NCBI GenBank assembly: GCA_963765585.1
Contig: CAVXXB010000008.1
Span: forward strand, 271,532 to 335,531
DNA from: Calditrichia bacterium
Lineage (GTDB): Bacteria > Calditrichota > Calditrichia > JAJRVZ01
Length of the DNA stretch: 64,000 nt
Direction of reading: 5' to 3'
The notes below the pieces were generated by a model. It did not search any database. It had not been told where the DNA came from and was given only the letters and a program-made list of their open reading frames with translations. The translations under genes were made by a program, and so were the position numbers. Below, in pieces: positions 1 through 64,000 of the stretch; within the stretch, counting starts at the first letter, position 1; every line of letters starts with the position of its first letter.

Positions 1-1
1 T

Positions 2-1387
2 TTAGAAGATGGAACAAATGCCGGTGATGTACTGACTGAAGCCTATACCGGAGAAGGTACCATGGTTAATTCCGGTAAATTTGATGGTATGCCGTCTCTG
101 GAAGGAATTGCGGAGGTTGCAAAGCATCTGGAAGAGCAGGGAATTGGTCACACAGCCGTAAAATTTAAGTTTCGCGATTGGCTGATCTCCCGGCAACGAT
201 ATTGGGGCGTTCCTATTCCCATCATACATTGTGATTCTTGCGGTGAAGTGGCCGTACCCGATGATCAGTTACCCGTTGTTCTGCCGGATATCGTGAACTT
301 TAAACCAAAGGGTAAACCACCGTTGGCCACATCAGAAGAATTTGTAAATACATCCTGCCCGGATTGCGGAAAACCAGCCAGGCGCGAAGTGGATACGATG
401 GACACTTTTGTGGATTCATCCTGGTATTTTTTGCGCTATACCAGTAGCCATTTGGCTGATAAACCCTGGGATCCTGAATTGGTAAAAAAATGGTTACCGG
501 TGGATCAGTATATCGGTGGTGTGGATCATGCCACTATGCATCTGCTGTATGCCCGTTTCTTTGTCATGGCACTACATGATATGGGCCATCTTCCTTTTGA
601 AGAACCGTTTAAAAATCTTGTACATCAGGGGATTATTAAGGGACCTGATGGCATGCGCATGTCAAAGTCGCGCGGGAATGTAATTAATCCTGAAGGTTAT
701 CTGGAGAAGTATGGCAGTGATGTCTTTCGTACTCATCTGATGTTTGGCTTTGATTTTATGGATGGCGGACCATGGGATGATTCCGGCATCCTAGCCATTG
801 ATAAATTCATCAATCGTGTTTGGCGTATTGTCGAAGATTCAGTTACTATAATCCAGTCAAAGAAAAATGTAGCAAAAATTGATGAGCCGGAACAAAAACT
901 GAATATGGTAATGAATAATTCAATTATGAAGGCCACCAGGGATATTGAAAGATTTCATTTTAATACCGTAATTAGCCGGATAATGGAATTGGTGAATGAA
1001 TTATACCGCTATACCAGTGAGGTACCGGAATCTGAAATAAACAGTGATATATTAGGCACCGCTATTAAGAACCTGATCTTGATACTTGCGCCATTTACAC
1101 CGCATATTAGTGAGGAATTATGGCAGATGGTCGGTGAAAGTCCTTCGGTATTCAATCAACAATGGCCGAATTATGATGTAAATGCGTTAAAAAGAGATAC
1201 CATTACCTGGGTAATTCAGATAAACGGCAAGATAAGAGAACGGGTCGAAGGCAGTGTGAATATGGATCAGGATGCGGCCCGGGAATTTGCCCTGGAGCAA
1301 GATAAAATCAAAGAAATGCTGGATGGCAAACAAATTAGAAAAGTGATCGTTGTTCCGAAAAAATTGATAAATATTGTAGCCAATTAA
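2..1387 (+). CDS. leuS: Leucyl-tRNA synthetase, C-terminal ~460 aa (5' end outside the window)
   Basis: Frame 2 is open from position 2. Motifs: [14 protein letters not shown], zinc-knuckle cysteines CDSCG/CPDCG, a KMSKS-type loop (MRMSKSRGN), and a C-terminal anticodon-binding region. Confidence 0.95.
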
Positions 1388-1388
1388 T

Positions 1389-2888
1389 TTGAGTCTTTCT
1401 TCATATATACCGGATATAATTAAGACGCTTGTCGTATTTATGGCAATCCTCTTACTTTTGTTTTTATCGGATCGTCTTCAACGTAGATTTAATTTTTCCC
1501 GTCGTTTTACAAGAAAAGCCATTCATATTATAGTCGGCTTGGGTATCTGTTCATCACCCCTGATTTTCGATTCAAAAATTCCTTTACTGTTATTAGCAAT
1601 ACTTTTTTTCCTGGTTGATTGGTGGGCACTGCGAACGAAGCATTTTAAAAGCATGCATCCGGATAATTTTTCTCTGGGAACTGTTTTCTATCCAATTTCT
1701 ATTTTTATTCTGGCTTTGCTGTTTTGGGATGTGGATCAATGGATTTTTATTACCGCTTCCTTACTTATGGTCATTCCCGATGCATTGGCCGGAATTACGG
1801 GTCTGAGATATGCAAATTCCTTTTTTACACTAGTAAAGGAAAAAAAATCGATCCCAGGTACAACAACTATGTTTTTATCGTCATTTACATTAATAATTAT
1901 TGCTTCATTTTTTCATCCTGAGATGGCCATGATACAAGCTTTAATGCTGGCGGTTATTGTCGGGTTGGTTGCGACTGCTTCAGAACTTCTGTCAACACGT
2001 GGATCGGACAACTTATCGGTTCCCTTATTATCAGGATTGTTTGTATATGTTTATTTATATCCGGTTAATGAATTTCTGCCCATGCAAATATTTATGGGTA
2101 CCATTCTGGCCCTAACTATTTCTATAATTAGTTATCGCATAGGATTTTTATCCGCCAGCGGCAGTGTGGGAACATTTATATTAGGAAGCATAATATTTGG
2201 TTTTGGTGGACTACAGTATACCATACCTATATTGGCATTTTTTATTCTATCTAGTTTATTATCACGAACAGGGCAGGGCTATAAAAAGAAATTTGAATCA
2301 TCCTTTGAAAAAACTGGTGTGAGGGATTTCTATCAGGTCTGGGCAAATGGCTTGATTCCGGCGATTCTGGTTATATTTAATCTGTTTTACTCAAATCCTG
2401 TCATATTTTTTGCCTATTGTGCAGCCGTAGCCGCCGCCACAGCGGATACCTGGGCGACAGAAATTGGCGTATTTTCAAAAAAGCAACCCAGGTTGATCAC
2501 TACTTTTAAGCAGGTATCCCCAGGCACATCCGGAGGTATTTCACTTACCGGTCTGTTTGCATCACTGGCAGGCAGTGTAACAATTGCAGGTATAAGTCTT
2601 GGTTATTATAGCTATTACAATATATTAGAGAATATTATTGTTGTGTTTTGTATAATTGTGGTATCCGGTTTTATTGGGAGTATCGCAGATAGCATTATTG
2701 GTGCCACCATACAGGCACAGTATAAATGTGAACGATGCATGAAAATAACAGAAAAAAAAGTACATTGTGATTCGGAAACAAAAATAATTCATGGTTTAAA
2801 TTGGTTGAATAATGACTATGTGAATTTAATCTCTATAACATTTTCATCAATCTTAACCATTATTTTAATTATTTTATGGAGAATTTAA
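1389..2888 (+). CDS. Polytopic membrane protein fusing a CTP-dependent prenol kinase-like domain (phytol/dolichol kinase, VTE5-like) to a DUF92/TMEM19 domain (VTE6-like)
   Basis: TTG start 1 nt after the leuS stop. N-terminal half: RKAIHIIVG, IPDALAGITG, KKSIPGTTTMF (CdsA/dolichol-kinase superfamily pattern). C-terminal half: AAATADTWATEIG, PGTSGGISLTG, GSIADSIIGATIQ, plus the Cys-rich loop CERC...HC typical of DUF92. Confidence 0.7.
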   Translation: MSLSSYIPDIIKTLVVFMAILLLLFLSDRLQRRFNFSRRFTRKAIHIIVGLGICSSPLIFDSKIPLLLLAILFFLVDWWALRTKHFKSMHPDNFSLGTVFYPISIFILALLFWDVDQWIFITASLLMVIPDALAGITGLRYANSFFTLVKEKKSIPGTTTMFLSSFTLIIIASFFHPEMAMIQALMLAVIVGLVATASELLSTRGSDNLSVPLLSGLFVYVYLYPVNEFLPMQIFMGTILALTISIISYRIGFLSASGSVGTFILGSIIFGFGGLQYTIPILAFFILSSLLSRTGQGYKKKFESSFEKTGVRDFYQVWANGLIPAILVIFNLFYSNPVIFFAYCAAVAAATADTWATEIGVFSKKQPRLITTFKQVSPGTSGGISLTGLFASLAGSVTIAGISLGYYSYYNILENIIVVFCIIVVSGFIGSIADSIIGATIQAQYKCERCMKITEKKVHCDSETKIIHGLNWLNNDYVNLISITFSSILTIILIILWRI

Positions 2889-2965
2889 CATCTCAAAGAT
2901 ACTAATTTTATTATTGTTCAATATTTATATCGAGCAATAATTAAATCTTTTTCCTTAGTGTCTTT

Positions 2966-3262
2966 GTGGTTAAAAAACAAAAAATGTGGTACGCATTAAC
3001 AGCACATGAAAAAGAACGATCCCGGAAAGAATCAAAAAAAGAATTCTCAGCGCCTAAGTATGAAATTATCATGTCTGCTGAAACACGTGAAGAATTAGAC
3101 AGCAAACTTGATGATAGCGTTTCAAAATTTCCTAAAGAGATGGAAAAATATTTAAAGGCCGGAATCAAAATGGTCGAGGCGGATAATTCAATTCAGGCTA
3201 AGTCACGCGCATCAAAAGAGAATAAGTATTTTGATCAGCGCGGGCAATACAAATTATTTTAA
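2966..3262 (+). CDS. Hypothetical small Lys/Glu-rich protein
   Basis: The only long ORF in this spacer. No recognisable motif. Coding status uncertain. Confidence 0.3.
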   Translation: MVKKQKMWYALTAHEKERSRKESKKEFSAPKYEIIMSAETREELDSKLDDSVSKFPKEMEKYLKAGIKMVEADNSIQAKSRASKENKYFDQRGQYKLF

Positions 3263-3564
3263 CTGCACAAAACAAACATTCCCAAATATTAAATCTAAAC
3301 CATAACCATAAAACCGATAAATACCACATATAACTGTTATATAATATATATTATGTAAACTAATATATATGACAATTCCAGAAGTAAGTAATTGTAATTA
3401 AATGTGTTACGTGTTTATGTGTGTGGCCAGGCTTCCCTTCTGCCATTTTGTCCTTCTTTATTGCATTTGTTATATTGAACTGTCTATAAAGATTTTATAA
3501 ATTGAACTCATAAAAAAATATTTAAATTCTTTTTCTACGTTCATAGAATGTTTTACAAATATGA

Positions 3565-3792
3565 TTGGGGTTTACTTTGGATAAAGATATATTGATTTCT
3601 GAATATTTAAAGATATACTTTTCTTGTCACCCTGAGGAATTACCAAAAGATCCTGAAAAGGCTTTTGAATTACTTGGTACACTACATAAAAAATATAAGA
3701 ATCGGTTTATCGACGATTTTAAAGCAAAAAGTGGTAAATTTGTTGATAGATTTATTGAAGATGATGATGGAGAAAAAGGGCGTTATCTTTAA
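3565..3792 (+). CDS. Hypothetical small protein
   Basis: 75-codon ORF with a non-ATG start. No recognisable motif. Confidence 0.25.
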   Translation: MGFTLDKDILISEYLKIYFSCHPEELPKDPEKAFELLGTLHKKYKNRFIDDFKAKSGKFVDRFIEDDDGEKGRYL

Positions 3793-3808
3793 GATTTCGT
3801 TCTATCTG

Positions 3809-4039
3809 TCAATCTTGCTTACGATTTTTGTACCTGCCATGCCCGGAAATATGTAATGATGTTTTAACCGGAAACTGCTGACCTTTTATCTTTTCATAGA
3901 GTTCTTCTCTGAAAACTTCGATATCTCTGGGCGCTTCAATGCCGATTTTTACCTGTGTACCATCAAGATCGACTATCACGAGTTTTATATTATCACCTAT
4001 GGTTATCGCTTCGCCTAACCTCCGTGTTAGCACAAGCAT
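3809..4039 (-). CDS. csrA: Carbon storage regulator CsrA
   Basis: MLVLTRRLGEAITIGDNIKL...VKIGIEAPRDIEVFREE is the canonical CsrA fold signature. Confidence 0.9.
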   Translation of the reverse strand: MLVLTRRLGEAITIGDNIKLVIVDLDGTQVKIGIEAPRDIEVFREELYEKIKGQQFPVKTSLHISGHGRYKNRKQD

Positions 4040-4050
4040 TGTACCCTCCC

Positions 4051-4839
4051 CTATTTAGTTTTCCACTGTGGTAGTCGTTTTTCTATAAAGGCGCTAATAC
4101 CTTCAATAAAATCATCTTCAAATCTGGATCTGGCGTTAAAATCCGCAGATTCCTGCAATAGCTCATCTATTGAGTTATGTTGTTGAAGACTATTTATAAA
4201 ATTTTTTGTTAGTGACATAGATGTAGGCGAATTTTTACCAATTTCATTCGCGAGAGAGATACCTGCGTCCATAAGTTTTTCAGGTGATTCCAGCCTGGTC
4301 ACCAATCCATAGTCTAAAGCTTCCTGAGCATCCATTATACGACCGGATAAAAGCATTTCCTTTGCTTTACGGTAACCCAGGCTATAAACCAAAAATACAG
4401 ATACAATCGCAGGTGTAAAGCCAATTTTTACCTCAGGATAGCCAAATTTAGCAGATTTTGATGCCAGAACAAAATCACAAATGCTTGCCAGGCCGCAGCC
4501 GCCGCCGATTGCAGGACCGTTTATCAGCCCGATAACCGGTTTTGAAAAATAATAAATACTTTTATACATGGTCAGTAAATTGTCAGAATCATGTTTTTGT
4601 TCGGCAAAAGTCATGCCCTGCAGAGATTTGAGATAGGATAGATCTGCACCCGAACAAAATGATGAACCGGTACCGGTCAAAATAATGCAATTGATGCCCT
4701 CATAATTATCCGGATCAGCAAAGATATCTGAAAGCTCACTAATCATGACTTCATTGAGTGCATTTCTAACATCTGGGCGATTTAAGGTAACAATTAAAAT
4801 ATTGTCCCGAATTTGCGTTTTTATTGTAGTATAGTTCAT
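4051..4839 (-). CDS. Enoyl-CoA hydratase/isomerase family protein (methylglutaconyl-CoA hydratase-like)
   Basis: Crotonase motifs: FCSGADL, INGPAIGGGCGLA, PEVKIGF. Lies 4 nt downstream of the carboxyltransferase gene. Confidence 0.85.
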   Translation of the reverse strand: MNYTTIKTQIRDNILIVTLNRPDVRNALNEVMISELSDIFADPDNYEGINCIILTGTGSSFCSGADLSYLKSLQGMTFAEQKHDSDNLLTMYKSIYYFSKPVIGLINGPAIGGGCGLASICDFVLASKSAKFGYPEVKIGFTPAIVSVFLVYSLGYRKAKEMLLSGRIMDAQEALDYGLVTRLESPEKLMDAGISLANEIGKNSPTSMSLTKNFINSLQQHNSIDELLQESADFNARSRFEDDFIEGISAFIEKRLPQWKTK

Positions 4840-4843
4840 TTGA

Positions 4844-6520
4844 TCAGGTTTGTATGATGCCAGGATTGAATTTTTCGATTTCCGGATTCATGGTTACTGC
4901 TTCCAAAGAATTAATCAACACTTTTCTTGTTTCTGAAGGTAATATTATTTCATCTATCCAGAGTCTTGCAGCCCCATAGCGTGGATCGGTTTGATTCTCA
5001 TATGTAGATTTTACAGACTCAAATAATTCCATTTTCTCTTCTTCAGACAAGATTTTTCCCGATTTTTCTAACTGTTTTATTTTAATATCTACCAATGTAT
5101 TTGCTGCCTGCGCACCCCCCATAACCGCATATCGTGCCGATGGCCAGGCATAAATAAATCTGGGTTCATATGCTTTACCGCACATGGCATAATGACCGGC
5201 CCCAAATGTTCCGCCTATGATTAGACTTATTTTTGGCACCACAGAATTCGAAACAACATTGACAAGTTTTGCACCTTCTCTGATAATTCCGCTCTGTTCC
5301 GCATCACGCCCCACCATAAATCCATTTACATCATGAATAAACAGTAATGGGATAGTACTCTGATTACAATCCATAATAAATCTGGCTGCTTTGGCCGCAC
5401 TTTCACTATAGATAACGCCGCCAAATTCAGGCGGTCTTTCTTTTTGAATATAATGTTTTTTCTGATTTGCAATAATACCAACCGAGTATCCACCAATGCG
5501 GGCATATCCACAGATCAGTGTACGTCCATAGTCCGGCCGGTATTCGTCAAATTCACTTCCATCCACCAGTCGGGCGATAATTTCCCGAACATCATATTCG
5601 CGCGTCGGCTCTGCAGGCATTACGCTGTCCAGTTCAGAAATATCATATTGAGGTTCAACAGACGGTTGCTTGTCATAGATGCAGATGTTTTTTTGTCCCA
5701 TTTTTGAGATCAGACGCCGGATACGTTTAATTGCTGCCGTATCATCTTTTTCTTTAAAATCTACCGTTCCGCTGATTTCTGCATGCATGGTTGCACCGCC
5801 CAATTGCTCTGCATCAACTACCTGACCAATTGCAGCCTTAACCAATGCCGGACCCGCTAAAAACAGCCCGCTGCCTTCGGTCATCAACAGCGAATCACAC
5901 ATGACCGGTAGATAGGCACCACCTGCAACGCACATGCCCATTATGGCTGTTACCTGGGGTATGCCTTTCGCCGACATGATGGCATTATAATAGAATACAC
6001 GTCCGAAATCATCGGTATCCGGAAAGACATCTTCCTGCAATGGTAAAAAAATACCTGCGGAATCTACCAGATAAATGGTAGGAAGCCGGTTCTCGTAGGC
6101 GATTTTTTGTGACCGGATCACCTTTTTAGCTGTCATTGGGAAAAATGAACCGGCTTTAACAGTGGCATCATTGATAATCAGCATACATTTTTTACCACTG
6201 ACCTGTCCAATACCGCATACTACGCCACCCGCCGGACAGCCGCCCCACTCTTCATACATTTCAAAGCCGACAAAAGTCCCGAGTTCCAGAAAGACAGATT
6301 CAGGGTCGATTAGCAGTTTCAGGCGCTCACGGGCAGTCAGACGCTCTTTTTTATGCTGTTTCTCAATATTTGCCAGGCCACCACCCAGATGTATTTGAGA
6401 TCTTATATTTGCATATTCCCCGGCAAGATTTGCCCAATAATCAGTATTTTTTTTTGCATCCGCACCGGATAGGTCAAATTGTGATACGATCTGATCATCT
6501 TTATAACGAACAAACGACAC
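4844..6520 (-). CDS. Acyl-CoA carboxylase carboxyltransferase (beta) subunit, methylcrotonyl/propionyl-CoA carboxylase-like
   Basis: Two carboxyltransferase lobes: LTARERLKLLIDP, GGAYLPVMCD, PKISLIIGGTFGAGHYAM, ARLWIDEII. Confidence 0.9.
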   Translation of the reverse strand: MSFVRYKDDQIVSQFDLSGADAKKNTDYWANLAGEYANIRSQIHLGGGLANIEKQHKKERLTARERLKLLIDPESVFLELGTFVGFEMYEEWGGCPAGGVVCGIGQVSGKKCMLIINDATVKAGSFFPMTAKKVIRSQKIAYENRLPTIYLVDSAGIFLPLQEDVFPDTDDFGRVFYYNAIMSAKGIPQVTAIMGMCVAGGAYLPVMCDSLLMTEGSGLFLAGPALVKAAIGQVVDAEQLGGATMHAEISGTVDFKEKDDTAAIKRIRRLISKMGQKNICIYDKQPSVEPQYDISELDSVMPAEPTREYDVREIIARLVDGSEFDEYRPDYGRTLICGYARIGGYSVGIIANQKKHYIQKERPPEFGGVIYSESAAKAARFIMDCNQSTIPLLFIHDVNGFMVGRDAEQSGIIREGAKLVNVVSNSVVPKISLIIGGTFGAGHYAMCGKAYEPRFIYAWPSARYAVMGGAQAANTLVDIKIKQLEKSGKILSEEEKMELFESVKSTYENQTDPRYGAARLWIDEIILPSETRKVLINSLEAVTMNPEIEKFNPGIIQT

Positions 6521-7332
6521 TATTCACTCCTGTCTTGGGAAAGGAACATTAATATGGCCTCAAGGACACCACCGGCCATTGCCAGACATTGAACCGGCAC
6601 CTGTTTGCTTATATCATGTTTTAAAGTATGTGGTTTTATCTCAAAAAGCGGCTGCTTACTGTGAACAAAATGACCGCTGTGTAACATCCCGGTTACCACA
6701 CCACTTCTGGGTGAAAGAATGCTGATATCATTTAGCTTGCCTATTTCTTCTCTTTCTGCAACATCTTCACCGATACTTTTATGACATATAAAAATACCTT
6801 CCAGAGGGGCGGTACTTAAAAAGGCATTTTCGGATTGTCTGACTTTCAATTCTTTAGGCATATGATATACACGACCCAATTCTTCACCCGAGATACCAAC
6901 GACAAAGTGACCATCCTGACCTACCTGAAAGTCAGGACCCATTCGGATGACACATGGAAAATCATGCCAATCGGGTATTATTTTTTCCAAATGACTACCG
7001 GTACAATCAATCAGGATATCCGGTTTTAATGACGTTGCTGCCCTGAATGACTCATCGCTGATCAAAGGTATGATCCGGTCCATCCGGCCTGCAGCCAACT
7101 GCTCCTGATACTCTTGTTCATCGGATACAGATTGATACAAGCGACATGTAATCTCATCGATTGTTTTTTCACCGAGAAAGATCGAATCTGAAAAATTCCT
7201 AAAGTAGTGTAAATCGGTTGGATTGTTTTTCTCAACCAAAACAGGCCGAAATCCACTTTTAAAAAGCCGTATCGCGGTAGCGGTTCCTTTATCACCGGAA
7301 CCAAATATGAATATATTTTCGTTTTTAAACAT
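6520..7332 (-). CDS. yqeB: YqeB-family selenium-dependent molybdenum hydroxylase system protein (XdhC-Rossmann-like)
   Basis: N-terminal IFIFGSGDKGTATAIRLFKSGFRPVLVE and C-terminal CLAMAGGVLEAILMF match my memory of the YqeB/EF2563 family. Size is right at 270 aa. Confidence 0.65.
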   Translation of the reverse strand: MFKNENIFIFGSGDKGTATAIRLFKSGFRPVLVEKNNPTDLHYFRNFSDSIFLGEKTIDEITCRLYQSVSDEQEYQEQLAAGRMDRIIPLISDESFRAATSLKPDILIDCTGSHLEKIIPDWHDFPCVIRMGPDFQVGQDGHFVVGISGEELGRVYHMPKELKVRQSENAFLSTAPLEGIFICHKSIGEDVAEREEIGKLNDISILSPRSGVVTGMLHSGHFVHSKQPLFEIKPHTLKHDISKQVPVQCLAMAGGVLEAILMFLSQDRSE

Positions 7333-7401
7333 GCTTATTTTATATTGTAAAATTCAGAGTCGTAGACACTTCCATACAAGACCCGGTCAATATTGCTTAT
7401 C

Positions 7402-8064
7402 TTAAGTCTGACGCGCAAAATTGATTGTGAGATTCTTATGAAATACATTTTCCACCTTGTTTATATAAACTGAAAGCGGTATCCCGTGTGTTGTCAGAAT
7501 TTTAAATAATTTGTGATTAACCAACCAATCGGAGATTGAAGTCGGTTCCAGTATTTTTTTTTGTTTCCAATAGGTATCATTGGTTTTAATATATGTTTCA
7601 TTATTGGGTTGATTTAGTGCATCTGCACCTATCACAAGTATGCATCTATCCGCCCTCTTTGCTGTGTTAAATTTTAATTTATCAAATCCGCTTAGTGATT
7701 TACCCTGAGCAGAGTCAATTTCAATCAGTATGTGATCGCATTCCACATTATCGGCGATCTCGTGTATTTCGCTCTCTTTAAAGGCTTTGATTTTCTTTTC
7801 ATCAAAGGACTTCCCCAGATAAACAATCTGATTAAGTGCAATTTCGCTTGATAATTGGGATTTAATGATGGATGCATCGTCAGAAATGAAGGTATTGCTG
7901 TCGGGAGGGATAAAAAAATCATAGTTGGATAACACCAGAGCTGTTTTACCGGTTTTTTTCAGTTCATGGCAAAACTTGTTTATTAAAACTGATTTACCAC
8001 CACCACCGGCAAGAACAATCACCTTTTCAGAGGTATTGAATAGTGCTTCGTGGAAAAAATTCAT
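7402..8064 (-). CDS. yqeC: YqeC-family probable selenium-dependent hydroxylase accessory protein (P-loop)
   Basis: VIVLAGGGGKSVLINKF P-loop, ~220 aa, immediately downstream of the yqeB-like gene. Confidence 0.6.
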   Translation of the reverse strand: MNFFHEALFNTSEKVIVLAGGGGKSVLINKFCHELKKTGKTALVLSNYDFFIPPDSNTFISDDASIIKSQLSSEIALNQIVYLGKSFDEKKIKAFKESEIHEIADNVECDHILIEIDSAQGKSLSGFDKLKFNTAKRADRCILVIGADALNQPNNETYIKTNDTYWKQKKILEPTSISDWLVNHKLFKILTTHGIPLSVYINKVENVFHKNLTINFARQT

Positions 8065-8067
8065 TTG

Positions 8068-8490
8068 TCAGGCCTGCGGCATTAGCGGAACACCAAATTT
8101 TCTCAATGAATCATCAAAAGAAAATATTACATTTATTTTTTTCTTTCTCACATCTTCAAAGATGAGGCAATGATGCAAATCTATTTCATGATCCTTGATA
8201 GAAAAAAACTGCTTTATACTACTGCGGCGCAACCGGCGTGACAGCCAGGAAACATTCAGGTGTGAAGATAAATTTGCTTCGTCAATTATTCGTGAAAATT
8301 CTAATGCTGAATTGAGACCGCAATTTTGTTTTATTTGTGAAATAGCTGAATTCACTTCCTGAATACTTGTGTACAATTTTGCATTCGTTGTCAATAATTT
8401 CTGAAAGTATTCTTTGGCCAGATCATGATTTAAATGTTGACTATTTATTAATGCATACCAGCCACTGGAATCGATATAAACTTTTAACAT
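8068..8490 (-). CDS. PIN-domain protein, VapC-like toxin
   Basis: N-terminal VYIDSSGWYAL acidic motif and C-terminal FSFDD. Overlaps or abuts the upstream AbrB-type gene by 1 nt. Confidence 0.55.
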   Translation of the reverse strand: MLKVYIDSSGWYALINSQHLNHDLAKEYFQKLLTTNAKLYTSIQEVNSAISQIKQNCGLNSALEFSRIIDEANLSSHLNVSWLSRRLRRSSIKQFFSIKDHEIDLHHCLIFEDVRKKKINVIFSFDDSLRKFGVPLMPQA

Positions 8491-8491
8491 G

Positions 8492-8695
8492 CTATATCTC
8501 TGATGTTTCTGATAATTTTAATATTTTAATCAAAGGATTTTTACCAATACTGACATCAAGACGTTTACTGCGAATTTTTTTTAACATGATTTCAACTTTA
8601 TCGCCTTCAGAAAGCTGTAACCTGTCTTTTATTTCAGCGGGTACATCAATTTTGCCCACCGCATCTATTTCGGTTATAAAAGTTCCGGTTTTCAT
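8492..8695 (-). CDS. AbrB/MazE/SpoVT-type antitoxin (VapB-like)
   Basis: 67 aa. GKIDVPAEIKDRLQLSEGDKVEI is a swapped-hairpin AbrB pattern. Located directly upstream of the PIN gene. Confidence 0.6.
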   Translation of the reverse strand: MKTGTFITEIDAVGKIDVPAEIKDRLQLSEGDKVEIMLKKIRSKRLDVSIGKNPLIKILKLSETSEI

Positions 8696-8699
8696 ATGA

Positions 8700-9587
8700 C
8701 TATTCCTCTAAATACCTATTCTTAAACTCCGTGATGCTAAAAATGCCATCCTCACACACCACCTTAGATAAATATTCAATTGGTACAGAATCAAAATAAA
8801 CATTCAGCGCGGAAACGTTTTTCTTCTTTCCCGGATATACTTCTTTTGGATTTTCTGTGTAAAATCGGATCGCCTGCTCATATTCCAGCAAAATTTTATC
8901 TGTTTCAAAGGCAATATAATATGGGATTTTGAAAGTCTGTGCCAAAACTGCCAGAGGTAAAGAACCGGTTTTACTAACAAAACCATCTTCAAAAACCCGA
9001 TCTGCTCCCGTAAGTACCAGATTAACCTCCTTCATTACCTGTCCTGCTGCAGCATCAGTTATCAATTTGCAGGGTATGCCCAATGCGGCAACATCTTCGG
9101 CGAAATTCCTTCCCTCCAGAGACGGACGACTTTCCATACAATAGACTGTAAATTTTCTTTTCAATTTGGCTGCTTGTTTAAATATCTCTATCAGATGAGA
9201 GCTATAACTAATTGTTAGAATTTTTGATTGATTGAAGATCAGTTTTGCGCCGGATTCACCGATTTTTTTCTGCTTATTCTCAAGTTCTTTTTTTATTTCA
9301 TTTATTTTTGCGATAGCAAATTTCTTCACTTCTGCCGCAGGTTTATCTGCTTTTACCAGCCGCTTAAGATAATACACCACTCCGGTTACATTTTTGCGTA
9401 AAATCACCATATTGGGATATGTTTTTACAACTCCCCGGGCAATCTTATTTAAATCTTCCCCAAGGGCAATCAGGTCTGTTTGCTCATAGTTTTCGATATA
9501 TGACTGCAATACCTTTAATGCATAATTACATGTCAGGTAGGATCCCCGAACACCTTCCTTTTTAAAATCATCTAATGTGTAACCCAT
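8700..9587 (-). CDS. eIF-2B alpha/beta/delta-like family protein (sugar-phosphate isomerase fold)
   Basis: ESRPSLEGRNFA, LVLTGADRVFEDGFVSKTGSLPLAV are IF-2B family motifs. Confidence 0.7.
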   Translation of the reverse strand: MGYTLDDFKKEGVRGSYLTCNYALKVLQSYIENYEQTDLIALGEDLNKIARGVVKTYPNMVILRKNVTGVVYYLKRLVKADKPAAEVKKFAIAKINEIKKELENKQKKIGESGAKLIFNQSKILTISYSSHLIEIFKQAAKLKRKFTVYCMESRPSLEGRNFAEDVAALGIPCKLITDAAAGQVMKEVNLVLTGADRVFEDGFVSKTGSLPLAVLAQTFKIPYYIAFETDKILLEYEQAIRFYTENPKEVYPGKKKNVSALNVYFDSVPIEYLSKVVCEDGIFSITEFKNRYLEE

Positions 9588-9592
9588 TTATA

Positions 9593-9916
9593 CTACTCTC
9601 CGGTCATTTGAATAATCCAATCGAGATATGCCTGCGAGGCCTGTACTACTGGTGTGGCAATAATTTCTGGAATAGAGTAACTATGAATCATCTTTATCTC
9701 TTTTTCTACCTGGTCATACTTTTTTAAGGAAGTTTTTATTAACAACAATACCTCGTTTTCTTCCTGTACCTCTCCTTCCCATCGATAAATGGAAATTATA
9801 CCAGGTATAACATTGCAGCATGCCGCTAATTTTTTTCGAATCAGCAATCTTGAAATGCTTTTAGCTTCATCCGCATTAGGGACAGTACAATACACAAGCA
9901 TTGCCTGTTCTTTCAT
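9593..9916 (-). CDS. cutA: Divalent-cation tolerance protein CutA
   Basis: LAACCNVIPGIISIYRWEGEVQEENEVLLLIKT is the CutA1 core. Confidence 0.85.
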   Translation of the reverse strand: MKEQAMLVYCTVPNADEAKSISRLLIRKKLAACCNVIPGIISIYRWEGEVQEENEVLLLIKTSLKKYDQVEKEIKMIHSYSIPEIIATPVVQASQAYLDWIIQMTGE

Positions 9917-10185
9917 AACACCTCTTCCTGAAATTGTTTTTGAGTGTACACAATTGAAAAATTTAAATCAAGACTAATTTAAATTCATGATGACAAGATT
10001 GACATGAACTAAATAGTTTATAAACAATGGATTAAAACCAGAATCTCTATCCAGATCACACATAGAATGCAATATAATTAAAGTGTTAGTTTTGATATAT
10101 TTAAAGCAATGCTTAATATATATATTATGTATCCTGAATAATATTTTCTATCTTTATCTTAATCAGAGCAAGTCCTTGAAAGAAA

Positions 10186-10761
10186 TTAATTACTGAGATA
10201 CTTCTCGATAAAATATTCATGAATTGTTGTGTCGCTTGTCAGTTCCGGATGAAATGTACAAACCAGTATTTTGCTATTACTCGCCATGACGATATCATCT
10301 TTATGTCTGCCGATCACATTCACATCCATCCCTATCGATTCAATTTTTGGTGCTCTTATAAATACTCCGGGGAAAGATTTCTTTTTACCGTTTATATCAA
10401 GCGAGACATCATCCATAAAGGATTCTTTTTGCCGGCCATATGCATTCCGGGATACTGATATATCAATCAAGCCAAGAGTGTTGGTATCCAAATGGTCGGC
10501 ATCTTTTGCCAGGACAATAAGGCCCGCACACGTACCGAAGATTGGCCTTGTTTCCGCATAAGTAAGAAGATTCTGAAATAAATTAAAGCGATTGATAATT
10601 TTTAAAAATGTACTTGATTCACCACCAGGAATAATGAGTGCATCGGATTGCCATAATTGTTCGTTTGTTCGTACTTCAAGTGCATTGTGGCCGATTTTTG
10701 TGACAATCTCAATATGCTTTGCAAAGCCGCCCTGAAGAGCAAGAATACCAATATTTTTCAA
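10186..10761 (-). CDS. pdxT: Pyridoxal 5'-phosphate synthase glutaminase subunit PdxT
   Basis: IGILALQGGF, GTCAGLI, FHPE class-I amidotransferase triad. Abuts pdxS. Confidence 0.92.
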   Translation of the reverse strand: MKNIGILALQGGFAKHIEIVTKIGHNALEVRTNEQLWQSDALIIPGGESSTFLKIINRFNLFQNLLTYAETRPIFGTCAGLIVLAKDADHLDTNTLGLIDISVSRNAYGRQKESFMDDVSLDINGKKKSFPGVFIRAPKIESIGMDVNVIGRHKDDIVMASNSKILVCTFHPELTSDTTIHEYFIEKYLSN

Positions 10762-11643
10762 TCACCAACCCCGGTTCTGCATCAGTTCTTCTTCAGGAAT
10801 GGACTTTATATCCAGCCCAGCCATGGCATCGCCTAATTTTTCACTGGCTTTGGCAACGATATCCGCATCTTTATAATGTGTTGTGGCTGTTACAATGGCT
10901 TTTGCTCTTTGCGCAGGGTCACTGGATTTAAATATTCCGGAGCCGACAAATACAGTTTCCGCACCCAATTGCATCATCAGGGATGCATCTGCCGGTGTCG
11001 CGATGCCACCGGCTGCAAAATTCGGAACCGGCAATTTACCATTTTCTTTAACATATTTTATTAAATCCAATGAGCTGCCCGTATTCTTAGCATATGCGAC
11101 CATCTCATCATCTCCCAGCGTACCAATCCGGCCAATTTCTTTTTGAACCATGCGCATATGACGCACAGCTTCAACAATATTCCCGGATCCGGCCTCCCCT
11201 TTTGTTCTGATCAGTGCCGCACCTTCAGAAATTCTGCGCAATGCTTCACCAATTTCACGACAGCCGCAAACAAAAGGTATCTTAAAATCATGTTTCCAAA
11301 TATGATTTTCTTCATCAGCCGGTGTAAGAACTTCACTTTCATCTATAAAATCTATACCTAAGGACTCCAGAACCTGTGCCTCTGCAAAATGACCAATCCG
11401 GCATTTTGCCATTACCGGAACCGAAACCGCTTTTTGAATATCTAGTATCATTTTGGGATTCGACATCCTGGCTACACCGCCATCCGCTCTGATATCAGCA
11501 GGAATTCGCTCCAGCGCCATTACAGCGACAGCGCCGGAATCTTCTGCGATCTTTGCCTGTTCAGGGTTTGTCACATCCATTATGACGCCACCTTTTAGCA
11601 TTTCTGCCAAACCTACTTTTAATAAAAAATCTTTATCTAACAT
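10762..11643 (-). CDS. pdxS: Pyridoxal 5'-phosphate synthase lyase subunit PdxS
   Basis: [37 protein letters not shown] chose the ATG at 11643, preceded by AAGGAG, rather than the ORF maximum at 11700. Confidence 0.92.
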
Positions 11644-11929
11644 CTTAATCTCCTTGAATTCATAGCCTTCAAATTTAGTATGATGACTGCCTAAAATCAA
11701 TAAGGTAAGAACAGGTCATATTGAATGAGATATCATATTGGATAAGAGGCTGAGGGGAAAAAAGGATAATAGAAAACTTTACAGCTTAACATTCTGCAGA
11801 AATTATGTAAAACTGGGATATCAACCATCTTTGAAGATTATATATGTAGCATCGGTTTTATTTTATCTTGGGAGCCTTTTTTATCCTATTATTCTATTTT
11901 CCTTTTATCCCGTTCTCCTCTTTTCCCAT

Positions 11930-12937
11930 TTACTCCTGCAAACGCTGTCTAATTTCATCTATCGTTGCGGGAATGGTTCGGATAAACCCATGAATAAACA
12001 AACTGCTCAGCCCGTTATAACCCAAGGGGCCGCCAAAAAACAAGTTTTTAACACCCTGAACCGCACCAAATTTATCAACAAGAGGAAATTTTGTTCTTTT
12101 ATGAATTTCCAGACCCGGTAAATTGATATGAGAGAGAACCGGGCGATAACCGGTTGCACAGATGACATACTGAGTTTCCAATGATTCCTCATTGAAAAAG
12201 AGTGTATTTCCCTCAATTCTTTTAATATTTGCATTGGGAATATATCTGATCAATTCCATTGAAATTAACTCCAATAACAGGCTTTCTGAAATACCGCGAA
12301 TATGGCATAGATTTTTTGTATCACTAAAAAATTTAAGTTCGCCACGTGTAATCAAATATACCTGCGAATATCCAACCAGTTCAATTGCCAATTCGGCAGC
12401 ACTATTTCCACCGCCTATAATAATTACCCGTGATGATCTGAATGGTATATCGTTCTGATAATCATGGGAATGATGCACGATTGGATTATTACGCATTCCA
12501 GGTATTTTAGGTATATATGGATTGCCAAAAAATCCGGTCGTATTTAGCAGTGCGCGGGATTTAAAGACTATTTTATCAGTTTTGATAATAAAATGATCAT
12601 CAGAATCTTTTTCGATACTAATAACGCATTGGTTCTTTTGAAGATTCAAATTGAAATGATCAGTGTATTCATCAAGATAACGGACAAATTCATGAGCTGT
12701 GCAATAAGGGCGTTTGACATCAAGTTTCCAAATGGGAAAACTTGGCGAAATGCTGGTCCAGTCTCTTTGTGGATGGTCTGGTGAAAGCATTGGCATATCC
12801 GGACGAATTTCTCTCCATGCATTTGCCACTTCACCCTTTTCAAGGATGAGATAATTTAATCCGCTTCTGGCGGCTTCCTCCCCGGCTCTCAAACCGGCAG
12901 GCCCGCTTCCTATTATTAATAGATCAACTTCTTGCAT
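11930..12937 (-). CDS. FAD/NAD(P)-binding oxidoreductase (flavin monooxygenase / pyridine nucleotide-disulfide oxidoreductase-like)
   Basis: Two dinucleotide-binding motifs: LLIIGSGPAGL and VIIIGGGNSAAE. Confidence 0.7.
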   Translation of the reverse strand: MQEVDLLIIGSGPAGLRAGEEAARSGLNYLILEKGEVANAWREIRPDMPMLSPDHPQRDWTSISPSFPIWKLDVKRPYCTAHEFVRYLDEYTDHFNLNLQKNQCVISIEKDSDDHFIIKTDKIVFKSRALLNTTGFFGNPYIPKIPGMRNNPIVHHSHDYQNDIPFRSSRVIIIGGGNSAAELAIELVGYSQVYLITRGELKFFSDTKNLCHIRGISESLLLELISMELIRYIPNANIKRIEGNTLFFNEESLETQYVICATGYRPVLSHINLPGLEIHKRTKFPLVDKFGAVQGVKNLFFGGPLGYNGLSSLFIHGFIRTIPATIDEIRQRLQE

Positions 12938-12939
12938 CT

Positions 12940-13875
12940 TTAACCACCAATAAAAACATAGTTTGTTTCCAGATATTCCATTACTGACTTAACGATATCC
13001 CGCCCTACCCGCTCTTGTGATTCACTGGTTGCACCACCAATATGCGGTGTGCACAAAATCTTTTCGTGGTCGATCAGGCTAAAATCACTTGGGGGTTCGT
13101 TTGCATGCACATCAATGGCAGCAGCAGCAATCATATTTTGGTTCAGTGCCTTTAAAAGATCTGATTCCCTTACAATCCCGCCTCTGGCACAATTAATCAG
13201 GCAGGCGGTTGCTTTCATTTTTTTTAAATCACTAATCGTGATCAAATTCTCAGTTTGTGCGGTTTTTGGAATATGCAACGAAATAAAATCTGATTTTTCC
13301 AGTAAAAAACCACGATCTACCAGTTCAAATTCGTATCCGGGCGATTTTGTGACCGGTGATTGTTTATTTACAAAAATCTTCATGCCAATTCCGGAGGCTA
13401 TTTTTCCAACTTCCTGGCCAATTTTGCCAAAACCGATCAGACCAAGGGTTTTTCCCAATAATTCTGTACCGGAAAGCGAAGATTTCTCCCAACGATGTTC
13501 TTTGAGAGACGTAACGGCTTTATGCATTTTTCGCGCAAGGCCAAATAGCATAGCGATTACCAGTTCTGCTACCGCGCGCGAATTGCTGCCAGGCGTATTG
13601 AGCACATCTATGCCACTCTGTTCCGCAGTTGTCACATCAATATTATCCAATCCAGATCCAGCGCGCCCTATTACTTTCAGATTTTTACCCGCGGCAATTA
13701 TTTCTTTGGTAACCTGTGTGGCACTCCGAACTATGAGCGCATGATAGTTTGGTATAATTTTAATCAATTCGGCATTGCTCAAATCCAGATGAATATCCGC
13801 ACTATAATTTTTATTCTCTAAGAACAGATTCACAGCAGAATCCGGTAATTTATCACTAATCAGGATCTTGTACAT
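12940..13875 (-). CDS. D-isomer-specific 2-hydroxyacid dehydrogenase (short D-3-phosphoglycerate dehydrogenase-like)
   Basis: GLIGFGKIGQEVG NAD motif, NCARGG, TPHIGGAT catalytic His region. Confidence 0.8.
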   Translation of the reverse strand: MYKILISDKLPDSAVNLFLENKNYSADIHLDLSNAELIKIIPNYHALIVRSATQVTKEIIAAGKNLKVIGRAGSGLDNIDVTTAEQSGIDVLNTPGSNSRAVAELVIAMLFGLARKMHKAVTSLKEHRWEKSSLSGTELLGKTLGLIGFGKIGQEVGKIASGIGMKIFVNKQSPVTKSPGYEFELVDRGFLLEKSDFISLHIPKTAQTENLITISDLKKMKATACLINCARGGIVRESDLLKALNQNMIAAAAIDVHANEPPSDFSLIDHEKILCTPHIGGATSESQERVGRDIVKSVMEYLETNYVFIGG

Positions 13876-13878
13876 GTA

Positions 13879-14460
13879 CTATACGTTAAAATTTATATTT
13901 GTAAACATTTCATGAATTTCTTTTCTGCCTTTGTGTGATTTCGCGGAATACATAAGAATGGTGACAACTACAAGTTCGGATTTAATCTGTTTCAATCGGG
14001 TATTAAGAAGATTATTTGAGAGTTTATCACATTTAGTTAGAACAACCACGAATGGAATACCCGCCCCTGTCAGCCAATTGATCATTCGGCGATCAATATC
14101 CATCAATTCATGACGGCTGTCAATCAGCAAATATACCCATTTTAATTCTGAATTATCCACCAGATACCTGGCTAATAATTGTTCCCATTTTTTTGAAATG
14201 CTCTTTGATACTTTTGAAAATCCGTATCCCGGCAGGTCGACAAGATAAAAACTGTCATTAACCAAAAAATAATTAATTAACTGAGTTTTTCCAGGGGTTG
14301 AACTGGTCTTTGCCAGATGTTTCTGATTAAATATTGAATTAATCATTGAAGATTTCCCTACGTTGGATCTACCAACCATTGCAATTTCAGGTAGAACGGT
14401 AGCAGGTTTTTGCGTTACATCTGACAAACTTTTTACAAAATCAACTTTGGGAATCCTCAT
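13879..14460 (-). CDS. engB: Ribosome-biogenesis GTPase EngB/YihA/YsxC
   Basis: GRSNVGKSSMIN (G1), DLPGYG (G3), TKCDK (G4). Confidence 0.9.
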   Translation of the reverse strand: MRIPKVDFVKSLSDVTQKPATVLPEIAMVGRSNVGKSSMINSIFNQKHLAKTSSTPGKTQLINYFLVNDSFYLVDLPGYGFSKVSKSISKKWEQLLARYLVDNSELKWVYLLIDSRHELMDIDRRMINWLTGAGIPFVVVLTKCDKLSNNLLNTRLKQIKSELVVVTILMYSAKSHKGRKEIHEMFTNINFNV

Positions 14461-14792
14461 TTAGCTTTTGCGATTACCTTGTCGAGTTTCGATTCAATCA
14501 TGGCTTTGGCTACCGCGCCTATCATCTGGTCTACTATTTGGCCATCGTTGAATATCAATAATGTGGGGATAGATCTGATCCCGAACTTCATTGCTGTTTC
14601 CGGATTGTTATCCACATCCACTTTGGCAACTTTAAGCGTACCTTCCCTTTCCTCAGCCAACTCCTCTACAATTGGTGCAATCATGCGGCAAGGTGCACAC
14701 CAGACAGCCCAAAAATCAACCAATACCGGTACATCTGATTTTAATACATCATTTTCAAACGACGCATCAGTCACTTCAATATATTTTCCCAT
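14457..14792 (-). CDS. trxA: Thioredoxin
   Basis: VLVDFWAVWCAPCRMIAP. The active site reads WCAPC rather than WCGPC. Overlaps engB by 4 nt. Confidence 0.9.
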   Translation of the reverse strand: MGKYIEVTDASFENDVLKSDVPVLVDFWAVWCAPCRMIAPIVEELAEEREGTLKVAKVDVDNNPETAMKFGIRSIPTLLIFNDGQIVDQMIGAVAKAMIESKLDKVIAKAK

Positions 14793-14899
14793 TTAATCCT
14801 CCGGGTTCAAAAGATTGAAATTTATATCAAATTATAGATATGAAATATAAGGTGAAGAACTGAAAGGTACAATACTCAGTAAAATGAAATTAAAAAATT

Positions 14900-15349
14900 T
14901 TACTCGGTTTCACCGAGACGAACAATCTCAATTATCACGTCCGCAACGCCATCATTAATCATTTCTATTTCTTTGGCGGCACCATAGGACAGATCTAATA
15001 TTCGTCCTGATATAAAAGGCCCGCGATCATTTACATGTACCAATACCGATTTATTGTTCTTTGTGTTTGTCACTTTAATAAGCGTCATAAATGGCATTTC
15101 ACGGTGGGCCGCTGACAATTTATACATGTCGAATATTTCGCCATTGGCCGTTTTTCTACCATGAAATTTTTTACCGTAATATGAGGATTTGCCGGATATT
15201 TTTTGTCCGGTATAAAAATTACTATTTGGTGAGCTGGATTGTTTCTGCTGCTGATAATTTGGGGTAGGATTTGTGGAAAATCGTTTTGTTGAGGAACAAC
15301 TCATAAACAATATTGAAAACAGAATCCAGACTTTAAATATATTAATCAT
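14900..15349 (-). CDS. rlpA: RlpA-family septal-ring lytic transglycosylase lipoprotein (DPBB domain)
   Basis: YYGKKFHGRKTANGE...VHVNDRGPF. Start set at MINIFKVWILFSILFMSC (lipobox). Confidence 0.8.
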   Translation of the reverse strand: MINIFKVWILFSILFMSCSSTKRFSTNPTPNYQQQKQSSSPNSNFYTGQKISGKSSYYGKKFHGRKTANGEIFDMYKLSAAHREMPFMTLIKVTNTKNNKSVLVHVNDRGPFISGRILDLSYGAAKEIEMINDGVADVIIEIVRLGETE

Positions 15350-17309
15350 CTTCCTTGGCTGTGTCTTCCATTTCTTCTGATTTTTCAGCATTCGAATTAT
15401 TTATTATTTCCTGGTCAAACCTTTCCCGGTCAAGACGTTTATTATCTTCCGTAGATTTAATGGTTGCCGAGGAATCCTGTAAAATTTCTTCAATATTTTG
15501 TTCAGCTATGGTGCTGTCGGCCTGGGCCAGGGAATCTGCTACAGGTGGTTTTTCTACAGGAGGCGGTTTAATCTTATTTTGAGCAATCTTTGCATACTCC
15601 GTATTTGGATATTCCGTCACAATCAATTCATATGCACTTATGGCTGCATTCACACTGTCAAGCCGGTTTTCATAGGTCCAGGCAATGGCATACCGTGATT
15701 TCTCTGCCCAAATACTGCCGGAGTCATCTTCGGCAATAAGTAAAAATGACTCTAATGCATCATCATAATTATTATTAGACAGATCCTGTTCAGCCTGTAG
15801 AAAGATTTCTTTATAGTCATCATCAGTCGTACTTTCTTCCAGTACTTTTTTACCATCTTGCTCGAGCAAATAAATAGCGTATGGAGAATCGGGATATTTT
15901 GTTAATATTTCATTATTTATTTCCCGGGCTTTAACTGAATCGGCAAAGTGGAACTTATATATATAGGCAAGTGAATACATTGCTTTTGGTGTCAAAATAG
16001 AATCCTGGACCGTTTCCGCAAAATCAGAATATGAAGCGAGTGCACTATCATAATTTTGCATTGTTAGCAGAAAATATTCTGCCAATAAGAATTTATTTTT
16101 TGTCAGAGATGCCAGAATTTGAGATTCGGATCTAAGCTTGGGCGTCGCTTTTTTCGCTGCAGTCTGCTCTACTTCGGTGGAATCTGTTACTTCCTTCGTC
16201 GTATCCATATTTTGCAAAGTATACAATTCTTCCCGGTCTACTCTAATATTGGATTTTAAAGCCAGATATTGAGTAATGAGCGCTGCCCGGACACCAGCCT
16301 GCTTGATATATTGAGCATTGCGATCTTCTTGCTTCACGCGTTCATATAGATTTTTTGCAGAATCCAGATCTGCATATTCAGTTTCCATGATCTGGGCAAG
16401 CCCATATGCTGCATTTGCCGAGCCGGCAGTCCTTGGATAGGTATTTAGAACATACTGGTATTGATCTGCAGCATCCTCGTAGTCATCTTCAAGTCTGAAA
16501 CAATCGCCAAGTCGTGCTTCGATTAAAGAGATTTTACTTGTATAACGAACATTCCTTTGCATATCATACAAAACACTGATAGCCGCTTCAGGGTCCTCCA
16601 TTTTTAGCATGGCCGCAATCTTTTGCATTTGAATCTCAAAAGCAAATTCATCAGAAATATCATAACCCGTAGCATCTTCATAGTAATCAATTGCTTCATC
16701 ATATTCCTCACTCTCCTGAAGAATTTCTCCGATAGCAAAAAGCGATCTGGCTGCCAGGATTTCATCACCGGTAAAAGTTACGCATTTCTGATAATTTTCA
16801 ATGGCAGTTTTTGATACTCCATTTTTTTGTTCTAATTCACCGAGACTAAACCAGGCAATGGCGATAAAATCATCATCACTATCATCAGCAATGATTTTAT
16901 TCAGGTTATTACGTGCTTCATCTTCAATATCCAAATTGATTTGGGCGCGCCCCAACCAAAGGTATCCTTCAAGTATCAGATCACTATCAGGATATTTTAA
17001 GGTAAATTGCTTAATAAACCGTTCGGCTTTCACAAAGTCTTCCATTTGAAAATAACATTTTCCAATTAGCAGAAGTGCATCATCAGCATAGCTATTTTCT
17101 TCACCATAGATATTGATCAATTTCCAACATTTATCTATGACAGTATTATAATCCGTCTTGATATCATTTGTAACTACACGTTCGGCACTTGATTCCAGTT
17201 TTTTGTTTGCTTGCTCGAAGCGGTCCTCCGCATTAAACATGGTATTGTAATAAGCACAACCGGATAGAATAACCAGGAGCCATGTAAAATATATTCGTTT
17301 TCTTTTCAT
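15342..17309 (-). CDS. TPR-repeat lipoprotein with an acidic C-terminal tail
   Basis: Multiple TPR-like A..Y....G/A repeats. Start set at MKRKRIYFTWLLVILSGC (lipobox); the ORF maximum is 17372. Confidence 0.65.
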   Translation of the reverse strand: MKRKRIYFTWLLVILSGCAYYNTMFNAEDRFEQANKKLESSAERVVTNDIKTDYNTVIDKCWKLINIYGEENSYADDALLLIGKCYFQMEDFVKAERFIKQFTLKYPDSDLILEGYLWLGRAQINLDIEDEARNNLNKIIADDSDDDFIAIAWFSLGELEQKNGVSKTAIENYQKCVTFTGDEILAARSLFAIGEILQESEEYDEAIDYYEDATGYDISDEFAFEIQMQKIAAMLKMEDPEAAISVLYDMQRNVRYTSKISLIEARLGDCFRLEDDYEDAADQYQYVLNTYPRTAGSANAAYGLAQIMETEYADLDSAKNLYERVKQEDRNAQYIKQAGVRAALITQYLALKSNIRVDREELYTLQNMDTTKEVTDSTEVEQTAAKKATPKLRSESQILASLTKNKFLLAEYFLLTMQNYDSALASYSDFAETVQDSILTPKAMYSLAYIYKFHFADSVKAREINNEILTKYPDSPYAIYLLEQDGKKVLEESTTDDDYKEIFLQAEQDLSNNNYDDALESFLLIAEDDSGSIWAEKSRYAIAWTYENRLDSVNAAISAYELIVTEYPNTEYAKIAQNKIKPPPVEKPPVADSLAQADSTIAEQNIEEILQDSSATIKSTEDNKRLDRERFDQEIINNSNAEKSEEMEDTAKEDD

Positions 17310-17395
17310 ATGATTTCTATAATTCGAAGGTCTTTTGGCACGTTTAACGCACGATAGAAAGAAGGGTTTCATTTGTCTGAGAAGAAAAATATTTC

Positions 17396-18139
17396 TTATC
17401 GATTCATATTAAATAATTTATCAAAGATAATTGCCAATCTGGGCAATATTTTACCGGACTGTCCGCGAACAGATTCATCCATATGGGGAGATAAAGGGGT
17501 ATCTTCTTCGTTAAGTTCAACCATATATGCACCGTTTGCCTTTGCCAGATAGGGTAAGGATGCCGCCGGTTCTACCAATCCTGAAGTACCAATAGAAAAG
17601 AATACTTCACACATGGCACTGGCTGCCTGTGCCTCCTGCAAAATAGTTCCATCCAAAGATTCACCAAATAGTACTACATCGGGACGCAAATACCCGCCAC
17701 ATTTACTACAAGTAATAACTGTTGCATCCTGCCTGGTAGCATCAAACATTTCGTTACATTTTGAGCACTTATTTCTTTGCAAATTTCCATGTAGTTCTAT
17801 AAGATTCTCCGAGCCAGCAACACGATGCAAATTATCCACATTCTGGGTAATTACCGTAAATTCATCAAAATGTCTGGCCATATCAACCAGCGCGAAATGT
17901 CCCAGATTGGGTTTAACATTTTTCATGTTTTCCCGACGCCAATTATAGAATCCCCAAAATTCTTTTGGATTAGTGTTAAATGCATCTATATGAGCCAGAT
18001 CCTCAAATTTTTTATTGTTCCAGAGACCATCCTTGCCTCTGAATGTTGGTACCCCGCTTTCCGCTGAAATTCCTGCACCCGTTAAAACAGTTACCGAAGA
18101 TGCTCCTCTTACACGTTTTAATAGTTTTTCAGTAAACAT
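17396..18139 (-). CDS. cobB: NAD-dependent protein deacylase, Sir2 family
   Basis: GAGISAESGVPTFRG, TQNVDNLH, zinc cysteines CSKC...CSKCGG. Confidence 0.9.
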   Translation of the reverse strand: MFTEKLLKRVRGASSVTVLTGAGISAESGVPTFRGKDGLWNNKKFEDLAHIDAFNTNPKEFWGFYNWRRENMKNVKPNLGHFALVDMARHFDEFTVITQNVDNLHRVAGSENLIELHGNLQRNKCSKCNEMFDATRQDATVITCSKCGGYLRPDVVLFGESLDGTILQEAQAASAMCEVFFSIGTSGLVEPAASLPYLAKANGAYMVELNEEDTPLSPHMDESVRGQSGKILPRLAIIFDKLFNMNR

Positions 18140-18294
18140 TTTTCCTCAATGTATTAAACTTCTTAATAATTTTTAATTTCACATTTCGCATTTCTAATTT
18201 CGGTAGAGTAAAAAATAACCACAGAGGACACAGAGTAAATTATTAATATTATTTATGTTAATGCTATTTCTAATCATCTCCCCTCTGTGATCTC

Positions 18295-18411
18295 TTATAA
18301 GATAACTCTCTTTATTCCTTCTTTTAATTTGTCAACATTAAAATTGATCAACAATCCGACTTTTAGATTTTCTGCTCTCAGGTAAGTTAGCACCTGGGCA
18401 ATATGAATATT
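18295..18411 (-). pseudogene. Relic of the C-terminal end of a GxxExxY-family (PD-(D/E)XK-like) protein
   Basis: Translates NIHIAQVLTYLRAENLKVGLLINFNVDKLKEGIKRVIL*, preceded by an in-frame TAG. The LLINFN...LK.GI.R tail is the family signature. CACAGAG-type words flank it. Confidence 0.45.
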
Positions 18412-18649
18412 CTAACAGACCTGGCCCAGGTAATGAGTGAACTTTCCCGATAAATCGGGACACATGAAATTATTTTTTCAGTAATATCTCTTAAAGGATA
18501 TTCTTTTAGAGTTCTCAGAGTTTCCCTCTGAGGATTCTGCCTGTCCCGTAAAGACTGGCGCAGCCAGGCTGGTACGGGATGGTTTCATATTTTAATCCTG
18601 TTTTTCATTTTTTCATAGAACTTTTGACATTACCCTAATTTCTAAATAA

Positions 18650-18667
18650 TTATCCTGTTATCCTGTC
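18650..18667. repeat. Solitary copy of the TTATCCTGTTATCCTGTC terminus
   Basis: Exact match to the terminus motif. No partner within 1 kb. Confidence 0.6.
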
Positions 18668-18941
18668 TAATTTAAAAATTAGTCTTCTGCCAATGCCAAT
18701 ACCGTTAAGAATTTACTGATAATTATAAAAACCGGGATCAAAACAGGCATAAAAACGACCGAATTTGCTTCTGAGAGCCTGTTTAAGCAAGTAATCTCAT
18801 CACAGGCATCATCTTATACATAATCGTCAAAACAGAACGCTTCATTAACCTACAGGTGCACAATTGAGAATCTTTTATCGTTCAATATCTTCCGGATTAT
18901 GGCAAATACAAACTGGTTTAAATTAAGGATTTAAATTACTT

Positions 18942-19091
18942 ATGTCCACTATTCGTTTCTCTACCAGTCAGCAGTCACAAATCGATCCATACCGGTTTCC
19001 CGGATTTATTAATGGCAGGATAGATGAAGTACGTATTTATAATAAAGCGCTCACCCAGAAAGAAATCCAAGAATTAATGTTGGTAAATTAA
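18942..19091 (+). pseudogene. Relic of a LamG/concanavalin-like domain C-terminus
   Basis: 49 codons ending FPGFINGRIDEVRIYNKALTQKEIQEL, the classic LamG terminal strand motif. An in-frame stop lies 6 codons upstream of the ATG, and no domain body is present. Confidence 0.45.
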
Positions 19092-19093
19092 TT

Positions 19094-19867
19094 TTACCTG
19101 TCAATATCATTTAAGCGCCAGTCATATTCATAAAAATTTACATCGTAATTGCGCCAATCTTTATTTACCGGCCGTTTGAGGTATAGAGATATATAGTCCA
19201 GCAAAATAGGTTCTTCAATTCCTTTTTCATTTTTTAACCAGGTTAAAAAGTCATCCTCATACCAGTCAAATATGGAACTCAGATAAATTGCCTGATTTTT
19301 CTCATCCACATAAAAATTTGTGGTATCATTTATAAAAGTAATCGTCATTTCATTTAACTGGTTTTCTAATTCACTGTGAACATATGCAAACGGTGCAATG
19401 GGCGGACAACTGGCAGATGCACAATTTATTGCAAAATGTATACGCGGATCCCTAAATCTTTCCCGGATAATATCATGTTCAAGCGATTTAAAAGAAATTT
19501 CCTCTCCACCAATTAGATTCTTTGTCAGCCAGACCGTAAAACCGATAAAGTTAATATCCTTAATGCTTTCAACCGGGTAATTTTCAATAATAATTTTAAG
19601 GATAAATGCATTGTAGGCATTTATCCAATATGAGAGTTGAAGATCTTTGGCAGGAAATTCTGAAGGATGTGAATCCGGAGATTTTTTACCGAGTGATTGT
19701 GTAAATTTTAATAATATATCCTTATCAGCAATGAGACCCTGATAATCAACGTTTTTTAGTTTTACATGCTTTACGAGCAATTGATGGTATTCGGAATAAT
19801 CAACACTCTGAGCAGGAAGAGCGGTTGCTACGATTAAAATGACAAATATGGAAATAATTAGGCGCAT
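19094..19867 (-). CDS. DUF547-domain secreted protein
   Basis: Signal peptide. YWINAYNAFILKIIIENYP and INCASASCPP resemble the DUF547 core. Confidence 0.6.
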   Translation of the reverse strand: MRLIISIFVILIVATALPAQSVDYSEYHQLLVKHVKLKNVDYQGLIADKDILLKFTQSLGKKSPDSHPSEFPAKDLQLSYWINAYNAFILKIIIENYPVESIKDINFIGFTVWLTKNLIGGEEISFKSLEHDIIRERFRDPRIHFAINCASASCPPIAPFAYVHSELENQLNEMTITFINDTTNFYVDEKNQAIYLSSIFDWYEDDFLTWLKNEKGIEEPILLDYISLYLKRPVNKDWRNYDVNFYEYDWRLNDIDR

Positions 19868-19920
19868 GTTTGAATCCCTTTTTTAATAAACTAAAACAAT
19901 ATACGCTTAATCATCTGAAA

Positions 19921-21024
19921 TTATTTTGTATTAATCATCGAATTTGTAGTCTGGCTGTCAAAAAAATGAATTTTATCTGTGTTGATGAAAAGAGTGACAA
20001 CATCGTTCACAGCCGGCTGGATATTTGGATCCGCACGCATAATAAAAGCATGATTATTCTTGCTTAAATATATAATCAATTCATTGCCCATGGGTTCAAT
20101 CACATCAATTTTAGCCTCGATGCGGGACTCCACGGCTGCGGAGGCTGGTTTAAATGAAAAATTCTCAGGCCGCACACCCATAGTGACCTGTTGCCCGTCT
20201 GATATCTGTAACTGGCCTGATATTTTCTCAGGTATCTCGATATCACCCAAATCTGATTTAAATGAATATTTTCCATTTTTCATCAACTGGCCATCGAAAA
20301 AATTCATAGCCGGACTACCAATAAATCCTGCCACAAATTTATTCTGTGGATTCTCATACAAAGCCAGGGGCTTTTCCACCTGTTGAATCAGGCCATCTTT
20401 AAGGACGGTGATTCGATCACCCATTGTCATTGCTTCCACCTGGTCATGGGTGACGTAAATCATAGTTGTTGAGAGGGTTTGATGTAATTTACTTATTTCA
20501 ATGCGCATCTGAACACGTAGTTTGGCATCGAGATTAGATAATGGTTCATCAAATAGAAACACTTTCGGTTTTCTGACGATTGCCCTGCCTACGGCCACGC
20601 GCTGTCTTTGCCCACCTGATAATGCTTTAGGGCGTCGATCAAGATATTCGGTCAAATCGAGAATTTCGCTCGCTTCGTATACTCTGCTCTTTATTTGATC
20701 TTTCGGATATTTACGCAACTTTAATCCAAAGGCCATATTGTCAAACACAGTCATATGCGGATAAAGTGCATAATTTTGAAAAACCATGGCAATATCTCTG
20801 TCTTTTGGCGGTACCTCATTTACAATCTTCCCATCTATGGATATCTCGCCACTCGTAATATCTTCCAGACCGGCAATCATTCGCAATGTGGTTGATTTGC
20901 CACAACCCGAGGGGCCAACTAGTACCATAAACTCTTCATCTTTAATATGCAAATCCACATCTTTGACCACATGATTTTTATTATCAAAGATTTTATTCAG
21001 TTTTTTTAAGATAACTTCTGCCAT
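19921..21024 (-). CDS. Sugar ABC transporter ATP-binding protein, MalK/UgpC/MsmX type
   Basis: GPSGCGKST (Walker A), LSGGQRQRVA, FLFDEPLSNLD, C-terminal TOBE-like domain. No permease or binding-protein gene nearby. Confidence 0.9.
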   Translation of the reverse strand: MAEVILKKLNKIFDNKNHVVKDVDLHIKDEEFMVLVGPSGCGKSTTLRMIAGLEDITSGEISIDGKIVNEVPPKDRDIAMVFQNYALYPHMTVFDNMAFGLKLRKYPKDQIKSRVYEASEILDLTEYLDRRPKALSGGQRQRVAVGRAIVRKPKVFLFDEPLSNLDAKLRVQMRIEISKLHQTLSTTMIYVTHDQVEAMTMGDRITVLKDGLIQQVEKPLALYENPQNKFVAGFIGSPAMNFFDGQLMKNGKYSFKSDLGDIEIPEKISGQLQISDGQQVTMGVRPENFSFKPASAAVESRIEAKIDVIEPMGNELIIYLSKNNHAFIMRADPNIQPAVNDVVTLFINTDKIHFFDSQTTNSMINTK

Positions 21025-21192
21025 AATTGCCTCAACTTTTCTTTTATATGATTCAAATAATCATATGCTTAGGTACTATTTTTCTCTACGAATTGATTTT
21101 GGTAATTTTACCTGGTTTTAAGCCAGGTGAAATTCCAGGATGAAGTAAGTGGCTGTCGGCTAAAAGTGGATGGCCGGTAGCACTATATACAA

Positions 21193-22131
21193 TTATATCA
21201 TATACGAAAGAACCGGCAAGATCGTCAAAAGAGTAAATGCGATCAGGCTGAAAAAACCCGTTTTGAACAGAGGTAAAATAATGAGTCGAATTCTACTCAC
21301 ATCAAGAAAATAACGTTTATTTGCCAGAATAATTATATTCGATATGACAGTAAACAGGCACAGCCCGAAAAAGAGGATATAGATCCAACCAAGGTACCCA
21401 TATTTCCAGGATAATATTTTTAAGTTTAAGTCTATGGAATCGTACCAACCCACAAAATACGAAGTTCCAGTTGTCGCAAAGATAACACAAGTCGCAAGTA
21501 AAATTAAAAATACAGCAAGATATTGGTTTATAAAGCTGAGAGATCGCTTATAAATAAATAAAATATAATATAACAGCAGAATGGAAAACAAAACCAGAAT
21601 AATCAGAATCATATATTTAAAATTACCAGGATTGATGTACTGATACACAGACAACTGTGATGGACCGGGTATAAATAAACCTAAATAACCACGAAGGCCA
21701 TATATACCCGTAATAAGAAGATCAAATAATACCAGAAATGTTTGATACGCGGCAGATTTATTTTGAAAAATTTCAACAACATTGGGATTTAAAAAACGAC
21801 TTAAATACCTGAGATATAATGCAATTATCCAGAATACACTTAGAATAATGGATACCAGAAAGAAAGTGATATAGCCTGGAGAATTAAATCCCTTTACAAT
21901 TAATTCTGAAGGGCCGATTAACATGAGGCAAAACCGTGAGAAAAGCAGCACAAAAATAAAAACAGATCCTACTTTACGCCAAATCCGTGACTTCCGTCGT
22001 AAGCGTAATGATTCGTTGTTTTCTTTGCTTATAGATACAAGGCCCTTACGAGCCTTTAGAAAAGAAGAAGTAGAGACAAGGATGAATCCCAGAGCGAGAA
22101 AGGATAACAGAATAAAATAATCGTGTATCAC
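21193..22131 (-). CDS. Hypothetical polytopic membrane protein
   Basis: About 8 hydrophobic segments. No recognisable motif. Confidence 0.45.
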   Translation of the reverse strand: MIHDYFILLSFLALGFILVSTSSFLKARKGLVSISKENNESLRLRRKSRIWRKVGSVFIFVLLFSRFCLMLIGPSELIVKGFNSPGYITFFLVSIILSVFWIIALYLRYLSRFLNPNVVEIFQNKSAAYQTFLVLFDLLITGIYGLRGYLGLFIPGPSQLSVYQYINPGNFKYMILIILVLFSILLLYYILFIYKRSLSFINQYLAVFLILLATCVIFATTGTSYFVGWYDSIDLNLKILSWKYGYLGWIYILFFGLCLFTVISNIIILANKRYFLDVSRIRLIILPLFKTGFFSLIAFTLLTILPVLSYMI

Positions 22132-22229
22132 TCCTCTCCTCCTGAATTCTGGTTCAATATATTTTGAAAATTAAACAAAATGTCCTGCCATACTCCTGAA
22201 AACCAGGAATATGTCAGAAATCAACATCA

Positions 22230-22922
22230 TCAAGGGGTTTTGCTTAGATGTTCACCCAGAAGAATCATTTGGGATTCCGCATCCCGGACGCGTTGATTTG
22301 TTTTTGAATTATCAATAATTTTTTGAAATATTTCTTTCGCCGTCTCCGTATCGCCTGCTTTTTTATAGTTTAGACCACTCAAATAATAAAAGTTGTCAGA
22401 TTCAATATAATCCGGAGCCGATTTCGCTGCTGTACTATAATATTTTGCTGCCGCACTATAATCACCGGAAATTTCGCGGCAAGCTGCTAACCCGGCGTAT
22501 CCGGAAGATTGCAGGACTTCGCTGCCGGAATACGCATCTACAAATTCCTGAAAATAGAGCTCGGCTTCTTCATATTTTTTTTGCTGATAATAAATATTAG
22601 CCAAAATAAGCATGCCCTGTTGTCCTTCATCTGTACTACCATATTCTTCAATAAGACGAATTAAACGTTCACTCGCTTTATCCAGGTTGTTATTTGTATA
22701 CTCTATTTGGGCAATTCCCAACTCTGCCTGTGCTTCCGATCGTGTCTGATCTTTAAGTTGACCATAAACGATAAAAATTACGATCACAGCAAACACCGAG
22801 AGCACAACAGTAACTACCTGCCGGTAGTTTTCATCTATATATGTTTTTACCTGAAGCGTTTTTGTTACGAACTTATCTTCTTTAAGATCTTGTCTGCGAA
22901 CCCGTTTTTTTGGCTTTAACAT
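22230..22922 (-). CDS. YfgM-like single-pass TPR protein
   Basis: Basic N-terminus, one transmembrane helix (VVTVVLSVFAVIVIFIV), then TPR repeats. Confidence 0.55.
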   Translation of the reverse strand: MLKPKKRVRRQDLKEDKFVTKTLQVKTYIDENYRQVVTVVLSVFAVIVIFIVYGQLKDQTRSEAQAELGIAQIEYTNNNLDKASERLIRLIEEYGSTDEGQQGMLILANIYYQQKKYEEAELYFQEFVDAYSGSEVLQSSGYAGLAACREISGDYSAAAKYYSTAAKSAPDYIESDNFYYLSGLNYKKAGDTETAKEIFQKIIDNSKTNQRVRDAESQMILLGEHLSKTP

Positions 22923-23073
22923 TCCATCTCCTCATATTCGATTTATTGCGTCTCCCAACACAATCATAAATCACGATTACTTTTAATGCTGCAAATTTTG
23001 ATAAAAATTATAAATGCTAAATTTATCAAATTAATCAAGTTGAAACAAGCCTTTGGCAGGACTGATTGCAGAA

Positions 23074-23949
23074 TCAGAATTCTTTTACAATTGCAGACAG
23101 GTATTGTTTCATTTCATCAATATACTCTGGCCGCTGTAATGAAAATTCAATATTAGTTTTTATGAAATCCAACTTTGATCCCAGGTCGTATCTTTTTCCT
23201 TCAATTTGATACGAAAATATTCGTTCTCTCTTGAGCAATATCTGAAGAGCATCGGTCAATTGAACTTCATTATTCTTATCCGGTTGTGTTTTCTCAATAC
23301 TTTTAAAAATTTCAGGCGTTAGTATATACCGTCCGGCAATTGCCAGGTTTGACGGACTTTTCTTTAATTCAGGTTTTTCTACCAGGTTTGAGACTTCGCG
23401 AATGCTATCGTTTATCTCTTTTCCATCAATAATCCCAAAACGCCCAACCTTATCATCAGGAACTTCCTCCACTGCAATTATCGTTTGTTTATACTGTTCA
23501 TACATATCGATTAATTGCTGTGTTACCGGGATGACAGACTTAATTATAGAATCTCCCAGAAGAACGGCGAATGGTTCGTTCCCGATATGCTGCGCCGCAT
23601 AGAGAATTGCAGATCCAAGTCCACTCACCTCTTTTTGCCTGATAAAGTGAATATTTGCCATATCGCCAATCCGTCGAATCTCGTTATAGGCATCAGTGGA
23701 ATTATTCTGTTGTAAATAATATTCCAGATCGCTGTTCCGGTCAAAATGATCTTCAATTGCACGCTTCCCCTTGCCAATAATGATGAGTATGTCATCAATA
23801 CCGGAATCAACGGCCTCTTCCACAACATATTGTATGGCTGGTTTATCGATAATCGGCAGCATTTCTTTGGGTTGGGCCTTTGTTGCCGGAAGAAATTTTG
23901 TTCCCAGGCCGGCTGCCGGAATGACTGCTTTTTTTACCATTGTATGCAA
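23074..23949 (-). CDS. galU: UTP-glucose-1-phosphate uridylyltransferase (GalU-type sugar-1-P nucleotidyltransferase)
   Basis: KAVIPAAGLGTKFLPATKAQPKEMLPIIDKPAIQYVVEEA, VEKP. Confidence 0.88.
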   Translation of the reverse strand: MHTMVKKAVIPAAGLGTKFLPATKAQPKEMLPIIDKPAIQYVVEEAVDSGIDDILIIIGKGKRAIEDHFDRNSDLEYYLQQNNSTDAYNEIRRIGDMANIHFIRQKEVSGLGSAILYAAQHIGNEPFAVLLGDSIIKSVIPVTQQLIDMYEQYKQTIIAVEEVPDDKVGRFGIIDGKEINDSIREVSNLVEKPELKKSPSNLAIAGRYILTPEIFKSIEKTQPDKNNEVQLTDALQILLKRERIFSYQIEGKRYDLGSKLDFIKTNIEFSLQRPEYIDEMKQYLSAIVKEF

Positions 23950-23953
23950 ACTC

Positions 23954-24949
23954 CTAACTTATGAATGGTCGTATCACCCTTGCTTTTACATCACGCAGAC
24001 CATTTTTCAGGCGATTTAACATTTCGTCATCGTGGTAGATTCCTATAATTGATCCACCGGAGCCGGCAAATTTCGCCGATGCCCCACATGACCGTGCAAT
24101 TTTTACCATCTGCATATTTTCATCACTAATATTCATTATTTTACAGCGCAGATCAAAATTTTCATTAATCAAAGCATGTAAACGTATATTATCACCCTCG
24201 TTTATTGCATCTCTGCCCTCTCGTGCAATATCTGCGATGCGCTGAAGGGTTTCTACAACTACCGGATCATTTTGCTCATATCGGACGCGGATGTCATTTA
24301 GTACAAACCCCGATACTTTACTCAGCTCAGTCTTATATGCCATATACAATTTGGGTAAATTTTCCTTTTTCAAATATGAATATTGACCATGCCCTTTTTT
24401 ATCCATGAATTTTTTATCAAAATCCATATAGACACAACCTTCATATACTTGTATAACACGATCTTGCAAACCCGCATTTATCCCTAATTCCTCTTTTTCC
24501 GTAGCAAGGATCAAGGATGGCAAGACTTCCTTCGGAATTTTAATGCCATAAAAACTAATCAAAGCCTTCATCGTTGCAGTAATTATTGCGCTCGATCCCG
24601 CCATACCAACCTGTCTGGGAATCGTTGAATGATATCGGATAGTGAAATTTTTATTATCAATACGAAGGTCATGATCATGGCAGTATTCATATATCTTTTT
24701 TACAGATGCTTTTATCAAGCGATCGGCGCCATAATAACCATGAAGATTGATTGAATCCACAAGATCATAGATATTACGGTATATATGCATATCCTGGGGT
24801 TGCGGTTCTATGCGTAATTCAGGAGATTCATATAAGGATACATGGGCACCAAAATTACGGACACTTACCGAAATCGTTCGCCCATTATATCCATCGGAAG
24901 GATTGCCAAGTAGTCCTGCGCGTGCATAAGCGCGAGATTCAATAATCAT
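23954..24949 (-). CDS. GHMP-family sugar kinase resembling plant glucuronokinase
   Basis: YARAGLLGNPSDGYNGRTIS, IPRQVGMAGSSAI (GHMP motif II), GLQDRVIQVY, AKFAGSGGS. The pattern matches my recollection of Arabidopsis GlcAK along its whole length. Confidence 0.65.
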   Translation of the reverse strand: MIIESRAYARAGLLGNPSDGYNGRTISVSVRNFGAHVSLYESPELRIEPQPQDMHIYRNIYDLVDSINLHGYYGADRLIKASVKKIYEYCHDHDLRIDNKNFTIRYHSTIPRQVGMAGSSAIITATMKALISFYGIKIPKEVLPSLILATEKEELGINAGLQDRVIQVYEGCVYMDFDKKFMDKKGHGQYSYLKKENLPKLYMAYKTELSKVSGFVLNDIRVRYEQNDPVVVETLQRIADIAREGRDAINEGDNIRLHALINENFDLRCKIMNISDENMQMVKIARSCGASAKFAGSGGSIIGIYHDDEMLNRLKNGLRDVKARVIRPFIS

Positions 24950-25228
24950 TTAATATCCTGCCCTGCTAATAATATTATTCATTCCAAATGAGACCCTGAA
25001 ATTCTGAAATTAATTCAGTACAAGCAAGTTCAGGGTGACTTCATCTTCATCCCGAACTTGATTCGGGATCTATATAGTGGCTAATTATCGGATGCTAATT
25101 TATAAAAAATACAAATAAGACTCAAAAAGATGATGCATGAGAAGATATATATATAAAAGAAATCTCTCGCAGAGTCGCAGAGACGCGAAAATATTTGAAT
25201 AAAAAATCTGATATAAGGGATTTGGAAC

Positions 25229-25375
25229 TGGGAATTGGGACTTTGTTATTTGTAATTCGTAATTGGTAATTTTAAACATTGCGCAATAATAACAGGCGGC
25301 AGATACCTAATTACCAGTTCCCAATTCCTAATTACCAATAACCAATTACAAATTACTCGTTTATAGTATCTACAA
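25229..25375. repeat. Block of GTAATT / AATTAC and GGGAATTGGGA / TCCCAATTCC words in inverted sub-blocks
   Basis: Related word runs at 33151-33190, 45761-45793 and 50476-50530. Confidence 0.55.
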
Positions 25376-25385
25376 TAGGCTTTGC

Positions 25386-25410
25386 TTACCCCGGATTAAT
25401 CCTGGGGTAA
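25386..25410. repeat. Palindrome family TTACCCC(A/G)GATTAATC(T/C)TGGGGTAA, copy 1
   Basis: TTACCCCGGATTAATCCTGGGGTAA. Confidence 0.8.
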
Positions 25411-25442
25411 AAGAAAACAAGGGGTATTGAATCAAATAAATT

Positions 25443-26660
25443 TTACAAAACACAAGAATACAAGTTTACCAGAAGTACGAAAGGATCATAACTTTTTGCA
25501 GATTTTAGATTTCTCACTTTGCGCAAATTCTTATAGAGGTCAATATACTTTGATTGATTTGCATATTCACCATAAAAAAGTATGGAAAATGGTTCTCTTT
25601 CTGTGCTGGGAATTATTTGCTTGCCTTTCCATGAGGCTGGATTTCTGAGATAGGGGTACACATAATCCATCGTTGTCTCAATACTGCCTCTTTCACTGTT
25701 AGTAACGCGCCAAAGATCAACATCCTGAAGTTCAGCCATTCGGAATAACAAGGCAAAGGCATTTAAATTAAACAAAGTGTAGTCAAATGACCGGGTTCTT
25801 TTTTCCTCCAGGGGAAATCGCCCATCCGAAGCAATCTGTTTTTCAAGCAGGGTATGATGTGCAAAATCCCAAATCATTTCGCTTGTATCATCATCGTCAG
25901 TAAAATTAGCATAAGCTGCCACCTGCACCGCCCACCAGGTACTGTGATTATTCCCTTGATTTTGCTCATCAGTGCCATTTTTACTTGTTAACATCCAATT
26001 CAGATATGATCTAAACCAATTTTTTAGTTCTGCCTTATCTTTATCCAGCCATTGTCCGCTGGCCTCAATAAACCCTAAAAATGTGATCATTTTTGCCAAA
26101 CGGTGGGTATCAATAATTCCAACTCCCCGGCCACTACTTTTATTTGGGATCGCCTGACCGTAATCAAGATGTGGGTTCATGCGTGTTTCATCATCAATAA
26201 ACCAAACTCTCAGCAGATATAGAGCGCGATCTGTATACTCCGGTTTATTTAGAAAAAAACCAGCCATGCTGAGAATACTTACTGTCTGATGCATTTTCTG
26301 AAGACCGTTTTTGTGATCCATGAACCGATCCGGATTTCTCAGGCCATCTTTCCGGATGTAAGGTCCGTCCGGATCATCCGGATTTGGCCACCAGTAGGGA
26401 CTTTCACTGTAATAATCATGTGGATCACCACTTATGGCTTTACCCTTGCTAAAGGTCACAGACCAGGGACCTTGGTCCATACAATATTCCGCCATTTCCC
26501 TTAACTCTCGGACGAATGGTTTAATGTTTGCGTCGTCATTGACAATGGCAGATTTTATCAGTTGAACTTGTTCAGGTGTAAAGACAAGATAATTTGAACT
26601 GGCAGAGACAAATTTGGATAAAATAATGAGGCTAGTGAATATATATGTTAACTTTTTCAT
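25443..26660 (-). CDS. Alginate-lyase-family protein (PF05426 / PL5-like alpha/alpha toroid), secreted
   Basis: Signal peptide. RMNPHLDYGQAI, GVGIIDTHRL, QGNNHSTWWAVQ (equivalent to the NNHSYW catalytic motif). Confidence 0.7.
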   Translation of the reverse strand: MKKLTYIFTSLIILSKFVSASSNYLVFTPEQVQLIKSAIVNDDANIKPFVRELREMAEYCMDQGPWSVTFSKGKAISGDPHDYYSESPYWWPNPDDPDGPYIRKDGLRNPDRFMDHKNGLQKMHQTVSILSMAGFFLNKPEYTDRALYLLRVWFIDDETRMNPHLDYGQAIPNKSSGRGVGIIDTHRLAKMITFLGFIEASGQWLDKDKAELKNWFRSYLNWMLTSKNGTDEQNQGNNHSTWWAVQVAAYANFTDDDDTSEMIWDFAHHTLLEKQIASDGRFPLEEKRTRSFDYTLFNLNAFALLFRMAELQDVDLWRVTNSERGSIETTMDYVYPYLRNPASWKGKQIIPSTEREPFSILFYGEYANQSKYIDLYKNLRKVRNLKSAKSYDPFVLLVNLYSCVL

Positions 26661-26700
26661 ATTATTCGGTGTTTTAAATATAGGATTAATTTTTATTTTG

Positions 26701-26815
26701 GACAGGATAACAGGATAAATGGATTAAATTATCGTCATCCTGAACCCGGTTCAGGATCTATAAATTTAAGATGCTGAAATAAATTCAGCATGACCGGTTG
26801 GCACTTAATACTAAT
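26701..26815. repeat. Left arm of a ~115-bp inverted repeat flanking the PL6 gene
   Basis: GACAGGATAACAGGATAA tip, then hairpins GTCATCCTGAAC..GTTCAGGATC and ATGCTGAAATAAATTCAGCAT. The reverse complement aligns with 29159-29281. Confidence 0.75.
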
Positions 26816-26880
26816 TGAAGAAAATAATTTTTATCCGTGTTATCCGCGTTCTATTTATTTCATTTTGGTATCGTATGATA

Positions 26881-27816
26881 TTACTTAATGAGGATCATCT
26901 TTTTCATCTGAGAGAAAGACCCGGAACGCAGCCTGTAGTGATAGATTCCTGATGCCAAATGTGAAGCATCATAGTTAACCTCATGCTGACCAGCATATAA
27001 CCTTTGATTCAGAATGGTGTCAATTTTATGCCCCAGGCTATTATAAATCTCAATTACCGTCTCTCCGGCTTCCGCTATTGAAAACACAATGCGTGTTTCC
27101 GGATTAAACGGATTGGGATAGTTTTGAGACAGATGGTATGAATGGCTAATACCAGGTCTCTCTATAGAGGTTACATCGAGAAATTTTGCCTGTATTGCCT
27201 TATCTGCATCCATTATTAAACTATCTGGATTCAAATCACCGCTAAGAGCGCCACTCCAGCTATCAAATATCCAGTCATCATCTGGAACGGCAGTTACCCA
27301 TACCACTGTTCCCGGTGAATAACTATTTCCCGGTGGATCATACAAAAGCTGGCCCTTTCCTATAATCCATGGGACAATTTTATACTGTGTGGGTGGTGAA
27401 AACCTGGCAATAACCGTCTTATCATCATCAATGTAGATGCTGTCAACGGGATTTGTACCACTTAAATCCCCACTCCATTCAGAAAAGGTCCAGTCATCTA
27501 AAGGCACTGCAGTAAGCGTTACCCAGGTTCCAACCTCATACAACCCGCCCACCGGATCCAACTCAACACTACCTGAACCATCCAGCTGGATAGAAAGAAC
27601 CTTTGGAATGAGCGGATTATTTAACCAATTTGGTCCGACACTATCCGGTGTAACCGGTCTTCTTTTAATATCTTCAAGCGAGAATTCGTCACTGCCTATA
27701 TCAAGTTTTCCCTGTATACGGGCCTGACCATCAAAATCATCAATGATAAAACTAAAATCACCCGTAGCAGAATCAATAGCCGGACTATTCTCTGAGAGTG
27801 CGCCACAAACCATCAT
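26881..27816 (-). CDS. C-terminal part of the split PL6 lyase: two divergent InlB-B-repeat domains plus a T9SS C-terminal sorting domain
   Basis: VGTWVTLTAVPLDDWTFSEWSGDLSG and PGTVVWVTAVPDDDWIFDSWSGALSG repeats. NYPNPFNPETRIVF...MILIK. Begins ...SENSPAIDSA, which continues the PL6 ORF after a +1 shift near 27797-27800. Confidence 0.75.
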   Translation of the reverse strand: MMVCGALSENSPAIDSATGDFSFIIDDFDGQARIQGKLDIGSDEFSLEDIKRRPVTPDSVGPNWLNNPLIPKVLSIQLDGSGSVELDPVGGLYEVGTWVTLTAVPLDDWTFSEWSGDLSGTNPVDSIYIDDDKTVIARFSPPTQYKIVPWIIGKGQLLYDPPGNSYSPGTVVWVTAVPDDDWIFDSWSGALSGDLNPDSLIMDADKAIQAKFLDVTSIERPGISHSYHLSQNYPNPFNPETRIVFSIAEAGETVIEIYNSLGHKIDTILNQRLYAGQHEVNYDASHLASGIYHYRLRSGSFSQMKKMILIK

Positions 27817-29056
27817 TTTCCAATGCTAATAAAGGATCAGTAATTAAAATTCCTTCTGGTTGGGTAATTCCCAGGCTGGCTCCATAAAAGATATTGGATA
27901 TCCAGGTCATATTTTCAGGTTCATCATCCTGATCAATCAGGGGACTCCTTGTTCCGGATACAATATTATTGCCAATGGTACAATCAAGTGGTGGCAGTGA
28001 TCTTTCGGTACTCACACCGGTGCCGATTGTGATGTTTCTGTAATTCTCGGTAAAGGTATTATGTAATATTTGTGCGTTTTTTACTTGAAAATATCGGTTT
28101 AGCGGGGAGTTTGGCACACCGTTCTCAATTGAGAGCGCAGATCTTGAGCCGTTACCGCCAAGTTGAGTAAAATAGTTATTATAAATAATATGATCTTCAC
28201 CGATGACACGAATTCCACCGGACTGACTATTGCCATTTCCATTAAAATAATTATTATATATTTTACCGTGATTACCATGACGTAATGTAAGAGTTCCTTC
28301 ACACTCGTAAAACGTATTGTAGCGAAACGTGTTATTACCCGATTTGTTTGAGATTATCTCAATTTCTCCGTCGCAGTTTTCAAAATAATTACTTTCTACC
28401 ACGGAGTAGGAATCATTCATGGAGTAATCGCTGGTTCCTATGCGGATGGTTTCACCGCCATTAAAACCCAGATTGGGACGATAGCCAAAGTAATTGTGAT
28501 CGATACGGTGATAGTGTGCCGGCGGATTGGCCACCCTGTCAAACCAGATAACCAGTGTTGTACCGTCATGGTTTTTACCATAGAAATAGCAGTGATCCAC
28601 ACGGTTATTAGTGCCGTACACAGAAACCCATTTATATCCAGTGCCCACGCTCTCCGGATTGTAGTTTATTATACCGGTATTTGTCAGGCGGCAATGATGG
28701 GATTCAGTTCCATCCCGGAATTCAATTACCGCGCTGCTGCTATTACTTCTGCCATTGAGGAACCGTAAGCCATCAACCACCAGATATGTGCCGGCAATTC
28801 TGAGAGAGGCAATTCCGGTCAAATTTACAAAACCAGGAGTTTCCGCCCTGAGCAGAATTGGATTACCCTCTTCCCCATTACCTGAAAATACAATATATGA
28901 GTTATGCCAGACACCATTTGCCATAGTCAATGTGTCGCCAGGCTGGGCCACATCCATGGCACTGTTTATTTCTTCCGCAGTCCTAACATAATAGTCGGTT
29001 GCTGTCGAGATTCCAAAGAGTAACAACAGAGCGAGTATCAGGTAATTGAGTTTCAT
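27785..29056 (-). CDS. PL6-family polysaccharide lyase (alginate / chondroitinase-B type beta-helix), catalytic part, frameshift-split
   Basis: Signal peptide. VAQPGDTLTMANGVWHNSYIVFSGNGEEGNPILLRAETPGFVNLTG...YLVVDGLRFLNG is the PL6 N-terminal pattern, followed by repeated beta-helix coils. Confidence 0.8.
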   Translation of the reverse strand: MKLNYLILALLLLFGISTATDYYVRTAEEINSAMDVAQPGDTLTMANGVWHNSYIVFSGNGEEGNPILLRAETPGFVNLTGIASLRIAGTYLVVDGLRFLNGRSNSSSAVIEFRDGTESHHCRLTNTGIINYNPESVGTGYKWVSVYGTNNRVDHCYFYGKNHDGTTLVIWFDRVANPPAHYHRIDHNYFGYRPNLGFNGGETIRIGTSDYSMNDSYSVVESNYFENCDGEIEIISNKSGNNTFRYNTFYECEGTLTLRHGNHGKIYNNYFNGNGNSQSGGIRVIGEDHIIYNNYFTQLGGNGSRSALSIENGVPNSPLNRYFQVKNAQILHNTFTENYRNITIGTGVSTERSLPPLDCTIGNNIVSGTRSPLIDQDDEPENMTWISNIFYGASLGITQPEGILITDPLLALENDGLWRTLRE

Positions 29057-29158
29057 AATTTTTCTTTCATAAATTCTGTTGTTTGTTGATTGCTATTTAT
29101 TGAACATAGATGACACGGAATACGCGGATTACCGTGGATAAAAATTGTTTTCGTCAGC

Positions 29159-29281
29159 AAGTATTAAATGCCATCCGGTCATGCTGAATCCTGACCTGTC
29201 GTCAGGACAGGTTTATTTCAGCATCTTAAATTTAAAGATCCTGAACCAAGTTCAGGATGACGAGAGTATTATCCTGTTATC
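29159..29281. repeat. Right arm of the inverted repeat flanking the PL6 gene, carrying a 23-bp nested hairpin insertion
   Basis: About 90 percent identity by eye to the reverse complement of the left arm. Extra TCCTGACCTGTCGTCAGGACAGG inside the ATGCTGAA...TTCAGCAT hairpin. Confidence 0.75.
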
Positions 29282-29299
29282 TTTTCAAAAAATATAATA

Positions 29300-29665
29300 T
29301 TATTTTATTAAAATCATTTTTCGCGTCTTTACTGACCCTGAATTTGTCATAAGTGAATATATATATACGCCGCTTGCCATATTGCCGGCATCCCAATTAA
29401 CCATATATGCGCCAGCAGGCTGGCTTTCATTCACCAAAGTTACAACTTTTTGTCCTAGTGTATTGAATATACTTAACTCCACATCACTGACAGCCGATAG
29501 CCGATAGCCAATAGCCGTTACCGGATTAAACGGATTGGGATAATTCTGATGCAACACACTGGTAACTGGTAACACCTCTGTGCCCTTTGACATGACTGAA
29601 ACAGCCGGGCCGAGGCGGTCTTCCAACTGGGCAATATAGAGTGACCGTGGTTCCAGGCCGGGCAT
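29300..29665 (-). CDS. C-terminal part (linker + T9SS CTD) of the split beta-helix protein
   Basis: NYPNPFNPVTAIGYRL...KMILIK. This frame read upstream gives AQNYAIGCIGNITGQRPPAPFPDDDGYIEGSN, continuing the 502-aa ORF. Confidence 0.75.
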   Translation of the reverse strand: MPGLEPRSLYIAQLEDRLGPAVSVMSKGTEVLPVTSVLHQNYPNPFNPVTAIGYRLSAVSDVELSIFNTLGQKVVTLVNESQPAGAYMVNWDAGNMASGVYIYSLMTNSGSVKTRKMILIK

Positions 29666-29690
29666 ATTTGATCCTTCTATATATCCATCA

Positions 29691-31199
29691 TCATCTGGAA
29701 ATGGTGCCGGGGGGCGTTGACCGGTGATATTTCCTATACATCCGATCGCATAATTCTGAGCATGTCGGGGGTTGCTGGACGATTAGGTCACCATTGTTCA
29801 TATCACATGCCCATGCAACTGAATGAGCGATTGACCAACCATGACTGGTGCCGTAAAATCCGCGGTTATATAAGCCCAGCATACGCGGATTAAGACCAGG
29901 TCGCGGGCCATCCAATTCGACCAGGTTGTCATAGAGAATTCCCATGGTCCATCTGCGATGCCCTTCGCTGCTGGTATAGGCACCTGAGGATGTACAATCC
30001 ACAAATACACAACCGGATACCCAGCTCGTTCCATTTGAAACATAATGATGCCGTCCGTTTGTTGCATGACAATTTTTAAAAAGAATTTGCTGTGATGCGG
30101 TATACAATTGAAAATTGTATCTGAGCCCTCCCTCAACGGCAGAAACCGGATCCAGAGCATTACAATTTTCAACAGTAACCCGGGTTGCGGTATTGGTCCT
30201 GATGCCCGATAATCCAAAATGCAGCATGGTACAATCACGAACCCAGGCATCTTCTATCTGATAAAGATCAATAGCATTCCAGGCATGATTCGGATCACTA
30301 CCACCTAAGGTCTGAATATCGATGCGTAAATTTTCGATACCGATCTGTGTTTTTATATTGAAACGGGTATATTTGTAAATATAGGATTGAGACAATGCCC
30401 TTATTAGATGATTATAAATCGGGGCTCCGACGGTAATTTTATTACCATCTATTTCTTTGATAAACCGGTTAAAAACCAGCGGTTGTGATCCTTCCGACCA
30501 GGGCACATCAACACCCGGTTCCGCGCCGGTTGAGTCAGAATAGGTACCGCCATAATCAATTGCCTCAAGCCACTCTTTGGTGCAGGGGTGGACAACAATA
30601 ATATTATCACCTACCTGGTAATTTGCGGCGTTTTCCACCTCAAATGTTCTATCCCCGACTAACACAGTATCAGAAATAATATTTACCACTGACCCTGATT
30701 CCCCATCTGCCCATTTGGTTGTTCCGCCACCACCCGCCACAATCACCGTTCTTTGTACAGGATTATTGCCAGTTGCCTTTAGAATCGTATTCTGCAATGG
30801 ATCACTTCCATCACCCACACCACGAAGTACCACACCATTAAAACCAAACTTTATGGTTCCCTGTATTTCATACTCACCGGCTTTTAAAAGCAATGCCCCA
30901 CGTATACCGTTGCTATCAGCGGGCATCAGCGCGATCTGAAATAAGGCATTTTGAATATGAGCGGTATTATCCCCCTCGATGGGTTCGATTTCACTAACAA
31001 CCGGTACATTGGGAATTGGTTCTTCGCCGTTTTTATATCCGGCATAACTAAAATCCGGTATACGGTTTTTATTTTCGTCCTGTTCATAAACCAGGTTATT
31101 TTGATCATCATAATATACAATATTTGATTGCCAGGGGGTTTGGGATAAAAGCATTGATGGCAAAAGGACAATTAAAACAAATATTGATATTTTATTCAC
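29691..31199 (-). CDS. Secreted right-handed beta-helix (pectate-lyase-fold) protein, frameshift-split near 29762
   Basis: Signal peptide. DFSYAGYKNGEEPIP...GDNTAHIQNAL...LLLKAGEYEIQGTI...GVVLRGVG. The last ~25 codons look out of frame. Confidence 0.7.
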   Translation of the reverse strand: MNKISIFVLIVLLPSMLLSQTPWQSNIVYYDDQNNLVYEQDENKNRIPDFSYAGYKNGEEPIPNVPVVSEIEPIEGDNTAHIQNALFQIALMPADSNGIRGALLLKAGEYEIQGTIKFGFNGVVLRGVGDGSDPLQNTILKATGNNPVQRTVIVAGGGGTTKWADGESGSVVNIISDTVLVGDRTFEVENAANYQVGDNIIVVHPCTKEWLEAIDYGGTYSDSTGAEPGVDVPWSEGSQPLVFNRFIKEIDGNKITVGAPIYNHLIRALSQSYIYKYTRFNIKTQIGIENLRIDIQTLGGSDPNHAWNAIDLYQIEDAWVRDCTMLHFGLSGIRTNTATRVTVENCNALDPVSAVEGGLRYNFQLYTASQQILFKNCHATNGRHHYVSNGTSWVSGCVFVDCTSSGAYTSSEGHRRWTMGILYDNLVELDGPRPGLNPRMLGLYNRGFYGTSHGWSIAHSVAWACDMNNGDLIVQQPPTCSELCDRMYRKYHRSTPPGTISR

Positions 31200-31228
31200 G
31201 GAATATTCCTTAACCTTTTCTCTCCTTA

Positions 31229-31253
31229 TACCCCAAGATTAATCTTGGGGTAA
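31229..31253. repeat. Same palindrome family, copy 2
   Basis: TACCCCAAGATTAATCTTGGGGTAA. Confidence 0.8.
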
Positions 31254-31295
31254 GCAAAATATAAGATATATTGTAAATAATGATATTATACGATT

Positions 31296-31321
31296 TTACC
31301 CCAGGATTAATCCTTGGGTAA
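31296..31321. repeat. Same palindrome family, copy 3 (one stem mismatch)
   Basis: TTACCCCAGGATTAATCCTTGGGTAA. Confidence 0.75.
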
Positions 31322-31473
31322 TCAAAAAAACTACTTAACACAATTTAAATATTACTTATCACTTTTAATGTGATTTATTTAACTTTAAAACAGGAATTTT
31401 CAAAAAAATAGCCGGGCAATAACATTCTACCCGGCTGAGAATATTTCTGGTATAATCATATCCGGTTTTTTTT

Positions 31474-31626
31474 GACAGGATAACAGGATAATTAATTAGA
31501 GATTAGAAATTAGTGATGAGAGATTAAGTGAAACTCTCTCTTCATGCCGAATTTATTTCAGCATCTCTAAACCAAGGATCCTGAATCAAGTTCAGGATGA
31601 CGATGATTTTATCCTGTTATCCCGTC
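31474..31626. mobile_element. MITE-like 153-bp element with GACAGGATAACAGGATAA / TTATCCTGTTATCCCGTC termini
   Basis: 18-bp terminal inverted repeats. The right half is homologous to the right arm at 29159-29281. Confidence 0.4.
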
Positions 31627-31638
31627 TAATTATCTTTT

Positions 31639-33093
31639 TTACCGGATGAGCATCATTTTCTTTACAACCGAAAGATTGTCCATTGTCAGTCTGTAAAAAT
31701 AGACGCCGGAGGCCTGTACGGCTGGATTCCAGCTGACCTGGTAAGAACCTGCTGCTTGCCGTGTCTCAACCAGGGTATCAATAGTTTTGCCGGTAATATC
31801 ATACACGATAAGTGTTACATTTCCCGGTTGGGTTAATGAATAGGAAATGGTTGTTGACGGGTTAAACGGATTTGGATAATTCTGAGCCAGATCAAACATC
31901 CCCGGTACACTTTCATTGACAAATTCATCAACGGAGTTGGCTAAATCAGCCCAACGAAGATCACCCAGAGCCACACCGGAAAAAGCTTTGCCATATGCCG
32001 GAGAAGTTGGGGCCAGGGTATAATCAAAATTAGCGGCATCATTATAGAGAGGATCAAATGCATAAATAGTCGTCGTATCGACTTCCCCCCCTTTGGTTGC
32101 GCTCACTCTTCCGGAGGAAGGTTCAGGTACAGCAAAAATCATATTCAGCGTATCTAAATGACTTACAGTGGATCCTTCACCCTGAACCTGGACAACATAA
32201 TCCGCACGTTCGGCACGGGATAATTTCGGTAAACGGGAATTTGTCACCAGATTATCACGAAAGATGGTATTTTCGTTATTTTTAATATATGCCATTCTGG
32301 TACCACAATTATCTACTGTCAGATGCTCAAGCAAGACATAGGCGTCCTCGGTTGAAGTGTCTACATCAGCATAAACACGAATACACTCAGAAGAGATGTT
32401 ACGGAAAGAACAATTTCGAACAATCAGAGAATCCATCGCCCGGGTTGTTTCATATTTTTCGGTTTCTGCTATTCTTATCGCCTCATCACCAATATCCCGG
32501 AAGGTACAGTTTTCAAATCTGACAGTTCCTGCTTTAAGTGTCGGTTCCCCGGTGTTTGGTCTTAGAAAGTAAAGTGCATGACCTTCGGCCTCTTCTGCCG
32601 AGTTTCCATCTTCATAAAAGTTTTTAAAATCGCAATTTTTTACGATAATATTCAGACCCTCTTTGGCAAAGGACCGGGGAATTTGACTCTCTGCACCGTG
32701 GCCCAGACGTATACCATGCTTGAGACCATGGCCCTGAGGGTGCCCACCGTCAATAATAATTCCCTCAAGCGTGATATCGTCATACACGCGCATTAATTCG
32801 ATCTGTTTTTCACCTTCCTCTCCCCACTGATCACTGTGGGTAAGTATGGGTTTTTCTGCCAGACCAGCTTTGGCAATAATAACAATCGGTTTCTTTATCT
32901 CAAAGTAGACAGAATCCGTAGTAGTATACACACCGCCACTCTCGGATAATATGATGGTATCAATTCCAGCTGTAAACGCATAATCCAACGCAACTTTAAA
33001 GTCAAATTGGGTATCAACTTCAATATTGCTGGCACTTGTCATGCCCAAATGACAAGCTAGTAACAAAGTTAAAAATATGGTAACAAAACGCAT
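31639..33093 (-). CDS. Secreted beta-helix-like protein of unassigned family with a T9SS CTD; paralogue of the C-terminal module of 45797..48919
   Basis: AGLAEKPIL, IIDGGH, DEAIRIAETEKY, LIVRNCSFRNISSECIRVY, VLLEHLTVDNC. NYPNPFNPSTTISY...MMLIR. Confidence 0.7.
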   Translation of the reverse strand: MRFVTIFLTLLLACHLGMTSASNIEVDTQFDFKVALDYAFTAGIDTIILSESGGVYTTTDSVYFEIKKPIVIIAKAGLAEKPILTHSDQWGEEGEKQIELMRVYDDITLEGIIIDGGHPQGHGLKHGIRLGHGAESQIPRSFAKEGLNIIVKNCDFKNFYEDGNSAEEAEGHALYFLRPNTGEPTLKAGTVRFENCTFRDIGDEAIRIAETEKYETTRAMDSLIVRNCSFRNISSECIRVYADVDTSTEDAYVLLEHLTVDNCGTRMAYIKNNENTIFRDNLVTNSRLPKLSRAERADYVVQVQGEGSTVSHLDTLNMIFAVPEPSSGRVSATKGGEVDTTTIYAFDPLYNDAANFDYTLAPTSPAYGKAFSGVALGDLRWADLANSVDEFVNESVPGMFDLAQNYPNPFNPSTTISYSLTQPGNVTLIVYDITGKTIDTLVETRQAAGSYQVSWNPAVQASGVYFYRLTMDNLSVVKKMMLIR

Positions 33094-33253
33094 AGGGTAC
33101 CTCCTGTTTGTTTGGGATATTGTATGATTAAATTATATTTTTACTTATTAAATTCGTAATTCGTAATTCGTTATTCGTTATTGGTTATTTGCTGTCTGCT
33201 TTCGGCTTTCGGCTATCGGTTGACGGCTTTTCTTTGCAATTTCTTTTTTTACT

Positions 33254-33278
33254 TTCCCCAAGATTAATCTTGGGGTAA
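33254..33278. repeat. Same palindrome family, copy 4
   Basis: TTCCCCAAGATTAATCTTGGGGTAA. Confidence 0.8.
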
Positions 33279-33324
33279 TCTCCTAATTGATATTCTTGGC
33301 CGACGGCTGACAGCCGATAGCCAT

Positions 33325-34818
33325 TTACAAACTAAAACTATACGCCGCCGACCAGGCGTTCATACTTTCAGTCACATAATTGGTATTACTGAAGTATGAA
33401 TCATAATATCTGAGACGGCGATACTCATAGGCGATATCGATTCGGCCAAACTTATCTAAAAACACACTCGCCCCAAAGGTATATCCTTTAGCGGAAGGAC
33501 CTCTGTCTTTTATTGCCGCACCATCGGGAACAAAGGTTGCCGGAATGTCGCGATACCCTGCCATGAGCGATAAATAGTCAGCAACACGAAATTCAGCACC
33601 AAATTTTAATATACTCTGATCTACCTGTTCGCGCGCGGTATCATTCTCCCAGCTGTAATTATACTTGGTTTTGCTATAGGGTGTAGATTGATAATCCAGA
33701 GCAAATGTAAACCAATCTATTGGAGTTATACGCACACCAAATGAAAAAGTCCCCGGAATTTCAACTTCATCTTTGCCGCTGATGCTGGCAGTATTTGTAC
33801 CGGCAGTATCAGAAAATGTATCTGTATAGTTCCAATCACGGGTCATAGTATATGGTAATTTATAATTAAGCGCAAAACTGATCCGCTCAAATTTATATAT
33901 TACGCCAAGATCAAACTGCAATGCGTTGAAATCAGAGGTTCCAGCCGAATAGGCATCCACTGTATCATAGGTAAACCGAAACACATTATTTGCTTCAATC
34001 TCAAAGGTGCCCACTCTTTCCAGTGCCTGATAATCGTTGCTGCTGCCTGTCATGGAAGAAACACCTACTCCGAGTTTAAGATTGTCATTAAGTTCATAGG
34101 CCAGGGCACCCGCAATTGAGGTCATATCCCCACTGCGATCTCTTGTAAAACGCGACCAGGAGAAGGTATCCACTCCGGTAACCACCCTTGGCATAATACC
34201 ATATGCATCGAATCCAATATGAGGATCGAGATAGGTTATATTTCGATCGTAATCTAAAATTCTATTGTAACGATAAGCGGCACTAATTACAAACTTTTGC
34301 TCAGCGATTGAGAATGGATATGCCAGAACAACATTATTCAGACCAATTTTATCCAGTTGTTTTTGCCAGTCAGCAGCTTCCTCGCTGTATGGCTCGAGAC
34401 CCAATGGTGGTTCGGCGACCACATAGTTCGTATCCTCGGCCACTATTTCGTAATCATTCAAACCATTATTTGCCGGATCCGGTATATACAATCCTTCCAA
34501 ATAAAAAGCCATGGTCCAGTATATCCGGTTTGGCCGGTAATCCTGATTTTCCCGCCAAATCTGACTGTGACTATTGCCGGAGATTGAAAATGTAAAACTT
34601 TCTATATCGCTGAGGCCTGCAGAATTGTAAAAGATAGATGCTGCATCGCCGGTACTGGCCAAATATGCGCCGCCCATAGCCATGGCTCTTACTCCGGGTT
34701 CGGTTTGGTGGAAGAATCCCTGAAATGAGAGGTTATCTCCCCTGTGCTGCGCAGTGATAAGGGCCGGCAGGAAGACCAGAGTAAGTAGGATAACCAATTT
34801 TATATTCATATTTTTCAT
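33325..34818 (-). CDS. FadL/PorV-superfamily outer-membrane beta-barrel protein
   Basis: Signal peptide. GVRAMAMGGAYLASTGDAASIFYNSAGL N-terminal hatch motif, alternating beta-strand pattern, aromatic C-terminus. Confidence 0.6.
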   Translation of the reverse strand: MKNMNIKLVILLTLVFLPALITAQHRGDNLSFQGFFHQTEPGVRAMAMGGAYLASTGDAASIFYNSAGLSDIESFTFSISGNSHSQIWRENQDYRPNRIYWTMAFYLEGLYIPDPANNGLNDYEIVAEDTNYVVAEPPLGLEPYSEEAADWQKQLDKIGLNNVVLAYPFSIAEQKFVISAAYRYNRILDYDRNITYLDPHIGFDAYGIMPRVVTGVDTFSWSRFTRDRSGDMTSIAGALAYELNDNLKLGVGVSSMTGSSNDYQALERVGTFEIEANNVFRFTYDTVDAYSAGTSDFNALQFDLGVIYKFERISFALNYKLPYTMTRDWNYTDTFSDTAGTNTASISGKDEVEIPGTFSFGVRITPIDWFTFALDYQSTPYSKTKYNYSWENDTAREQVDQSILKFGAEFRVADYLSLMAGYRDIPATFVPDGAAIKDRGPSAKGYTFGASVFLDKFGRIDIAYEYRRLRYYDSYFSNTNYVTESMNAWSAAYSFSL

Positions 34819-34839
34819 GAAAAAATGCTCCTTATACTA

Positions 34840-35880
34840 TCAGTCATTCATGGCAAAGCCAAGTGAAAAACGATGTACAGAATCCAGATAATCTCCAAAA
34901 TCACTATAGGAATAATCCACCCGGATATTACTGTAGGCAAGTCCGAAACCCAGAGAGAATGATTCCGAATCATAGTTTATTTTATATCCACCACGCAGGA
35001 AAAGAATATTTTGAAATCCATATTCAAGTCCAATATTATATTGCTGATCAAAATCCCGCGGTTGAACCATATCAAAGGCAAGTAATAAGGTCTGACTCTC
35101 CGAATCCATAATCAGGCTCTCATTTCCCGATATCAAATAGGTTGCAATTCCGATATTAAGAGTCTGCGGCAATGGATACTGTTTCCCGGTATAAGTTTGT
35201 GTATATGATGTATCATTCTCAGCGTCATACCGCGTAATAATCTGTTCATCAATGTATCTCACATCCGGGCCAAAATTTCGAACCGTCGCTGCAATCTTTA
35301 TGGATCTGAATCCCGTATCATAGATCAGTCCGGCATCAAACATGATATTTCCGGTAGATTTTACACCAAGATCCTCCCGGGCATATTTTACGCTCAAGCC
35401 AAAGGAGAATTTTTCAGTTAACTGTTTGGCAAAAGACAGACCGAATACCTGCGCACCTGGTGTCAGAACTTCACCGGTATAACCAAGATATTTATCACCA
35501 ACAAAACCCAGAGCATCTACACTTGTCACACGTATCTCACCCACATCGGTCATCATTCCCTGAAAACCAAAGGTACCAAGACCGGGCACCGTATATGCCG
35601 CTGAAAGGGACAGATGTGTGATGTCCAGGAACCAATCAAGATAATCTGCAGCCACATCAATATTTTTAACATACACGAGACCGGCAGGGTTAAAATACAC
35701 TGCCTGTGAATTCATTGCAGTAGCAGACGCGGCCTCCCCCATGGCGGTATAACGGGCACTTGTCATCACCTTTAAAAATTGAAATGAGGTGGTACCAACT
35801 TTTTCAAAAGCATTTCCATTGGAAACACATAATGTCAAAGTCAACAGGATAAAAATGTAATATTTGTTATGTTTTTTCAT
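34840..35880 (-). CDS. PorV/PorQ-like outer-membrane beta-barrel protein
   Basis: Start set at MKKHNKYY (GAGGA 8 nt upstream). SFQFLKVMTSARYTAMGEAASATAMNSQAVYFNPAGL matches the PorV/PorQ family head. Confidence 0.62.
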   Translation of the reverse strand: MKKHNKYYIFILLTLTLCVSNGNAFEKVGTTSFQFLKVMTSARYTAMGEAASATAMNSQAVYFNPAGLVYVKNIDVAADYLDWFLDITHLSLSAAYTVPGLGTFGFQGMMTDVGEIRVTSVDALGFVGDKYLGYTGEVLTPGAQVFGLSFAKQLTEKFSFGLSVKYAREDLGVKSTGNIMFDAGLIYDTGFRSIKIAATVRNFGPDVRYIDEQIITRYDAENDTSYTQTYTGKQYPLPQTLNIGIATYLISGNESLIMDSESQTLLLAFDMVQPRDFDQQYNIGLEYGFQNILFLRGGYKINYDSESFSLGFGLAYSNIRVDYSYSDFGDYLDSVHRFSLGFAMND

Positions 35881-35902
35881 AATATTCCTCATTAACTCAA
35901 CA

Positions 35903-38188
35903 TTATTTAATAACAATAAATTTTCCGGATGCCTGTTCGCCATTCGGGGTGGTAATTACGTATAAATAAATACCTGAGGCAACCTGCTGATCATTCCGGG
36001 TCACCTGAAACCAGGCTGTTGAATAAACCGGATCATCATGCTCAATTGTTTCAACCAGTTGTCCGGAATAGGTAAAAATTCTTATGGTTGCGCGTGCTGG
36101 CAAACCGTAAAACCCAATCCGTTCTTCCGCTCCGACAGCGCCGCCAAATCCGGATTGTATCACAAACGGATTTGGCACCACAAAAACCTCATCCAGATTT
36201 GCGACAGACCCAATATTTTTTTCATGACGACTGATATTTGTTCTGCCGCTAGGTAATCCATTCTCATCTATCGATTGCACTGAGTAATATCTTGATTCTC
36301 CAATCTTAAAGGCCACATCATCATCAAAATATTCATACTGATTATCACTATTTATGTAGGCTGGATCTCCGGCGGAAATTGAATCAATCACTGTCCATGG
36401 CCCCATACCGGCATCAGAGCGGCTGATATAAAATTTAGTTAATGTACCACTTAATTGAGAAATGGGATACTTCGCTGCAAAAGTTTCAACAAACTCCTCA
36501 ACAGATCTGCCCCAATTTATCTTTATCTGCCCATCAGGTGTATTAAGCACAGTTATCACCGGCGCCGGTACTCTTACTTCTATGTTATACACGCCGTCGG
36601 GTGGATTATCTTCCGGCCAGACAGGAATTGCAGGTGCTTCACCCAAATAGGCTTCAAATGCCTTATGTGCAACCTGAGTAACCGTCCGCACCTCAGAATT
36701 AACATAATCGGGGTAACCGAATTCTGTCAGGTAGCGGTCTGTTAAATTTCCAGATCCATCTCGTGCCGGTACCGGGCGATCCCATGAAGGTGTTGCGGCC
36801 CATTGAACCAATGTCTGACCACCTTCGATTACTTTGCCAGGCTGGGCGCCATATCCGACAACTTCGGCAAATGAATATTCAAGACGGTCACCAATGTTCA
36901 GCGTATATGGTCCAAAAACGATATGCTTTTGTGCCGCATCGGCACTTTGACGATAGGGATAGGCAGCGCGGCCAATCCAGTCTTTATCTGCATCAGGATG
37001 GGTGGGCGGTGCCGGCCATGTAGTGGAGCCAAGCGAATAGACGCCACTCCAGCGTTTATTTGTATTGATAGCTTCGACCTGCATCTTGCTACTGCGCGTA
37101 TTACCGGTACTTACTTTATTTGAATATGGTTGTTTTACGTGATTTTTTTCATCCAATTCATAAAATTTTGGATATTCAGGAAAAGTTGATTGGGTGCGAA
37201 GCGTACCAACAAATTCAGATTCATTTTGTTCTGATTCGATTGTGTCGACGAAAGCAAGATGATTTACATCATAATACAAGACCGCATAACCGGGAGCCTG
37301 TGGACTAGCTAACCCACCGCCATTCTTACCGGTGGCCGCAAATTCCAGAAACAGATCCTTATTCGGTTCCGGCTTGGCAAACAAAGTCGCGTCACTTATG
37401 TTGGTTCTCAGACTCATATTAAATGACAACCAGTAATCGGCATCCCAAAAATTATTCTGATCGCCGCGATACAGACCTGAATCATATTTCCATTCCTGAT
37501 AGTTACGCTGATATCCGTACATGGATGGACCAAACCCCCAAATAAACAGCGCCATAAAATCTCTTAACTCTTCGGTCTGATCTGGAATACCATCGCCGTT
37601 TGTATCTCCGGTATATTCCAATTCATACTCATAGATAATCATATCATCATAGTCCGGGTGACTCCAGGCTCTGGTGGTGCGTTTTACATTCACGCCAACC
37701 GGTGTGGCCCATTCGGCAATGATAATCTCCTCGGCCTCATTGGGATCATAATTTTCATTCATAGTTCCATCCGGTAATAAGGGGAAATTTTCAATCTCGA
37801 TCAGAGAAATAGGAAAAGTCCACCGCCCAATAATTGTTTCTGATCCAGAGCCGGTGCCGACAGCGCCGCACATGGCGTAAATCCTGCTTTCCATTCCCGG
37901 CTGACCCTTCAGATTGGCAGCCATATACATACCACCGCCTAAAAGATTGTGCTGGCCGCTATAGGTAATTCCATTTAATATTGTGGCGGACCGGGAAGGC
38001 CATTCCATCAGGGGAACGCTTGTTTTGTTTCCTTCATCGCCGGTTGTCCAGGGCCGTCCAATATCTCCGGAATTATACAGAGTATTATGCAGCATTCCCC
38101 GGTCATGTATTCTGTACTCCAGCTGGGCCTGTAGCGCGGAAATTGCAAGGACAAGAATTAGAATAACTATTAAAGATATCTTATTCAT
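35903..38188 (-). CDS. 761-aa secreted protein: ~480-aa domain of unknown function + FN3-like domain + divergent T9SS-type CTD
   Basis: Signal peptide. FN3-like PAPVITVLNTPDGQIKINWG...YYSVQSID. C-terminus VVPNPF...ATIRIFTYSGQLVETI...SGIYLYVI...KFIVIK. Paralogue at 57618..59790. Confidence 0.6.
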   Translation of the reverse strand: MNKISLIVILILVLAISALQAQLEYRIHDRGMLHNTLYNSGDIGRPWTTGDEGNKTSVPLMEWPSRSATILNGITYSGQHNLLGGGMYMAANLKGQPGMESRIYAMCGAVGTGSGSETIIGRWTFPISLIEIENFPLLPDGTMNENYDPNEAEEIIIAEWATPVGVNVKRTTRAWSHPDYDDMIIYEYELEYTGDTNGDGIPDQTEELRDFMALFIWGFGPSMYGYQRNYQEWKYDSGLYRGDQNNFWDADYWLSFNMSLRTNISDATLFAKPEPNKDLFLEFAATGKNGGGLASPQAPGYAVLYYDVNHLAFVDTIESEQNESEFVGTLRTQSTFPEYPKFYELDEKNHVKQPYSNKVSTGNTRSSKMQVEAINTNKRWSGVYSLGSTTWPAPPTHPDADKDWIGRAAYPYRQSADAAQKHIVFGPYTLNIGDRLEYSFAEVVGYGAQPGKVIEGGQTLVQWAATPSWDRPVPARDGSGNLTDRYLTEFGYPDYVNSEVRTVTQVAHKAFEAYLGEAPAIPVWPEDNPPDGVYNIEVRVPAPVITVLNTPDGQIKINWGRSVEEFVETFAAKYPISQLSGTLTKFYISRSDAGMGPWTVIDSISAGDPAYINSDNQYEYFDDDVAFKIGESRYYSVQSIDENGLPSGRTNISRHEKNIGSVANLDEVFVVPNPFVIQSGFGGAVGAEERIGFYGLPARATIRIFTYSGQLVETIEHDDPVYSTAWFQVTRNDQQVASGIYLYVITTPNGEQASGKFIVIK

Positions 38189-38203
38189 ATTAAGACCATC
38201 CTG

Positions 38204-41050
38204 TTAAAATTTTAATATCAATCCAACACGCCAGTGTCTCGGCTCATTGCGTAACAGATACACATCCTGGCGCCGCAGATAAGGTGCATATTCATCGTCT
38301 GTCAGGATATCTGATTGATTTGGCAAGGTTTCCCAACGAACAATATTTCGGTCATTATTAAACGTGCGTGAATATTGCCACCAGTATTCGTTCAGTAAAT
38401 TAAATCCCTCAACATAGGCTGTAACGCGCGAAGCGCCAATCCCAAAGGATTTTTCAATGCGTAAACGCCAGTCGTTTTCCACGGGAGAGCGCTGATTATA
38501 TTTAAGACCTTGACCGGAGATATCCCAGGTATAGGGGCGTCCGGACACATACCGGTAGGTGGTGCTGAATGACATATCTGAAAAAGGTTTAATTCCAAAA
38601 ATCTCCACGCCGCTATTTGGCATGGTGACATATCGAAGATTAAAGACCGCTTTGTGAGTCCGGTCATAATCAAGAAAGACATCTTCCGGAAACCGTTCGC
38701 TCTGTCCTTCGATCAGCAAATCACCGGATTCGCTATATATCGGGGCCACATCCAGATTGTCTGAATTACCGCTTTTACCTGTAGCAGATTCATAATTATA
38801 TCTGATATACCCGCGAATATTACCAGAAGTTTTTTCCAGACTAAAATGAAATCCCTTGATATCCGCATAGTCAAGATTAACGAAAGTGGAATATGCTTCC
38901 CCGCCATTATTGACAAAAAATGCCGTTTGAATCAAATCCTTCACATCTTTGTAATATGCACTGACATCCATCTGAAGGCCGCTGGCGAGGCGATGCACAA
39001 TACCCACATCATAGGTCTTTGTATTTTCCGGCTTAAGTAAAGGATTCCCCAGCTCAAGCACGCGAGTAACACCCTGATCAATATTTACATTATTAAAATA
39101 TAACTGACTAAAGGCTGGGCGTTGTGTAAACGTGCCATAATTCAGGTGAAATACTGTAAGGGTGGAAACCGGAAAGGATAATCCGATACGCGGTTGCAGG
39201 CGGGTAAATATTTCAGTTTCTGCAGTTGCTTCAGGATCAAGTAGTGGATTGAACGGATCTTTATAATATTTAGTATTCAATTGATAAAAATCATATCGCA
39301 ATCCCACATTGGCAATCATGCCTTCAAATTCCATTTTGTCCTGAACAAATACGGCACCTTCCCAGGGAAAGGCACCAAAGTTTTGGAATTCTACTGCTCC
39401 CGGGTTTGTAACGTTTTCTTCAATATCAACCCGCATATCATAGTAATAAAATTGTACACCGGCTTTAAAAAGATTATACCGGTCGACCTGCCCGGTAAAA
39501 TTTCCGGCAAAATAGTACGTATTGGTCCAGAGATCGCCACGATCATCATTTAACCGTCCAACTCTATGATTTGAAGGTGCGGTATAATCAACCCAGTTTC
39601 TGCCATTGGTATAATCTTCCAGTAATTGTCCGTCGTTGAGCAGATCGATGCGTTCCGCCTCATTTACGCGCATATAACTTATATTAAAATCAGAAAAATA
39701 GGATGGAGAAAATGCATGCTGATACTCAAGACCGGCCTGGTATGTAGTACTTGTTCTTTTTGAGATACTAAACGTTCGGTCAAACATCCACCGTTCCCAA
39801 TTTGATTCAATCAGGTTAAAAAACGAATAATCATAAATATAGGAAAGTTTGAATTTATTGTCCGGGTTAGGAGAATAGGTGAAATTTCCCATTAACTGTA
39901 TATCATTGTCCGGATCGGTTGTGGGTACCATGGCATGTTGGACATTCTGCCGCAAGGCCACAAACATACCAACATCTTTGGTCAACGGTCCACCTGTGGT
40001 TAGGTCAAGCCGGTAATCTACTGTATTATCAAATTCCATCCCCAAATCACGGGCACTCTGCAGCCAAAAATTACGGCCAAATTCTGCAATTCTGAGGGAA
40101 TCTTCATGATTCGCCGGTGGCCATTTTAACGGAATATATTTATTGACACCATAGCCATTATCCCAGAGCGGTTTACCCGGCTGCTGGGGATTCTCCTTGA
40201 GCCATTCTTCCGGATCTAACAATAATTCTGAAAATACAAGATTTTGCTGGCTGTAAGGACTTCCCTGCCATGATTTATAATATGGTAATACGCCGGCAAT
40301 TTCAAAACGTGTTTGCCAGACAGGCGAGGCTTCCCTGGTAACCATATTAACTACTCCAGACTGTGCATTACCGTATTCGGCACTGAACCCGCTGGTATAG
40401 ACTTCAACCTGTTCCAAACCGGTTACAATAGGGCTGAAGGCACGCTGATTATTGAGCGGATTAACGATGTTTGCTCCGCCTAGCAGATATGACGCTTCAC
40501 CAACACGACCACCACGAAAGTGATCATCCACCACATCGGCCTGAAGTTCCAGAATATCCCCGATATCCTGCACACCGGCAATACTCTGTACTTCGGAAAT
40601 ATTGTAGACCTGCTTGGTTGCCGTTACATCTTTTTCCACAGTCTCCTGTGTATACGCGGTTACAACAATTTCTTCTGTTTCGAGCAATTGCTCAGATAAT
40701 TCATAATCCAGCCGGGTTGTTTTATCCACATCGACACGTACACGGGTTCGTATTTCATCAAGGTAACCGACGTAGGTTGCGCGCACCGTATATTCTCCAG
40801 GCCGCAAATTGATTATGAAATAACTGCCGTCAAGATCGGTTGATGCACCGGTTGGTGTATCCAATGGTATTTCTTTTGAATTTTCCCAGCGGGCTTCAAC
40901 CAGGATATTTGCTCCAACCAAAGGATCTTTTGTATTTTTATCATAAATGGTGCCGGCCAGTTTACCCGTATTACCGGCATAGAGGTTGGAAATATTTATA
41001 AAAATACATGCTAGAAGTAATAACCACACAGAGTAAATATGAATCTTCAT
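38204..41050 (-). CDS. TonB-dependent receptor with N-terminal carboxypeptidase-regulatory-like domain (SusC-like architecture)
   Basis: GKLAGTIYDKNTKDPLVGANILVE, plug region EEIVVTAY...GGRVGEASYLLGG, long beta-barrel, terminal ...GLILKF. Confidence 0.9.
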   Translation of the reverse strand: MKIHIYSVWLLLLACIFINISNLYAGNTGKLAGTIYDKNTKDPLVGANILVEARWENSKEIPLDTPTGASTDLDGSYFIINLRPGEYTVRATYVGYLDEIRTRVRVDVDKTTRLDYELSEQLLETEEIVVTAYTQETVEKDVTATKQVYNISEVQSIAGVQDIGDILELQADVVDDHFRGGRVGEASYLLGGANIVNPLNNQRAFSPIVTGLEQVEVYTSGFSAEYGNAQSGVVNMVTREASPVWQTRFEIAGVLPYYKSWQGSPYSQQNLVFSELLLDPEEWLKENPQQPGKPLWDNGYGVNKYIPLKWPPANHEDSLRIAEFGRNFWLQSARDLGMEFDNTVDYRLDLTTGGPLTKDVGMFVALRQNVQHAMVPTTDPDNDIQLMGNFTYSPNPDNKFKLSYIYDYSFFNLIESNWERWMFDRTFSISKRTSTTYQAGLEYQHAFSPSYFSDFNISYMRVNEAERIDLLNDGQLLEDYTNGRNWVDYTAPSNHRVGRLNDDRGDLWTNTYYFAGNFTGQVDRYNLFKAGVQFYYYDMRVDIEENVTNPGAVEFQNFGAFPWEGAVFVQDKMEFEGMIANVGLRYDFYQLNTKYYKDPFNPLLDPEATAETEIFTRLQPRIGLSFPVSTLTVFHLNYGTFTQRPAFSQLYFNNVNIDQGVTRVLELGNPLLKPENTKTYDVGIVHRLASGLQMDVSAYYKDVKDLIQTAFFVNNGGEAYSTFVNLDYADIKGFHFSLEKTSGNIRGYIRYNYESATGKSGNSDNLDVAPIYSESGDLLIEGQSERFPEDVFLDYDRTHKAVFNLRYVTMPNSGVEIFGIKPFSDMSFSTTYRYVSGRPYTWDISGQGLKYNQRSPVENDWRLRIEKSFGIGASRVTAYVEGFNLLNEYWWQYSRTFNNDRNIVRWETLPNQSDILTDDEYAPYLRRQDVYLLRNEPRHWRVGLILKF

Positions 41051-41093
41051 TAAAAATACTCCTTTTAATTTTGGAGACTCTGCTTTGGGGATA

Positions 41094-41113
41094 ATTTGTA
41101 ATATGTATTACAA
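41094..41113. promoter_or_regulatory. Near-perfect palindrome TTTGTAATA-TG-TATTACAAA between the -10 element and the RBS; candidate operator
   Basis: 9-bp arms verified base by base. A 14-15 nt half-motif recurs at the GntR promoter. Confidence 0.35.
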
Positions 41114-41116
41114 ATA

Positions 41117-41145
41117 AAAATAACTATTTCTATTTTGATTGTCAA
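41117..41145 (-). promoter_or_regulatory. Sigma70-like promoter candidate for the first TonB-receptor operon
   Basis: On the minus strand: TTGACA, a 17-nt spacer, then TATTTT, about 65 nt upstream of the ATG at 41050. Confidence 0.4.
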
Positions 41146-41156
41146 GATAATTAATT

Positions 41157-43424
41157 TCATAAACGCATTGTTATTTTTGTACCGGGAGATAAGATATTTA
41201 ATTGCTTCTCCCCTACCAATTTATGTTTTGAATATTCCAGAATTTTTGTCTTTCTTCTACCTAAAAAAGTAACTTCAGCTAATTCATTATCAAGGTCGAG
41301 TATAAAAGTTGCCGGTGCCTCCATCTTAAATGAAATACCATGCTGGGAGAAATAACTACAGTTTACCAGGATATTTCTATTAAAATTTGTCATAATTACA
41401 GTCGCATCGGTTTTCAAATTTGGTATTTCTTTTTGAATCTGCCACTTGCTCAAATCCAGACACCCAATGAATGTATTTTTTGCATTTTTCTGCTCTACGG
41501 AGATTGGTTTTACCATCGTGATAAAATTGAAATCTCCATTTTTTTCTACTGAGGATACTGAATAATGCTTGTCTCTCATAACGCTGGATTCAATTTTATA
41601 GTCTGTTTCTACAAATTGTTTTATACGGAGCGCAGCATCTTTTCCATATTTTTTTTCGAGCAGTGAATCAGAAGAAATATTATAATCACCCTGCCAGACC
41701 TGCTGGTAAGTATGTTCACCCTCTGCCTCGAAATAATCATTGACCAGCCAGAATGCTTCGTGTAAAAATATTACCTCGCGAAAATAGGATACATTTATTG
41801 AATCAAAGCCATTGTGCGTTCCCATAAAATAATCAAAATTATTCTCTTTAATCCATGAAATTACTGTAGGTTCGGGCAAATATTTCCATTTTCCAAATCC
41901 GGATTTACCGCTATTGGCAGTCCAGCCTCTTCCCAATGGGATGTTATCAACCAATGCCACATTTTTCGCCCATGAATTCTTCCAGAAATGATAATCCGAA
42001 TCTTTATATTTTACCTGATAGTTTGGTAAAATTTCATGGTTGTTTGCATAAGCAACGACACCCAGCATATCCCCATGCTGATGATCCGGTTTTCGGTCAG
42101 AAAGTCCGGCAGTAATAGTCATATACATACTCTTTTTTGCCCAACCATCACGCATGATATAATAACCGGTTTGCGCTAGTTCCGTAGAGCCTATTTGCGG
42201 TGATTTTCCGGCAATATCATCCAATTTTGACAATTGGCTATCTCGCAAAAACCAGTACACGGATCCCGGCACTTTATTTGTTGAAAAATATCTGAATATG
42301 GAATCTTCAAAAACAATGGCGCCAATAGTCAGCGCATCATCCATCTGGTTATTTTCTGCAAAAGGTTTATCAGTATCATCCTGCAGAACAGGAAGTTTCT
42401 TATTTGGCTGCGCCAGCTTTACCAGGGATCCAAACATCATTTTGAATTGTCGTACAAAGCTTTCAGGTAAATCAATATTATTTATCTTTGCCAGTTGATA
42501 GACCCTAAAATAATTTTCAATATCTCCTTTATGATAATGAACAGAACGTTCAAACTGGAATCCATCTTTATTGATCTCGTTTTCTATATGCCAGGTTAAC
42601 CCACGGATGGCCTGATCCTGCCAATCTTTGCTGTCTTCAAATTCAGGAAACAACGCAGCAATCTCGAATAGGGCCACCAGGCCTTTTGTATGGTGATTTC
42701 CGTATCTATTCTTTTTTGTGCGTTCAAATAGTTGAGCTCCGTGATGCAGAAACGTCCGGATCAATAAAATCTGTTTTTCATCATTGTAAGCAGGATCACT
42801 CAGATATGCATTATGATTAAATAACCAATTGTGGATTCGTCGTCCTGCCCTGTAAACCTCATACACCCCATTGCCAGCATCATCATAGGATCCATCTGCA
42901 AATGCACGGTTCAAATCAGCCGCCTGCCTGACGAAATAGTTCATATTTTCCGGTTCATCGCCTGAAAAATACATCAATGTCATATCTCTTGACTTTTGTT
43001 GCCGGGCGAGATGACGCAGTTCATAAGCGGTTACGTATTGGTCTTTTAGATTTTTGAACGGTAATTCCCAGGAAGTTTCAGGCGGATAAGTAGATTTTTG
43101 ATATTCTGACCTGGATTGATGCTTTTTCATGGCCTCGGGGAAAGTTTTCTGGTAATATTTAAACCTTTGGTTAAAATTTATCCAGTTGAAGTAATATCGA
43201 TCTGAAATTTTTTCTTTGAGGTGGTTCGATAATTTAATTATTGCTTCAGATTCTTGGCCGAGTTCAACTGAGGTTCTGATTTCGGCTAAATCCGGATTGT
43301 CTGTATCCAGGCAATTTAACAGCTCATTCTCAGTTAGAATTCTGTCAAATGGGATATTATTACCGCCACAGGCAATATTATAGAATAATAAAAAATAGAT
43401 AATGATTGTGAAGTTATTTATCAT
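41157..43424 (-). CDS. Heparinase II/III-family polysaccharide lyase (PL12/PL15/PL17-like), lipoprotein
   Basis: Lipobox FYNIAC. GNHHTKGLVALFEIAALFPEF, DGFQFERSVHYH, C-terminal beta-sandwich. Confidence 0.72.
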   Translation of the reverse strand: MINNFTIIIYFLLFYNIACGGNNIPFDRILTENELLNCLDTDNPDLAEIRTSVELGQESEAIIKLSNHLKEKISDRYYFNWINFNQRFKYYQKTFPEAMKKHQSRSEYQKSTYPPETSWELPFKNLKDQYVTAYELRHLARQQKSRDMTLMYFSGDEPENMNYFVRQAADLNRAFADGSYDDAGNGVYEVYRAGRRIHNWLFNHNAYLSDPAYNDEKQILLIRTFLHHGAQLFERTKKNRYGNHHTKGLVALFEIAALFPEFEDSKDWQDQAIRGLTWHIENEINKDGFQFERSVHYHKGDIENYFRVYQLAKINNIDLPESFVRQFKMMFGSLVKLAQPNKKLPVLQDDTDKPFAENNQMDDALTIGAIVFEDSIFRYFSTNKVPGSVYWFLRDSQLSKLDDIAGKSPQIGSTELAQTGYYIMRDGWAKKSMYMTITAGLSDRKPDHQHGDMLGVVAYANNHEILPNYQVKYKDSDYHFWKNSWAKNVALVDNIPLGRGWTANSGKSGFGKWKYLPEPTVISWIKENNFDYFMGTHNGFDSINVSYFREVIFLHEAFWLVNDYFEAEGEHTYQQVWQGDYNISSDSLLEKKYGKDAALRIKQFVETDYKIESSVMRDKHYSVSSVEKNGDFNFITMVKPISVEQKNAKNTFIGCLDLSKWQIQKEIPNLKTDATVIMTNFNRNILVNCSYFSQHGISFKMEAPATFILDLDNELAEVTFLGRRKTKILEYSKHKLVGEKQLNILSPGTKITMRL

Positions 43425-43526
43425 ACGATTATGGACTTTTCAGGACATTTAATAACTAATATATATCCTAGGTTATAAAAATTAATAGACATTGCTGCTA
43501 TAGCTGCATTGTCACATTATTTTGTT

Positions 43527-43552
43527 TTACCCCAAGATTAATCTTGGGGTAA
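43527..43552. repeat. Same palindrome family, copy 5
   Basis: TTACCCCAAGATTAATCTTGGGGTAA. Confidence 0.8.
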
Positions 43553-43642
43553 GAAAAGGACCTACATCTTACAACACCACCGTTATCGACTATATTTAAA
43601 TATTTCGATTATCAGAATCTTTAAACAGCCATAAATTATTAC

Positions 43643-44671
43643 TTATCTTTGCACTCTTCCGGACGTATCCCCGCCAGCCACGCCAAGCACCTCAGATTCA
43701 GTCACCAGGTTCATATCACCGGGAATGGTTTGCTTCATTCCCGAGGCCGCAACTGCGTATTCCAGACTCTTTTGCTTATCCCAGCCTTGTACCAGGCCGT
43801 GTATTAATCCCGCACCGAAGGAATCTCCTCCGCCAACCCGATCTACCAGGTGTATTTTATATTTTTTACTTTGATAAAATTCATCGCCATCATATAACAT
43901 TGCCGACCACCCATTATCTGACGCAGAAATGCTTTCTCTAAGGGTAATAGCCACCATCTTCGCAGCGCTTATATCCATGACTTGCCTGGCAACTGACTTA
44001 TAGTGATCTTCGGATAATTTCCCACTGGTTACATCCGTTGAACTCGCTTCAATACCAAAAACATCAGCCGCATCTTCTTCATTGGCAATTATTACATCCA
44101 CATATTGAACCAATTCCGACATGGTTTGCTTGGCTTCGTCTCTGGTCCACAATTTTTTACGATAATTCAGATCGCAACTCACCATAACATTATGTTTTTT
44201 TGCTGCCTTTACGGCTTCCAGGCTTACACTGGCACAGGATTTGGATAATGCCGGTGTAATTCCGGTGATATGAAACCAGTTTACCCCAGAAAAAATCTCA
44301 TCCCACTTAAACATGCCAGGTTCAATTTGCGAAACAGATGATCCTGCTCTATCATAGGTCACTTTTGAGGGACGGATTGACGCACCATGTTCAAGGAAAT
44401 AGATTCCAACCCGATCACCACCCCGATCTATATATTTTGTATTAACGCCAAATTTGCGAAGTGCATTAAGCGCGGCTTGTCCTACCGGGTTTTCCGGTAA
44501 CCGTGTCACAAATGCCACATCATGGCCAAAATGTGCCAGTGAGACAGCCACATTGGCCTCTCCCCCGCCATACGTGGCCTGAAACTTCTCCGCCTGTGAG
44601 ATTCGCTCATAATTATACGGTGCCAGACGGAGCATGATTTCACCGAAAGTTACTATTTTCTTTTGTGTCAT
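43643..44671 (-). CDS. kdgK: 2-dehydro-3-deoxygluconokinase (PfkB family)
   Basis: VTFGEIMLRL, GGGEANVAVSLA, VDRVGGGDSFGAGLIHG. Confidence 0.88.
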   Translation of the reverse strand: MTQKKIVTFGEIMLRLAPYNYERISQAEKFQATYGGGEANVAVSLAHFGHDVAFVTRLPENPVGQAALNALRKFGVNTKYIDRGGDRVGIYFLEHGASIRPSKVTYDRAGSSVSQIEPGMFKWDEIFSGVNWFHITGITPALSKSCASVSLEAVKAAKKHNVMVSCDLNYRKKLWTRDEAKQTMSELVQYVDVIIANEEDAADVFGIEASSTDVTSGKLSEDHYKSVARQVMDISAAKMVAITLRESISASDNGWSAMLYDGDEFYQSKKYKIHLVDRVGGGDSFGAGLIHGLVQGWDKQKSLEYAVAASGMKQTIPGDMNLVTESEVLGVAGGDTSGRVQR

Positions 44672-44687
44672 CTATTCCTCAAGTTAT

Positions 44688-44780
44688 AATTAGAGATTAG
44701 AGATGAGGGATGAGAAATGAAATAAATTCAAGATATGGTTTCAATTTAATTCCTAATTCCTAATCTCTAATTTCTAATCG
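44688..44780. repeat. Inverted arms of TAGAGATTAGAGAT / ATCTCTAATTTCTAA words between kdgK and eda
   Basis: The same word family occurs at 31494-31530 and 54460-54494. Confidence 0.6.
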
Positions 44781-44883
44781 CTTCTTATTACGGCAATGCG
44801 TCTTGGCGAGAGATATCTTCAGATGCACTGCTGTGAATCTCTTCACCCATACCACACACAAGACGCATGGCAATGCGTCTCTC

Positions 44884-45528
44884 CTACTCCCGCCCTTTTT
44901 TTATTTCCGCGACAAAACGGGCGGCCCTGTCTGCAAGGCCATCCCAATCACCATCGGCAATCATTTTTTTATTCAGCAATGCGGTTCCCACGCCAAGACA
45001 ATACGCACCGGCCTTGATAAATTCCGCCGCGTTTTCCAGGGATACACCGCCGGTCGGTGTCATACGAATATCGGGAAGCGGTCCATGAATATCTTTAAAA
45101 AATCCGGGACCCAGCGCCGTTGCCGGAAAGATTTTTACTACATCGGCACCCAGGTTCCAGGCAGATAATATTTCTGTTGGTGAGAATGCACCCGGAATAC
45201 AAACTTTGTCGTATTTGTGACTCATGGAGATAACATCCGGATTAAGAATTGGGCTGACCACAAACTGCGCCCCGGCATTGATAACTTTTTCAGCAGTTTC
45301 ACCATCAAGCACTGTTCCGGCACCGATTAAAAAATTATCATCCAGTTTCTCGGAAAGATCCTTAATAATACCGATGGCATTTGGTGTGGTCATGGTAATT
45401 TCAAGCGCTTTAATACCGCCCTTTTCCAGGGAAGAAATTATATTTTGTAATTTTTCTGCATCACTCAGGCGAATCACGGCAACAATACCGGAATCCGCAA
45501 TAGATTTTAATATCTCAGATCTGGTCAT
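44884..45528 (-). CDS. eda: KDPG / 4-hydroxy-2-oxoglutarate aldolase
   Basis: GIKALEITMTTPNA, GAGTVL, VKIFPA, PTGGV. Confidence 0.88.
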   Translation of the reverse strand: MTRSEILKSIADSGIVAVIRLSDAEKLQNIISSLEKGGIKALEITMTTPNAIGIIKDLSEKLDDNFLIGAGTVLDGETAEKVINAGAQFVVSPILNPDVISMSHKYDKVCIPGAFSPTEILSAWNLGADVVKIFPATALGPGFFKDIHGPLPDIRMTPTGGVSLENAAEFIKAGAYCLGVGTALLNKKMIADGDWDGLADRAARFVAEIKKGRE

Positions 45529-45581
45529 AATAATTATTTCTTATAATTTTTGTCTATTGATCCAATGAATATAATAAATTA

Positions 45582-45692
45582 GACATGATAACAGGATTTA
45601 CATGTGATAATTCTTCTAAAATATTAATATGAGTTATTTATCACATAAATATTCTAATAACTCAAAATTATAAATTATCCTGTTATCCTGTC
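45582..45692. mobile_element. MITE-like 111-bp element with the same terminal inverted repeats
   Basis: GACATGATAACAGGAT ... TTATCCTGTTATCCTGTC, with an internal ATGTGATAA/TTATCACAT inverted repeat. Confidence 0.4.
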
Positions 45693-45720
45693 TGAAAAAT
45701 TGATTTAATAGGTTAATATA

Positions 45721-45753
45721 TACCCATCCCCGGGATAAACCCGGGAATGGGTA
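45721..45753 (-). terminator. Stem-loop 44 nt downstream of the stop of the multi-module gene
   Basis: TACCCATCCCCGGG-ATAAA-CCCGGGAATGGGTA, 13 of 14 bp pair. An A/T-rich tract follows on the transcript strand, but there is no clean U-run. Confidence 0.35.
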
Positions 45754-45796
45754 GGTGTAAACGAATTACCAGTTACGAATAACTAATAACAAGTAC

Positions 45797-48700
45797 TTAT
45801 TTAATCATTAACATCTTTTTGGTTGCCATAAAATTACGGGATTTGATCTGATAGAAATACAGACCGGTTGCCAGATTTGTATTGTGAAAATCTACAATAT
45901 GGGTTCCCGCAGTCATTTCCTTGTCAACCAGAACAGCAACTTCACGTCCAAGTACATCATATACTTTTAGTGTCGTCATACCCGCTTCTTTAATAGAAAA
46001 TTTAATCTTTGTTGACGGGTTAAATGGATTTGGATAATTCTGATCCAGGCTGTATACCAGAGGAACGGTACCTTCACCAAATTCTTCAACCGAAGAGAGT
46101 GTTGAATCGGCCCAATTCAGATCACCAATTGCCAAACCTGAGAATGAGATACCATATAATTCAGATCCACCCATAAGTGTCCAGTTATAATTTTCGGGAT
46201 CTTCATACATTGGATCAAAGCCAAAAATTGTGGTGGAATCAATTTCACCATCCGCAGCTTTAATCGGCACCTCTCTCACCTGAAATGTATCTATGTGGCT
46301 TACGAATGACGGTATGTCGGTATTGCCCTGGGCATCCATCAGATCACTATCACGACCATGGCCGGAAGTACGGCTGTTAGAGATGATAATGTCGCGTACG
46401 ATTGCCCCACCACTATTTTTCAGATAAAATACACGTGTGGCTGAATTATCGATAGTTAGATGCTCTAACAAGACTGGAGCGTCCGGCGTTGCGGCATCCA
46501 GATCAGAGTAATAACGTACACATTCGGCATCGATATTCGTAAATGTACAATTACGCACCGTTAACGATTCTAATGCGCCATCGGTTACCCATTTTTCTGT
46601 GTCAGAAATACGAAGAGCTTCATAACCGGTGCCATCGAACAGGCAGTCCTCAAAATGAACATCACCCGCTTTGATGTTTGTTTGAATATTAAAAGCATGA
46701 CCATCCGCTGTCAGACTTTTACCTTGAAAGAAATTATAAAAATCAACATCTTTTACCGTGATATCGGCACCGGCTTTGACAGTATCATCTGATGTATTAG
46801 CCAGACGAATTCCATATTTGGGTCCATGAGTCATTTCATGACCGCCATCCAAAACAACACCTATCAGGGTGAAGTCATCAAATACTCGGAAGATATCATC
46901 ACCGGATTTATCCGCCGCAGCATTAATAATGACTGGCTTCTCTGCCAAACCCGATTCAGCTAACACAACCAATGGTTTCATAACGGTCATGTCACTGTTG
47001 CTGATGGTTTTATACAGTCCGCCGCTGGTGATCAGCATGATGGTATCTACCTGACTATTATTATTGGCAAATTCAACCGCATCACGCAGATCCCACGTGG
47101 TATCGATCTTCAGAACACCACCAGGTACATTTGCTTCGGTAAAATTCACAGTCAGCGTGATATTGGAATCCATTTGTACTGTATCAGGATTTGCCATTCC
47201 ACCTAATGGATCACCCCATCCGGCGAATTCCCAGCCCAGATCTGGCACTGCAGTTAGTTCAACTACTGTCGCAGTATCGTAAGTATCAATAACCGGTTCC
47301 GGACTGGCATCAATACTACCCTGCCCCACGATATCAAAGGCAAGAGCAAATTGTGTCAGGGTGCTGGCAAAAGTGGCAGTTACATCCATTGCAGAATCCA
47401 CTTTGAAAGTCTTTGGATTTTCCGACCCGGATAATGCGCCACTCCATTCAACAAATGCCCAGGTTGAGGAATCAGGAACCGCGGTGATGGTTACTGAAGT
47501 TCCAACTGCATAAGTATCTTCAACCGGTTCCGGATTAAGAACCACATGTCCCAGACCAACCGAACTGGCTGAAAATGCGACTCTCGGTTTTACATCAACA
47601 AATTTCGCTGTTACAGTTTTATTATCATCCATGGTGACAGTGGCAACCGGATTATTCGGCGGAAATACCAAAACACCATCCCAGCTGTCAAATTTCCATC
47701 CTGGATCAGGATCAGCTGTCAGCGTTACCGTAGCACCTGAATCATAAAAAGGCCCTGCCGGATCTACTGCAACAATACCGTTACCATCCGTTTTAACCTG
47801 CAGCAAAAATTGTCCGGGATCGGTTTCCCAGCGCAAATCGCCCATGGCTTTTGCATCATCTGCAGCGCCACGCGCCGGTGAATTTGTTGCCAGACGATAA
47901 TCTAGCATGGCGGCATCCTTATAAAGGGGATCTTCGTCAATCATTCCTGCACCAATTGATGAAGATTCACCGGTATCAACCGGGCGAACATTAAAGGTAT
48001 CGGTATAGGAGATCGTAGAAGTACCGTATAAATCAACAGATTCGGACTGACCACCCATCTGATTGGACATGATACAATTTTTGATTGTTACATTTGTAGG
48101 ATATAAAGTACCACCATCAATACGGATCACCCTGTCATCGTTTGTCAGGGAGGTAGAATCCATTGTGACATGGTTAATGATCACTTCGGGATTGTAACCA
48201 ACCGCAGCGCTACCGAACTGAATCGCTTCCCGTCCGACATTTGTTATGGTTACATTCTCAAACAGTACATAATTCATCGCCGGGCCATCACCGCCAGTGT
48301 CATACAAGTTCCAGCCTTCGCGGATTGCGCCTGTTGAAATAGTATTTGTTACAATAAATGTATCGATTACGGTTTTTAAATAACCTCTTAGAAAATTTTC
48401 AGTATAGTCATGAAAATAACAGTCGTCGATTTTTAAAAACATTGATGTCGAGTCACCTGCATTCAGACGCAGGGCCTGTTTTGCCATTGGAGCGCCATTG
48501 AGACTACCATCAAATTCAAGGCCGATCAACGTCAGGCTGCCGCCGGAAAGTACTTCTATGTTGCGCATACTGGTGCTGCCTCCGGGACGATCATTGCGAA
48601 TGACAGGTCTTTCTGTTAGACCTTCACGTGCACGAATTGTCAGCACTTTATCAATTTCGATTTTATCTGAATCCATGGTATATACATAATCACCGCCATT

Positions 48701-48919
48701 GTCCATGAGTTCCAGAATATCGCCATCTTCAGCTGCCTGAACGGCATCATAAAGCGTATTTTCACCAGCATATACACGATGAATAGTTGGACCTTGTGCC
48801 GTTGCATCCCAGCGCAAATCTCCCAAATTGAAACCATCATCCGCAGCACCGATACTGGCAGATCCAGCCATTGGTGTATAATCGACGATTGGCGGCATCT
48901 GTATACATCGGGTCTGCAT
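45797..48919 (-). CDS. Main part of a ~1354-aa multi-module T9SS cargo: duplicated beta-helix-like module (copy 2), three InlB-B-type repeats, a third beta-helix-like module, CTD
   Basis: Sense in this frame starts near 48887 (VDYTPMAGSASIG...). Repeats PGWKFDSWDG, TWAFVEWSGALSG, LGWEFAGWGDPLGG. C-terminal module is paralogous to 31639..33093. NYPNPFNPSTKIKF...MLMIK. Confidence 0.75.
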   Translation of the reverse strand: MQTRCIQMPPIVDYTPMAGSASIGAADDGFNLGDLRWDATAQGPTIHRVYAGENTLYDAVQAAEDGDILELMDNGGDYVYTMDSDKIEIDKVLTIRAREGLTERPVIRNDRPGGSTSMRNIEVLSGGSLTLIGLEFDGSLNGAPMAKQALRLNAGDSTSMFLKIDDCYFHDYTENFLRGYLKTVIDTFIVTNTISTGAIREGWNLYDTGGDGPAMNYVLFENVTITNVGREAIQFGSAAVGYNPEVIINHVTMDSTSLTNDDRVIRIDGGTLYPTNVTIKNCIMSNQMGGQSESVDLYGTSTISYTDTFNVRPVDTGESSSIGAGMIDEDPLYKDAAMLDYRLATNSPARGAADDAKAMGDLRWETDPGQFLLQVKTDGNGIVAVDPAGPFYDSGATVTLTADPDPGWKFDSWDGVLVFPPNNPVATVTMDDNKTVTAKFVDVKPRVAFSASSVGLGHVVLNPEPVEDTYAVGTSVTITAVPDSSTWAFVEWSGALSGSENPKTFKVDSAMDVTATFASTLTQFALAFDIVGQGSIDASPEPVIDTYDTATVVELTAVPDLGWEFAGWGDPLGGMANPDTVQMDSNITLTVNFTEANVPGGVLKIDTTWDLRDAVEFANNNSQVDTIMLITSGGLYKTISNSDMTVMKPLVVLAESGLAEKPVIINAAADKSGDDIFRVFDDFTLIGVVLDGGHEMTHGPKYGIRLANTSDDTVKAGADITVKDVDFYNFFQGKSLTADGHAFNIQTNIKAGDVHFEDCLFDGTGYEALRISDTEKWVTDGALESLTVRNCTFTNIDAECVRYYSDLDAATPDAPVLLEHLTIDNSATRVFYLKNSGGAIVRDIIISNSRTSGHGRDSDLMDAQGNTDIPSFVSHIDTFQVREVPIKAADGEIDSTTIFGFDPMYEDPENYNWTLMGGSELYGISFSGLAIGDLNWADSTLSSVEEFGEGTVPLVYSLDQNYPNPFNPSTKIKFSIKEAGMTTLKVYDVLGREVAVLVDKEMTAGTHIVDFHNTNLATGLYFYQIKSRNFMATKKMLMIK

Positions 48920-49765
48920 CGATCATTCCAAGACCAATGGTGGAGGATTGCCTGATATCCACAGGACGGACATTAAAGGTATCGGTATAGGAGATTGTAG
49001 AGGTACCGAATAAATCGACAGATTCTTGATATGACGCCCATTTGATTGGACATAATACTATTTTTAATCGTTGCATTGGTCACATCGATAGTACCACCGA
49101 TCAATACGAATCACCCTGTCATCGTTTGCCAGGGAGGTAGAGTCCATTGTGACATGGTTAATGATCACTTCGGGATTATAACCGACTGCAGCACTACCAA
49201 ACTGAATCGCTTCCCGTCCGACATTTGTGATAGTTACATTCTCAAACAGCACATAATTCATCGCCGGGCCATCACCGCCAGTGTCATACAAGTTCCAGCC
49301 TTCGCGGATTGCGCCTGTTGAAATAGTATTTGTTACAATAAATGTATCGATTACTGTTTTTAAATAACCTCTTAGAAAATTTTCAGTATAATCATGAAAA
49401 TAACAGTCATCGATTTTTAAAAACATTGATGTCGAGTCACCTGCATTCAGACGCAGGGCCTGTTTTGCCATTGGAGCACCATTGAGACTACCATCAAATT
49501 CAAGGCCGATCAACGTCAGGCTGCCACCGGAAAGAACTTCCAGGTTGCGCATACTGGTGCTGCCTCCGGGACGCTCATTGCGAATAACCGGTCTTTCTGC
49601 CAGGCCCTCCAGGGCTCTGATGGTGAGGATTTTGTCGACTTCTATTTTATCCGAATCCATCGTATAAACATAGTCACCGCCACTATCCATCAGTTCAATA
49701 ATATCACCACTTGCTGCTGCCTGTATGGCATCATACAGCGTATTTTCACCGGCATATACAGCATG
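47798..49765. repeat. In-gene tandem duplication, 2 x 984 bp (328 codons per unit)
   Basis: The His of ..VHAVYAGENT at 49765 and of ..IHRVYAGENT at 48781 are 984 nt apart. The core ~420 nt are near-identical. Confidence 0.85.
48837..49076 (-). pseudogene. Middle fragment of the same gene, caught between two frame disruptions
   Basis: SYQESVDLFGTSTISYTDTFNVRPVD...GMIDADPMYTDAAN aligns with GQSESVDLYGTSTISYTDTFNVRPVD...GMIDEDPLYKDAAM of copy 2. Confidence 0.6.
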
Positions 49766-49858
49766 CACGGTTTGTGCTGCTACCGGGCCCCATCCAAGCG
49801 CCAGGATAGCTACGAACACAAATAAACTAAGTAACTTCGAGTTCATGTTTCCCTCCAA
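49064..49858 (-). CDS. N-terminal part of the same gene: signal peptide + copy 1 of the duplicated module
   Basis: Signal peptide LLSLFVFVAILALGWGPVAAQ. A 141-aa stretch differs from copy 2 by a single A/T replacement. Ends in out-of-frame residues after an extra base near 49099. Confidence 0.72.
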   Translation of the reverse strand: MEGNMNSKLLSLFVFVAILALGWGPVAAQTVHAVYAGENTLYDAIQAAASGDIIELMDSGGDYVYTMDSDKIEVDKILTIRALEGLAERPVIRNERPGGSTSMRNLEVLSGGSLTLIGLEFDGSLNGAPMAKQALRLNAGDSTSMFLKIDDCYFHDYTENFLRGYLKTVIDTFIVTNTISTGAIREGWNLYDTGGDGPAMNYVLFENVTITNVGREAIQFGSAAVGYNPEVIINHVTMDSTSLANDDRVIRIDRWYYRCDQCND

Positions 49859-49987
49859 TTAATAAATGATTTATTTAAGGTGTTGATAGAACAATAATGA
49901 TGTTCATGCCCTCCTTTCGATTTTTAATTGAACAATTGTTGAAGAATTTTGAAAATTAATCATATTATATTTATACCATTAGCCACA

Positions 49988-50085
49988 GGCTATCAGTTAT
50001 CTGCTGTCGGCTATCAGTTAAAGGCATTTCCATAAATGTGATTATAATTAATAGCCGATAGCTGAGAGCAGACAGCGGATAGCCA
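49988..50085. repeat. Imperfect inverted repeat built from GGCTATC/GATAGCC words
   Basis: GGCTATCAGTTATCTGCTGTCGGCTATCAGTT ... AATAGCCGATAGCTGAGAGCAGACAGCGGATAGCC. Related words occur at 33191-33227 and 33301-33324. Confidence 0.6.
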
Positions 50086-50087
50086 AT

Positions 50088-50414
50088 TTATTCCAGAAAA
50101 TCTTCTCTCAAGGGCGAAAACGTATCGATCAAAACGCCACTTTCCAGACAAACCGCGCCGTGCAATACATCCGAAGGAATCACAAAGGCATCTCCTGCTT
50201 CCAGGACTTCTTTTTTTCCACCAATATTGACTTCAAATTTTCCGGAAATTACATATGACACCTGTTGATGATGATGTTGATGTTCGTAACCGATAGCACC
50301 TTTTTCGAAATTAACTTTTACCAGCATAATATCAGAATCATATCCCATTATCTGCCGGGTCATTCCGGGTGCGACCTCTTCAACTTCAATCTGACTACTT
50401 TTTATATGACTCAT
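50088..50414 (-). CDS. kdgF: Cupin KdgF (unsaturated uronate linearisation)
   Basis: 108 aa. GYEHQHHHQQVSYVISGKFE...GDAFVIPSDVLHG cupin metal site. Confidence 0.8.
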   Translation of the reverse strand: MSHIKSSQIEVEEVAPGMTRQIMGYDSDIMLVKVNFEKGAIGYEHQHHHQQVSYVISGKFEVNIGGKKEVLEAGDAFVIPSDVLHGAVCLESGVLIDTFSPLREDFLE

Positions 50415-50534
50415 TTATTTCTCCAAATTTTAATGTAATAAACCACAGAGTACACTGAGAACTTTGAATTAAAATTGGCAATTAGCGATTGGCAAATTTT
50501 GCCAATTACCAATTACAAATTACGAATTACATTT

Positions 50535-51842
50535 CTAATCAATACTCTTTCCATTAACCGGTAACAATTTTCCGCCAAAGTAAAAGACAGCCAGAACACC
50601 CAGCGGTACAAAGAGTGCAATTATCACAAAAGCCGGTGTAAATGACGTTTTTGTTATGACAGGAACTAAAAAGTTTAAGACGATGACTGAAAAAACGCCT
50701 ACCGTACCACCCAAACCGGCCAGACTGCCAACCGATGAACCTTTGAAAATATCACTGGGAATGGTCTGGATGTTACCAATTGAGAACTGAAATCCAAATA
50801 AAACAAAAGCAACGATTACTACAAATTTTTCAGGGGTGTCGGCAAAAAAGATGGTGGTTACCAGACCCAGGAACATTAAAGTGGAACCAATTGTAATCGC
50901 TTCTTTTCTTGCCCGGCCAATTTCTTTTCCTTTTGCCAGGAGTTTTCCGCTATACCAGCCACCGGCAATACTGCCAAATGCGGCGCCGACATAAGGCACC
51001 CAGGCAAACGCACCGATTGATTTTACATCAAAGCCATAGGTTGCCGCCAGATATATGGGCATCCAGCCAACAAATAACCACCAGATCGGTTCGTGAAAGA
51101 AACGTGATATCAGAACCGCCCAGGATTCTTTATGCGCTAATATTTGAGGAATACTCAATTTGTCATCCTGATTTTCGGTTGGCGAAATTTCTGCAGGTCT
51201 GCCTTCAAGAATATATTTTCTTTCTTCTTCGGTAATCCATGGATGTTTTTCCGGGGTTGTTTTGTTCAGAATAATCCAGGGAATGATCCATATAAAACCC
51301 AATGCACCCAAGGCAAAAAAAGTAACCTGCCAGCCAAATACAACAAACAGAATGGCAATCAATGGCGGTGAAATAACCGAACCGATCGATGCACCGGCAT
51401 TAAAAATTCCCTGGGCAACCGCCCTTTCTTTCTGCGGGAACCACTCGGCATTAGATTTAACTGCACCGGGCCAGTTGCCCGCCTCACCAACAGCAAGAAA
51501 TGCACGAAATATACTAAAACTTAATACCGAACGTGCAACCGAATGTAACATCGTGGCAATACTCCATACTGTTATAGAGAGTACAAATCCGAGACGCGTG
51601 CCTATTTTGTCAAATATTCTTCCCATCAGGGACTGTCCAATGGCATAAAAAACCATAAAAATGTTCAGGATAATCGCATACTGCTGTTTGGCAACATCCT
51701 GGGTAGTATAACCAAGATCTTTGGCAATGCAATCACCTTCGGCCCACCACATGACACCCAGAGCCGAGCGGTCGATATAGTTTATTACGGTTCCAATGGC
51801 GATCAGAAATATAATCCACCAGCGTAATCCCTTAATTTTCAT
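50535..51842 (-). CDS. MFS transporter, ACS/hexuronate (ExuT)-like
   Basis: LRWWIIFLIAIGTVINYIDRSAL, 12 transmembrane segments. Confidence 0.8.
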   Translation of the reverse strand: MKIKGLRWWIIFLIAIGTVINYIDRSALGVMWWAEGDCIAKDLGYTTQDVAKQQYAIILNIFMVFYAIGQSLMGRIFDKIGTRLGFVLSITVWSIATMLHSVARSVLSFSIFRAFLAVGEAGNWPGAVKSNAEWFPQKERAVAQGIFNAGASIGSVISPPLIAILFVVFGWQVTFFALGALGFIWIIPWIILNKTTPEKHPWITEEERKYILEGRPAEISPTENQDDKLSIPQILAHKESWAVLISRFFHEPIWWLFVGWMPIYLAATYGFDVKSIGAFAWVPYVGAAFGSIAGGWYSGKLLAKGKEIGRARKEAITIGSTLMFLGLVTTIFFADTPEKFVVIVAFVLFGFQFSIGNIQTIPSDIFKGSSVGSLAGLGGTVGVFSVIVLNFLVPVITKTSFTPAFVIIALFVPLGVLAVFYFGGKLLPVNGKSID

Positions 51843-52026
51843 TTACAACCTCCGCTCTGTGTGTTTTGATTCAGTTTGTATCATTTCAGAAAGATAGACC
51901 CTGAAACGAGTTTAGGGTGACCAAATTTTCGTCATCCCGAACTTGTTTCGGGATCTGTTCTGCATCACAATTTGACACAACCTTTCAGCTATCGGCCTCA
52001 GTTAAATATTTAAAAAACTTTATCAT

Positions 52027-52053
52027 AGGGACACGGCATGCCGTGTCCCTACG
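52027..52053. repeat. Hairpin repeat GGACACGGCATGCCGTGTCCCTACG, copy downstream of the PL17 gene
   Basis: AGGGACACGGCATGCCGTGTCCCTACG. Confidence 0.8.
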
Positions 52054-52097
52054 TTTGATAATTTACATCAATCAAACCGAGAGTAGATATCAAATAT

Positions 52098-53945
52098 TTA
52101 TTTAAGCATCACACTATAATTTCCACTCCAGGTATATTCCTGCGATCCAAATTTCACATGCATTGCTTCAGATTCTGAAGACACACCATTATTTACCATC
52201 ACTTGCCAGCGAATATTGTTCTGCCCTAATACTTCCACTACAGTGCCCGTCTCATTATGACCAATTATGCGTACTGTTTGAATTACCGGTTTTGCGTTAA
52301 CCGATTTTTCCTGCGCTTCATTAAAGTAACCGTGAGGTTCAATCACAGATGCAAACACACAATCCCCGGCTTCTGTCCTGGCAATATACAACGGCTCCGA
52401 ACGAAGGTTGAAGTTGGGATCGTTGGCGCCGATACCGCCGAATATCATTTCACTTTGCTCTGAAACAGCAGTTGAAACAGTATAGTATCTATTTCCATTC
52501 AACCATGTCACCTGTGTTGTATTTTCCGATTTTTCCGATTTACCTTCGTTCCAGATATGCTGATAACCGAAATTATCACCTAACGGTTTTTTTACCGTGA
52601 CATTTGTCTCATATTCAAAGTTTGTCATCATTAACTGACCGGTAAAATGGACGGGATAATCATATACATGCGAGTCATTACTTTCCAGACGATAAATATC
52701 AATAACTGCAGGATATTCAAGACGATCATCCTTTACCAGAAACATTGTTCGCTGCATCTTCACACCAGGATAATGATTATCTGCACGGGCACTCATGACC
52801 TGAACATCCGGTTTTGACATATCAAAAAAGTGACGTTTTCCGGATGTGGCCTCTGCCTCTTTCCTGTTGTAATTATTCTGAGTGTTTTGATCGACCACCA
52901 CTGTATTATGAGCAATGGTTTGCTTGGCATATGATTTATTTTCCGGGAGATACCTGCCGCCAAATTTGGTTTCTATATTTATCCAGCGGCCAAATCCATA
53001 GTCATTAATAATTTCACGCCCCTGCTGATAAAAAATATAGTGCAATTTATCAAAATGTCCGTGTCCTTCGCCGTGGACACCATATTTCATAAGCAACATG
53101 GTTTGAGATTTACCTTCACCGGTTCTTAATATTCCCAATCCACCCTGTTGGCCATCATAACCATCAGAAAATTCCACGCTTGGCCAGGTAAAATCGGGAA
53201 CGTTTTTCATTTCGTGATAATCCTGGGCCACTTTTAATCCGGCGCCGTTAAGTATGACCTCACCCTGTACATTTTTTACACCAAGTAAATTGATATCTTT
53301 TCCGTAACGATAATAACCAATATCGGTCGCTATTACGGGACCAGCGGCGGTAATATTCATTGTTTTTGAGGCATCGTTTATTGGCGGAAATGTGCCATCC
53401 GGAAAAGTGGTCATCAGGGTTGCGTACAGTGCTTTCTTTAATATCCCATCCCGGTATTCATATATTTTAATTTCAGGACGATTGCGCTCAAGTGCATCGG
53501 CAAACAGAAAGAATGGCCTGAGTGCGTAACGAATATAATACGGCCCTTCCATATAGTACCCGTCGGGTGAAAATAAAAGATCCAGTTGTTTCAGAAAGCC
53601 GCCCTCTCCATCTTTATTTGTCCCGTAAAGTGCCATATCGATAAGATTTTGATCATTCAGCACTATTCCAAGCATGCCAATCGAAGCGACAGTCCAGGTA
53701 CCGTGATTATGTATCCGGTTGAATTCTCTTGCATGATCAACCGTAAACCTGGGAATAATAACTTTGAAGATGTTCTTCTCAATTTTTTCGCGTTCCACCG
53801 GCGTGAGATAATTCATAAATACAATCATAGGCCTGTCCGGTATACACCAACCACACTGTCTCATTGAGCATTTGATGAAACAATCTTCCCGGTGCCTGAT
53901 TATGTGCCATTGGGTGTGGGCCCAATTTTGGATAAAACTCGGCAT
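52098..53945 (-). CDS. PL17 oligo-alginate lyase, C-terminal ~570 aa (frameshift-split near 53812)
   Basis: YLTPVEREKIE, RIHNHGTWTVAS, SPDGYYMEGPYYIRYALRPFFLFADA, PPINDASK, HGHFDKL. Confidence 0.8.
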   Translation of the reverse strand: MPSFIQNWAHTQWHIIRHREDCFIKCSMRQCGWCIPDRPMIVFMNYLTPVEREKIEKNIFKVIIPRFTVDHAREFNRIHNHGTWTVASIGMLGIVLNDQNLIDMALYGTNKDGEGGFLKQLDLLFSPDGYYMEGPYYIRYALRPFFLFADALERNRPEIKIYEYRDGILKKALYATLMTTFPDGTFPPINDASKTMNITAAGPVIATDIGYYRYGKDINLLGVKNVQGEVILNGAGLKVAQDYHEMKNVPDFTWPSVEFSDGYDGQQGGLGILRTGEGKSQTMLLMKYGVHGEGHGHFDKLHYIFYQQGREIINDYGFGRWINIETKFGGRYLPENKSYAKQTIAHNTVVVDQNTQNNYNRKEAEATSGKRHFFDMSKPDVQVMSARADNHYPGVKMQRTMFLVKDDRLEYPAVIDIYRLESNDSHVYDYPVHFTGQLMMTNFEYETNVTVKKPLGDNFGYQHIWNEGKSEKSENTTQVTWLNGNRYYTVSTAVSEQSEMIFGGIGANDPNFNLRSEPLYIARTEAGDCVFASVIEPHGYFNEAQEKSVNAKPVIQTVRIIGHNETGTVVEVLGQNNIRWQVMVNNGVSSESEAMHVKFGSQEYTWSGNYSVMLK

Positions 53946-54285
53946 ACTGCATGAGCATATTTTTTACAAAAGCGGCATATTTATCCTGACCCGTTATTAC
54001 ATACAAAACCCCGGCCTGCTGCATATCCCGGTAATTTTGTTTGTGTCTTTCATGGGCATAGCCACCGCCTTCACCTGGTGGTGGAAGGTCGGGTGCGATG
54101 TCGATGATGCCGTCGATATAAGATTTGGACTTGTTAAATGATGCATCAAGTAATTCATAATTACCAAGGGCATTTTTGATATTCTGGCCCTCTTTTTTAT
54201 TTATGAATAAGCTGGGATGATCTGAAAATCCTGTATTTGTAAAAATGAAAATTAGAGTAAGTATCAGAAATGTTGTTTTTGTCAT
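53779..54285 (-). CDS. PL17 oligo-alginate lyase, N-terminal part
   Basis: Start set at MTKTTFLILTL. HPSLFINKKE, GGYAHERHKQNY, LFHQMLNETVWLVYTGQAYDCIY, then out of frame. Confidence 0.8.
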   Translation of the reverse strand: MTKTTFLILTLIFIFTNTGFSDHPSLFINKKEGQNIKNALGNYELLDASFNKSKSYIDGIIDIAPDLPPPGEGGGYAHERHKQNYRDMQQAGVLYVITGQDKYAAFVKNMLMQYAEFYPKLGPHPMAHNQAPGRLFHQMLNETVWLVYTGQAYDCIYELSHAGGTRKN

Positions 54286-54342
54286 TATATGATTACTTTT
54301 TTTTACCACTGGGCACACAGAGTAATAATTATTTTATTATTT

Positions 54343-54367
54343 GGACACGGCATGCCGTGTCCCTACG
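54343..54367. repeat. Hairpin repeat GGACACGGCATGCCGTGTCCCTACG, copy upstream of the PL17 gene, same orientation
   Basis: Exact 25-nt match to the copy at 52029-52053. Confidence 0.8.
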
Positions 54368-54498
54368 AAAACCATCGGCCAATTAACAATTGCGAATGGT
54401 TATTTCTGCTTTAGGGGATTCTTCACTGCGCTGCGCTACGTTCAGAATTACACCCGTTTTTAATCTCTAATTCCTAATTTCTAACTTCTAATTGCTTT

Positions 54499-55203
54499 TT
54501 ACGGCATATATAAACCGCCGTTCACCTCGATGGTTTGTCCGGTCATGTAATCTGCCAGGTGTGATGCCAGGAATAGCACCACATTTGCGATATCTTCGGG
54601 TTTTCCGGCACGACCAAGTGGTACCATTGAGGGAATCTTTTCATGAACCTCTTTGGGAGTGAAAGTATTGTGAAAAACGGTATTTCCAATAAAACCTGGC
54701 GCTACACAATTGACCGTAATACCATGAGGTGCCAGTTCTTTTGCCAGTGACTTCGTAAAAGTCCAGATTCCACCTTTTGATGCCGCATATGCAGCAGCGC
54801 CACCACCACCGCCATCATGTGCAGCCTGAGAAGACAAGTTGATAACCCGGGCATTTTTCTTTTTCTTCAATTCCGGCATAATCACACTGGAGACGACAAA
54901 AGAGGTTTTCAGATTTACATCGATTACCGTTTGAAAATGTGCATCATCAAAATCCGCAACCGGAACCCGGCCAACCAGACCACCGGCATTATTGACCAGA
55001 ATATCGATGCCATCACCCAATTTCTTTGCTCCGGCAACCAGTTTTTGTGCTTCTTCTTTTTTTGTTACATCAGCAATCACCGCTTCAACTTTTCCACCGG
55101 CTTTACGAATTCCATCGGCAGCAGCGTTTAATTTTTCTTCATCCTGATGATTGTTGATGACCACACCGGCACCGGCCTCGGCCAGCGTGCGGGCAATCTG
55201 CAA
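54499..55203 (-). CDS. Short-chain dehydrogenase/reductase (KduD / DEH-reductase-like). The true start is probably the ATG at 55264, with a frame disruption near 55235.
   Basis: NNAGG, SSQAAHDG...YAASKGG (YxxxK). Upstream MKIDLTGKVV then VVTGSIQGIG lies in the adjacent frame. Confidence 0.8.
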   Translation of the reverse strand: MQIARTLAEAGAGVVINNHQDEEKLNAAADGIRKAGGKVEAVIADVTKKEEAQKLVAGAKKLGDGIDILVNNAGGLVGRVPVADFDDAHFQTVIDVNLKTSFVVSSVIMPELKKKKNARVINLSSQAAHDGGGGGAAAYAASKGGIWTFTKSLAKELAPHGITVNCVAPGFIGNTVFHNTFTPKEVHEKIPSMVPLGRAGKPEDIANVVLFLASHLADYMTGQTIEVNGGLYMP

Positions 55204-55337
55204 GCCAATACCCTGAATACTACCTGTAACAACAGACTACTTTTCCTGTAAGATCAATCTTCATCTTTAACCCTCTCCCATTTATATTTTAATTACAATA
55301 TTTATATCTGTATCGCTATCTATATCCTGAATCAATG

Positions 55338-56084
55338 TCATTCCGCAAGAACGAGTTCACCTTCAATTGATTTTAACATGGCATTAGAGTGTTCTTCTGC
55401 CAGCAGCATATGTTCGCCCATAACTTCAAATGCGCCCTGACTATCCCGTTGCAATATCATTTCCAGGATGCGTTTGTGATGTTGCTGGGCAGTGCTTTTT
55501 ACATGTACAATATTTGCATATATCAGCGTCTTAATTTTGGGCATAAAATCATAAATAGGCTTAATCATCATTGGAATAATTGGATTTGCACATGATTCAG
55601 CAATTTTTAAATGAAAATCACGGTCGAGCAAACCTTCTTTATCAAAATTTTCTTCAGTGCATTTATCCAGTTTTGCCAGAATCTGCTCAAGTTGGGCGGC
55701 TTCTTCATCTGTACGATTTTGAGCGGCGCGTCGGGCTATTTCCGGCTCCATCATTTTTCTGATATCAACAAACTGACGAATCGAGTCATGACTAAAATTC
55801 ATTTCAAAATAAAGCTGCATCGGCCGCATGACGTCGGCTGTTGAATACTTGGTCACATAAATGCCGCTGCCTTTTCTGATGGCAATGAGTCCACGTGCAG
55901 ATAACATGCGCAAGGCTTCGCGCAATGCTGTACGACTCACACCAAACATGGCACATAATTCATTTTCTGTGGGTAGTTTTTCGCCTGGTAGAATTTTCTT
56001 TTCGCGTATTACTTCTTCAATTTTGCCCTCAACCTGCTGGCTGAGTGTCATATCATTCCTGATTTTATTGAACAAGGAGGACAT
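55338..56084 (-). CDS. GntR-family transcriptional regulator, FadR/FCD subfamily
   Basis: LPTENELCAMFGVSRTALREALRMLSARGLI winged helix-turn-helix, helical C-terminal FCD-like domain. Confidence 0.88.
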   Translation of the reverse strand: MSSLFNKIRNDMTLSQQVEGKIEEVIREKKILPGEKLPTENELCAMFGVSRTALREALRMLSARGLIAIRKGSGIYVTKYSTADVMRPMQLYFEMNFSHDSIRQFVDIRKMMEPEIARRAAQNRTDEEAAQLEQILAKLDKCTEENFDKEGLLDRDFHLKIAESCANPIIPMMIKPIYDFMPKIKTLIYANIVHVKSTAQQHHKRILEMILQRDSQGAFEVMGEHMLLAEEHSNAMLKSIEGELVLAE

Positions 56085-56098
56085 ATCAGAGGCTCCAG

Positions 56099-56144
56099 AT
56101 TTGTAATATGTATGATGAATTTAAAATAATACATAATACAAAAA
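56099..56144. promoter_or_regulatory. Two inverted copies of TTTGTAwTATGTAT flanking the -10 element of the GntR promoter
   Basis: Plus strand ATTTGTAATATGTAT at 56099-56113. Minus strand TTTGTATTATGTATTA at 56129-56144. Confidence 0.3.
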
Positions 56145-56151
56145 ATGTCAA
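56123..56151 (-). promoter_or_regulatory. Sigma70-like promoter candidate for the GntR regulator gene
   Basis: The same TTGACA-N17-TATTTT arrangement on the minus strand, about 40 nt upstream of the ATG at 56084. Confidence 0.4.
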
Positions 56152-56577
56152 GATTGAATTTGGTAATTTGGTTATCATGGTTTAATTTTTAAAAAAAGTC
56201 CTTGAGTACCTTAGTCCCTGAGTTTAGGCACATAGGCACAGAGTACTTTTTACTTCAACATTTAATATTCGAAATTTTTAATTTCAAAAGGTCCCTGAGT
56301 TTAAAAAGTGACAAAGTGTTTCTTTGCTATTTTAGTGCCTTTCAAGAAAAAAAATGTAAAATGTCCAAATCCGAATGACAAATCAATATCAAATATCCAA
56401 ATCTAAATATCACCTGAGTGCACAAATCAAATTTCTGAATGAGGAGAAAAGTTAACATTGAGACATTGGGGCTTGATTTGTCATTTTTGCTTGGTCATTG
56501 GTAATTAATTGCATTATTCAACTTTGTCGCTCTGTCGCTTTGTAACTTTGTCACTTTTTTGCTTGAATTCATCTCCA

Positions 56578-57603
56578 TTAAAATGAAAATCCTACAGAAA
56601 AGCGGTTTACACCTGAGAATATGTCAATATTTGAATATGAATAATTAAATTCAATATTATTATTACCTATATCCGTATCGAGACCAATACCAGCTGACCA
56701 GGAAGCCAGATCACGGTTGGTTTGATATCCTGCTCTCAGCGCAATCAGTTGCCAGAATTTATACTCCAATCCAAAATTAAATCTTTCAGAGAAATTATTT
56801 GGTTGAACAAAATCAACAGCCATGAGCAGATTAGTGTCCTTGTCATGTTCAGGATAGACAAGATCAAGTATGTCCATTGCTGCACCCAGTGTAAAAGTCA
56901 TTGGTAATTGTTCATATATTTCTTCCCGCTTTAAGTCCGAGGAAAAATTTCGGATAGTCATACCAAAACGGAAACTCTTTAAGCCTGTATAGTACTTTAC
57001 CCCGGCATCAAAGATCAGTTTGGTGGCATCATTATCTTTGAGGTTATCCGTCATATAGGTCTGGCCAAGATTCTGACCGGCCAGCCTGATACTCCCGCCT
57101 AAAAAGAACTGGTCACTGATAGATTTAGCATAACTGATACCAAATGTATATGCTGCCACATTATCAACCGGTCCAGTATCTTTATATCCCAGAGGATACG
57201 ACCCGCTTTCTGAACTATGAAGCAATTGCGTACCATTAATCGTGCCATAATCCACACTCAAAAAACTTACACCCAGCGTTCCATAAATACCGGCATTCCA
57301 GGCCGCCGCCCCGGCCATATAATTGATATCGGCAATCCACTGTGTCACGAAAAATTTGACTTCAAAACTTCTTTCCATTTCAACTAGAGCTGCAGGATTG
57401 CTGAAGATACTCTCAATCCCAGTTCCTGTGGCATTATTGGCTTCACCCATGGCACTGGCCTGAGGAGATATATTGACCAGGAGAAAACTCATTGTGCTCT
57501 GGGCAATCTTGTTCAGTCCCACCTGGGCTGTGGCATGTGGGATCATAAATGATATAATTATAAGGATTGTGTTAAGTACACGAATGCTTTTCATGCAAGC
57601 CAT
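56578..57603 (-). CDS. PorV/PorQ-like outer-membrane beta-barrel protein (second copy)
   Basis: STMSFLLVNISPQASAMGEANNATGTGIESIFSNPAAL. Ends ...RFSVGFSF. Confidence 0.62.
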   Translation of the reverse strand: MACMKSIRVLNTILIIISFMIPHATAQVGLNKIAQSTMSFLLVNISPQASAMGEANNATGTGIESIFSNPAALVEMERSFEVKFFVTQWIADINYMAGAAAWNAGIYGTLGVSFLSVDYGTINGTQLLHSSESGSYPLGYKDTGPVDNVAAYTFGISYAKSISDQFFLGGSIRLAGQNLGQTYMTDNLKDNDATKLIFDAGVKYYTGLKSFRFGMTIRNFSSDLKREEIYEQLPMTFTLGAAMDILDLVYPEHDKDTNLLMAVDFVQPNNFSERFNFGLEYKFWQLIALRAGYQTNRDLASWSAGIGLDTDIGNNNIEFNYSYSNIDIFSGVNRFSVGFSF

Positions 57604-57617
57604 CTCCTGTTACTGAA

Positions 57618-58907
57618 TTAGCGAACTACGATAAATTTCTGATATGAAAGTTCCCCATTGGGTTTTTCAAAGACCACTATATATACACCGGAGCTGATAA
57701 CCTGCTGATTCATGGTTACCATATCCCAAAATACATAACCCGAACTGACCGGACTGTCGTGGTCAATGGTCTGCACCAGGTCACCATTTTCAGTAAATAT
57801 CTTGATCATGACTTTCCCAGGCAGATTAAAAAACTGTATACCTCGATAATCTGTCCATCCCTGTTCAGAAAGGAGAGGATCATTAATATTATACGGATTG
57901 GGCACAATTCGTATCTCGGACAGGTTTTCCTGTGAAAACCGGGGCGGATTGATCCATGAAATATTGGGATGCATTACCCGGCTGCTGTAAATAATCTTTC
58001 CGCGTGACAATGGATCAGCATTGAGATCATCTTCTGCTATTAGGGCTTTGGACTGTATATAATAATAGTATTGCGCCCCGACCAGCACTTCTATATCTTC
58101 ATATAAATGCTCTTCTGCCTTATCTTGCGGCCCGGAGGAATAAATTGTTTCGTAAAAAACTGTATCAAGATTAGATATTCTGCGCTGGATACGGTAACCG
58201 GCAAAATTGGTCATGGCCTCGGCTTCCGGATCACTCCATTTGATCTCTACCCCGGTTCCAAGACCGGTAATCTCTATATTTGTCGGAGGTGAAGGTGCAC
58301 GCGGGATCTTATACCCGTGATCAAAATTCCATTTGGCTCGCCAGGCACTTTTCATTAGGGAGTCAACACCGGTACTGATCCAACGGTCTTTGATTTTATC
58401 CGATTCGGTTGCATCGAGCGGATAAACAAACTCAGCCGGAAAATAGCCGGTTTCACTGTCGGGTAATCCGGGTGGGTCTTCAAGTGTGCCTCTGAGCCAT
58501 TTTTCGCCTATCAACTTCGCTTTTTGTGCACTGAGGCCGGAAAAACCGCTGGCATATGCCACACGAACTTTTTGCCCGGGTGCAAAAGTGTAAGGACCAA
58601 AGCTGCTCCACATTTTGGAATTATTGGAAGATTTAGTCCCCGCCGGATGAGCAGAATAATCGGCACTACCGACCTCATCAGTATTACCTGCGTGATATGT
58701 TCCGGGCCAGGTGTTTCCACTCATTGGGAATAATTTGGCGTACTCTCCGCGAATAGCCCAAAAATTGTTGTCGCCGTATTCATCCCCTTCACTGTTATAC
58801 GGGATAAGATTGCTTTTTCCGAAATAGGTGACCTTTGGGTTGTAAAAAATCATCCACGTCATTGACTGCATCCACATAGGGGGCCTGGGAAGCATGAAGA
58901 ATCGCAT
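57618..58907 (-). CDS. C-terminal part of the second ~760-aa FN3/CTD protein (frameshift-split near 58833)
   Basis: FGPYTFAPGQKV, FN3-like PSPPTNIEITGLGTGVEIKWS...YYYYIQS, CTD IVPNPY...VMIKIFTENGDLVQTI...SGVYIVVF...KFIVVR. Confidence 0.62.
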   Translation of the reverse strand: MRFFMLPRPPMWMQSMTWMIFYNPKVTYFGKSNLIPYNSEGDEYGDNNFWAIRGEYAKLFPMSGNTWPGTYHAGNTDEVGSADYSAHPAGTKSSNNSKMWSSFGPYTFAPGQKVRVAYASGFSGLSAQKAKLIGEKWLRGTLEDPPGLPDSETGYFPAEFVYPLDATESDKIKDRWISTGVDSLMKSAWRAKWNFDHGYKIPRAPSPPTNIEITGLGTGVEIKWSDPEAEAMTNFAGYRIQRRISNLDTVFYETIYSSGPQDKAEEHLYEDIEVLVGAQYYYYIQSKALIAEDDLNADPLSRGKIIYSSRVMHPNISWINPPRFSQENLSEIRIVPNPYNINDPLLSEQGWTDYRGIQFFNLPGKVMIKIFTENGDLVQTIDHDSPVSSGYVFWDMVTMNQQVISSGVYIVVFEKPNGELSYQKFIVVR

Positions 58908-59790
58908 ACCAGATAAAATTCTGATTGATCAGCCGCCCACCCTGGGTGACCACTGGTGATCCCATATTATCGCCTGGAACATCCGGGTTATCGGCGCTGT
59001 ACTCATAAAAGACACGCATGGTATCACCGACACGACCGCCATAATAGTGCTGCCAGGTCGCCGCGAAATCCGGCCTTTCAGCCGAGGCAGGCACAGGATT
59101 GTTGCCCAGGGATCGATATGTGTTCTGGCCATTTGATTCTACATTAATATAAAAATCGTACAGCGTATCAGCACTTACATTCTCAAATTCAACATCAACA
59201 ATGATATAATCGTTATTCAGACTCTGCGACCATGACATAATCCGGCGATTCACCTGAACACCCAGGATATTCTCAGCGGTGACTTCAACAATCTGATCAT
59301 ATGTCTCATCACCAAACTGGTCCGGATCGTATGTGCCAAAATCATCCAGCTCTACCGGTTTAAAATCGATAATCTGAGTTGGAAATTTGTAGCGGATAAA
59401 ATTAGTCATGGGTACTACTACTTTTCCCTGGGGCATGAAATCATTGGTAGGTCCAAATACGGCTGCTAAATGAAGCGTATCGATAGGATCGACCCAGTTT
59501 GTAGCGGTCAGTTTGAACCCTGCTCCCACCCAGGCATCCTGTTGTTGTCCCCGGACACCAATAATATCATAATCATTGGGGAAAAATCCGGCACGGTAAT
59601 CAAAACTGCTTTTTGCCCCATTGGCTGTGACACCGGCCCAGACGCGTCCCATTTTCATCAGGGCTTTTTCCAACTCGGGCTGGGTTTGACTAAAGACGGT
59701 TTGTGTAGATATAATCAGAATCAGAATTGTCAAAATGCAGATCAAGCTATTTCTTGAAATGTTATGTCGTAATTTCATCCATTTCTCCAT
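58795..59790 (-). CDS. N-terminal part of the second ~760-aa FN3/CTD protein
   Basis: Signal peptide. YDPDQFGDETYDQIVEVTAENILGVQVNRRIMSWS aligns with the 761-aa paralogue. Joins the next ORF as ...DDFLQPK|VTYFGK. Confidence 0.62.
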   Translation of the reverse strand: MEKWMKLRHNISRNSLICILTILILIISTQTVFSQTQPELEKALMKMGRVWAGVTANGAKSSFDYRAGFFPNDYDIIGVRGQQQDAWVGAGFKLTATNWVDPIDTLHLAAVFGPTNDFMPQGKVVVPMTNFIRYKFPTQIIDFKPVELDDFGTYDPDQFGDETYDQIVEVTAENILGVQVNRRIMSWSQSLNNDYIIVDVEFENVSADTLYDFYINVESNGQNTYRSLGNNPVPASAERPDFAATWQHYYGGRVGDTMRVFYEYSADNPDVPGDNMGSPVVTQGGRLINQNFIWYAILHASQAPYVDAVNDVDDFLQPKGHLFRKKQSYPV

Positions 59791-59815
59791 ATTTATCGTG
59801 ACAACACGGTCCTGA

Positions 59816-62800
59816 TTAAAAATTTAAACGCAAACCAAGCCAGATATTACGCGGTTCGCCAAATGCCCAGAAGGGAAAATTAGGATCGTTAATATACGGT
59901 TTTTCAGCCGATCTCATATCACCGACCTCATCATCACCGGGAATATACCAGCCTTCACTTTGATTGACTTCACGTAATACATCAAATTCTGGCGAATCAT
60001 ACATTGATAATCTGAGTGAAGCAAGATAATCTCGCTCATCGGTGGTATTATCATCAAATGCATACCCCCTATGCAACTGGCTGACTTTCAGATTAAGCAC
60101 ATTGCTGATATCTACATAAAATGTAGAATTGACCCCAAGCACTTCAAATGTTTTTGCCACCTTCAGATCGAGCATGTAATAATCCGGCCAGTTCATATTG
60201 TTCTCGAGAAATTTTTCATTGAGCGGATTCCACGTAAAATATCGCCCTTTTTGCCATTCGCCAAAGAAGGTGAAGGTCCAGCTGCCAAACAGATCCATAC
60301 CCAGCACATCCGGGCCCCAGTCTTTTGGTGAACGCAATGTGACATTGAGATTCAATTCAGGTCTGGGTAACGAGCGTGACATCTGGCCATTATACAAACC
60401 TTCGCGGTCATCGTTAATTGTAATATCCGTAATCACTTCTCTGCCGGTAAGACCAGATTTTAGCAACATATAATTGAAGTTAAGCCAGCCGGTGATCCAG
60501 CTGTTATCATTTTTAGCCAGATTGACTTCAATTCCACGGATATCTTCGTACTCATTATTCGCCCAGGCATCATAATCCAAAGTTCCTTGCGAATTCTGAA
60601 AATTTACCTCACCATGCTGACCGCTGACATCCTTCAGATATCCCGATACACGCAGCACATAGGAGTCATAAAAATTATATGCCATACCCAATTCATATGA
60701 AATGGTCCGTGGCGGTTCGAGATTGGGATTGGACATATCATACAGGCCGTTTTTATCGTAGCGGTAGCGGTAAAGGTACATAGTGTAATAGGGAGGATTA
60801 GACCGAAAATGGCCATAATTGAAGTAGAACTTGGATGTCTCGGTCACGGGAAATGCGATACCGATTCTGGGGCTGAATGTAAAATGATTTTTTATTGGCT
60901 GAAGGAAGCCTGGATGTTCCTTGTCATAGGCAACCCAAGTATCCCAAATATAGGATTTACCCTGCTCTAAGTAATTGAATAGAATGGTATCATTCGCCAC
61001 AGACTGTGGCACAAATACTTCATCGGCAAAAGGATCACCGGTTGGCCAGACGTCACCACCACCATAATAATAATCAACGCGTAATCCGAGATTGGCCACG
61101 ATCGATTCAAAACTGATTTGATCCTGCAAATAAATACCGGTCTGACTCGGCGTGCGATGATAATTAAATTCATAGACGTTATAATAGTTTTCGTTCCACT
61201 TTTCCCAGAATTTATGGTTGATATCAAAATAATTGTATTCGATGCCGGCTTTGATATAGTGATGGCGTCCCCACTGTGTTGTAATGTCTGCCTTGGCCCG
61301 ATACTGACCCACCTTTGTATTGTCGTAAAGGTCGCCCTCTTTTCTTCTGAATCGTCTGGGAACGCCAGGCAAGGCATCATAACTGGGATAACGGTAATAT
61401 GTACTGTCATCCTTGTTAAGAAGATCATTTGAGCCGTATTGCAGCTTACCATAAGGCATTTCGGAAACCGGAAAAGGGCCAAAATAAGTCAAAACACTCT
61501 GATCCCGGTTATTGCCCACATTGGTGCTGTTTTCCGTCGTCATAACGCTCAGGCTTAATTCCCAGAAGGTCTGCTCTGACAATATTTGGTTCAAACTGAC
61601 ACCTAACATTAGCGATGTCTGATTCAGTTCGGGAAAAAATGGTGCATCATACCAGTATTCAGGATTATTGGCCACATATTTAATATTGTTCATGGGCATA
61701 AAACCGCCTTCCCGGCTGGCATCGGGGAAATCACCCCAGGCCGGACGTATTGGACTCATACCCATTTGTCTTTTTATTAATCCGTTCAGCGAAATGGAAA
61801 GGTTATTTGTTGGTTGTGTCTTTATGGTACCGAAAGTCGTATAAAGTTCTTCGCTACTACGGGTAACCGGCATGATATAATGCCTTTCGCGCGCATTGTG
61901 GGAAATATAAAAAGTGGCATCGCCCAGTTCCCTGCTGAAAAAAGGGATCGGTCCACCAAATCCAGCATCCACATTCCAGTCGGAGGCATCTTCTTCCATC
62001 CTATGATCGGCAAACAGTTGTTTTTGCTCATCACTTACAGTGTATCCCTGTTTGGCGAGAGCATCATAATCCGGTTCGGCCATATGCATCCAGTGGGCCA
62101 GGAGCAGATAATCAAGGGGAGTCGCGTGCTCTTCCGGTGGTTTACTGATATTATAGTTTTCGGCCCAGTAGTTCCAGCCATCAAAAGTCGGATATTGTCC
62201 GCGCGCATATTTATCATCTTTCCAGGCTTCTTCCGTACCAATAAAAGCAACTGCCGGATCCAGATAGGACCTAAGTGCATGGTTATATGGATCATAAAAT
62301 GAATCACCAAATCGTCTTATATGCGGCAGATCCATGGAAAGGCTTAATGTGCCATGATATTGGGTTTTATGCCCGCTTTTTGTGGTCACATTGATCAACC
62401 CCGAGCGGAAGTTGCCATATTCCGCGTTATATCCGCCGGACATCAGAGAAACCTGTTCAATCGCGCTAAGGGGAATACTGCTTTCAGCATAACCGGCCGC
62501 GGCATTATTATAAGAAAGGCCATTAACCATCATACCGGTCTGGTCAGCAGAACCACCTCGGATGGACAGGTATCCATTGTCTTCTGAGACGCCGGGCAAT
62601 CGGGTTAAAAAGGCGTTGATCTCACGGATACCGGTCGCATCATTCAATTGCACTTCATCCACTACCATTTGCGTATTGGATACTTCTTTGTGCAGTTCAT
62701 CACGCGTGGCAATCACGACAATTTCTTCGCCCTCTATGACCTGAGTGGAGAGTAAAAAGTCAACCTTGGCCACGCGATCCATAGAAACCCGGACATCTTT

Positions 62801-63079
62801 CATAACCAGCGTCTGATAGCCGATCATCGACGCTTCCAGATCATAGGTACCTACCGGTACATTTACAATTAAAAATACGCCATCCTGATCCGTAGCCGCA
62901 CCAAGCAGGGTTTCCTTAATTATGACATTGGCTCCGATCACTGGTTCCCCCGTATCGGCATCGATAATAGAACCGGCAATTCGACTGCGGGTCTCTGCCT
63001 GGGATCGTGAGGGAATAAATATAAACGTAAATGTAATCAGCAGGAAACTAATGATAAAATAAAGAGATCGGTGATACAT
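59816..63079 (-). CDS. TonB-dependent receptor with carboxypeptidase-regulatory-like domain (second copy)
   Basis: RIAGSIIDADTGEPVIGANVIIKE, plug EEIVVIATRDE...SIRGG, terminal ...GLRLNF. Confidence 0.9.
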   Translation of the reverse strand: MYHRSLYFIISFLLITFTFIFIPSRSQAETRSRIAGSIIDADTGEPVIGANVIIKETLLGAATDQDGVFLIVNVPVGTYDLEASMIGYQTLVMKDVRVSMDRVAKVDFLLSTQVIEGEEIVVIATRDELHKEVSNTQMVVDEVQLNDATGIREINAFLTRLPGVSEDNGYLSIRGGSADQTGMMVNGLSYNNAAAGYAESSIPLSAIEQVSLMSGGYNAEYGNFRSGLINVTTKSGHKTQYHGTLSLSMDLPHIRRFGDSFYDPYNHALRSYLDPAVAFIGTEEAWKDDKYARGQYPTFDGWNYWAENYNISKPPEEHATPLDYLLLAHWMHMAEPDYDALAKQGYTVSDEQKQLFADHRMEEDASDWNVDAGFGGPIPFFSRELGDATFYISHNARERHYIMPVTRSSEELYTTFGTIKTQPTNNLSISLNGLIKRQMGMSPIRPAWGDFPDASREGGFMPMNNIKYVANNPEYWYDAPFFPELNQTSLMLGVSLNQILSEQTFWELSLSVMTTENSTNVGNNRDQSVLTYFGPFPVSEMPYGKLQYGSNDLLNKDDSTYYRYPSYDALPGVPRRFRRKEGDLYDNTKVGQYRAKADITTQWGRHHYIKAGIEYNYFDINHKFWEKWNENYYNVYEFNYHRTPSQTGIYLQDQISFESIVANLGLRVDYYYGGGDVWPTGDPFADEVFVPQSVANDTILFNYLEQGKSYIWDTWVAYDKEHPGFLQPIKNHFTFSPRIGIAFPVTETSKFYFNYGHFRSNPPYYTMYLYRYRYDKNGLYDMSNPNLEPPRTISYELGMAYNFYDSYVLRVSGYLKDVSGQHGEVNFQNSQGTLDYDAWANNEYEDIRGIEVNLAKNDNSWITGWLNFNYMLLKSGLTGREVITDITINDDREGLYNGQMSRSLPRPELNLNVTLRSPKDWGPDVLGMDLFGSWTFTFFGEWQKGRYFTWNPLNEKFLENNMNWPDYYMLDLKVAKTFEVLGVNSTFYVDISNVLNLKVSQLHRGYAFDDNTTDERDYLASLRLSMYDSPEFDVLREVNQSEGWYIPGDDEVGDMRSAEKPYINDPNFPFWAFGEPRNIWLGLRLNF

Positions 63080-63310
63080 CCATACACCTCGGTTATTTTA
63101 TTTAATCAAAGATCAAAAAACAATTAAAAATGTCGCAGAACATATTTGCAATTCTGAACGGAGTGAAGAATCCCCTGAGCAGTGTATAGAAGATCCTTCG
63201 TCCCGATATAAAGCATCGGGACTCAGGATGACACCATGTGATTAATATTGATTGGTACACTGCCTCATTAATCAAAATTTAGGGTGCTCAGTGTTCTCTG
63301 TGGTCTATTT

Positions 63311-64000
63311 TTACTTGATCAACATCATTTTACGGGTTAGCGACTGACCTTCGGACTGCAACCGGTAAAAATAAACGCCGGCATTTAGATTTTCCGCATC
63401 GAAAGAAATGCTATGCGATCCGGCCGCAAGAGTTTTATTAACCAGAACCGTTACCTCACGACCAAGTATATCGAATACTGTTATGGTCGTATGCCCTGTT
63501 TTTTCCAGCATAAAAGTGATTTTTGTAGATGGATTAAAGGGATTTGGGTAATTTTGATCAAGGGCAAACGTTCCGGGAAGCATTTCCGGCGCACTACCGA
63601 TTGCAGTGGAGTTTTCTGCCCAGCGCGGATCACCTATTGCTCCGCCCATTGTATCAAAACTCAACAGCATAGAACCAGTTGGCAAAGTAAAATCACTGTT
63701 GTCTGCATCAGCAAATTCCGGATCCATACGCACCGTATCAGCAACTGTATGGCTTCTGAAATTGATCGCACCAATATCCCAGAATGCAATATTGGTAATC
63801 GTTGCCAGAGAATCGCCCAGTGTATCCTTTATGTTGATCATAGTGCGCGTTGTTCCCGGTTGTTTTACAAAAATCGAATTGGTTACTGTGAAAGGATTTT
63901 TAAATAGTGCCGGTTCTTTTTCAACCTGGATTATTTCGCGGCTATCCAGCGTAACCAATATTATACCAGGTCGTATGATCGTACAATTACGGTTGGATAA
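63311..64000 (-). CDS. C-terminal part of another T9SS-secreted protein (5' end outside the window)
   Basis: Frame is open to position 64000. DPEFADADNSDFTL...GDPRW like the other beta-helix modules. NYPNPFNPSTKITF...MMLIK. Confidence 0.7.
   Translation of the reverse strand, partial: LSNRNCTIIRPGIILVTLDSREIIQVEKEPALFKNPFTVTNSIFVKQPGTTRTMINIKDTLGDSLATITNIAFWDIGAINFRSHTVADTVRMDPEFADADNSDFTLPTGSMLLSFDTMGGAIGDPRWAENSTAIGSAPEMLPGTFALDQNYPNPFNPSTKITFMLEKTGHTTITVFDILGREVTVLVNKTLAAGSHSISFDAENLNAGVYFYRLQSEGQSLTRKMMLIK

Follow-up and report, generated by a model that had tools for sequence, protein, structure and literature searches.

Surplus bases splitting six genes of a Calditrichia alginate locus are very probably errors of the draft-genome consensus

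The window analyzed here, a stretch of 64,000 nucleotides from a Calditrichia bacterium (contig CAVXXB010000008.1 of assembly GCA_963765585.1), contains a locus resembling the alginate utilization loci of the FCB group. The latter comprise PL6, PL7, and PL17 lyases, an SDR reductase for unsaturated uronate, a KdgK-type kinase, and a TonB-dependent receptor. Similarly, the window encodes PL6, PL17, PF05426, and heparinase II/III-type lyases, an SDR, a PfkB kinase, and two TonB-dependent receptors. Unlike the FCB-group loci, this one lacks a SusD partner; after each receptor come a protein of ∼760 aa without a Pfam match and outer-membrane proteins of the PorV or FadL type, and several enzymes bear T9SS sorting domains. 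The presence of the intact PF05426 lyase (Table 1) shows that the locus begins upstream of the left boundary drawn in the preliminary description. Related loci were present in Calditrichota MAGs, and among the matches listed the closest PL17 homologues came from Calditrichota, KSB1, and Marinimicrobia MAGs.

TABLE 1 Genes and sites of surplus bases in the window (surplus base in square brackets, minus-strand letters)
Feature	Position	Strand	Context or reading	Basis or remark
Additional alginate lyase PF05426, intact	25443..26660	-		Pfam 5.8e-80, profile positions 7-275 of 275
PL6 alginate/chondroitinase-B-type lyase, InlB B-repeat domains, T9SS C-terminal sorting domain	26881..29056	-		Pfam on both pieces
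PL6 site	27799	-	CGC[A]CTC	
Right-handed beta-helix protein, T9SS sorting domain	29300..31199	-		Pfam
Beta-helix site	29762	-	ACA[T]GCT	
Multi-module DUF4957/DUF5123/beta-helix protein, T9SS sorting domain	45797..49858	-		ORFs, frames
Multi-module gene site 1	49099	-	GAT[C]GGT	
Multi-module gene site 2	within 49023-49041	-		
Multi-module gene site 3	within 48878-48893	-		
PL17 oligo-alginate lyase	52098..54318	-	corrected reading AYDCIYDYLTPVEREK	Split by one surplus A
PL17 site	53813/53814	-	ATG[A]ATT	
SDR (short-chain dehydrogenase)	54499..55264	-	corrected reading MKIDLTGKVAVVTGSIQGIG	Cut ten codons past ATG by surplus T
SDR site	55234	-	TAG[T]CTG	Correction restores GKVAVVTG
Protein of ∼723 aa beside TonB-dependent receptor	57618..59790	-		Frames
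Site in gene beside TonB-dependent receptor	within 58827-58842	-	CAACCCAAAGGTCACC	Sole site of the eight adjoining a homopolymer

Six minus-strand genes of the locus are each cut into overlapping open reading frames (ORFs), and all eight breaks reported in the preliminary description were found where it had placed them. Comparison of ORF frames revealed that every junction leads from frame f to f+1, i.e., one base has to be skipped, and the frames downstream of all eight junctions remain open. Each site holds one surplus base when set against an intact counterpart, which was the same-genus genome G001, a tandem repeat within the gene itself, or class-wide homologues. The contigs of G001 are SPAdes NODE contigs. 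The earlier impression of predominantly nonhomopolymeric contexts lacking a common motif was borne out, as the eight contexts differ from each other and only one adjoins a homopolymer.

The PL6 gene consists of two ORFs (27785-29056 and 26881-27816), which with one base skipped give a stop-free reading of 724 aa; in the DNA alignment, G001 contig C367 reads WRPAANSP in a single frame. The beta-helix gene (ORFs 29691-31199 and 29300-29665; 632 aa when read through) was aligned to G001 contig C215, where QQPPTAQNYAIGC lies in a single frame. In the multi-module gene, all three surplus bases are located at the end of module 1 of two 88%-identical tandem modules, and self-alignment of module 1 with module 2 contained exactly three one-base gaps. 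Its G001 orthologue is intact with 1342 aa, compared to 1352 aa for the read-through product from the window. For this gene, we also considered that a lone -1 shift might stand for two of the +1 shifts, but rejected this because the intermediate frame, GGTIDVTNATIKNSIMSNQ, is backed by both the gene's own second module and G001.

The PL17 orthologue in G001 (737 aa) is likewise intact, and its alignment to the window switches between two frames at 53812/53813. Among the matches listed, full-length PL17 homologues mostly measured 706 to 757 aa, with a few multi-domain forms of ∼1,100 aa, and covered 96 to 100% of the fused query. The database record of the window's own protein is a 576-aa fragment only. 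In the SDR gene, the Pfam match of the downstream ORF starts only at profile position 11-15; alignment to G001 identified an intact orthologue of 258 aa. A Pfam search with the protein next to the TonB-dependent receptor, previously labeled a second FN3/CTD protein, returned no match. The downstream piece of its gene aligns to a paralogue in the window (35903-38188), and 45 of the 86 class genomes contain homologues. Most of these are uninterrupted frames of ∼700 to 780 aa, and many align over the junction, which lies at approximately residue 317.

Comparison with a sister genome, as the preliminary description had proposed, thus showed a single frame in G001 for every testable gene (PL6, beta-helix, multi-module, PL17, and SDR). 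Amino acid identity to G001 on either side of the breaks was 75 to 88%, equal to that of unbroken genes. No assembly of the same species was found in protein and contig collections searched with two intact neighboring genes, and a search with the read-through PL17 protein revealed no copy above 79% identity besides the window's own fragment.

Break density was determined across the genome against 196 G001 orthologues, an unbiased sample from the 20 largest G001 contigs. Within 235 kb, we counted 41 frame changes (17.4 per 100 kb), 35 of them +1 (∼85%) and 6 of them -1, corresponding to a ratio of insertions to deletions of ∼6:1. Altogether, 28 of the 196 orthologues (14%) were broken, and extrapolation from this sample gives ∼850 sites genome-wide. 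The reciprocal control on the same G001 DNA scored 8 events, most of which mirrored breaks of the genome under study, leaving an estimated 0 to 2 genuine ones. A separate paralogue-based scan yielded 181 split genes distributed over all large contigs (138 +1, 39 -1, and 4 with in-frame stops), i.e., 177 frameshifts versus 4 in-frame stops. Since antisense shadow ORFs and residues preceding true starts distorted the raw count of stops inside tblastn HSPs, a filtered count was used; essentially no isolated nonsense codons occurred in 74,000 aligned residues, and internal stops were only found in clusters marking out-of-frame stretches. A homology-free scan, in which hexamer coding scores were used to compare a frameshift model with a separate-gene model, had no discriminating power: the known sites scored low owing to nearby start codons, and many of the hits are likely false positives.

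Throughout the genome, the insertions were mostly outside homopolymers and without a common motif. Duplicate or strain-variant contigs were also present. Contig C19 duplicates part of C5 at 99.3% identity, but 14 indels of one or two bases, most of them not in homopolymers, separate the two. C7, C17, and C18 are strain-variant duplicates at 94 to 95%, with 69 gap openings in 7.6 kb between C17 and C18.

Genes of very diverse function were affected. rpoB is broken once, inside Rpb2 domain 2, where a run of T5 reads as T4, and two breaks divide rpoC into three ORFs that carry Rpb1 domains 1-3, 4, and 5, respectively. All three breaks are -1 and within conserved catalytic Pfam domains. Both genes, located on contig C12 at 491 to 500 kb, are indispensable and single copy, with the NADFDGD motif occurring once in the genome. 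Further broken orthologues include those for glutamate dehydrogenase, butyrate kinase, a tail-specific protease, an RND permease, a LacI regulator, and ABC and sodium-solute transporters. In general, conserved core genes were struck at the same rate as the rest.

The preliminary description had implied that the confinement of the breaks to the polysaccharide locus and their uniform direction were distinctive. Neither stood up to comparison with the whole genome, whose rate predicts 5.7 breaks in 32.9 kb against the 8 seen [P(≥8) = 0.22]; the probability that all eight are +1 is 0.28. Because breaks at 17.4 per 100 kb, ∼85% of them +1, occur genome-wide, the eight in this locus are unremarkable. 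The ∼25 kb upstream were indeed without breaks, as noted before, being collinear with G001 over 4 to 16 kb and containing full-length Pfam domains. With P(0) = 0.012 (plain Poisson, genome-wide rate), this clean stretch indicates that error density is somewhat uneven; it is the only part of the pattern that is unusual, and mildly so. Clean blocks of 12 to 18 kb exist elsewhere in the sample (L015, L021, and L028), and density between 20-kb blocks was mildly overdispersed (dispersion test, p = 0.055).

Judged from these sequence comparisons, the eight breaks are very probably uncorrected single-base insertion errors in the consensus of a contiguous draft genome. We infer that sequencing or assembly, rather than mutation in the cell, gave rise to them; error-prone reads from what would be a long-read platform, at modest coverage, are the most likely source. 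With 22 contigs, 5.56 Mb, and 93% completeness, the assembly resembles a MAG. The first explanation offered earlier, a systematic insertion-type consensus error, is thereby supported, whereas its qualifier, that such errors cluster where polishing is misled by strain variants or repeats, is unnecessary, since the errors are genome-wide and hit core genes, including rpoB and rpoC, equally often. Three of the eight breaks do lie at the end of the 88%-identical tandem repeat, so that in these cases the repeat may have had a local influence.

Spurious pseudogenes of this kind have precedent. Long-read errors are dominated by indels, which raise the number of pseudogenes called in MAGs, especially when coverage is low (Cusco et al. 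2021, PMC8103633), and many purported bacterial pseudogenes are assembly artifacts (Cooley & Wright 2024, PMC11017572). The present case shares several features with them: one-base indels split otherwise conserved genes of any function over the whole genome, they are absent from the short-read assemblies of relatives (here G001, assembled with SPAdes), indels far outnumber nonsense codons, and small or duplicate contigs are worse affected. The textbook Nanopore error is the homopolymer deletion; in contrast to that usual description, insertions here outnumber deletions by ∼6:1 and are mostly nonhomopolymeric.

A variant of the artifact, rather than a biological alternative to it, would be a chimeric consensus, in which related strains were coassembled and the polisher created spurious or mixed indels where haplotypes differ. 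In that case, break density would follow microdiversity, and genuine minority alleles could underlie some of the breaks. The strain-variant duplicate contigs, the mild overdispersion between blocks, the window's 0 breaks in 25 kb versus 8 in 33 kb, and the three breaks at the end of the internal repeat fit this reading, but breaks on all large contigs and in core genes such as rpoB and rpoC at an undiminished rate make it unlikely as the main cause. Population heterogeneity, the third option raised in the preliminary description, is not required to explain the data. That a minority of the eight insertions (e.g., the three at the end of the tandem module) are real segregating alleles mixed with assembly noise has a very slim chance of being correct; if so, some cells of the population would no longer possess secreted alginate lyases and would live as "cheaters" on oligo-alginates that other cells release.

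The deposited sequence does carry the breaks, and 6 of ∼25 genes of one catabolic locus are affected, as genuine and very recent pseudogenization would predict if the alginate pathway, or the whole genome, were decaying via real one-base insertions. However, broken rpoB and rpoC together with 14% of the sampled orthologues are incompatible with viability, nonsense mutations are nearly nil, and there is no sequence decay near the breaks. Spontaneous indels in bacteria are deletion biased and concentrated in homopolymers, as opposed to the largely nonhomopolymeric, 85% insertion set found here. Because the testable genes are intact in G001 and the lesions are of the same type as the noise across the genome, being neither locus specific nor shared with G001, the recent inactivation of the pathway suggested earlier is unsupported, and we regard it as highly improbable. 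Programmed recoding by +1 ribosomal frameshifting or quadruplet decoding at the sites would agree with eight of eight events in the window being +1 and with frames that stay open downstream, but it would demand ∼850 sites genome-wide. The sites (CGC-A-CTC, ACA-T-GCT, GAT-C-GGT, TAG-T-CTG, ATG-A-ATT, and CCCAAAGG) share no motif, same-genus orthologues are unshifted at these positions, and -1 events coexist (6 of 41, and all three in rpoB and rpoC). Recoding is thus effectively refuted by the lack of a shared signal and of conservation, and its probability is close to nil.

With consensus indel errors as the favored explanation, the breaks serve as a quality flag: consensus indels probably split approximately one in seven genes of the assembly. 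Findings of a "pseudogene," "split gene," "truncated domain," or "recoding" from this genome are therefore to be presumed artifactual pending reads. Automated annotation will under-call its polysaccharide-degrading capacity, for instance with respect to PL17. The six genes are probably intact in the organism and the alginate utilization locus is probably functional, and the locus should be read as intact.

An ORF map and three-frame translations confirmed the eight junctions in six genes reported in the preliminary description, with the frame moving by +1 at 8/8 of them. Each break was located by comparison with an intact reference. In a comparison genome of the same genus (G001), the locus was collinear, and the genes for PL17 (737 aa), the multi-module protein (1342 aa) and the SDR (258 aa) were all uninterrupted; on G001 contigs C215 and C367, a single frame ran through the beta-helix and PL6 junction regions. 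DNA alignments revealed exactly one surplus base in the window at each of the PL17, SDR, PL6 and beta-helix sites. For the sixth gene, which encodes a ∼760-aa-family protein next to a TonB-dependent receptor, no relative was found at the DNA level. Of 86 genomes of the class, 45 encoded homologues, frequently with 2 to 3 copies each; these were mostly single open frames of ∼700 to 780 aa, and many aligned across the junction.

Within the multi-module T9SS protein, a DUF4957-type module (∼870 nt, ∼290 aa) is tandemly duplicated at 88% identity, and the G001 orthologue likewise has a two-module layout. Alignment of module 1 to module 2 revealed three one-base gaps in module 1, which confirmed three +1 events and ruled out a combination of one −1 and one +1 event, a reading supported by the G001 comparison.

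Coordinates of the features discussed (window positions unless a contig or segment is named; surplus bases in square brackets on the minus-strand sequence)
Feature	Position	Strand	Details
Alginate-type polysaccharide utilisation locus	25.4-63 kb	-	
PF05426 alginate lyase	25443-26660	-	locus member
PL6/chondroitinase-B-type lyase	27799 (break)	-	locus member; CGC[A]CTC, DNA alignment
Beta-helix protein	29762 (break)	-	locus member; ACA[T]GCT, DNA alignment
Heparinase II/III-type lyase		-	locus member
PfkB kinase		-	locus member
First receptor set	33325-41050	-	TonB-dependent receptor, ∼760-aa protein without Pfam match, PorV- and FadL-like outer-membrane proteins
Large DUF4957/DUF5123 multi-module protein	47908-49760 (tandem duplication)	-	locus member
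Module 1	∼49760-48890	-	one-base gaps at 49099, within 49023-49041, within 48878-48893
Module 2	∼48776-47908	-	
PL17 oligo-alginate lyase	53813/4 (break)	-	locus member; ATG[A]ATT, DNA alignment
SDR	55234 (break)	-	locus member; TAG[T]CTG, skipping T restores GKVAVVTG; DNA alignment
Second receptor set	56578-63079	-	TonB-dependent receptor, ∼760-aa protein without Pfam match, unannotated 341-aa ORF
Single ORF, split in G001	8700-9587		G001 orthologue: segment L027 (G001:C18), 5571-6469
D-2-hydroxyacid dehydrogenase gene	12940-13875	-	
GxxExxY-family small-gene remnant	18295-18584	-	
54-aa open frame	18927-19091	+	LamG/concanavalin-like C-terminal motif IDEVRIYNKALTQKEIQELM
rpoB and rpoC	G000 C12:491608-499508	+	outside the window

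Two independent genome-wide tests covered all 22 contigs (5.56 Mb) of the assembly. In the paralogue test, stop-to-stop ORFs of ≥70 aa were compared all against all, and adjacent same-strand ORFs matching contiguous parts of one paralogue were scored; it yielded 181 strict split cases spread over all large contigs (138 +1, 39 −1 and 4 in-frame stops). In the orthologue test, ORFs from the initial 20 kb of each of G001's 20 largest contigs, chosen irrespective of function, were aligned to the window's genome (G000). Across 196 orthologues and 235 kb aligned, 41 frame changes were detected (35 +1, 6 −1), a rate of 17.4 per 100 kb; 14% of the genes were broken, and block-to-block dispersion was only marginal (p = 0.055). 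Extrapolation gives ∼850 breaks in the whole genome. The reciprocal search scored 8 events in G001, most of which on inspection mirrored G000's own breaks, leaving an estimated 0 to 2 genuine ones.

The polysaccharide locus is thus not special: the same lesions occur genome-wide, and its 32.9 kb carry 8 breaks versus 5.7 expected (P = 0.22), all eight being +1 with P = 0.28 given the genome-wide bias. The ∼25 kb upstream is indeed free of breaks, with 4-16 kb collinear with G001 by single-frame matches and full-length Pfam domains in the other genes. Under a plain Poisson model such a clean stretch has P = 0.012, and clean 12- to 18-kb blocks recur in the sample; uneven coverage and strain heterogeneity are candidate causes of the clean 12- to 25-kb blocks.

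Several further observations were made in this upstream region. The D-2-hydroxyacid dehydrogenase gene is missing from the otherwise collinear G001 segment. One ORF corresponds to two overlapping ORFs in different frames in G001, which probably reflects a rare frameshift in G001 itself. A GxxExxY remnant, spread over at least 3 frames and missing its middle part, lies in a ∼950-nt gap without a long ORF, and the isolated 54-aa frame probably represents a fragment of a gene.

Several observations speak for the breaks being an artefact. Outside the window, the single-copy rpoB and rpoC genes are split into two ORFs and three overlapping ORFs, respectively. The rpoB cut lies in Rpb2 domain 2, at a T5 run that is read as T4; the rpoC pieces carry Rpb1 domains 1 to 3, domain 4 and domain 5, with one cut just upstream of an invariant segment of 27 residues. 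All three breaks are −1, and two resemble a base lost from a T run. The organism could not survive with such lesions. Breaks also affect orthologues of unrelated function, among them those for glutamate dehydrogenase, butyrate kinase, tail-specific protease, transporters and an RND permease. In the G001 comparison, the flanks of each break were conserved like intact genes and showed no decay; isolated nonsense codons were essentially missing from aligned orthologues, and the internal stops that did occur were always clustered, marking short stretches read out of frame. Comparison of the eight contexts again found no shared motif, and since orthologues are also unshifted, programmed recoding was excluded.

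G000 contig C19 is a 99.3% copy of C5:69425-83603 with 14 indels of 1 to 2 bases, mostly outside homopolymers; C7, C17 and C18 overlap at 94 to 95% with many one-base indels between them, C17 versus C18 showing 69 gap openings in 7.6 kb. Disagreement of this kind typifies a poorly corrected long-read consensus and not coding-sequence evolution. Small contigs among C19, C5, C7, C17, C18, C13 and C10 duplicate parts of larger ones and are likely strain-variant or low-coverage contigs inflating the bin. Contig and protein searches with window genes found no independent same-species assembly on record. The main error type in long reads is the indel, which raises the number of pseudogenes called in MAGs, especially when coverage is low (PMC8103633), and assembly artefacts account for many of the pseudogenes claimed in bacteria (PMC11017572), descriptions that match the pattern in G000 exactly. 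Its 6:1 insertion bias outside homopolymers, however, is unlike the classic Nanopore signature.

The preliminary description of the eight breaks is accurate for this window, but they are almost certainly no more than a typical sample of the assembly noise seen across the genome, a warning flag for any other frameshift, pseudogene or split-gene finding in this genome. Several locus enzymes end C-terminally in T9SS sorting domains, and the closest relatives and the nearest PL17 homologues come from Calditrichota, KSB1 and Marinimicrobia MAGs. No SusD was found in either TonB-dependent receptor set, and the ∼760-aa family may represent a SusD-independent receptor partner. The alginate locus itself is best regarded as intact.

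Follow-up and report, generated by a model that had tools for sequence, protein, structure and literature searches.

A candidate SusD-less TonB-dependent glycan uptake cassette in an alginate locus

Four minus-strand genes were found in a tight array in the window, which is the whole 64-kb stretch of DNA that was analysed. In the order of the cassette, they encode a TonB-dependent receptor (TBDR) of 948 aa (38204..41050), a secreted protein of 761 aa, P761 (35903..38188), a PorV-like outer-membrane barrel (34840..35880) and a FadL-like barrel of 497 aa (33325..34818). The ORF of the PorV-like barrel (367 aa) reaches position 35943, and its probable start is MKKHNKYY at 35880. With the third gene starting there, the gaps are 15, 22 and 21 nt, which reproduces the co-directional arrangement reported in the first-pass annotation. 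A promoter and a palindrome had also been reported upstream of the cassette, and both were found. The sigma-70-like match TTGACA-17-TATTTT 5' of the receptor gene (41117..41145, minus strand) was the top-scoring promoter match in the region (10/12). However, such matches as a class were not enriched over shuffles (28 observed versus 24.3 expected), and the promoter call by itself is therefore weak. The perfect 10+10 palindrome ATTTGTAATA-CA-TATTACAAAT (41094..41115, read on the minus strand) separates the promoter-like site from the start codon. Its GT-N3-AC motif makes the palindrome a candidate operator for the locus's GntR/FCD regulator; a related half-site is located at 56101-56118, directly upstream of the GntR gene.

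The surroundings of the cassette agree with the lyase-rich polyuronate setting that had been proposed for it. The downstream lyase block (25443..33093, minus strand) encodes two beta-helix proteins, one of which carries a type A C-terminal domain (CTD), a PL6 chondroitinase-B-like lyase, an ORF with InlB repeats and a CTD, and a PF05426 alginate lyase. The upstream alginate-catabolism block (41157..55203, minus strand) contains a Hepar_II_III lyase (one of two in the window), KdgK, Eda, a cupin, an MFS protein, a PL17-like lyase, an SDR and a 1040-aa DUF4957/DUF5123 protein bearing a CTD, and the GntR/FCD transcription regulator is encoded at 55338..56084 on the same strand. The cassette lies inside a typical alginate locus. 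Among related loci, 61 carry beta-helix homologues, and in most of these one to four of them are located 3' of the cassette; a GntR/FCD homologue is immediately 5' of it in 19 related loci.

The receptor consists of an N-terminal CarboxypepD_reg domain, a plug and a 22-strand-type barrel. Profile searches gave 98 bits for the TonB_dep_Rec barrel and 52 bits for CarbopepD_reg_2, while the Plug score was just 14 bits, under the Plug cut-off. A TonB-box-like motif, EEIVVTAYT, is also present. The SusC architecture assigned to it earlier is correct as far as this domain layout goes, but membership of the SusC/RagA family was ruled out, since TIGR04056 gave no match. A comparison with PDB sequences returned nothing at 1e-4.

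P761 starts with a signal peptide without a lipobox, followed by a beta-rich N-domain (residues ~25-535), an FN3-like domain (~540-657) and a divergent PorZ-like T9SS CTD (~661-761). An AlphaFold2 model built with 111 sequences (pLDDT 91.7, pTM 0.90) supports the signal peptide, the beta-rich and FN3-like domains and a C-terminal beta-sandwich. Profiles and model are consistent with the first description of P761, in which the N-domain could not be placed. No Pfam family scored above cut-off, matches in Pfam and NCBIfam were confined to the CTD, no PDB sequence matched and Foldseek found no fold-level neighbour of the N-domain, so that P761 was not assigned to any well-characterised family. The CTD scored 23.6 bits against TIGR04183 (type A CTD, cut-off 23) and was below the cut-off of 27 for both CHU_C (18) and Por_Secre_tail (13.6). 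Its best profile match was the C-terminus of the PorZ model (30 bits), and Foldseek matched it to PorZ (5m11) and PorU (6za2). The identity of the CTD relative to the body of its own protein is ~1.0 in P761 and also ~1.0 in a cargo lyase, and this ratio, calculated to look for special constraint on the P761 CTD, does not set the two apart. At E<=1e-10 the P761-like family comprises 1459 clusters formed at 50% identity, and the N-domain and C-terminal module occur together in 83 of 88 full-length representatives.

The third gene had been described as a PorV/PorQ-like barrel, and this was borne out by NF033709 (PorV/PorQ family) at 180.8 bits against a cut-off of 90. Its scores are under the equivalog cut-offs of PorQ (71 versus 220) and PorV (63.5 versus 250), and its sole PDB sequence match was F. 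johnsoniae PorV (6h3i_F, E 1.2e-4). The fourth gene, on the minus strand like the others, belongs to the FadL/OMPP1 family (PF03349, FadL/Toluene_X, 42 bits versus a cut-off of 29.7), with sub-threshold scores for BamG (55 versus 250) and PorV_fam (47 versus 90).

A second triad was found in the window, also on the minus strand. Its receptor (1087 aa, 59816..63079) has CarboxypepD_reg and Plug domains and is 24% identical to the cassette receptor (E 1e-63). The P761 paralogue (57618..59790) is split by a frameshift into ORFs of 331 and 429 aa and matches residues 380-761 of P761 with 27% identity (E 2e-27); apart from L100, all relatives that span the junction have a single in-frame gene of ~730 aa. 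Comparison of the two P761 families by hhalign (probability 99.6, 584 columns) showed full-length homology. The PorV/PorQ-family barrel of this triad (341 aa, 56578..57603, NF033709 161.5 bits) is 32% identical to the first (E 6e-48). In the 17 metagenome relatives of the second triad the order is the same and every triad gene reached by the contig is present, with all three on five contigs. The cassette barrel is not a single general PorV of the organism: the window has two paralogous barrels, each with its own receptor and P761-like gene and both far under the PorV and PorQ equivalog cut-offs.

Across Calditrichota, Ignavibacteriota/Melioribacteraceae, KSB1 and Fidelibacterota, 72 of 80 genome loci show the four genes in this order, which is far beyond chance; seven of the other eight were interrupted by contig ends or N gaps. 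The triad is hence conserved among relatives, its order being common to at least four phyla and to divergent paralogous families. The receptor is kept upstream of P761 in related loci, a P761 homologue lies directly 3' of the receptor in every locus with a visible neighbour, and the PorV-like barrel adjoins the P761-like gene in all loci with a visible downstream gene. When very distant family members were looked up, the triad was found in all eight, one of which (L081) has a cut downstream ORF at the barrel position. The FadL-like gene is present in 72 of the 80 alginate (family 1) loci and missing from all other triads examined with visible DNA downstream of the barrel. It is thus confined to the alginate clade, and the fourth gene of the first-pass cassette, although confirmed as FadL family, lies outside the general module, a triad made up of TBDR, P761-like protein and PorV-like barrel. 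The neighbours differ between families: PL6, Hepar_II_III, KdgK, Eda, cupin, SDR, GntR and TRAP or MFS transporters in family 1; PL9, PL1, GH28, CE8, GH88 and GH43 in the pectin family 2, to which the second triad of the window belongs and which includes the cultured Melioribacter sp. OK-6-Me; and GH63/GH2, a LacI regulator, or DUF4185 with CTD proteins near others.

The absence of a SusD-like gene, as claimed earlier, was confirmed in the window, where the SusD Pfam families matched none of the ORFs of at least 400 aa. The recurrent flank clusters of related loci (flank singletons left out) likewise contained no SusD family, and the position adjacent to the receptor is taken by the P761 homologue wherever it is visible.

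With moderate confidence, we interpret the cassette as the outer-membrane uptake unit of the alginate (polyuronate) locus of this Calditrichota bacterium and as belonging to a widespread class of TonB-dependent glycan importers that lack SusD, in which P761 would be a T9SS-delivered, barrel-docked surface subunit. The T9SS-CTD lyases encoded on either side of the cassette would cleave the polymer extracellularly, and the oligouronates would be imported by the receptor. Sec would take P761 across the inner membrane, and the T9SS would then take it across the outer one. Its PorZ-like CTD would remain uncleaved and dock on the cognate PorV/PorQ-family barrel encoded directly downstream, and P761 would therefore be held at the surface without a lipid anchor. 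Together with the receptor, the beta-rich and highly conserved N-domain may form a substrate-capturing or lid subunit, with P761 as the putative counterpart of SusD (with SusE/F) in Bacteroidota. The FadL-like barrel probably provides a second platform for docking, for instance of one of the CTD-bearing lyases encoded 3' of it, although this is a guess and the weakest step.

The docking step has precedents. PorZ and PorU are known to keep their CTDs uncleaved, and the PorQ barrel anchors PorZ (PMC10947112). As in these pairs of the P. gingivalis T9SS attachment complex, a surface protein predicted to retain its CTD would be placed on a PorV/PorQ-family barrel in the cassette; the P761 CTD is nearest to that of PorZ by both profile and Foldseek, and the barrel passes the family model. 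In contrast to them, neither the cassette barrel nor P761 is an orthologue of its counterpart (PorQ/PorV and PorZ/PorU, respectively), their genes adjoin that of a nutrient receptor and are found several times in a genome, and their function is read as nutrient uptake rather than cargo attachment. The first-pass annotation had instead drawn an analogy with type B CTD cargo and a PorP/SprF barrel. SprB-SprF does share a CTD surface protein beside a dedicated outer-membrane anchorage partner, but this analogy had to be abandoned: a type B CTD was rejected in P761 by the lack of a TIGR04131 match and a CHU_C score of only 18 against 27, and the barrel was rejected as PorP/SprF, since it belongs to the PorV/PorQ family. 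PorZ-PorQ or PorU-PorV would thus seem to be the better precedent. In Bacteroidota, FadL-family barrels act as platforms on which surface proteins sit, as in BamG-BamH and PorV (PMC12578637). The fourth cassette gene resembles BamG of the Bacteroidota BAM complex, a FadL-family 14-strand barrel under a surface-exposed protein, by its sub-threshold match; it differs in falling well short of the BamG cut-off, in that BamH is a lipoprotein and in having no BamA context at the cassette.

Among other explanations, the PorV-like barrel could be a locus-specific T9SS shuttle for all CTD lyases of the locus, and P761 an ordinary type A cargo protein, cleaved and then linked to the surface by the sortase pathway. 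PorV is known to shuttle type A cargo (PMC5562754; PMC10947112), and canonical type A CTDs are found on many genes in these loci. P761 itself meets the type A threshold, and barely, so its CTD may be an ordinary cleaved signal and P761 may be LPS-attached or released. However, the barrel is located beside the P761-like gene wherever this can be seen, even in triads whose visible flanks lack any CTD-bearing enzyme (L085/L086 and L106), and each P761-like gene has a single barrel of its own even in a locus with two triads. Where a P761-like protein lacks the CTD (L074), the barrel and receptor are missing as well. We regard such a shared, locus-specific shuttle as unlikely.

It is about as improbable that P761 represents a new family of enzymes, at the surface or secreted, such as endo-acting lyases or other processing enzymes, and that the barrel merely aids its export. 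P761 is strongly conserved: it is the best conserved of the four cassette proteins in 56 of 58 loci, its median identity is 57% across phyla, and many charged residues are invariant within the alginate clade. The remainder of the locus consists of CTD-bearing enzymes, and Foldseek gave a weak likeness of the N-domain to the glycoside phosphorylases/hydrolases GH94, GH116 and ExoMA2 (E ~1e-5). Since the TM was 0.2-0.24 and the identity 8-9%, these matches are below fold level. In the wider family, nearly all invariant residues are Gly, Pro or aromatic, among which neither a catalytic nor a binding site was discernible. Moreover, P761-like genes always directly follow a receptor, in alginate, pectin, GH63/GH2 and non-CAZyme settings, and an accessory transport subunit fits this variety better than one enzyme activity. 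The high conservation is also consistent with a subunit making several protein contacts. Passive or lateral-gate channelling of degradation products or another small substrate by the two barrels, unrelated to P761 anchoring, is very improbable: both fall in the FadL/OMPP1 superfamily, which was founded on transporters, and the FadL-like gene follows one substrate class, alginate, but FadL channels transport hydrophobic compounds whereas uronate oligomers are hydrophilic, characterised members of the PorV/PorQ family bind CTD proteins, and channelling would not explain why the barrel is strictly paired with a CTD-bearing protein.

Under the favoured interpretation as an uptake unit, the cassette can be compared with SusD-less loci of Proteobacteria (for example the alginate/xylan CUT loci of Alteromonas and Xanthomonas), which also have a TBDR in a CAZyme locus. 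Since TBDRs of Proteobacteria take up alginate oligomers unaided, a partner is in principle dispensable. To our knowledge, these loci lack both an obligatory partner protein and a PorV-like barrel, and they do not rely on the T9SS for their enzymes.

The SusC/SusD (RagA/RagB) systems, including the alginate system of marine Flavobacteriia, share with the cassette a TBDR with an N-terminal CarboxypepD_reg-like domain, a large (in P761, putative) surface protein encoded directly 3' of it, a CAZyme-locus setting with a GntR regulator, PL6/PL17-type lyases, a KdgF-like cupin, SDR, KdgK and Eda, and several divergent paralogous copies tracking different glycans. They differ in that the cassette receptor fails the SusC/RagA model, that P761 is beta-rich, lacks a lipobox and has FN3 and T9SS CTD modules, whereas SusD is a TPR lipoprotein, and that a PorV-family barrel is the obligatory third gene. 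The partner P761 is also conserved above its receptor, whereas SusD is usually less conserved than SusC. A full-text literature search found no description of a TBDR/P761-like/PorV-like module, and the triad looks like an undescribed design for a sugar-capture machine. In phyla related to Bacteroidota, it occupies the position that SusC/SusD has in polysaccharide-utilisation loci.

The cassette consists of four closely packed genes on the minus strand of the window. They encode a TonB-dependent receptor (TBDR; 948 aa, 38204-41050, Pfam/NCBIfam profiles), the secreted 761-aa protein P761 (35903-38188, an ORF searched with the same profiles), a PorV/PorQ-family barrel (ORF 34840-35943 with a probable start at 35880, NF033709) and a FadL/OMPP1-family barrel (497 aa, 33325-34818, PF03349). 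With the start at 35880 taken for the third gene, the intergenic distances are 15, 22 and 21 nt, as originally annotated. The FadL-like gene is separated from the lyase gene that comes next by a 231-nt gap, which contains an AACGAAT/TACGAAT tandem repeat of about four copies (33150-33185) and two hairpins without a T-tail.

An alginate locus is expected to encode alginate lyases, KdgF, a DEH reductase (SDR), KdgK, Eda, a regulator and an outer-membrane receptor. Pfam searches identified PL6 and PF05426 alginate lyases, two Hepar_II_III lyases, a cupin, an SDR, a PfkB kinase (KdgK), a KDPG aldolase (Eda), an MFS transporter and a GntR/FCD regulator. The locus also encodes beta-helix and DUF4957/DUF5123 proteins, several of which carry canonical type A T9SS C-terminal domains (CTDs; 36-44 bits). 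Judged by this Pfam content, every expected component is present and the cassette appears to sit in a textbook alginate locus, which bears out the lyase-rich polyuronate setting proposed in the first-pass annotation. At 26881-29056, a 423-aa PL6 lyase ORF without a CTD shares an overlap (junction around 27785-27816) with a 311-aa ORF. The latter lacks a signal peptide and encodes the last beta-helix turns, a pair of InlB-type repeats and then a CTD of type A; the two ORFs look like one gene split by a frameshift. A 264-aa ORF with DUF4957 only (49064-49858) is the immediate upstream neighbour of a 1040-aa protein (45797-48919) with DUF4957, DUF5123, three InlB repeats, a beta-helix and a CTD, and may be a truncated paralogue.

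The receptor scored 98 bits with the PF00593 barrel model (cut-off 27) and 52 bits with the CarboxypepD_reg N-terminal domain, after which an EEIVVTAYT motif was found. The Plug domain was weak in this receptor (14 bits) and clear in its paralogue (39.5 bits) and in relatives. The protein thus belongs to the TonB-dependent receptors in general, which are defined by a plug, a 22-strand barrel and a TonB box. It had been labelled a SusC, and the SusC/RagA model TIGR04056 (cut-off 368 bits) gave no match at E<=0.1, so that label is not retained; the second receptor of the window reached 59 bits with this model, over its N-terminal 220 residues only. A sequence search of the PDB with the first receptor returned no match. 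Two elements occupy the 106-nt gap upstream of the receptor gene: a TTGACA-17-TATTTT site and, at 41094-41115, a perfect 10+10 palindrome containing GT-N3-AC. A half-site akin to it, with three mismatches, was found at 56101-56118, 17 nt upstream of the GntR/FCD gene. Taken together, the palindrome and the half-site are a candidate for an operator and autoregulation site.

In Bacteroidota PULs the cassette has its counterpart, in both function and position, in SusC/SusD, but here the receptor is not SusC/RagA and its partner is not SusD. SusD families had no match in P761 or in any ORF of at least 400 aa in the 64-kb window. P761 carries a Sec signal peptide, lacks a lipobox and is beta-rich in its structural model, in line with the earlier statement that nothing SusD-like is present. 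In every locus where the neighbour of the receptor gene was visible, a P761 homologue held the post-receptor position; the adjacent susC-susD pair of a strict Bacteroidota PUL was found in none of them, and no canonical susD adjoined the receptor.

No Pfam family matched P761 above its cut-off, and the profile matches were confined to the last ~100 residues. There, the type A model TIGR04183 scored 23.6 bits (cut-off 23) and PF18962 (Por_Secre_tail) 13.6 bits (cut-off 27), with sub-threshold PF18962 matches in 9 of 14 orthologues. The type B model PF13585 (CHU_C) scored 18 bits (cut-off 27) and was likewise sub-threshold in 13 of the 14, while the type B model TIGR04131 gave no match in P761. 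The best profile match was the C-terminus of the PorZ model, with 30.4 bits over the last ~95 residues. P761 itself is not PorZ, because PorZ has two beta-propellers and a CTD, only the CTD of P761 is PorZ-like, and the full-length equivalog cut-off is 260 bits. These scores suggest a CTD that is borderline type A and PorZ-like rather than type B, and they rule out a type B CTD paired with a PorP/SprF barrel. In the same genomes, CTD identity was higher for P761 (62%) than for a cargo lyase (43%), but each CTD equals the body of its own protein in identity, so that these values do not discriminate a retained from a cleaved CTD.

The AlphaFold2 model of P761, built from 111 sequences (pLDDT 91.7, pTM 0.90), comprises a beta-rich domain (residues ~25-535), an FN3-like domain (~540-657) and a C-terminal beta-sandwich. 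In Foldseek searches of the PDB, the matches of the C-terminal part were FN3 arrays, PorZ (5m11, 22% identity over 129 columns) and PorU (6za2). The best TM score for the N-terminal domain was 0.24 (GH94, GH116 and ExoMA2, 8-9% identity); these matches were set aside as generic beta-sandwich similarity, leaving no fold-level neighbour in the PDB. A P761 profile search of the PDB gave no match either. The architecture thus agrees with that first described, an unplaceable N-terminal domain followed by an FN3-like domain and a divergent T9SS CTD, and none of these searches placed P761 in a well-characterised family. Hundreds of full-length homologues exist, with 54-86% identity among the matches listed, all annotated there either as hypothetical proteins or by a "T9SS sorting domain". 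Of the 120 homologues listed, only one came with a precomputed Pfam domain (PF13585).

The PorV/PorQ family model NF033709 (cut-off 90) was passed by the cassette barrel (180.8 bits) and by a second barrel at 56578-57603 (161.5 bits), confirming the family assigned at first reading. PorV and PorQ proper occur as one general copy per genome and act with SprA/Sov. The cassette barrel, although of this family, is neither: it scored 63.5 bits with the PorV equivalog NF033710 (cut-off 250) and 71.2 bits with the PorQ equivalog NF033711 (cut-off 220). These scores, together with the two paralogues in the 64-kb window, each linked to a receptor, rule out that it is the single general PorV or PorQ of the organism. 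The PorP/SprF family was absent from the NCBIfam/Pfam matches of either barrel at E<=0.1. In a PDB sequence search, the only match of the cassette barrel was F. johnsoniae PorV (E 1e-4). The fourth gene scored 42.2 bits with PF03349 (FadL/OMPP1/TodX, cut-off 29.7), so that its description as a second, FadL-like barrel holds. It is not BamG, with 55.2 bits against a cut-off of 250 for NF053685, and its PorV-family match was likewise sub-threshold; a PDB sequence search with it returned no match.

The conservation of the cassette was surveyed by scanning one genome per species, which gave 141 relatives, of which 80 loci were kept. These span Calditrichota, Ignavibacteriota/Melioribacteraceae, KSB1 and Fidelibacterota (Neomarinimicrobiota). 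The order TBDR, P761, PorV-like barrel, FadL-like barrel was retained in 72 of the 80 (tblastn with the four window proteins as queries), so the triad formed by the first three genes is kept in related genomes. Seven of the other eight loci are interrupted by a contig end or N gaps; among candidate exceptions, L050 was dismissed because its scaffold has N gaps flanking the gene on both sides. Only one locus, L074, is a true variant. At its positions 9965-14256, a P761-like N-terminal domain and FN3 are fused to a different and much longer C-terminus without a T9SS CTD, in an ORF that runs off the contig and has neither a receptor nor a PorV-like gene adjoining; this MAG contains a normal cassette (L046) as well. 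In another locus (L035, 1751-5950, minus strand), a PorV-like barrel of 361 aa precedes a TBDR of 1026 aa beside a normal cassette, and the next gene is cut by the locus end.

Median identities to the window proteins were 50.5% for the TBDR, 57.1% for P761, 49.0% for the PorV-like barrel and 44.4% for the FadL-like barrel, and P761 ranked first in conservation among the four proteins in 56 of the 58 complete loci. Downstream of the cassette there are usually one to four beta-helix lyase genes, with homologues in 61 loci, and in 19 loci the gene immediately upstream of the receptor encodes a GntR regulator. Hepar_II_III, KdgK, Eda, cupin, MFS or TRAP transporters, SDR, GH88 and SASA esterase genes also recur. 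These conserved flanks point to a set of orthologous polyuronate loci, most likely for alginate.

A second, paralogous triad lies in the same locus, 15 kb upstream of the cassette, and the GntR/FCD gene follows it. All three genes are on the minus strand: a TBDR (59816-63079, 24% identical to the first receptor), a P761 paralogue split in two ORFs (57618-59790, the C-terminal ORF 27% identical to P761 residues 380-761, E 2e-27) and the barrel at 56578-57603 (32% identical to the first barrel). The 331-aa and 429-aa ORFs of the paralogue are in different frames (58795-58907), and a one-base change in a T run (GATGATTTTTTAC, ~58850) would join them. With one exception (L100), all relatives covering the junction have a single in-frame gene of ~730 aa. 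The split reflects an assembly error or marks a pseudogene; both apparent frameshifts of the window, in the PL6 lyase and in this paralogue, may be assembly errors. Among 17 metagenome relatives of the second triad, every triad gene reached by the contig was present and in the same order, with all three visible on five contigs. Relatives with visible flanks are in pectin rather than alginate loci (genes including PL9, PL1, GH28, CE8 and GH88). Such a setting was also found in the cultured Melioribacter sp. OK-6-Me, with GH43, a TBDR, a 714-aa protein, a 337-aa barrel, GH88, GH28, pectate lyase and CE8.

The P761 family and the family of its paralogue are homologous over nearly their full length (hhalign probability 99.6, E 7e-25, 584 columns). 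An exhaustive profile search with P761 found 5221, 1459 and 80 clusters at 50% identity for E<=1e-3, E<=1e-10 and E<=1e-30, respectively. Both the N-terminal domain and the C-terminal module were present in 83 of 88 full-length proteins among the best 150. Fusion variants include P0133 (1262 aa), with ~540 aa extra N-terminal to the P761-like part, and P0154 (1033 aa), with an extra C-terminal part of ~330 aa. Eight distant members were looked up, and in seven a P761-like protein followed a TBDR or receptor-sized ORF and was followed by a 313-333-aa barrel; for the eighth (L081), the contig ends within the downstream ORF. The receptors were of the CarboxypepD_reg type, with an unannotated receptor-sized ORF in two cases, and six barrels had a PorV Pfam match. 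These triads were accompanied by GH63/GH2, by a LacI regulator, by DUF4185 and CTD proteins or by GWxTD/DUF6785, or had no CAZymes in view. GWxTD-domain and DUF6785 proteins follow or lie near some of them (L082/L083, 6351-9728; L106), and with such neighbours in place of CAZymes, not all triads need be for glycans. The FadL-like gene was found in none of the eight. Since the triad recurs in paralogous and distant families without it, the triad is the conserved unit, and the FadL-like barrel, first counted as part of the module, is an addition restricted to the alginate clade.

Within CAZyme loci, TonB-dependent receptors are importers of oligosaccharides. Export through the outer membrane is directed by T9SS CTDs, and PorV binds CTDs. 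From the anatomy of the triad, we lean towards a model in which P761 would be exported by the T9SS, would be held at the surface by its PorZ-like CTD docking on the barrel encoded by the neighbouring gene, and would act with the receptor as a capture or lid subunit. PorZ-PorQ is a better precedent for such a pairing than the SprB-SprF analogy drawn initially, as the CTD is PorZ-like and not type B and the barrel is not PorP/SprF. Docking and capture would explain the invariant order, the single barrel per P761-like gene and the lack of a lipid anchor. It would also explain the very high conservation of P761, through several interfaces, and why whole triads have diversified by substrate. An import function for the receptor is far more certain than this model.

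Other readings give the same proteins different roles. The barrels could be channels. The cassette barrel could also be a locus-specific shuttle for all CTD-bearing lyases, with P761 an ordinary cleaved cargo, but triads exist without CTD enzymes in view, and the barrel and P761-like genes are strictly adjacent. P761 could be a new enzyme, but the residues invariant across the wider family are almost all Gly, Pro or aromatic, and the range of contexts is too wide for a single activity. Under the docking and capture model, the FadL-like barrel might, as a guess, be a second platform, perhaps for a lyase; FadL-family barrels can be platforms for surface proteins, as BamG is for BamH (PMC12578637). 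Overall, the SusD-independent capture module proposed in the first-pass annotation withstood four refutation tests, and its SprB-SprF analogy, its "SusC" label and the status of its FadL-like gene need correction.

TonB-dependent glycan utilisation loci are a known kind of locus; the partner family and the use of PorV-family barrels appear to be new. No description of the triad was found in full-text literature searches or in the Melioribacter and Caldithrix genome papers. According to the Melioribacter genome paper, M. roseus possesses a true SusCDE operon as well. The presence of a pectin-type triad in a cultured Melioribacter makes the idea directly testable.

Tools that predict PULs, PULDB among them, rely on the susC-susD pair and would miss loci like this one, so that glycan uptake by the abundant sediment and ocean Calditrichota, Ignavibacteriota, KSB1 and Marinimicrobia would be poorly annotated. 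The conserved triad is a simple genomic marker for SusD-less loci, and it gives a defined functional setting to a large uncharacterised family without a Pfam domain (the 1459 clusters). It also suggests that PorV-family barrels and T9SS CTDs have a new role in the assembly of nutrient importers. More tentatively, the non-Bacteroidota FCB groups (Calditrichota, Ignavibacteriota, KSB1, Fidelibacterota/Marinimicrobia) might possess a general and so far undescribed alternative to SusCD, in which a TonB-dependent receptor works with a beta-rich partner that belongs to a new fold family and is exported by the T9SS; this partner would retain its PorZ-like CTD and be anchored by non-covalent docking on a dedicated PorV-family barrel instead of by a lipid. 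If this is true, the T9SS would build complexes for nutrient uptake and PorV paralogues would serve as modular anchors, with families of triads specific to alginate, to pectin and to other glycans.
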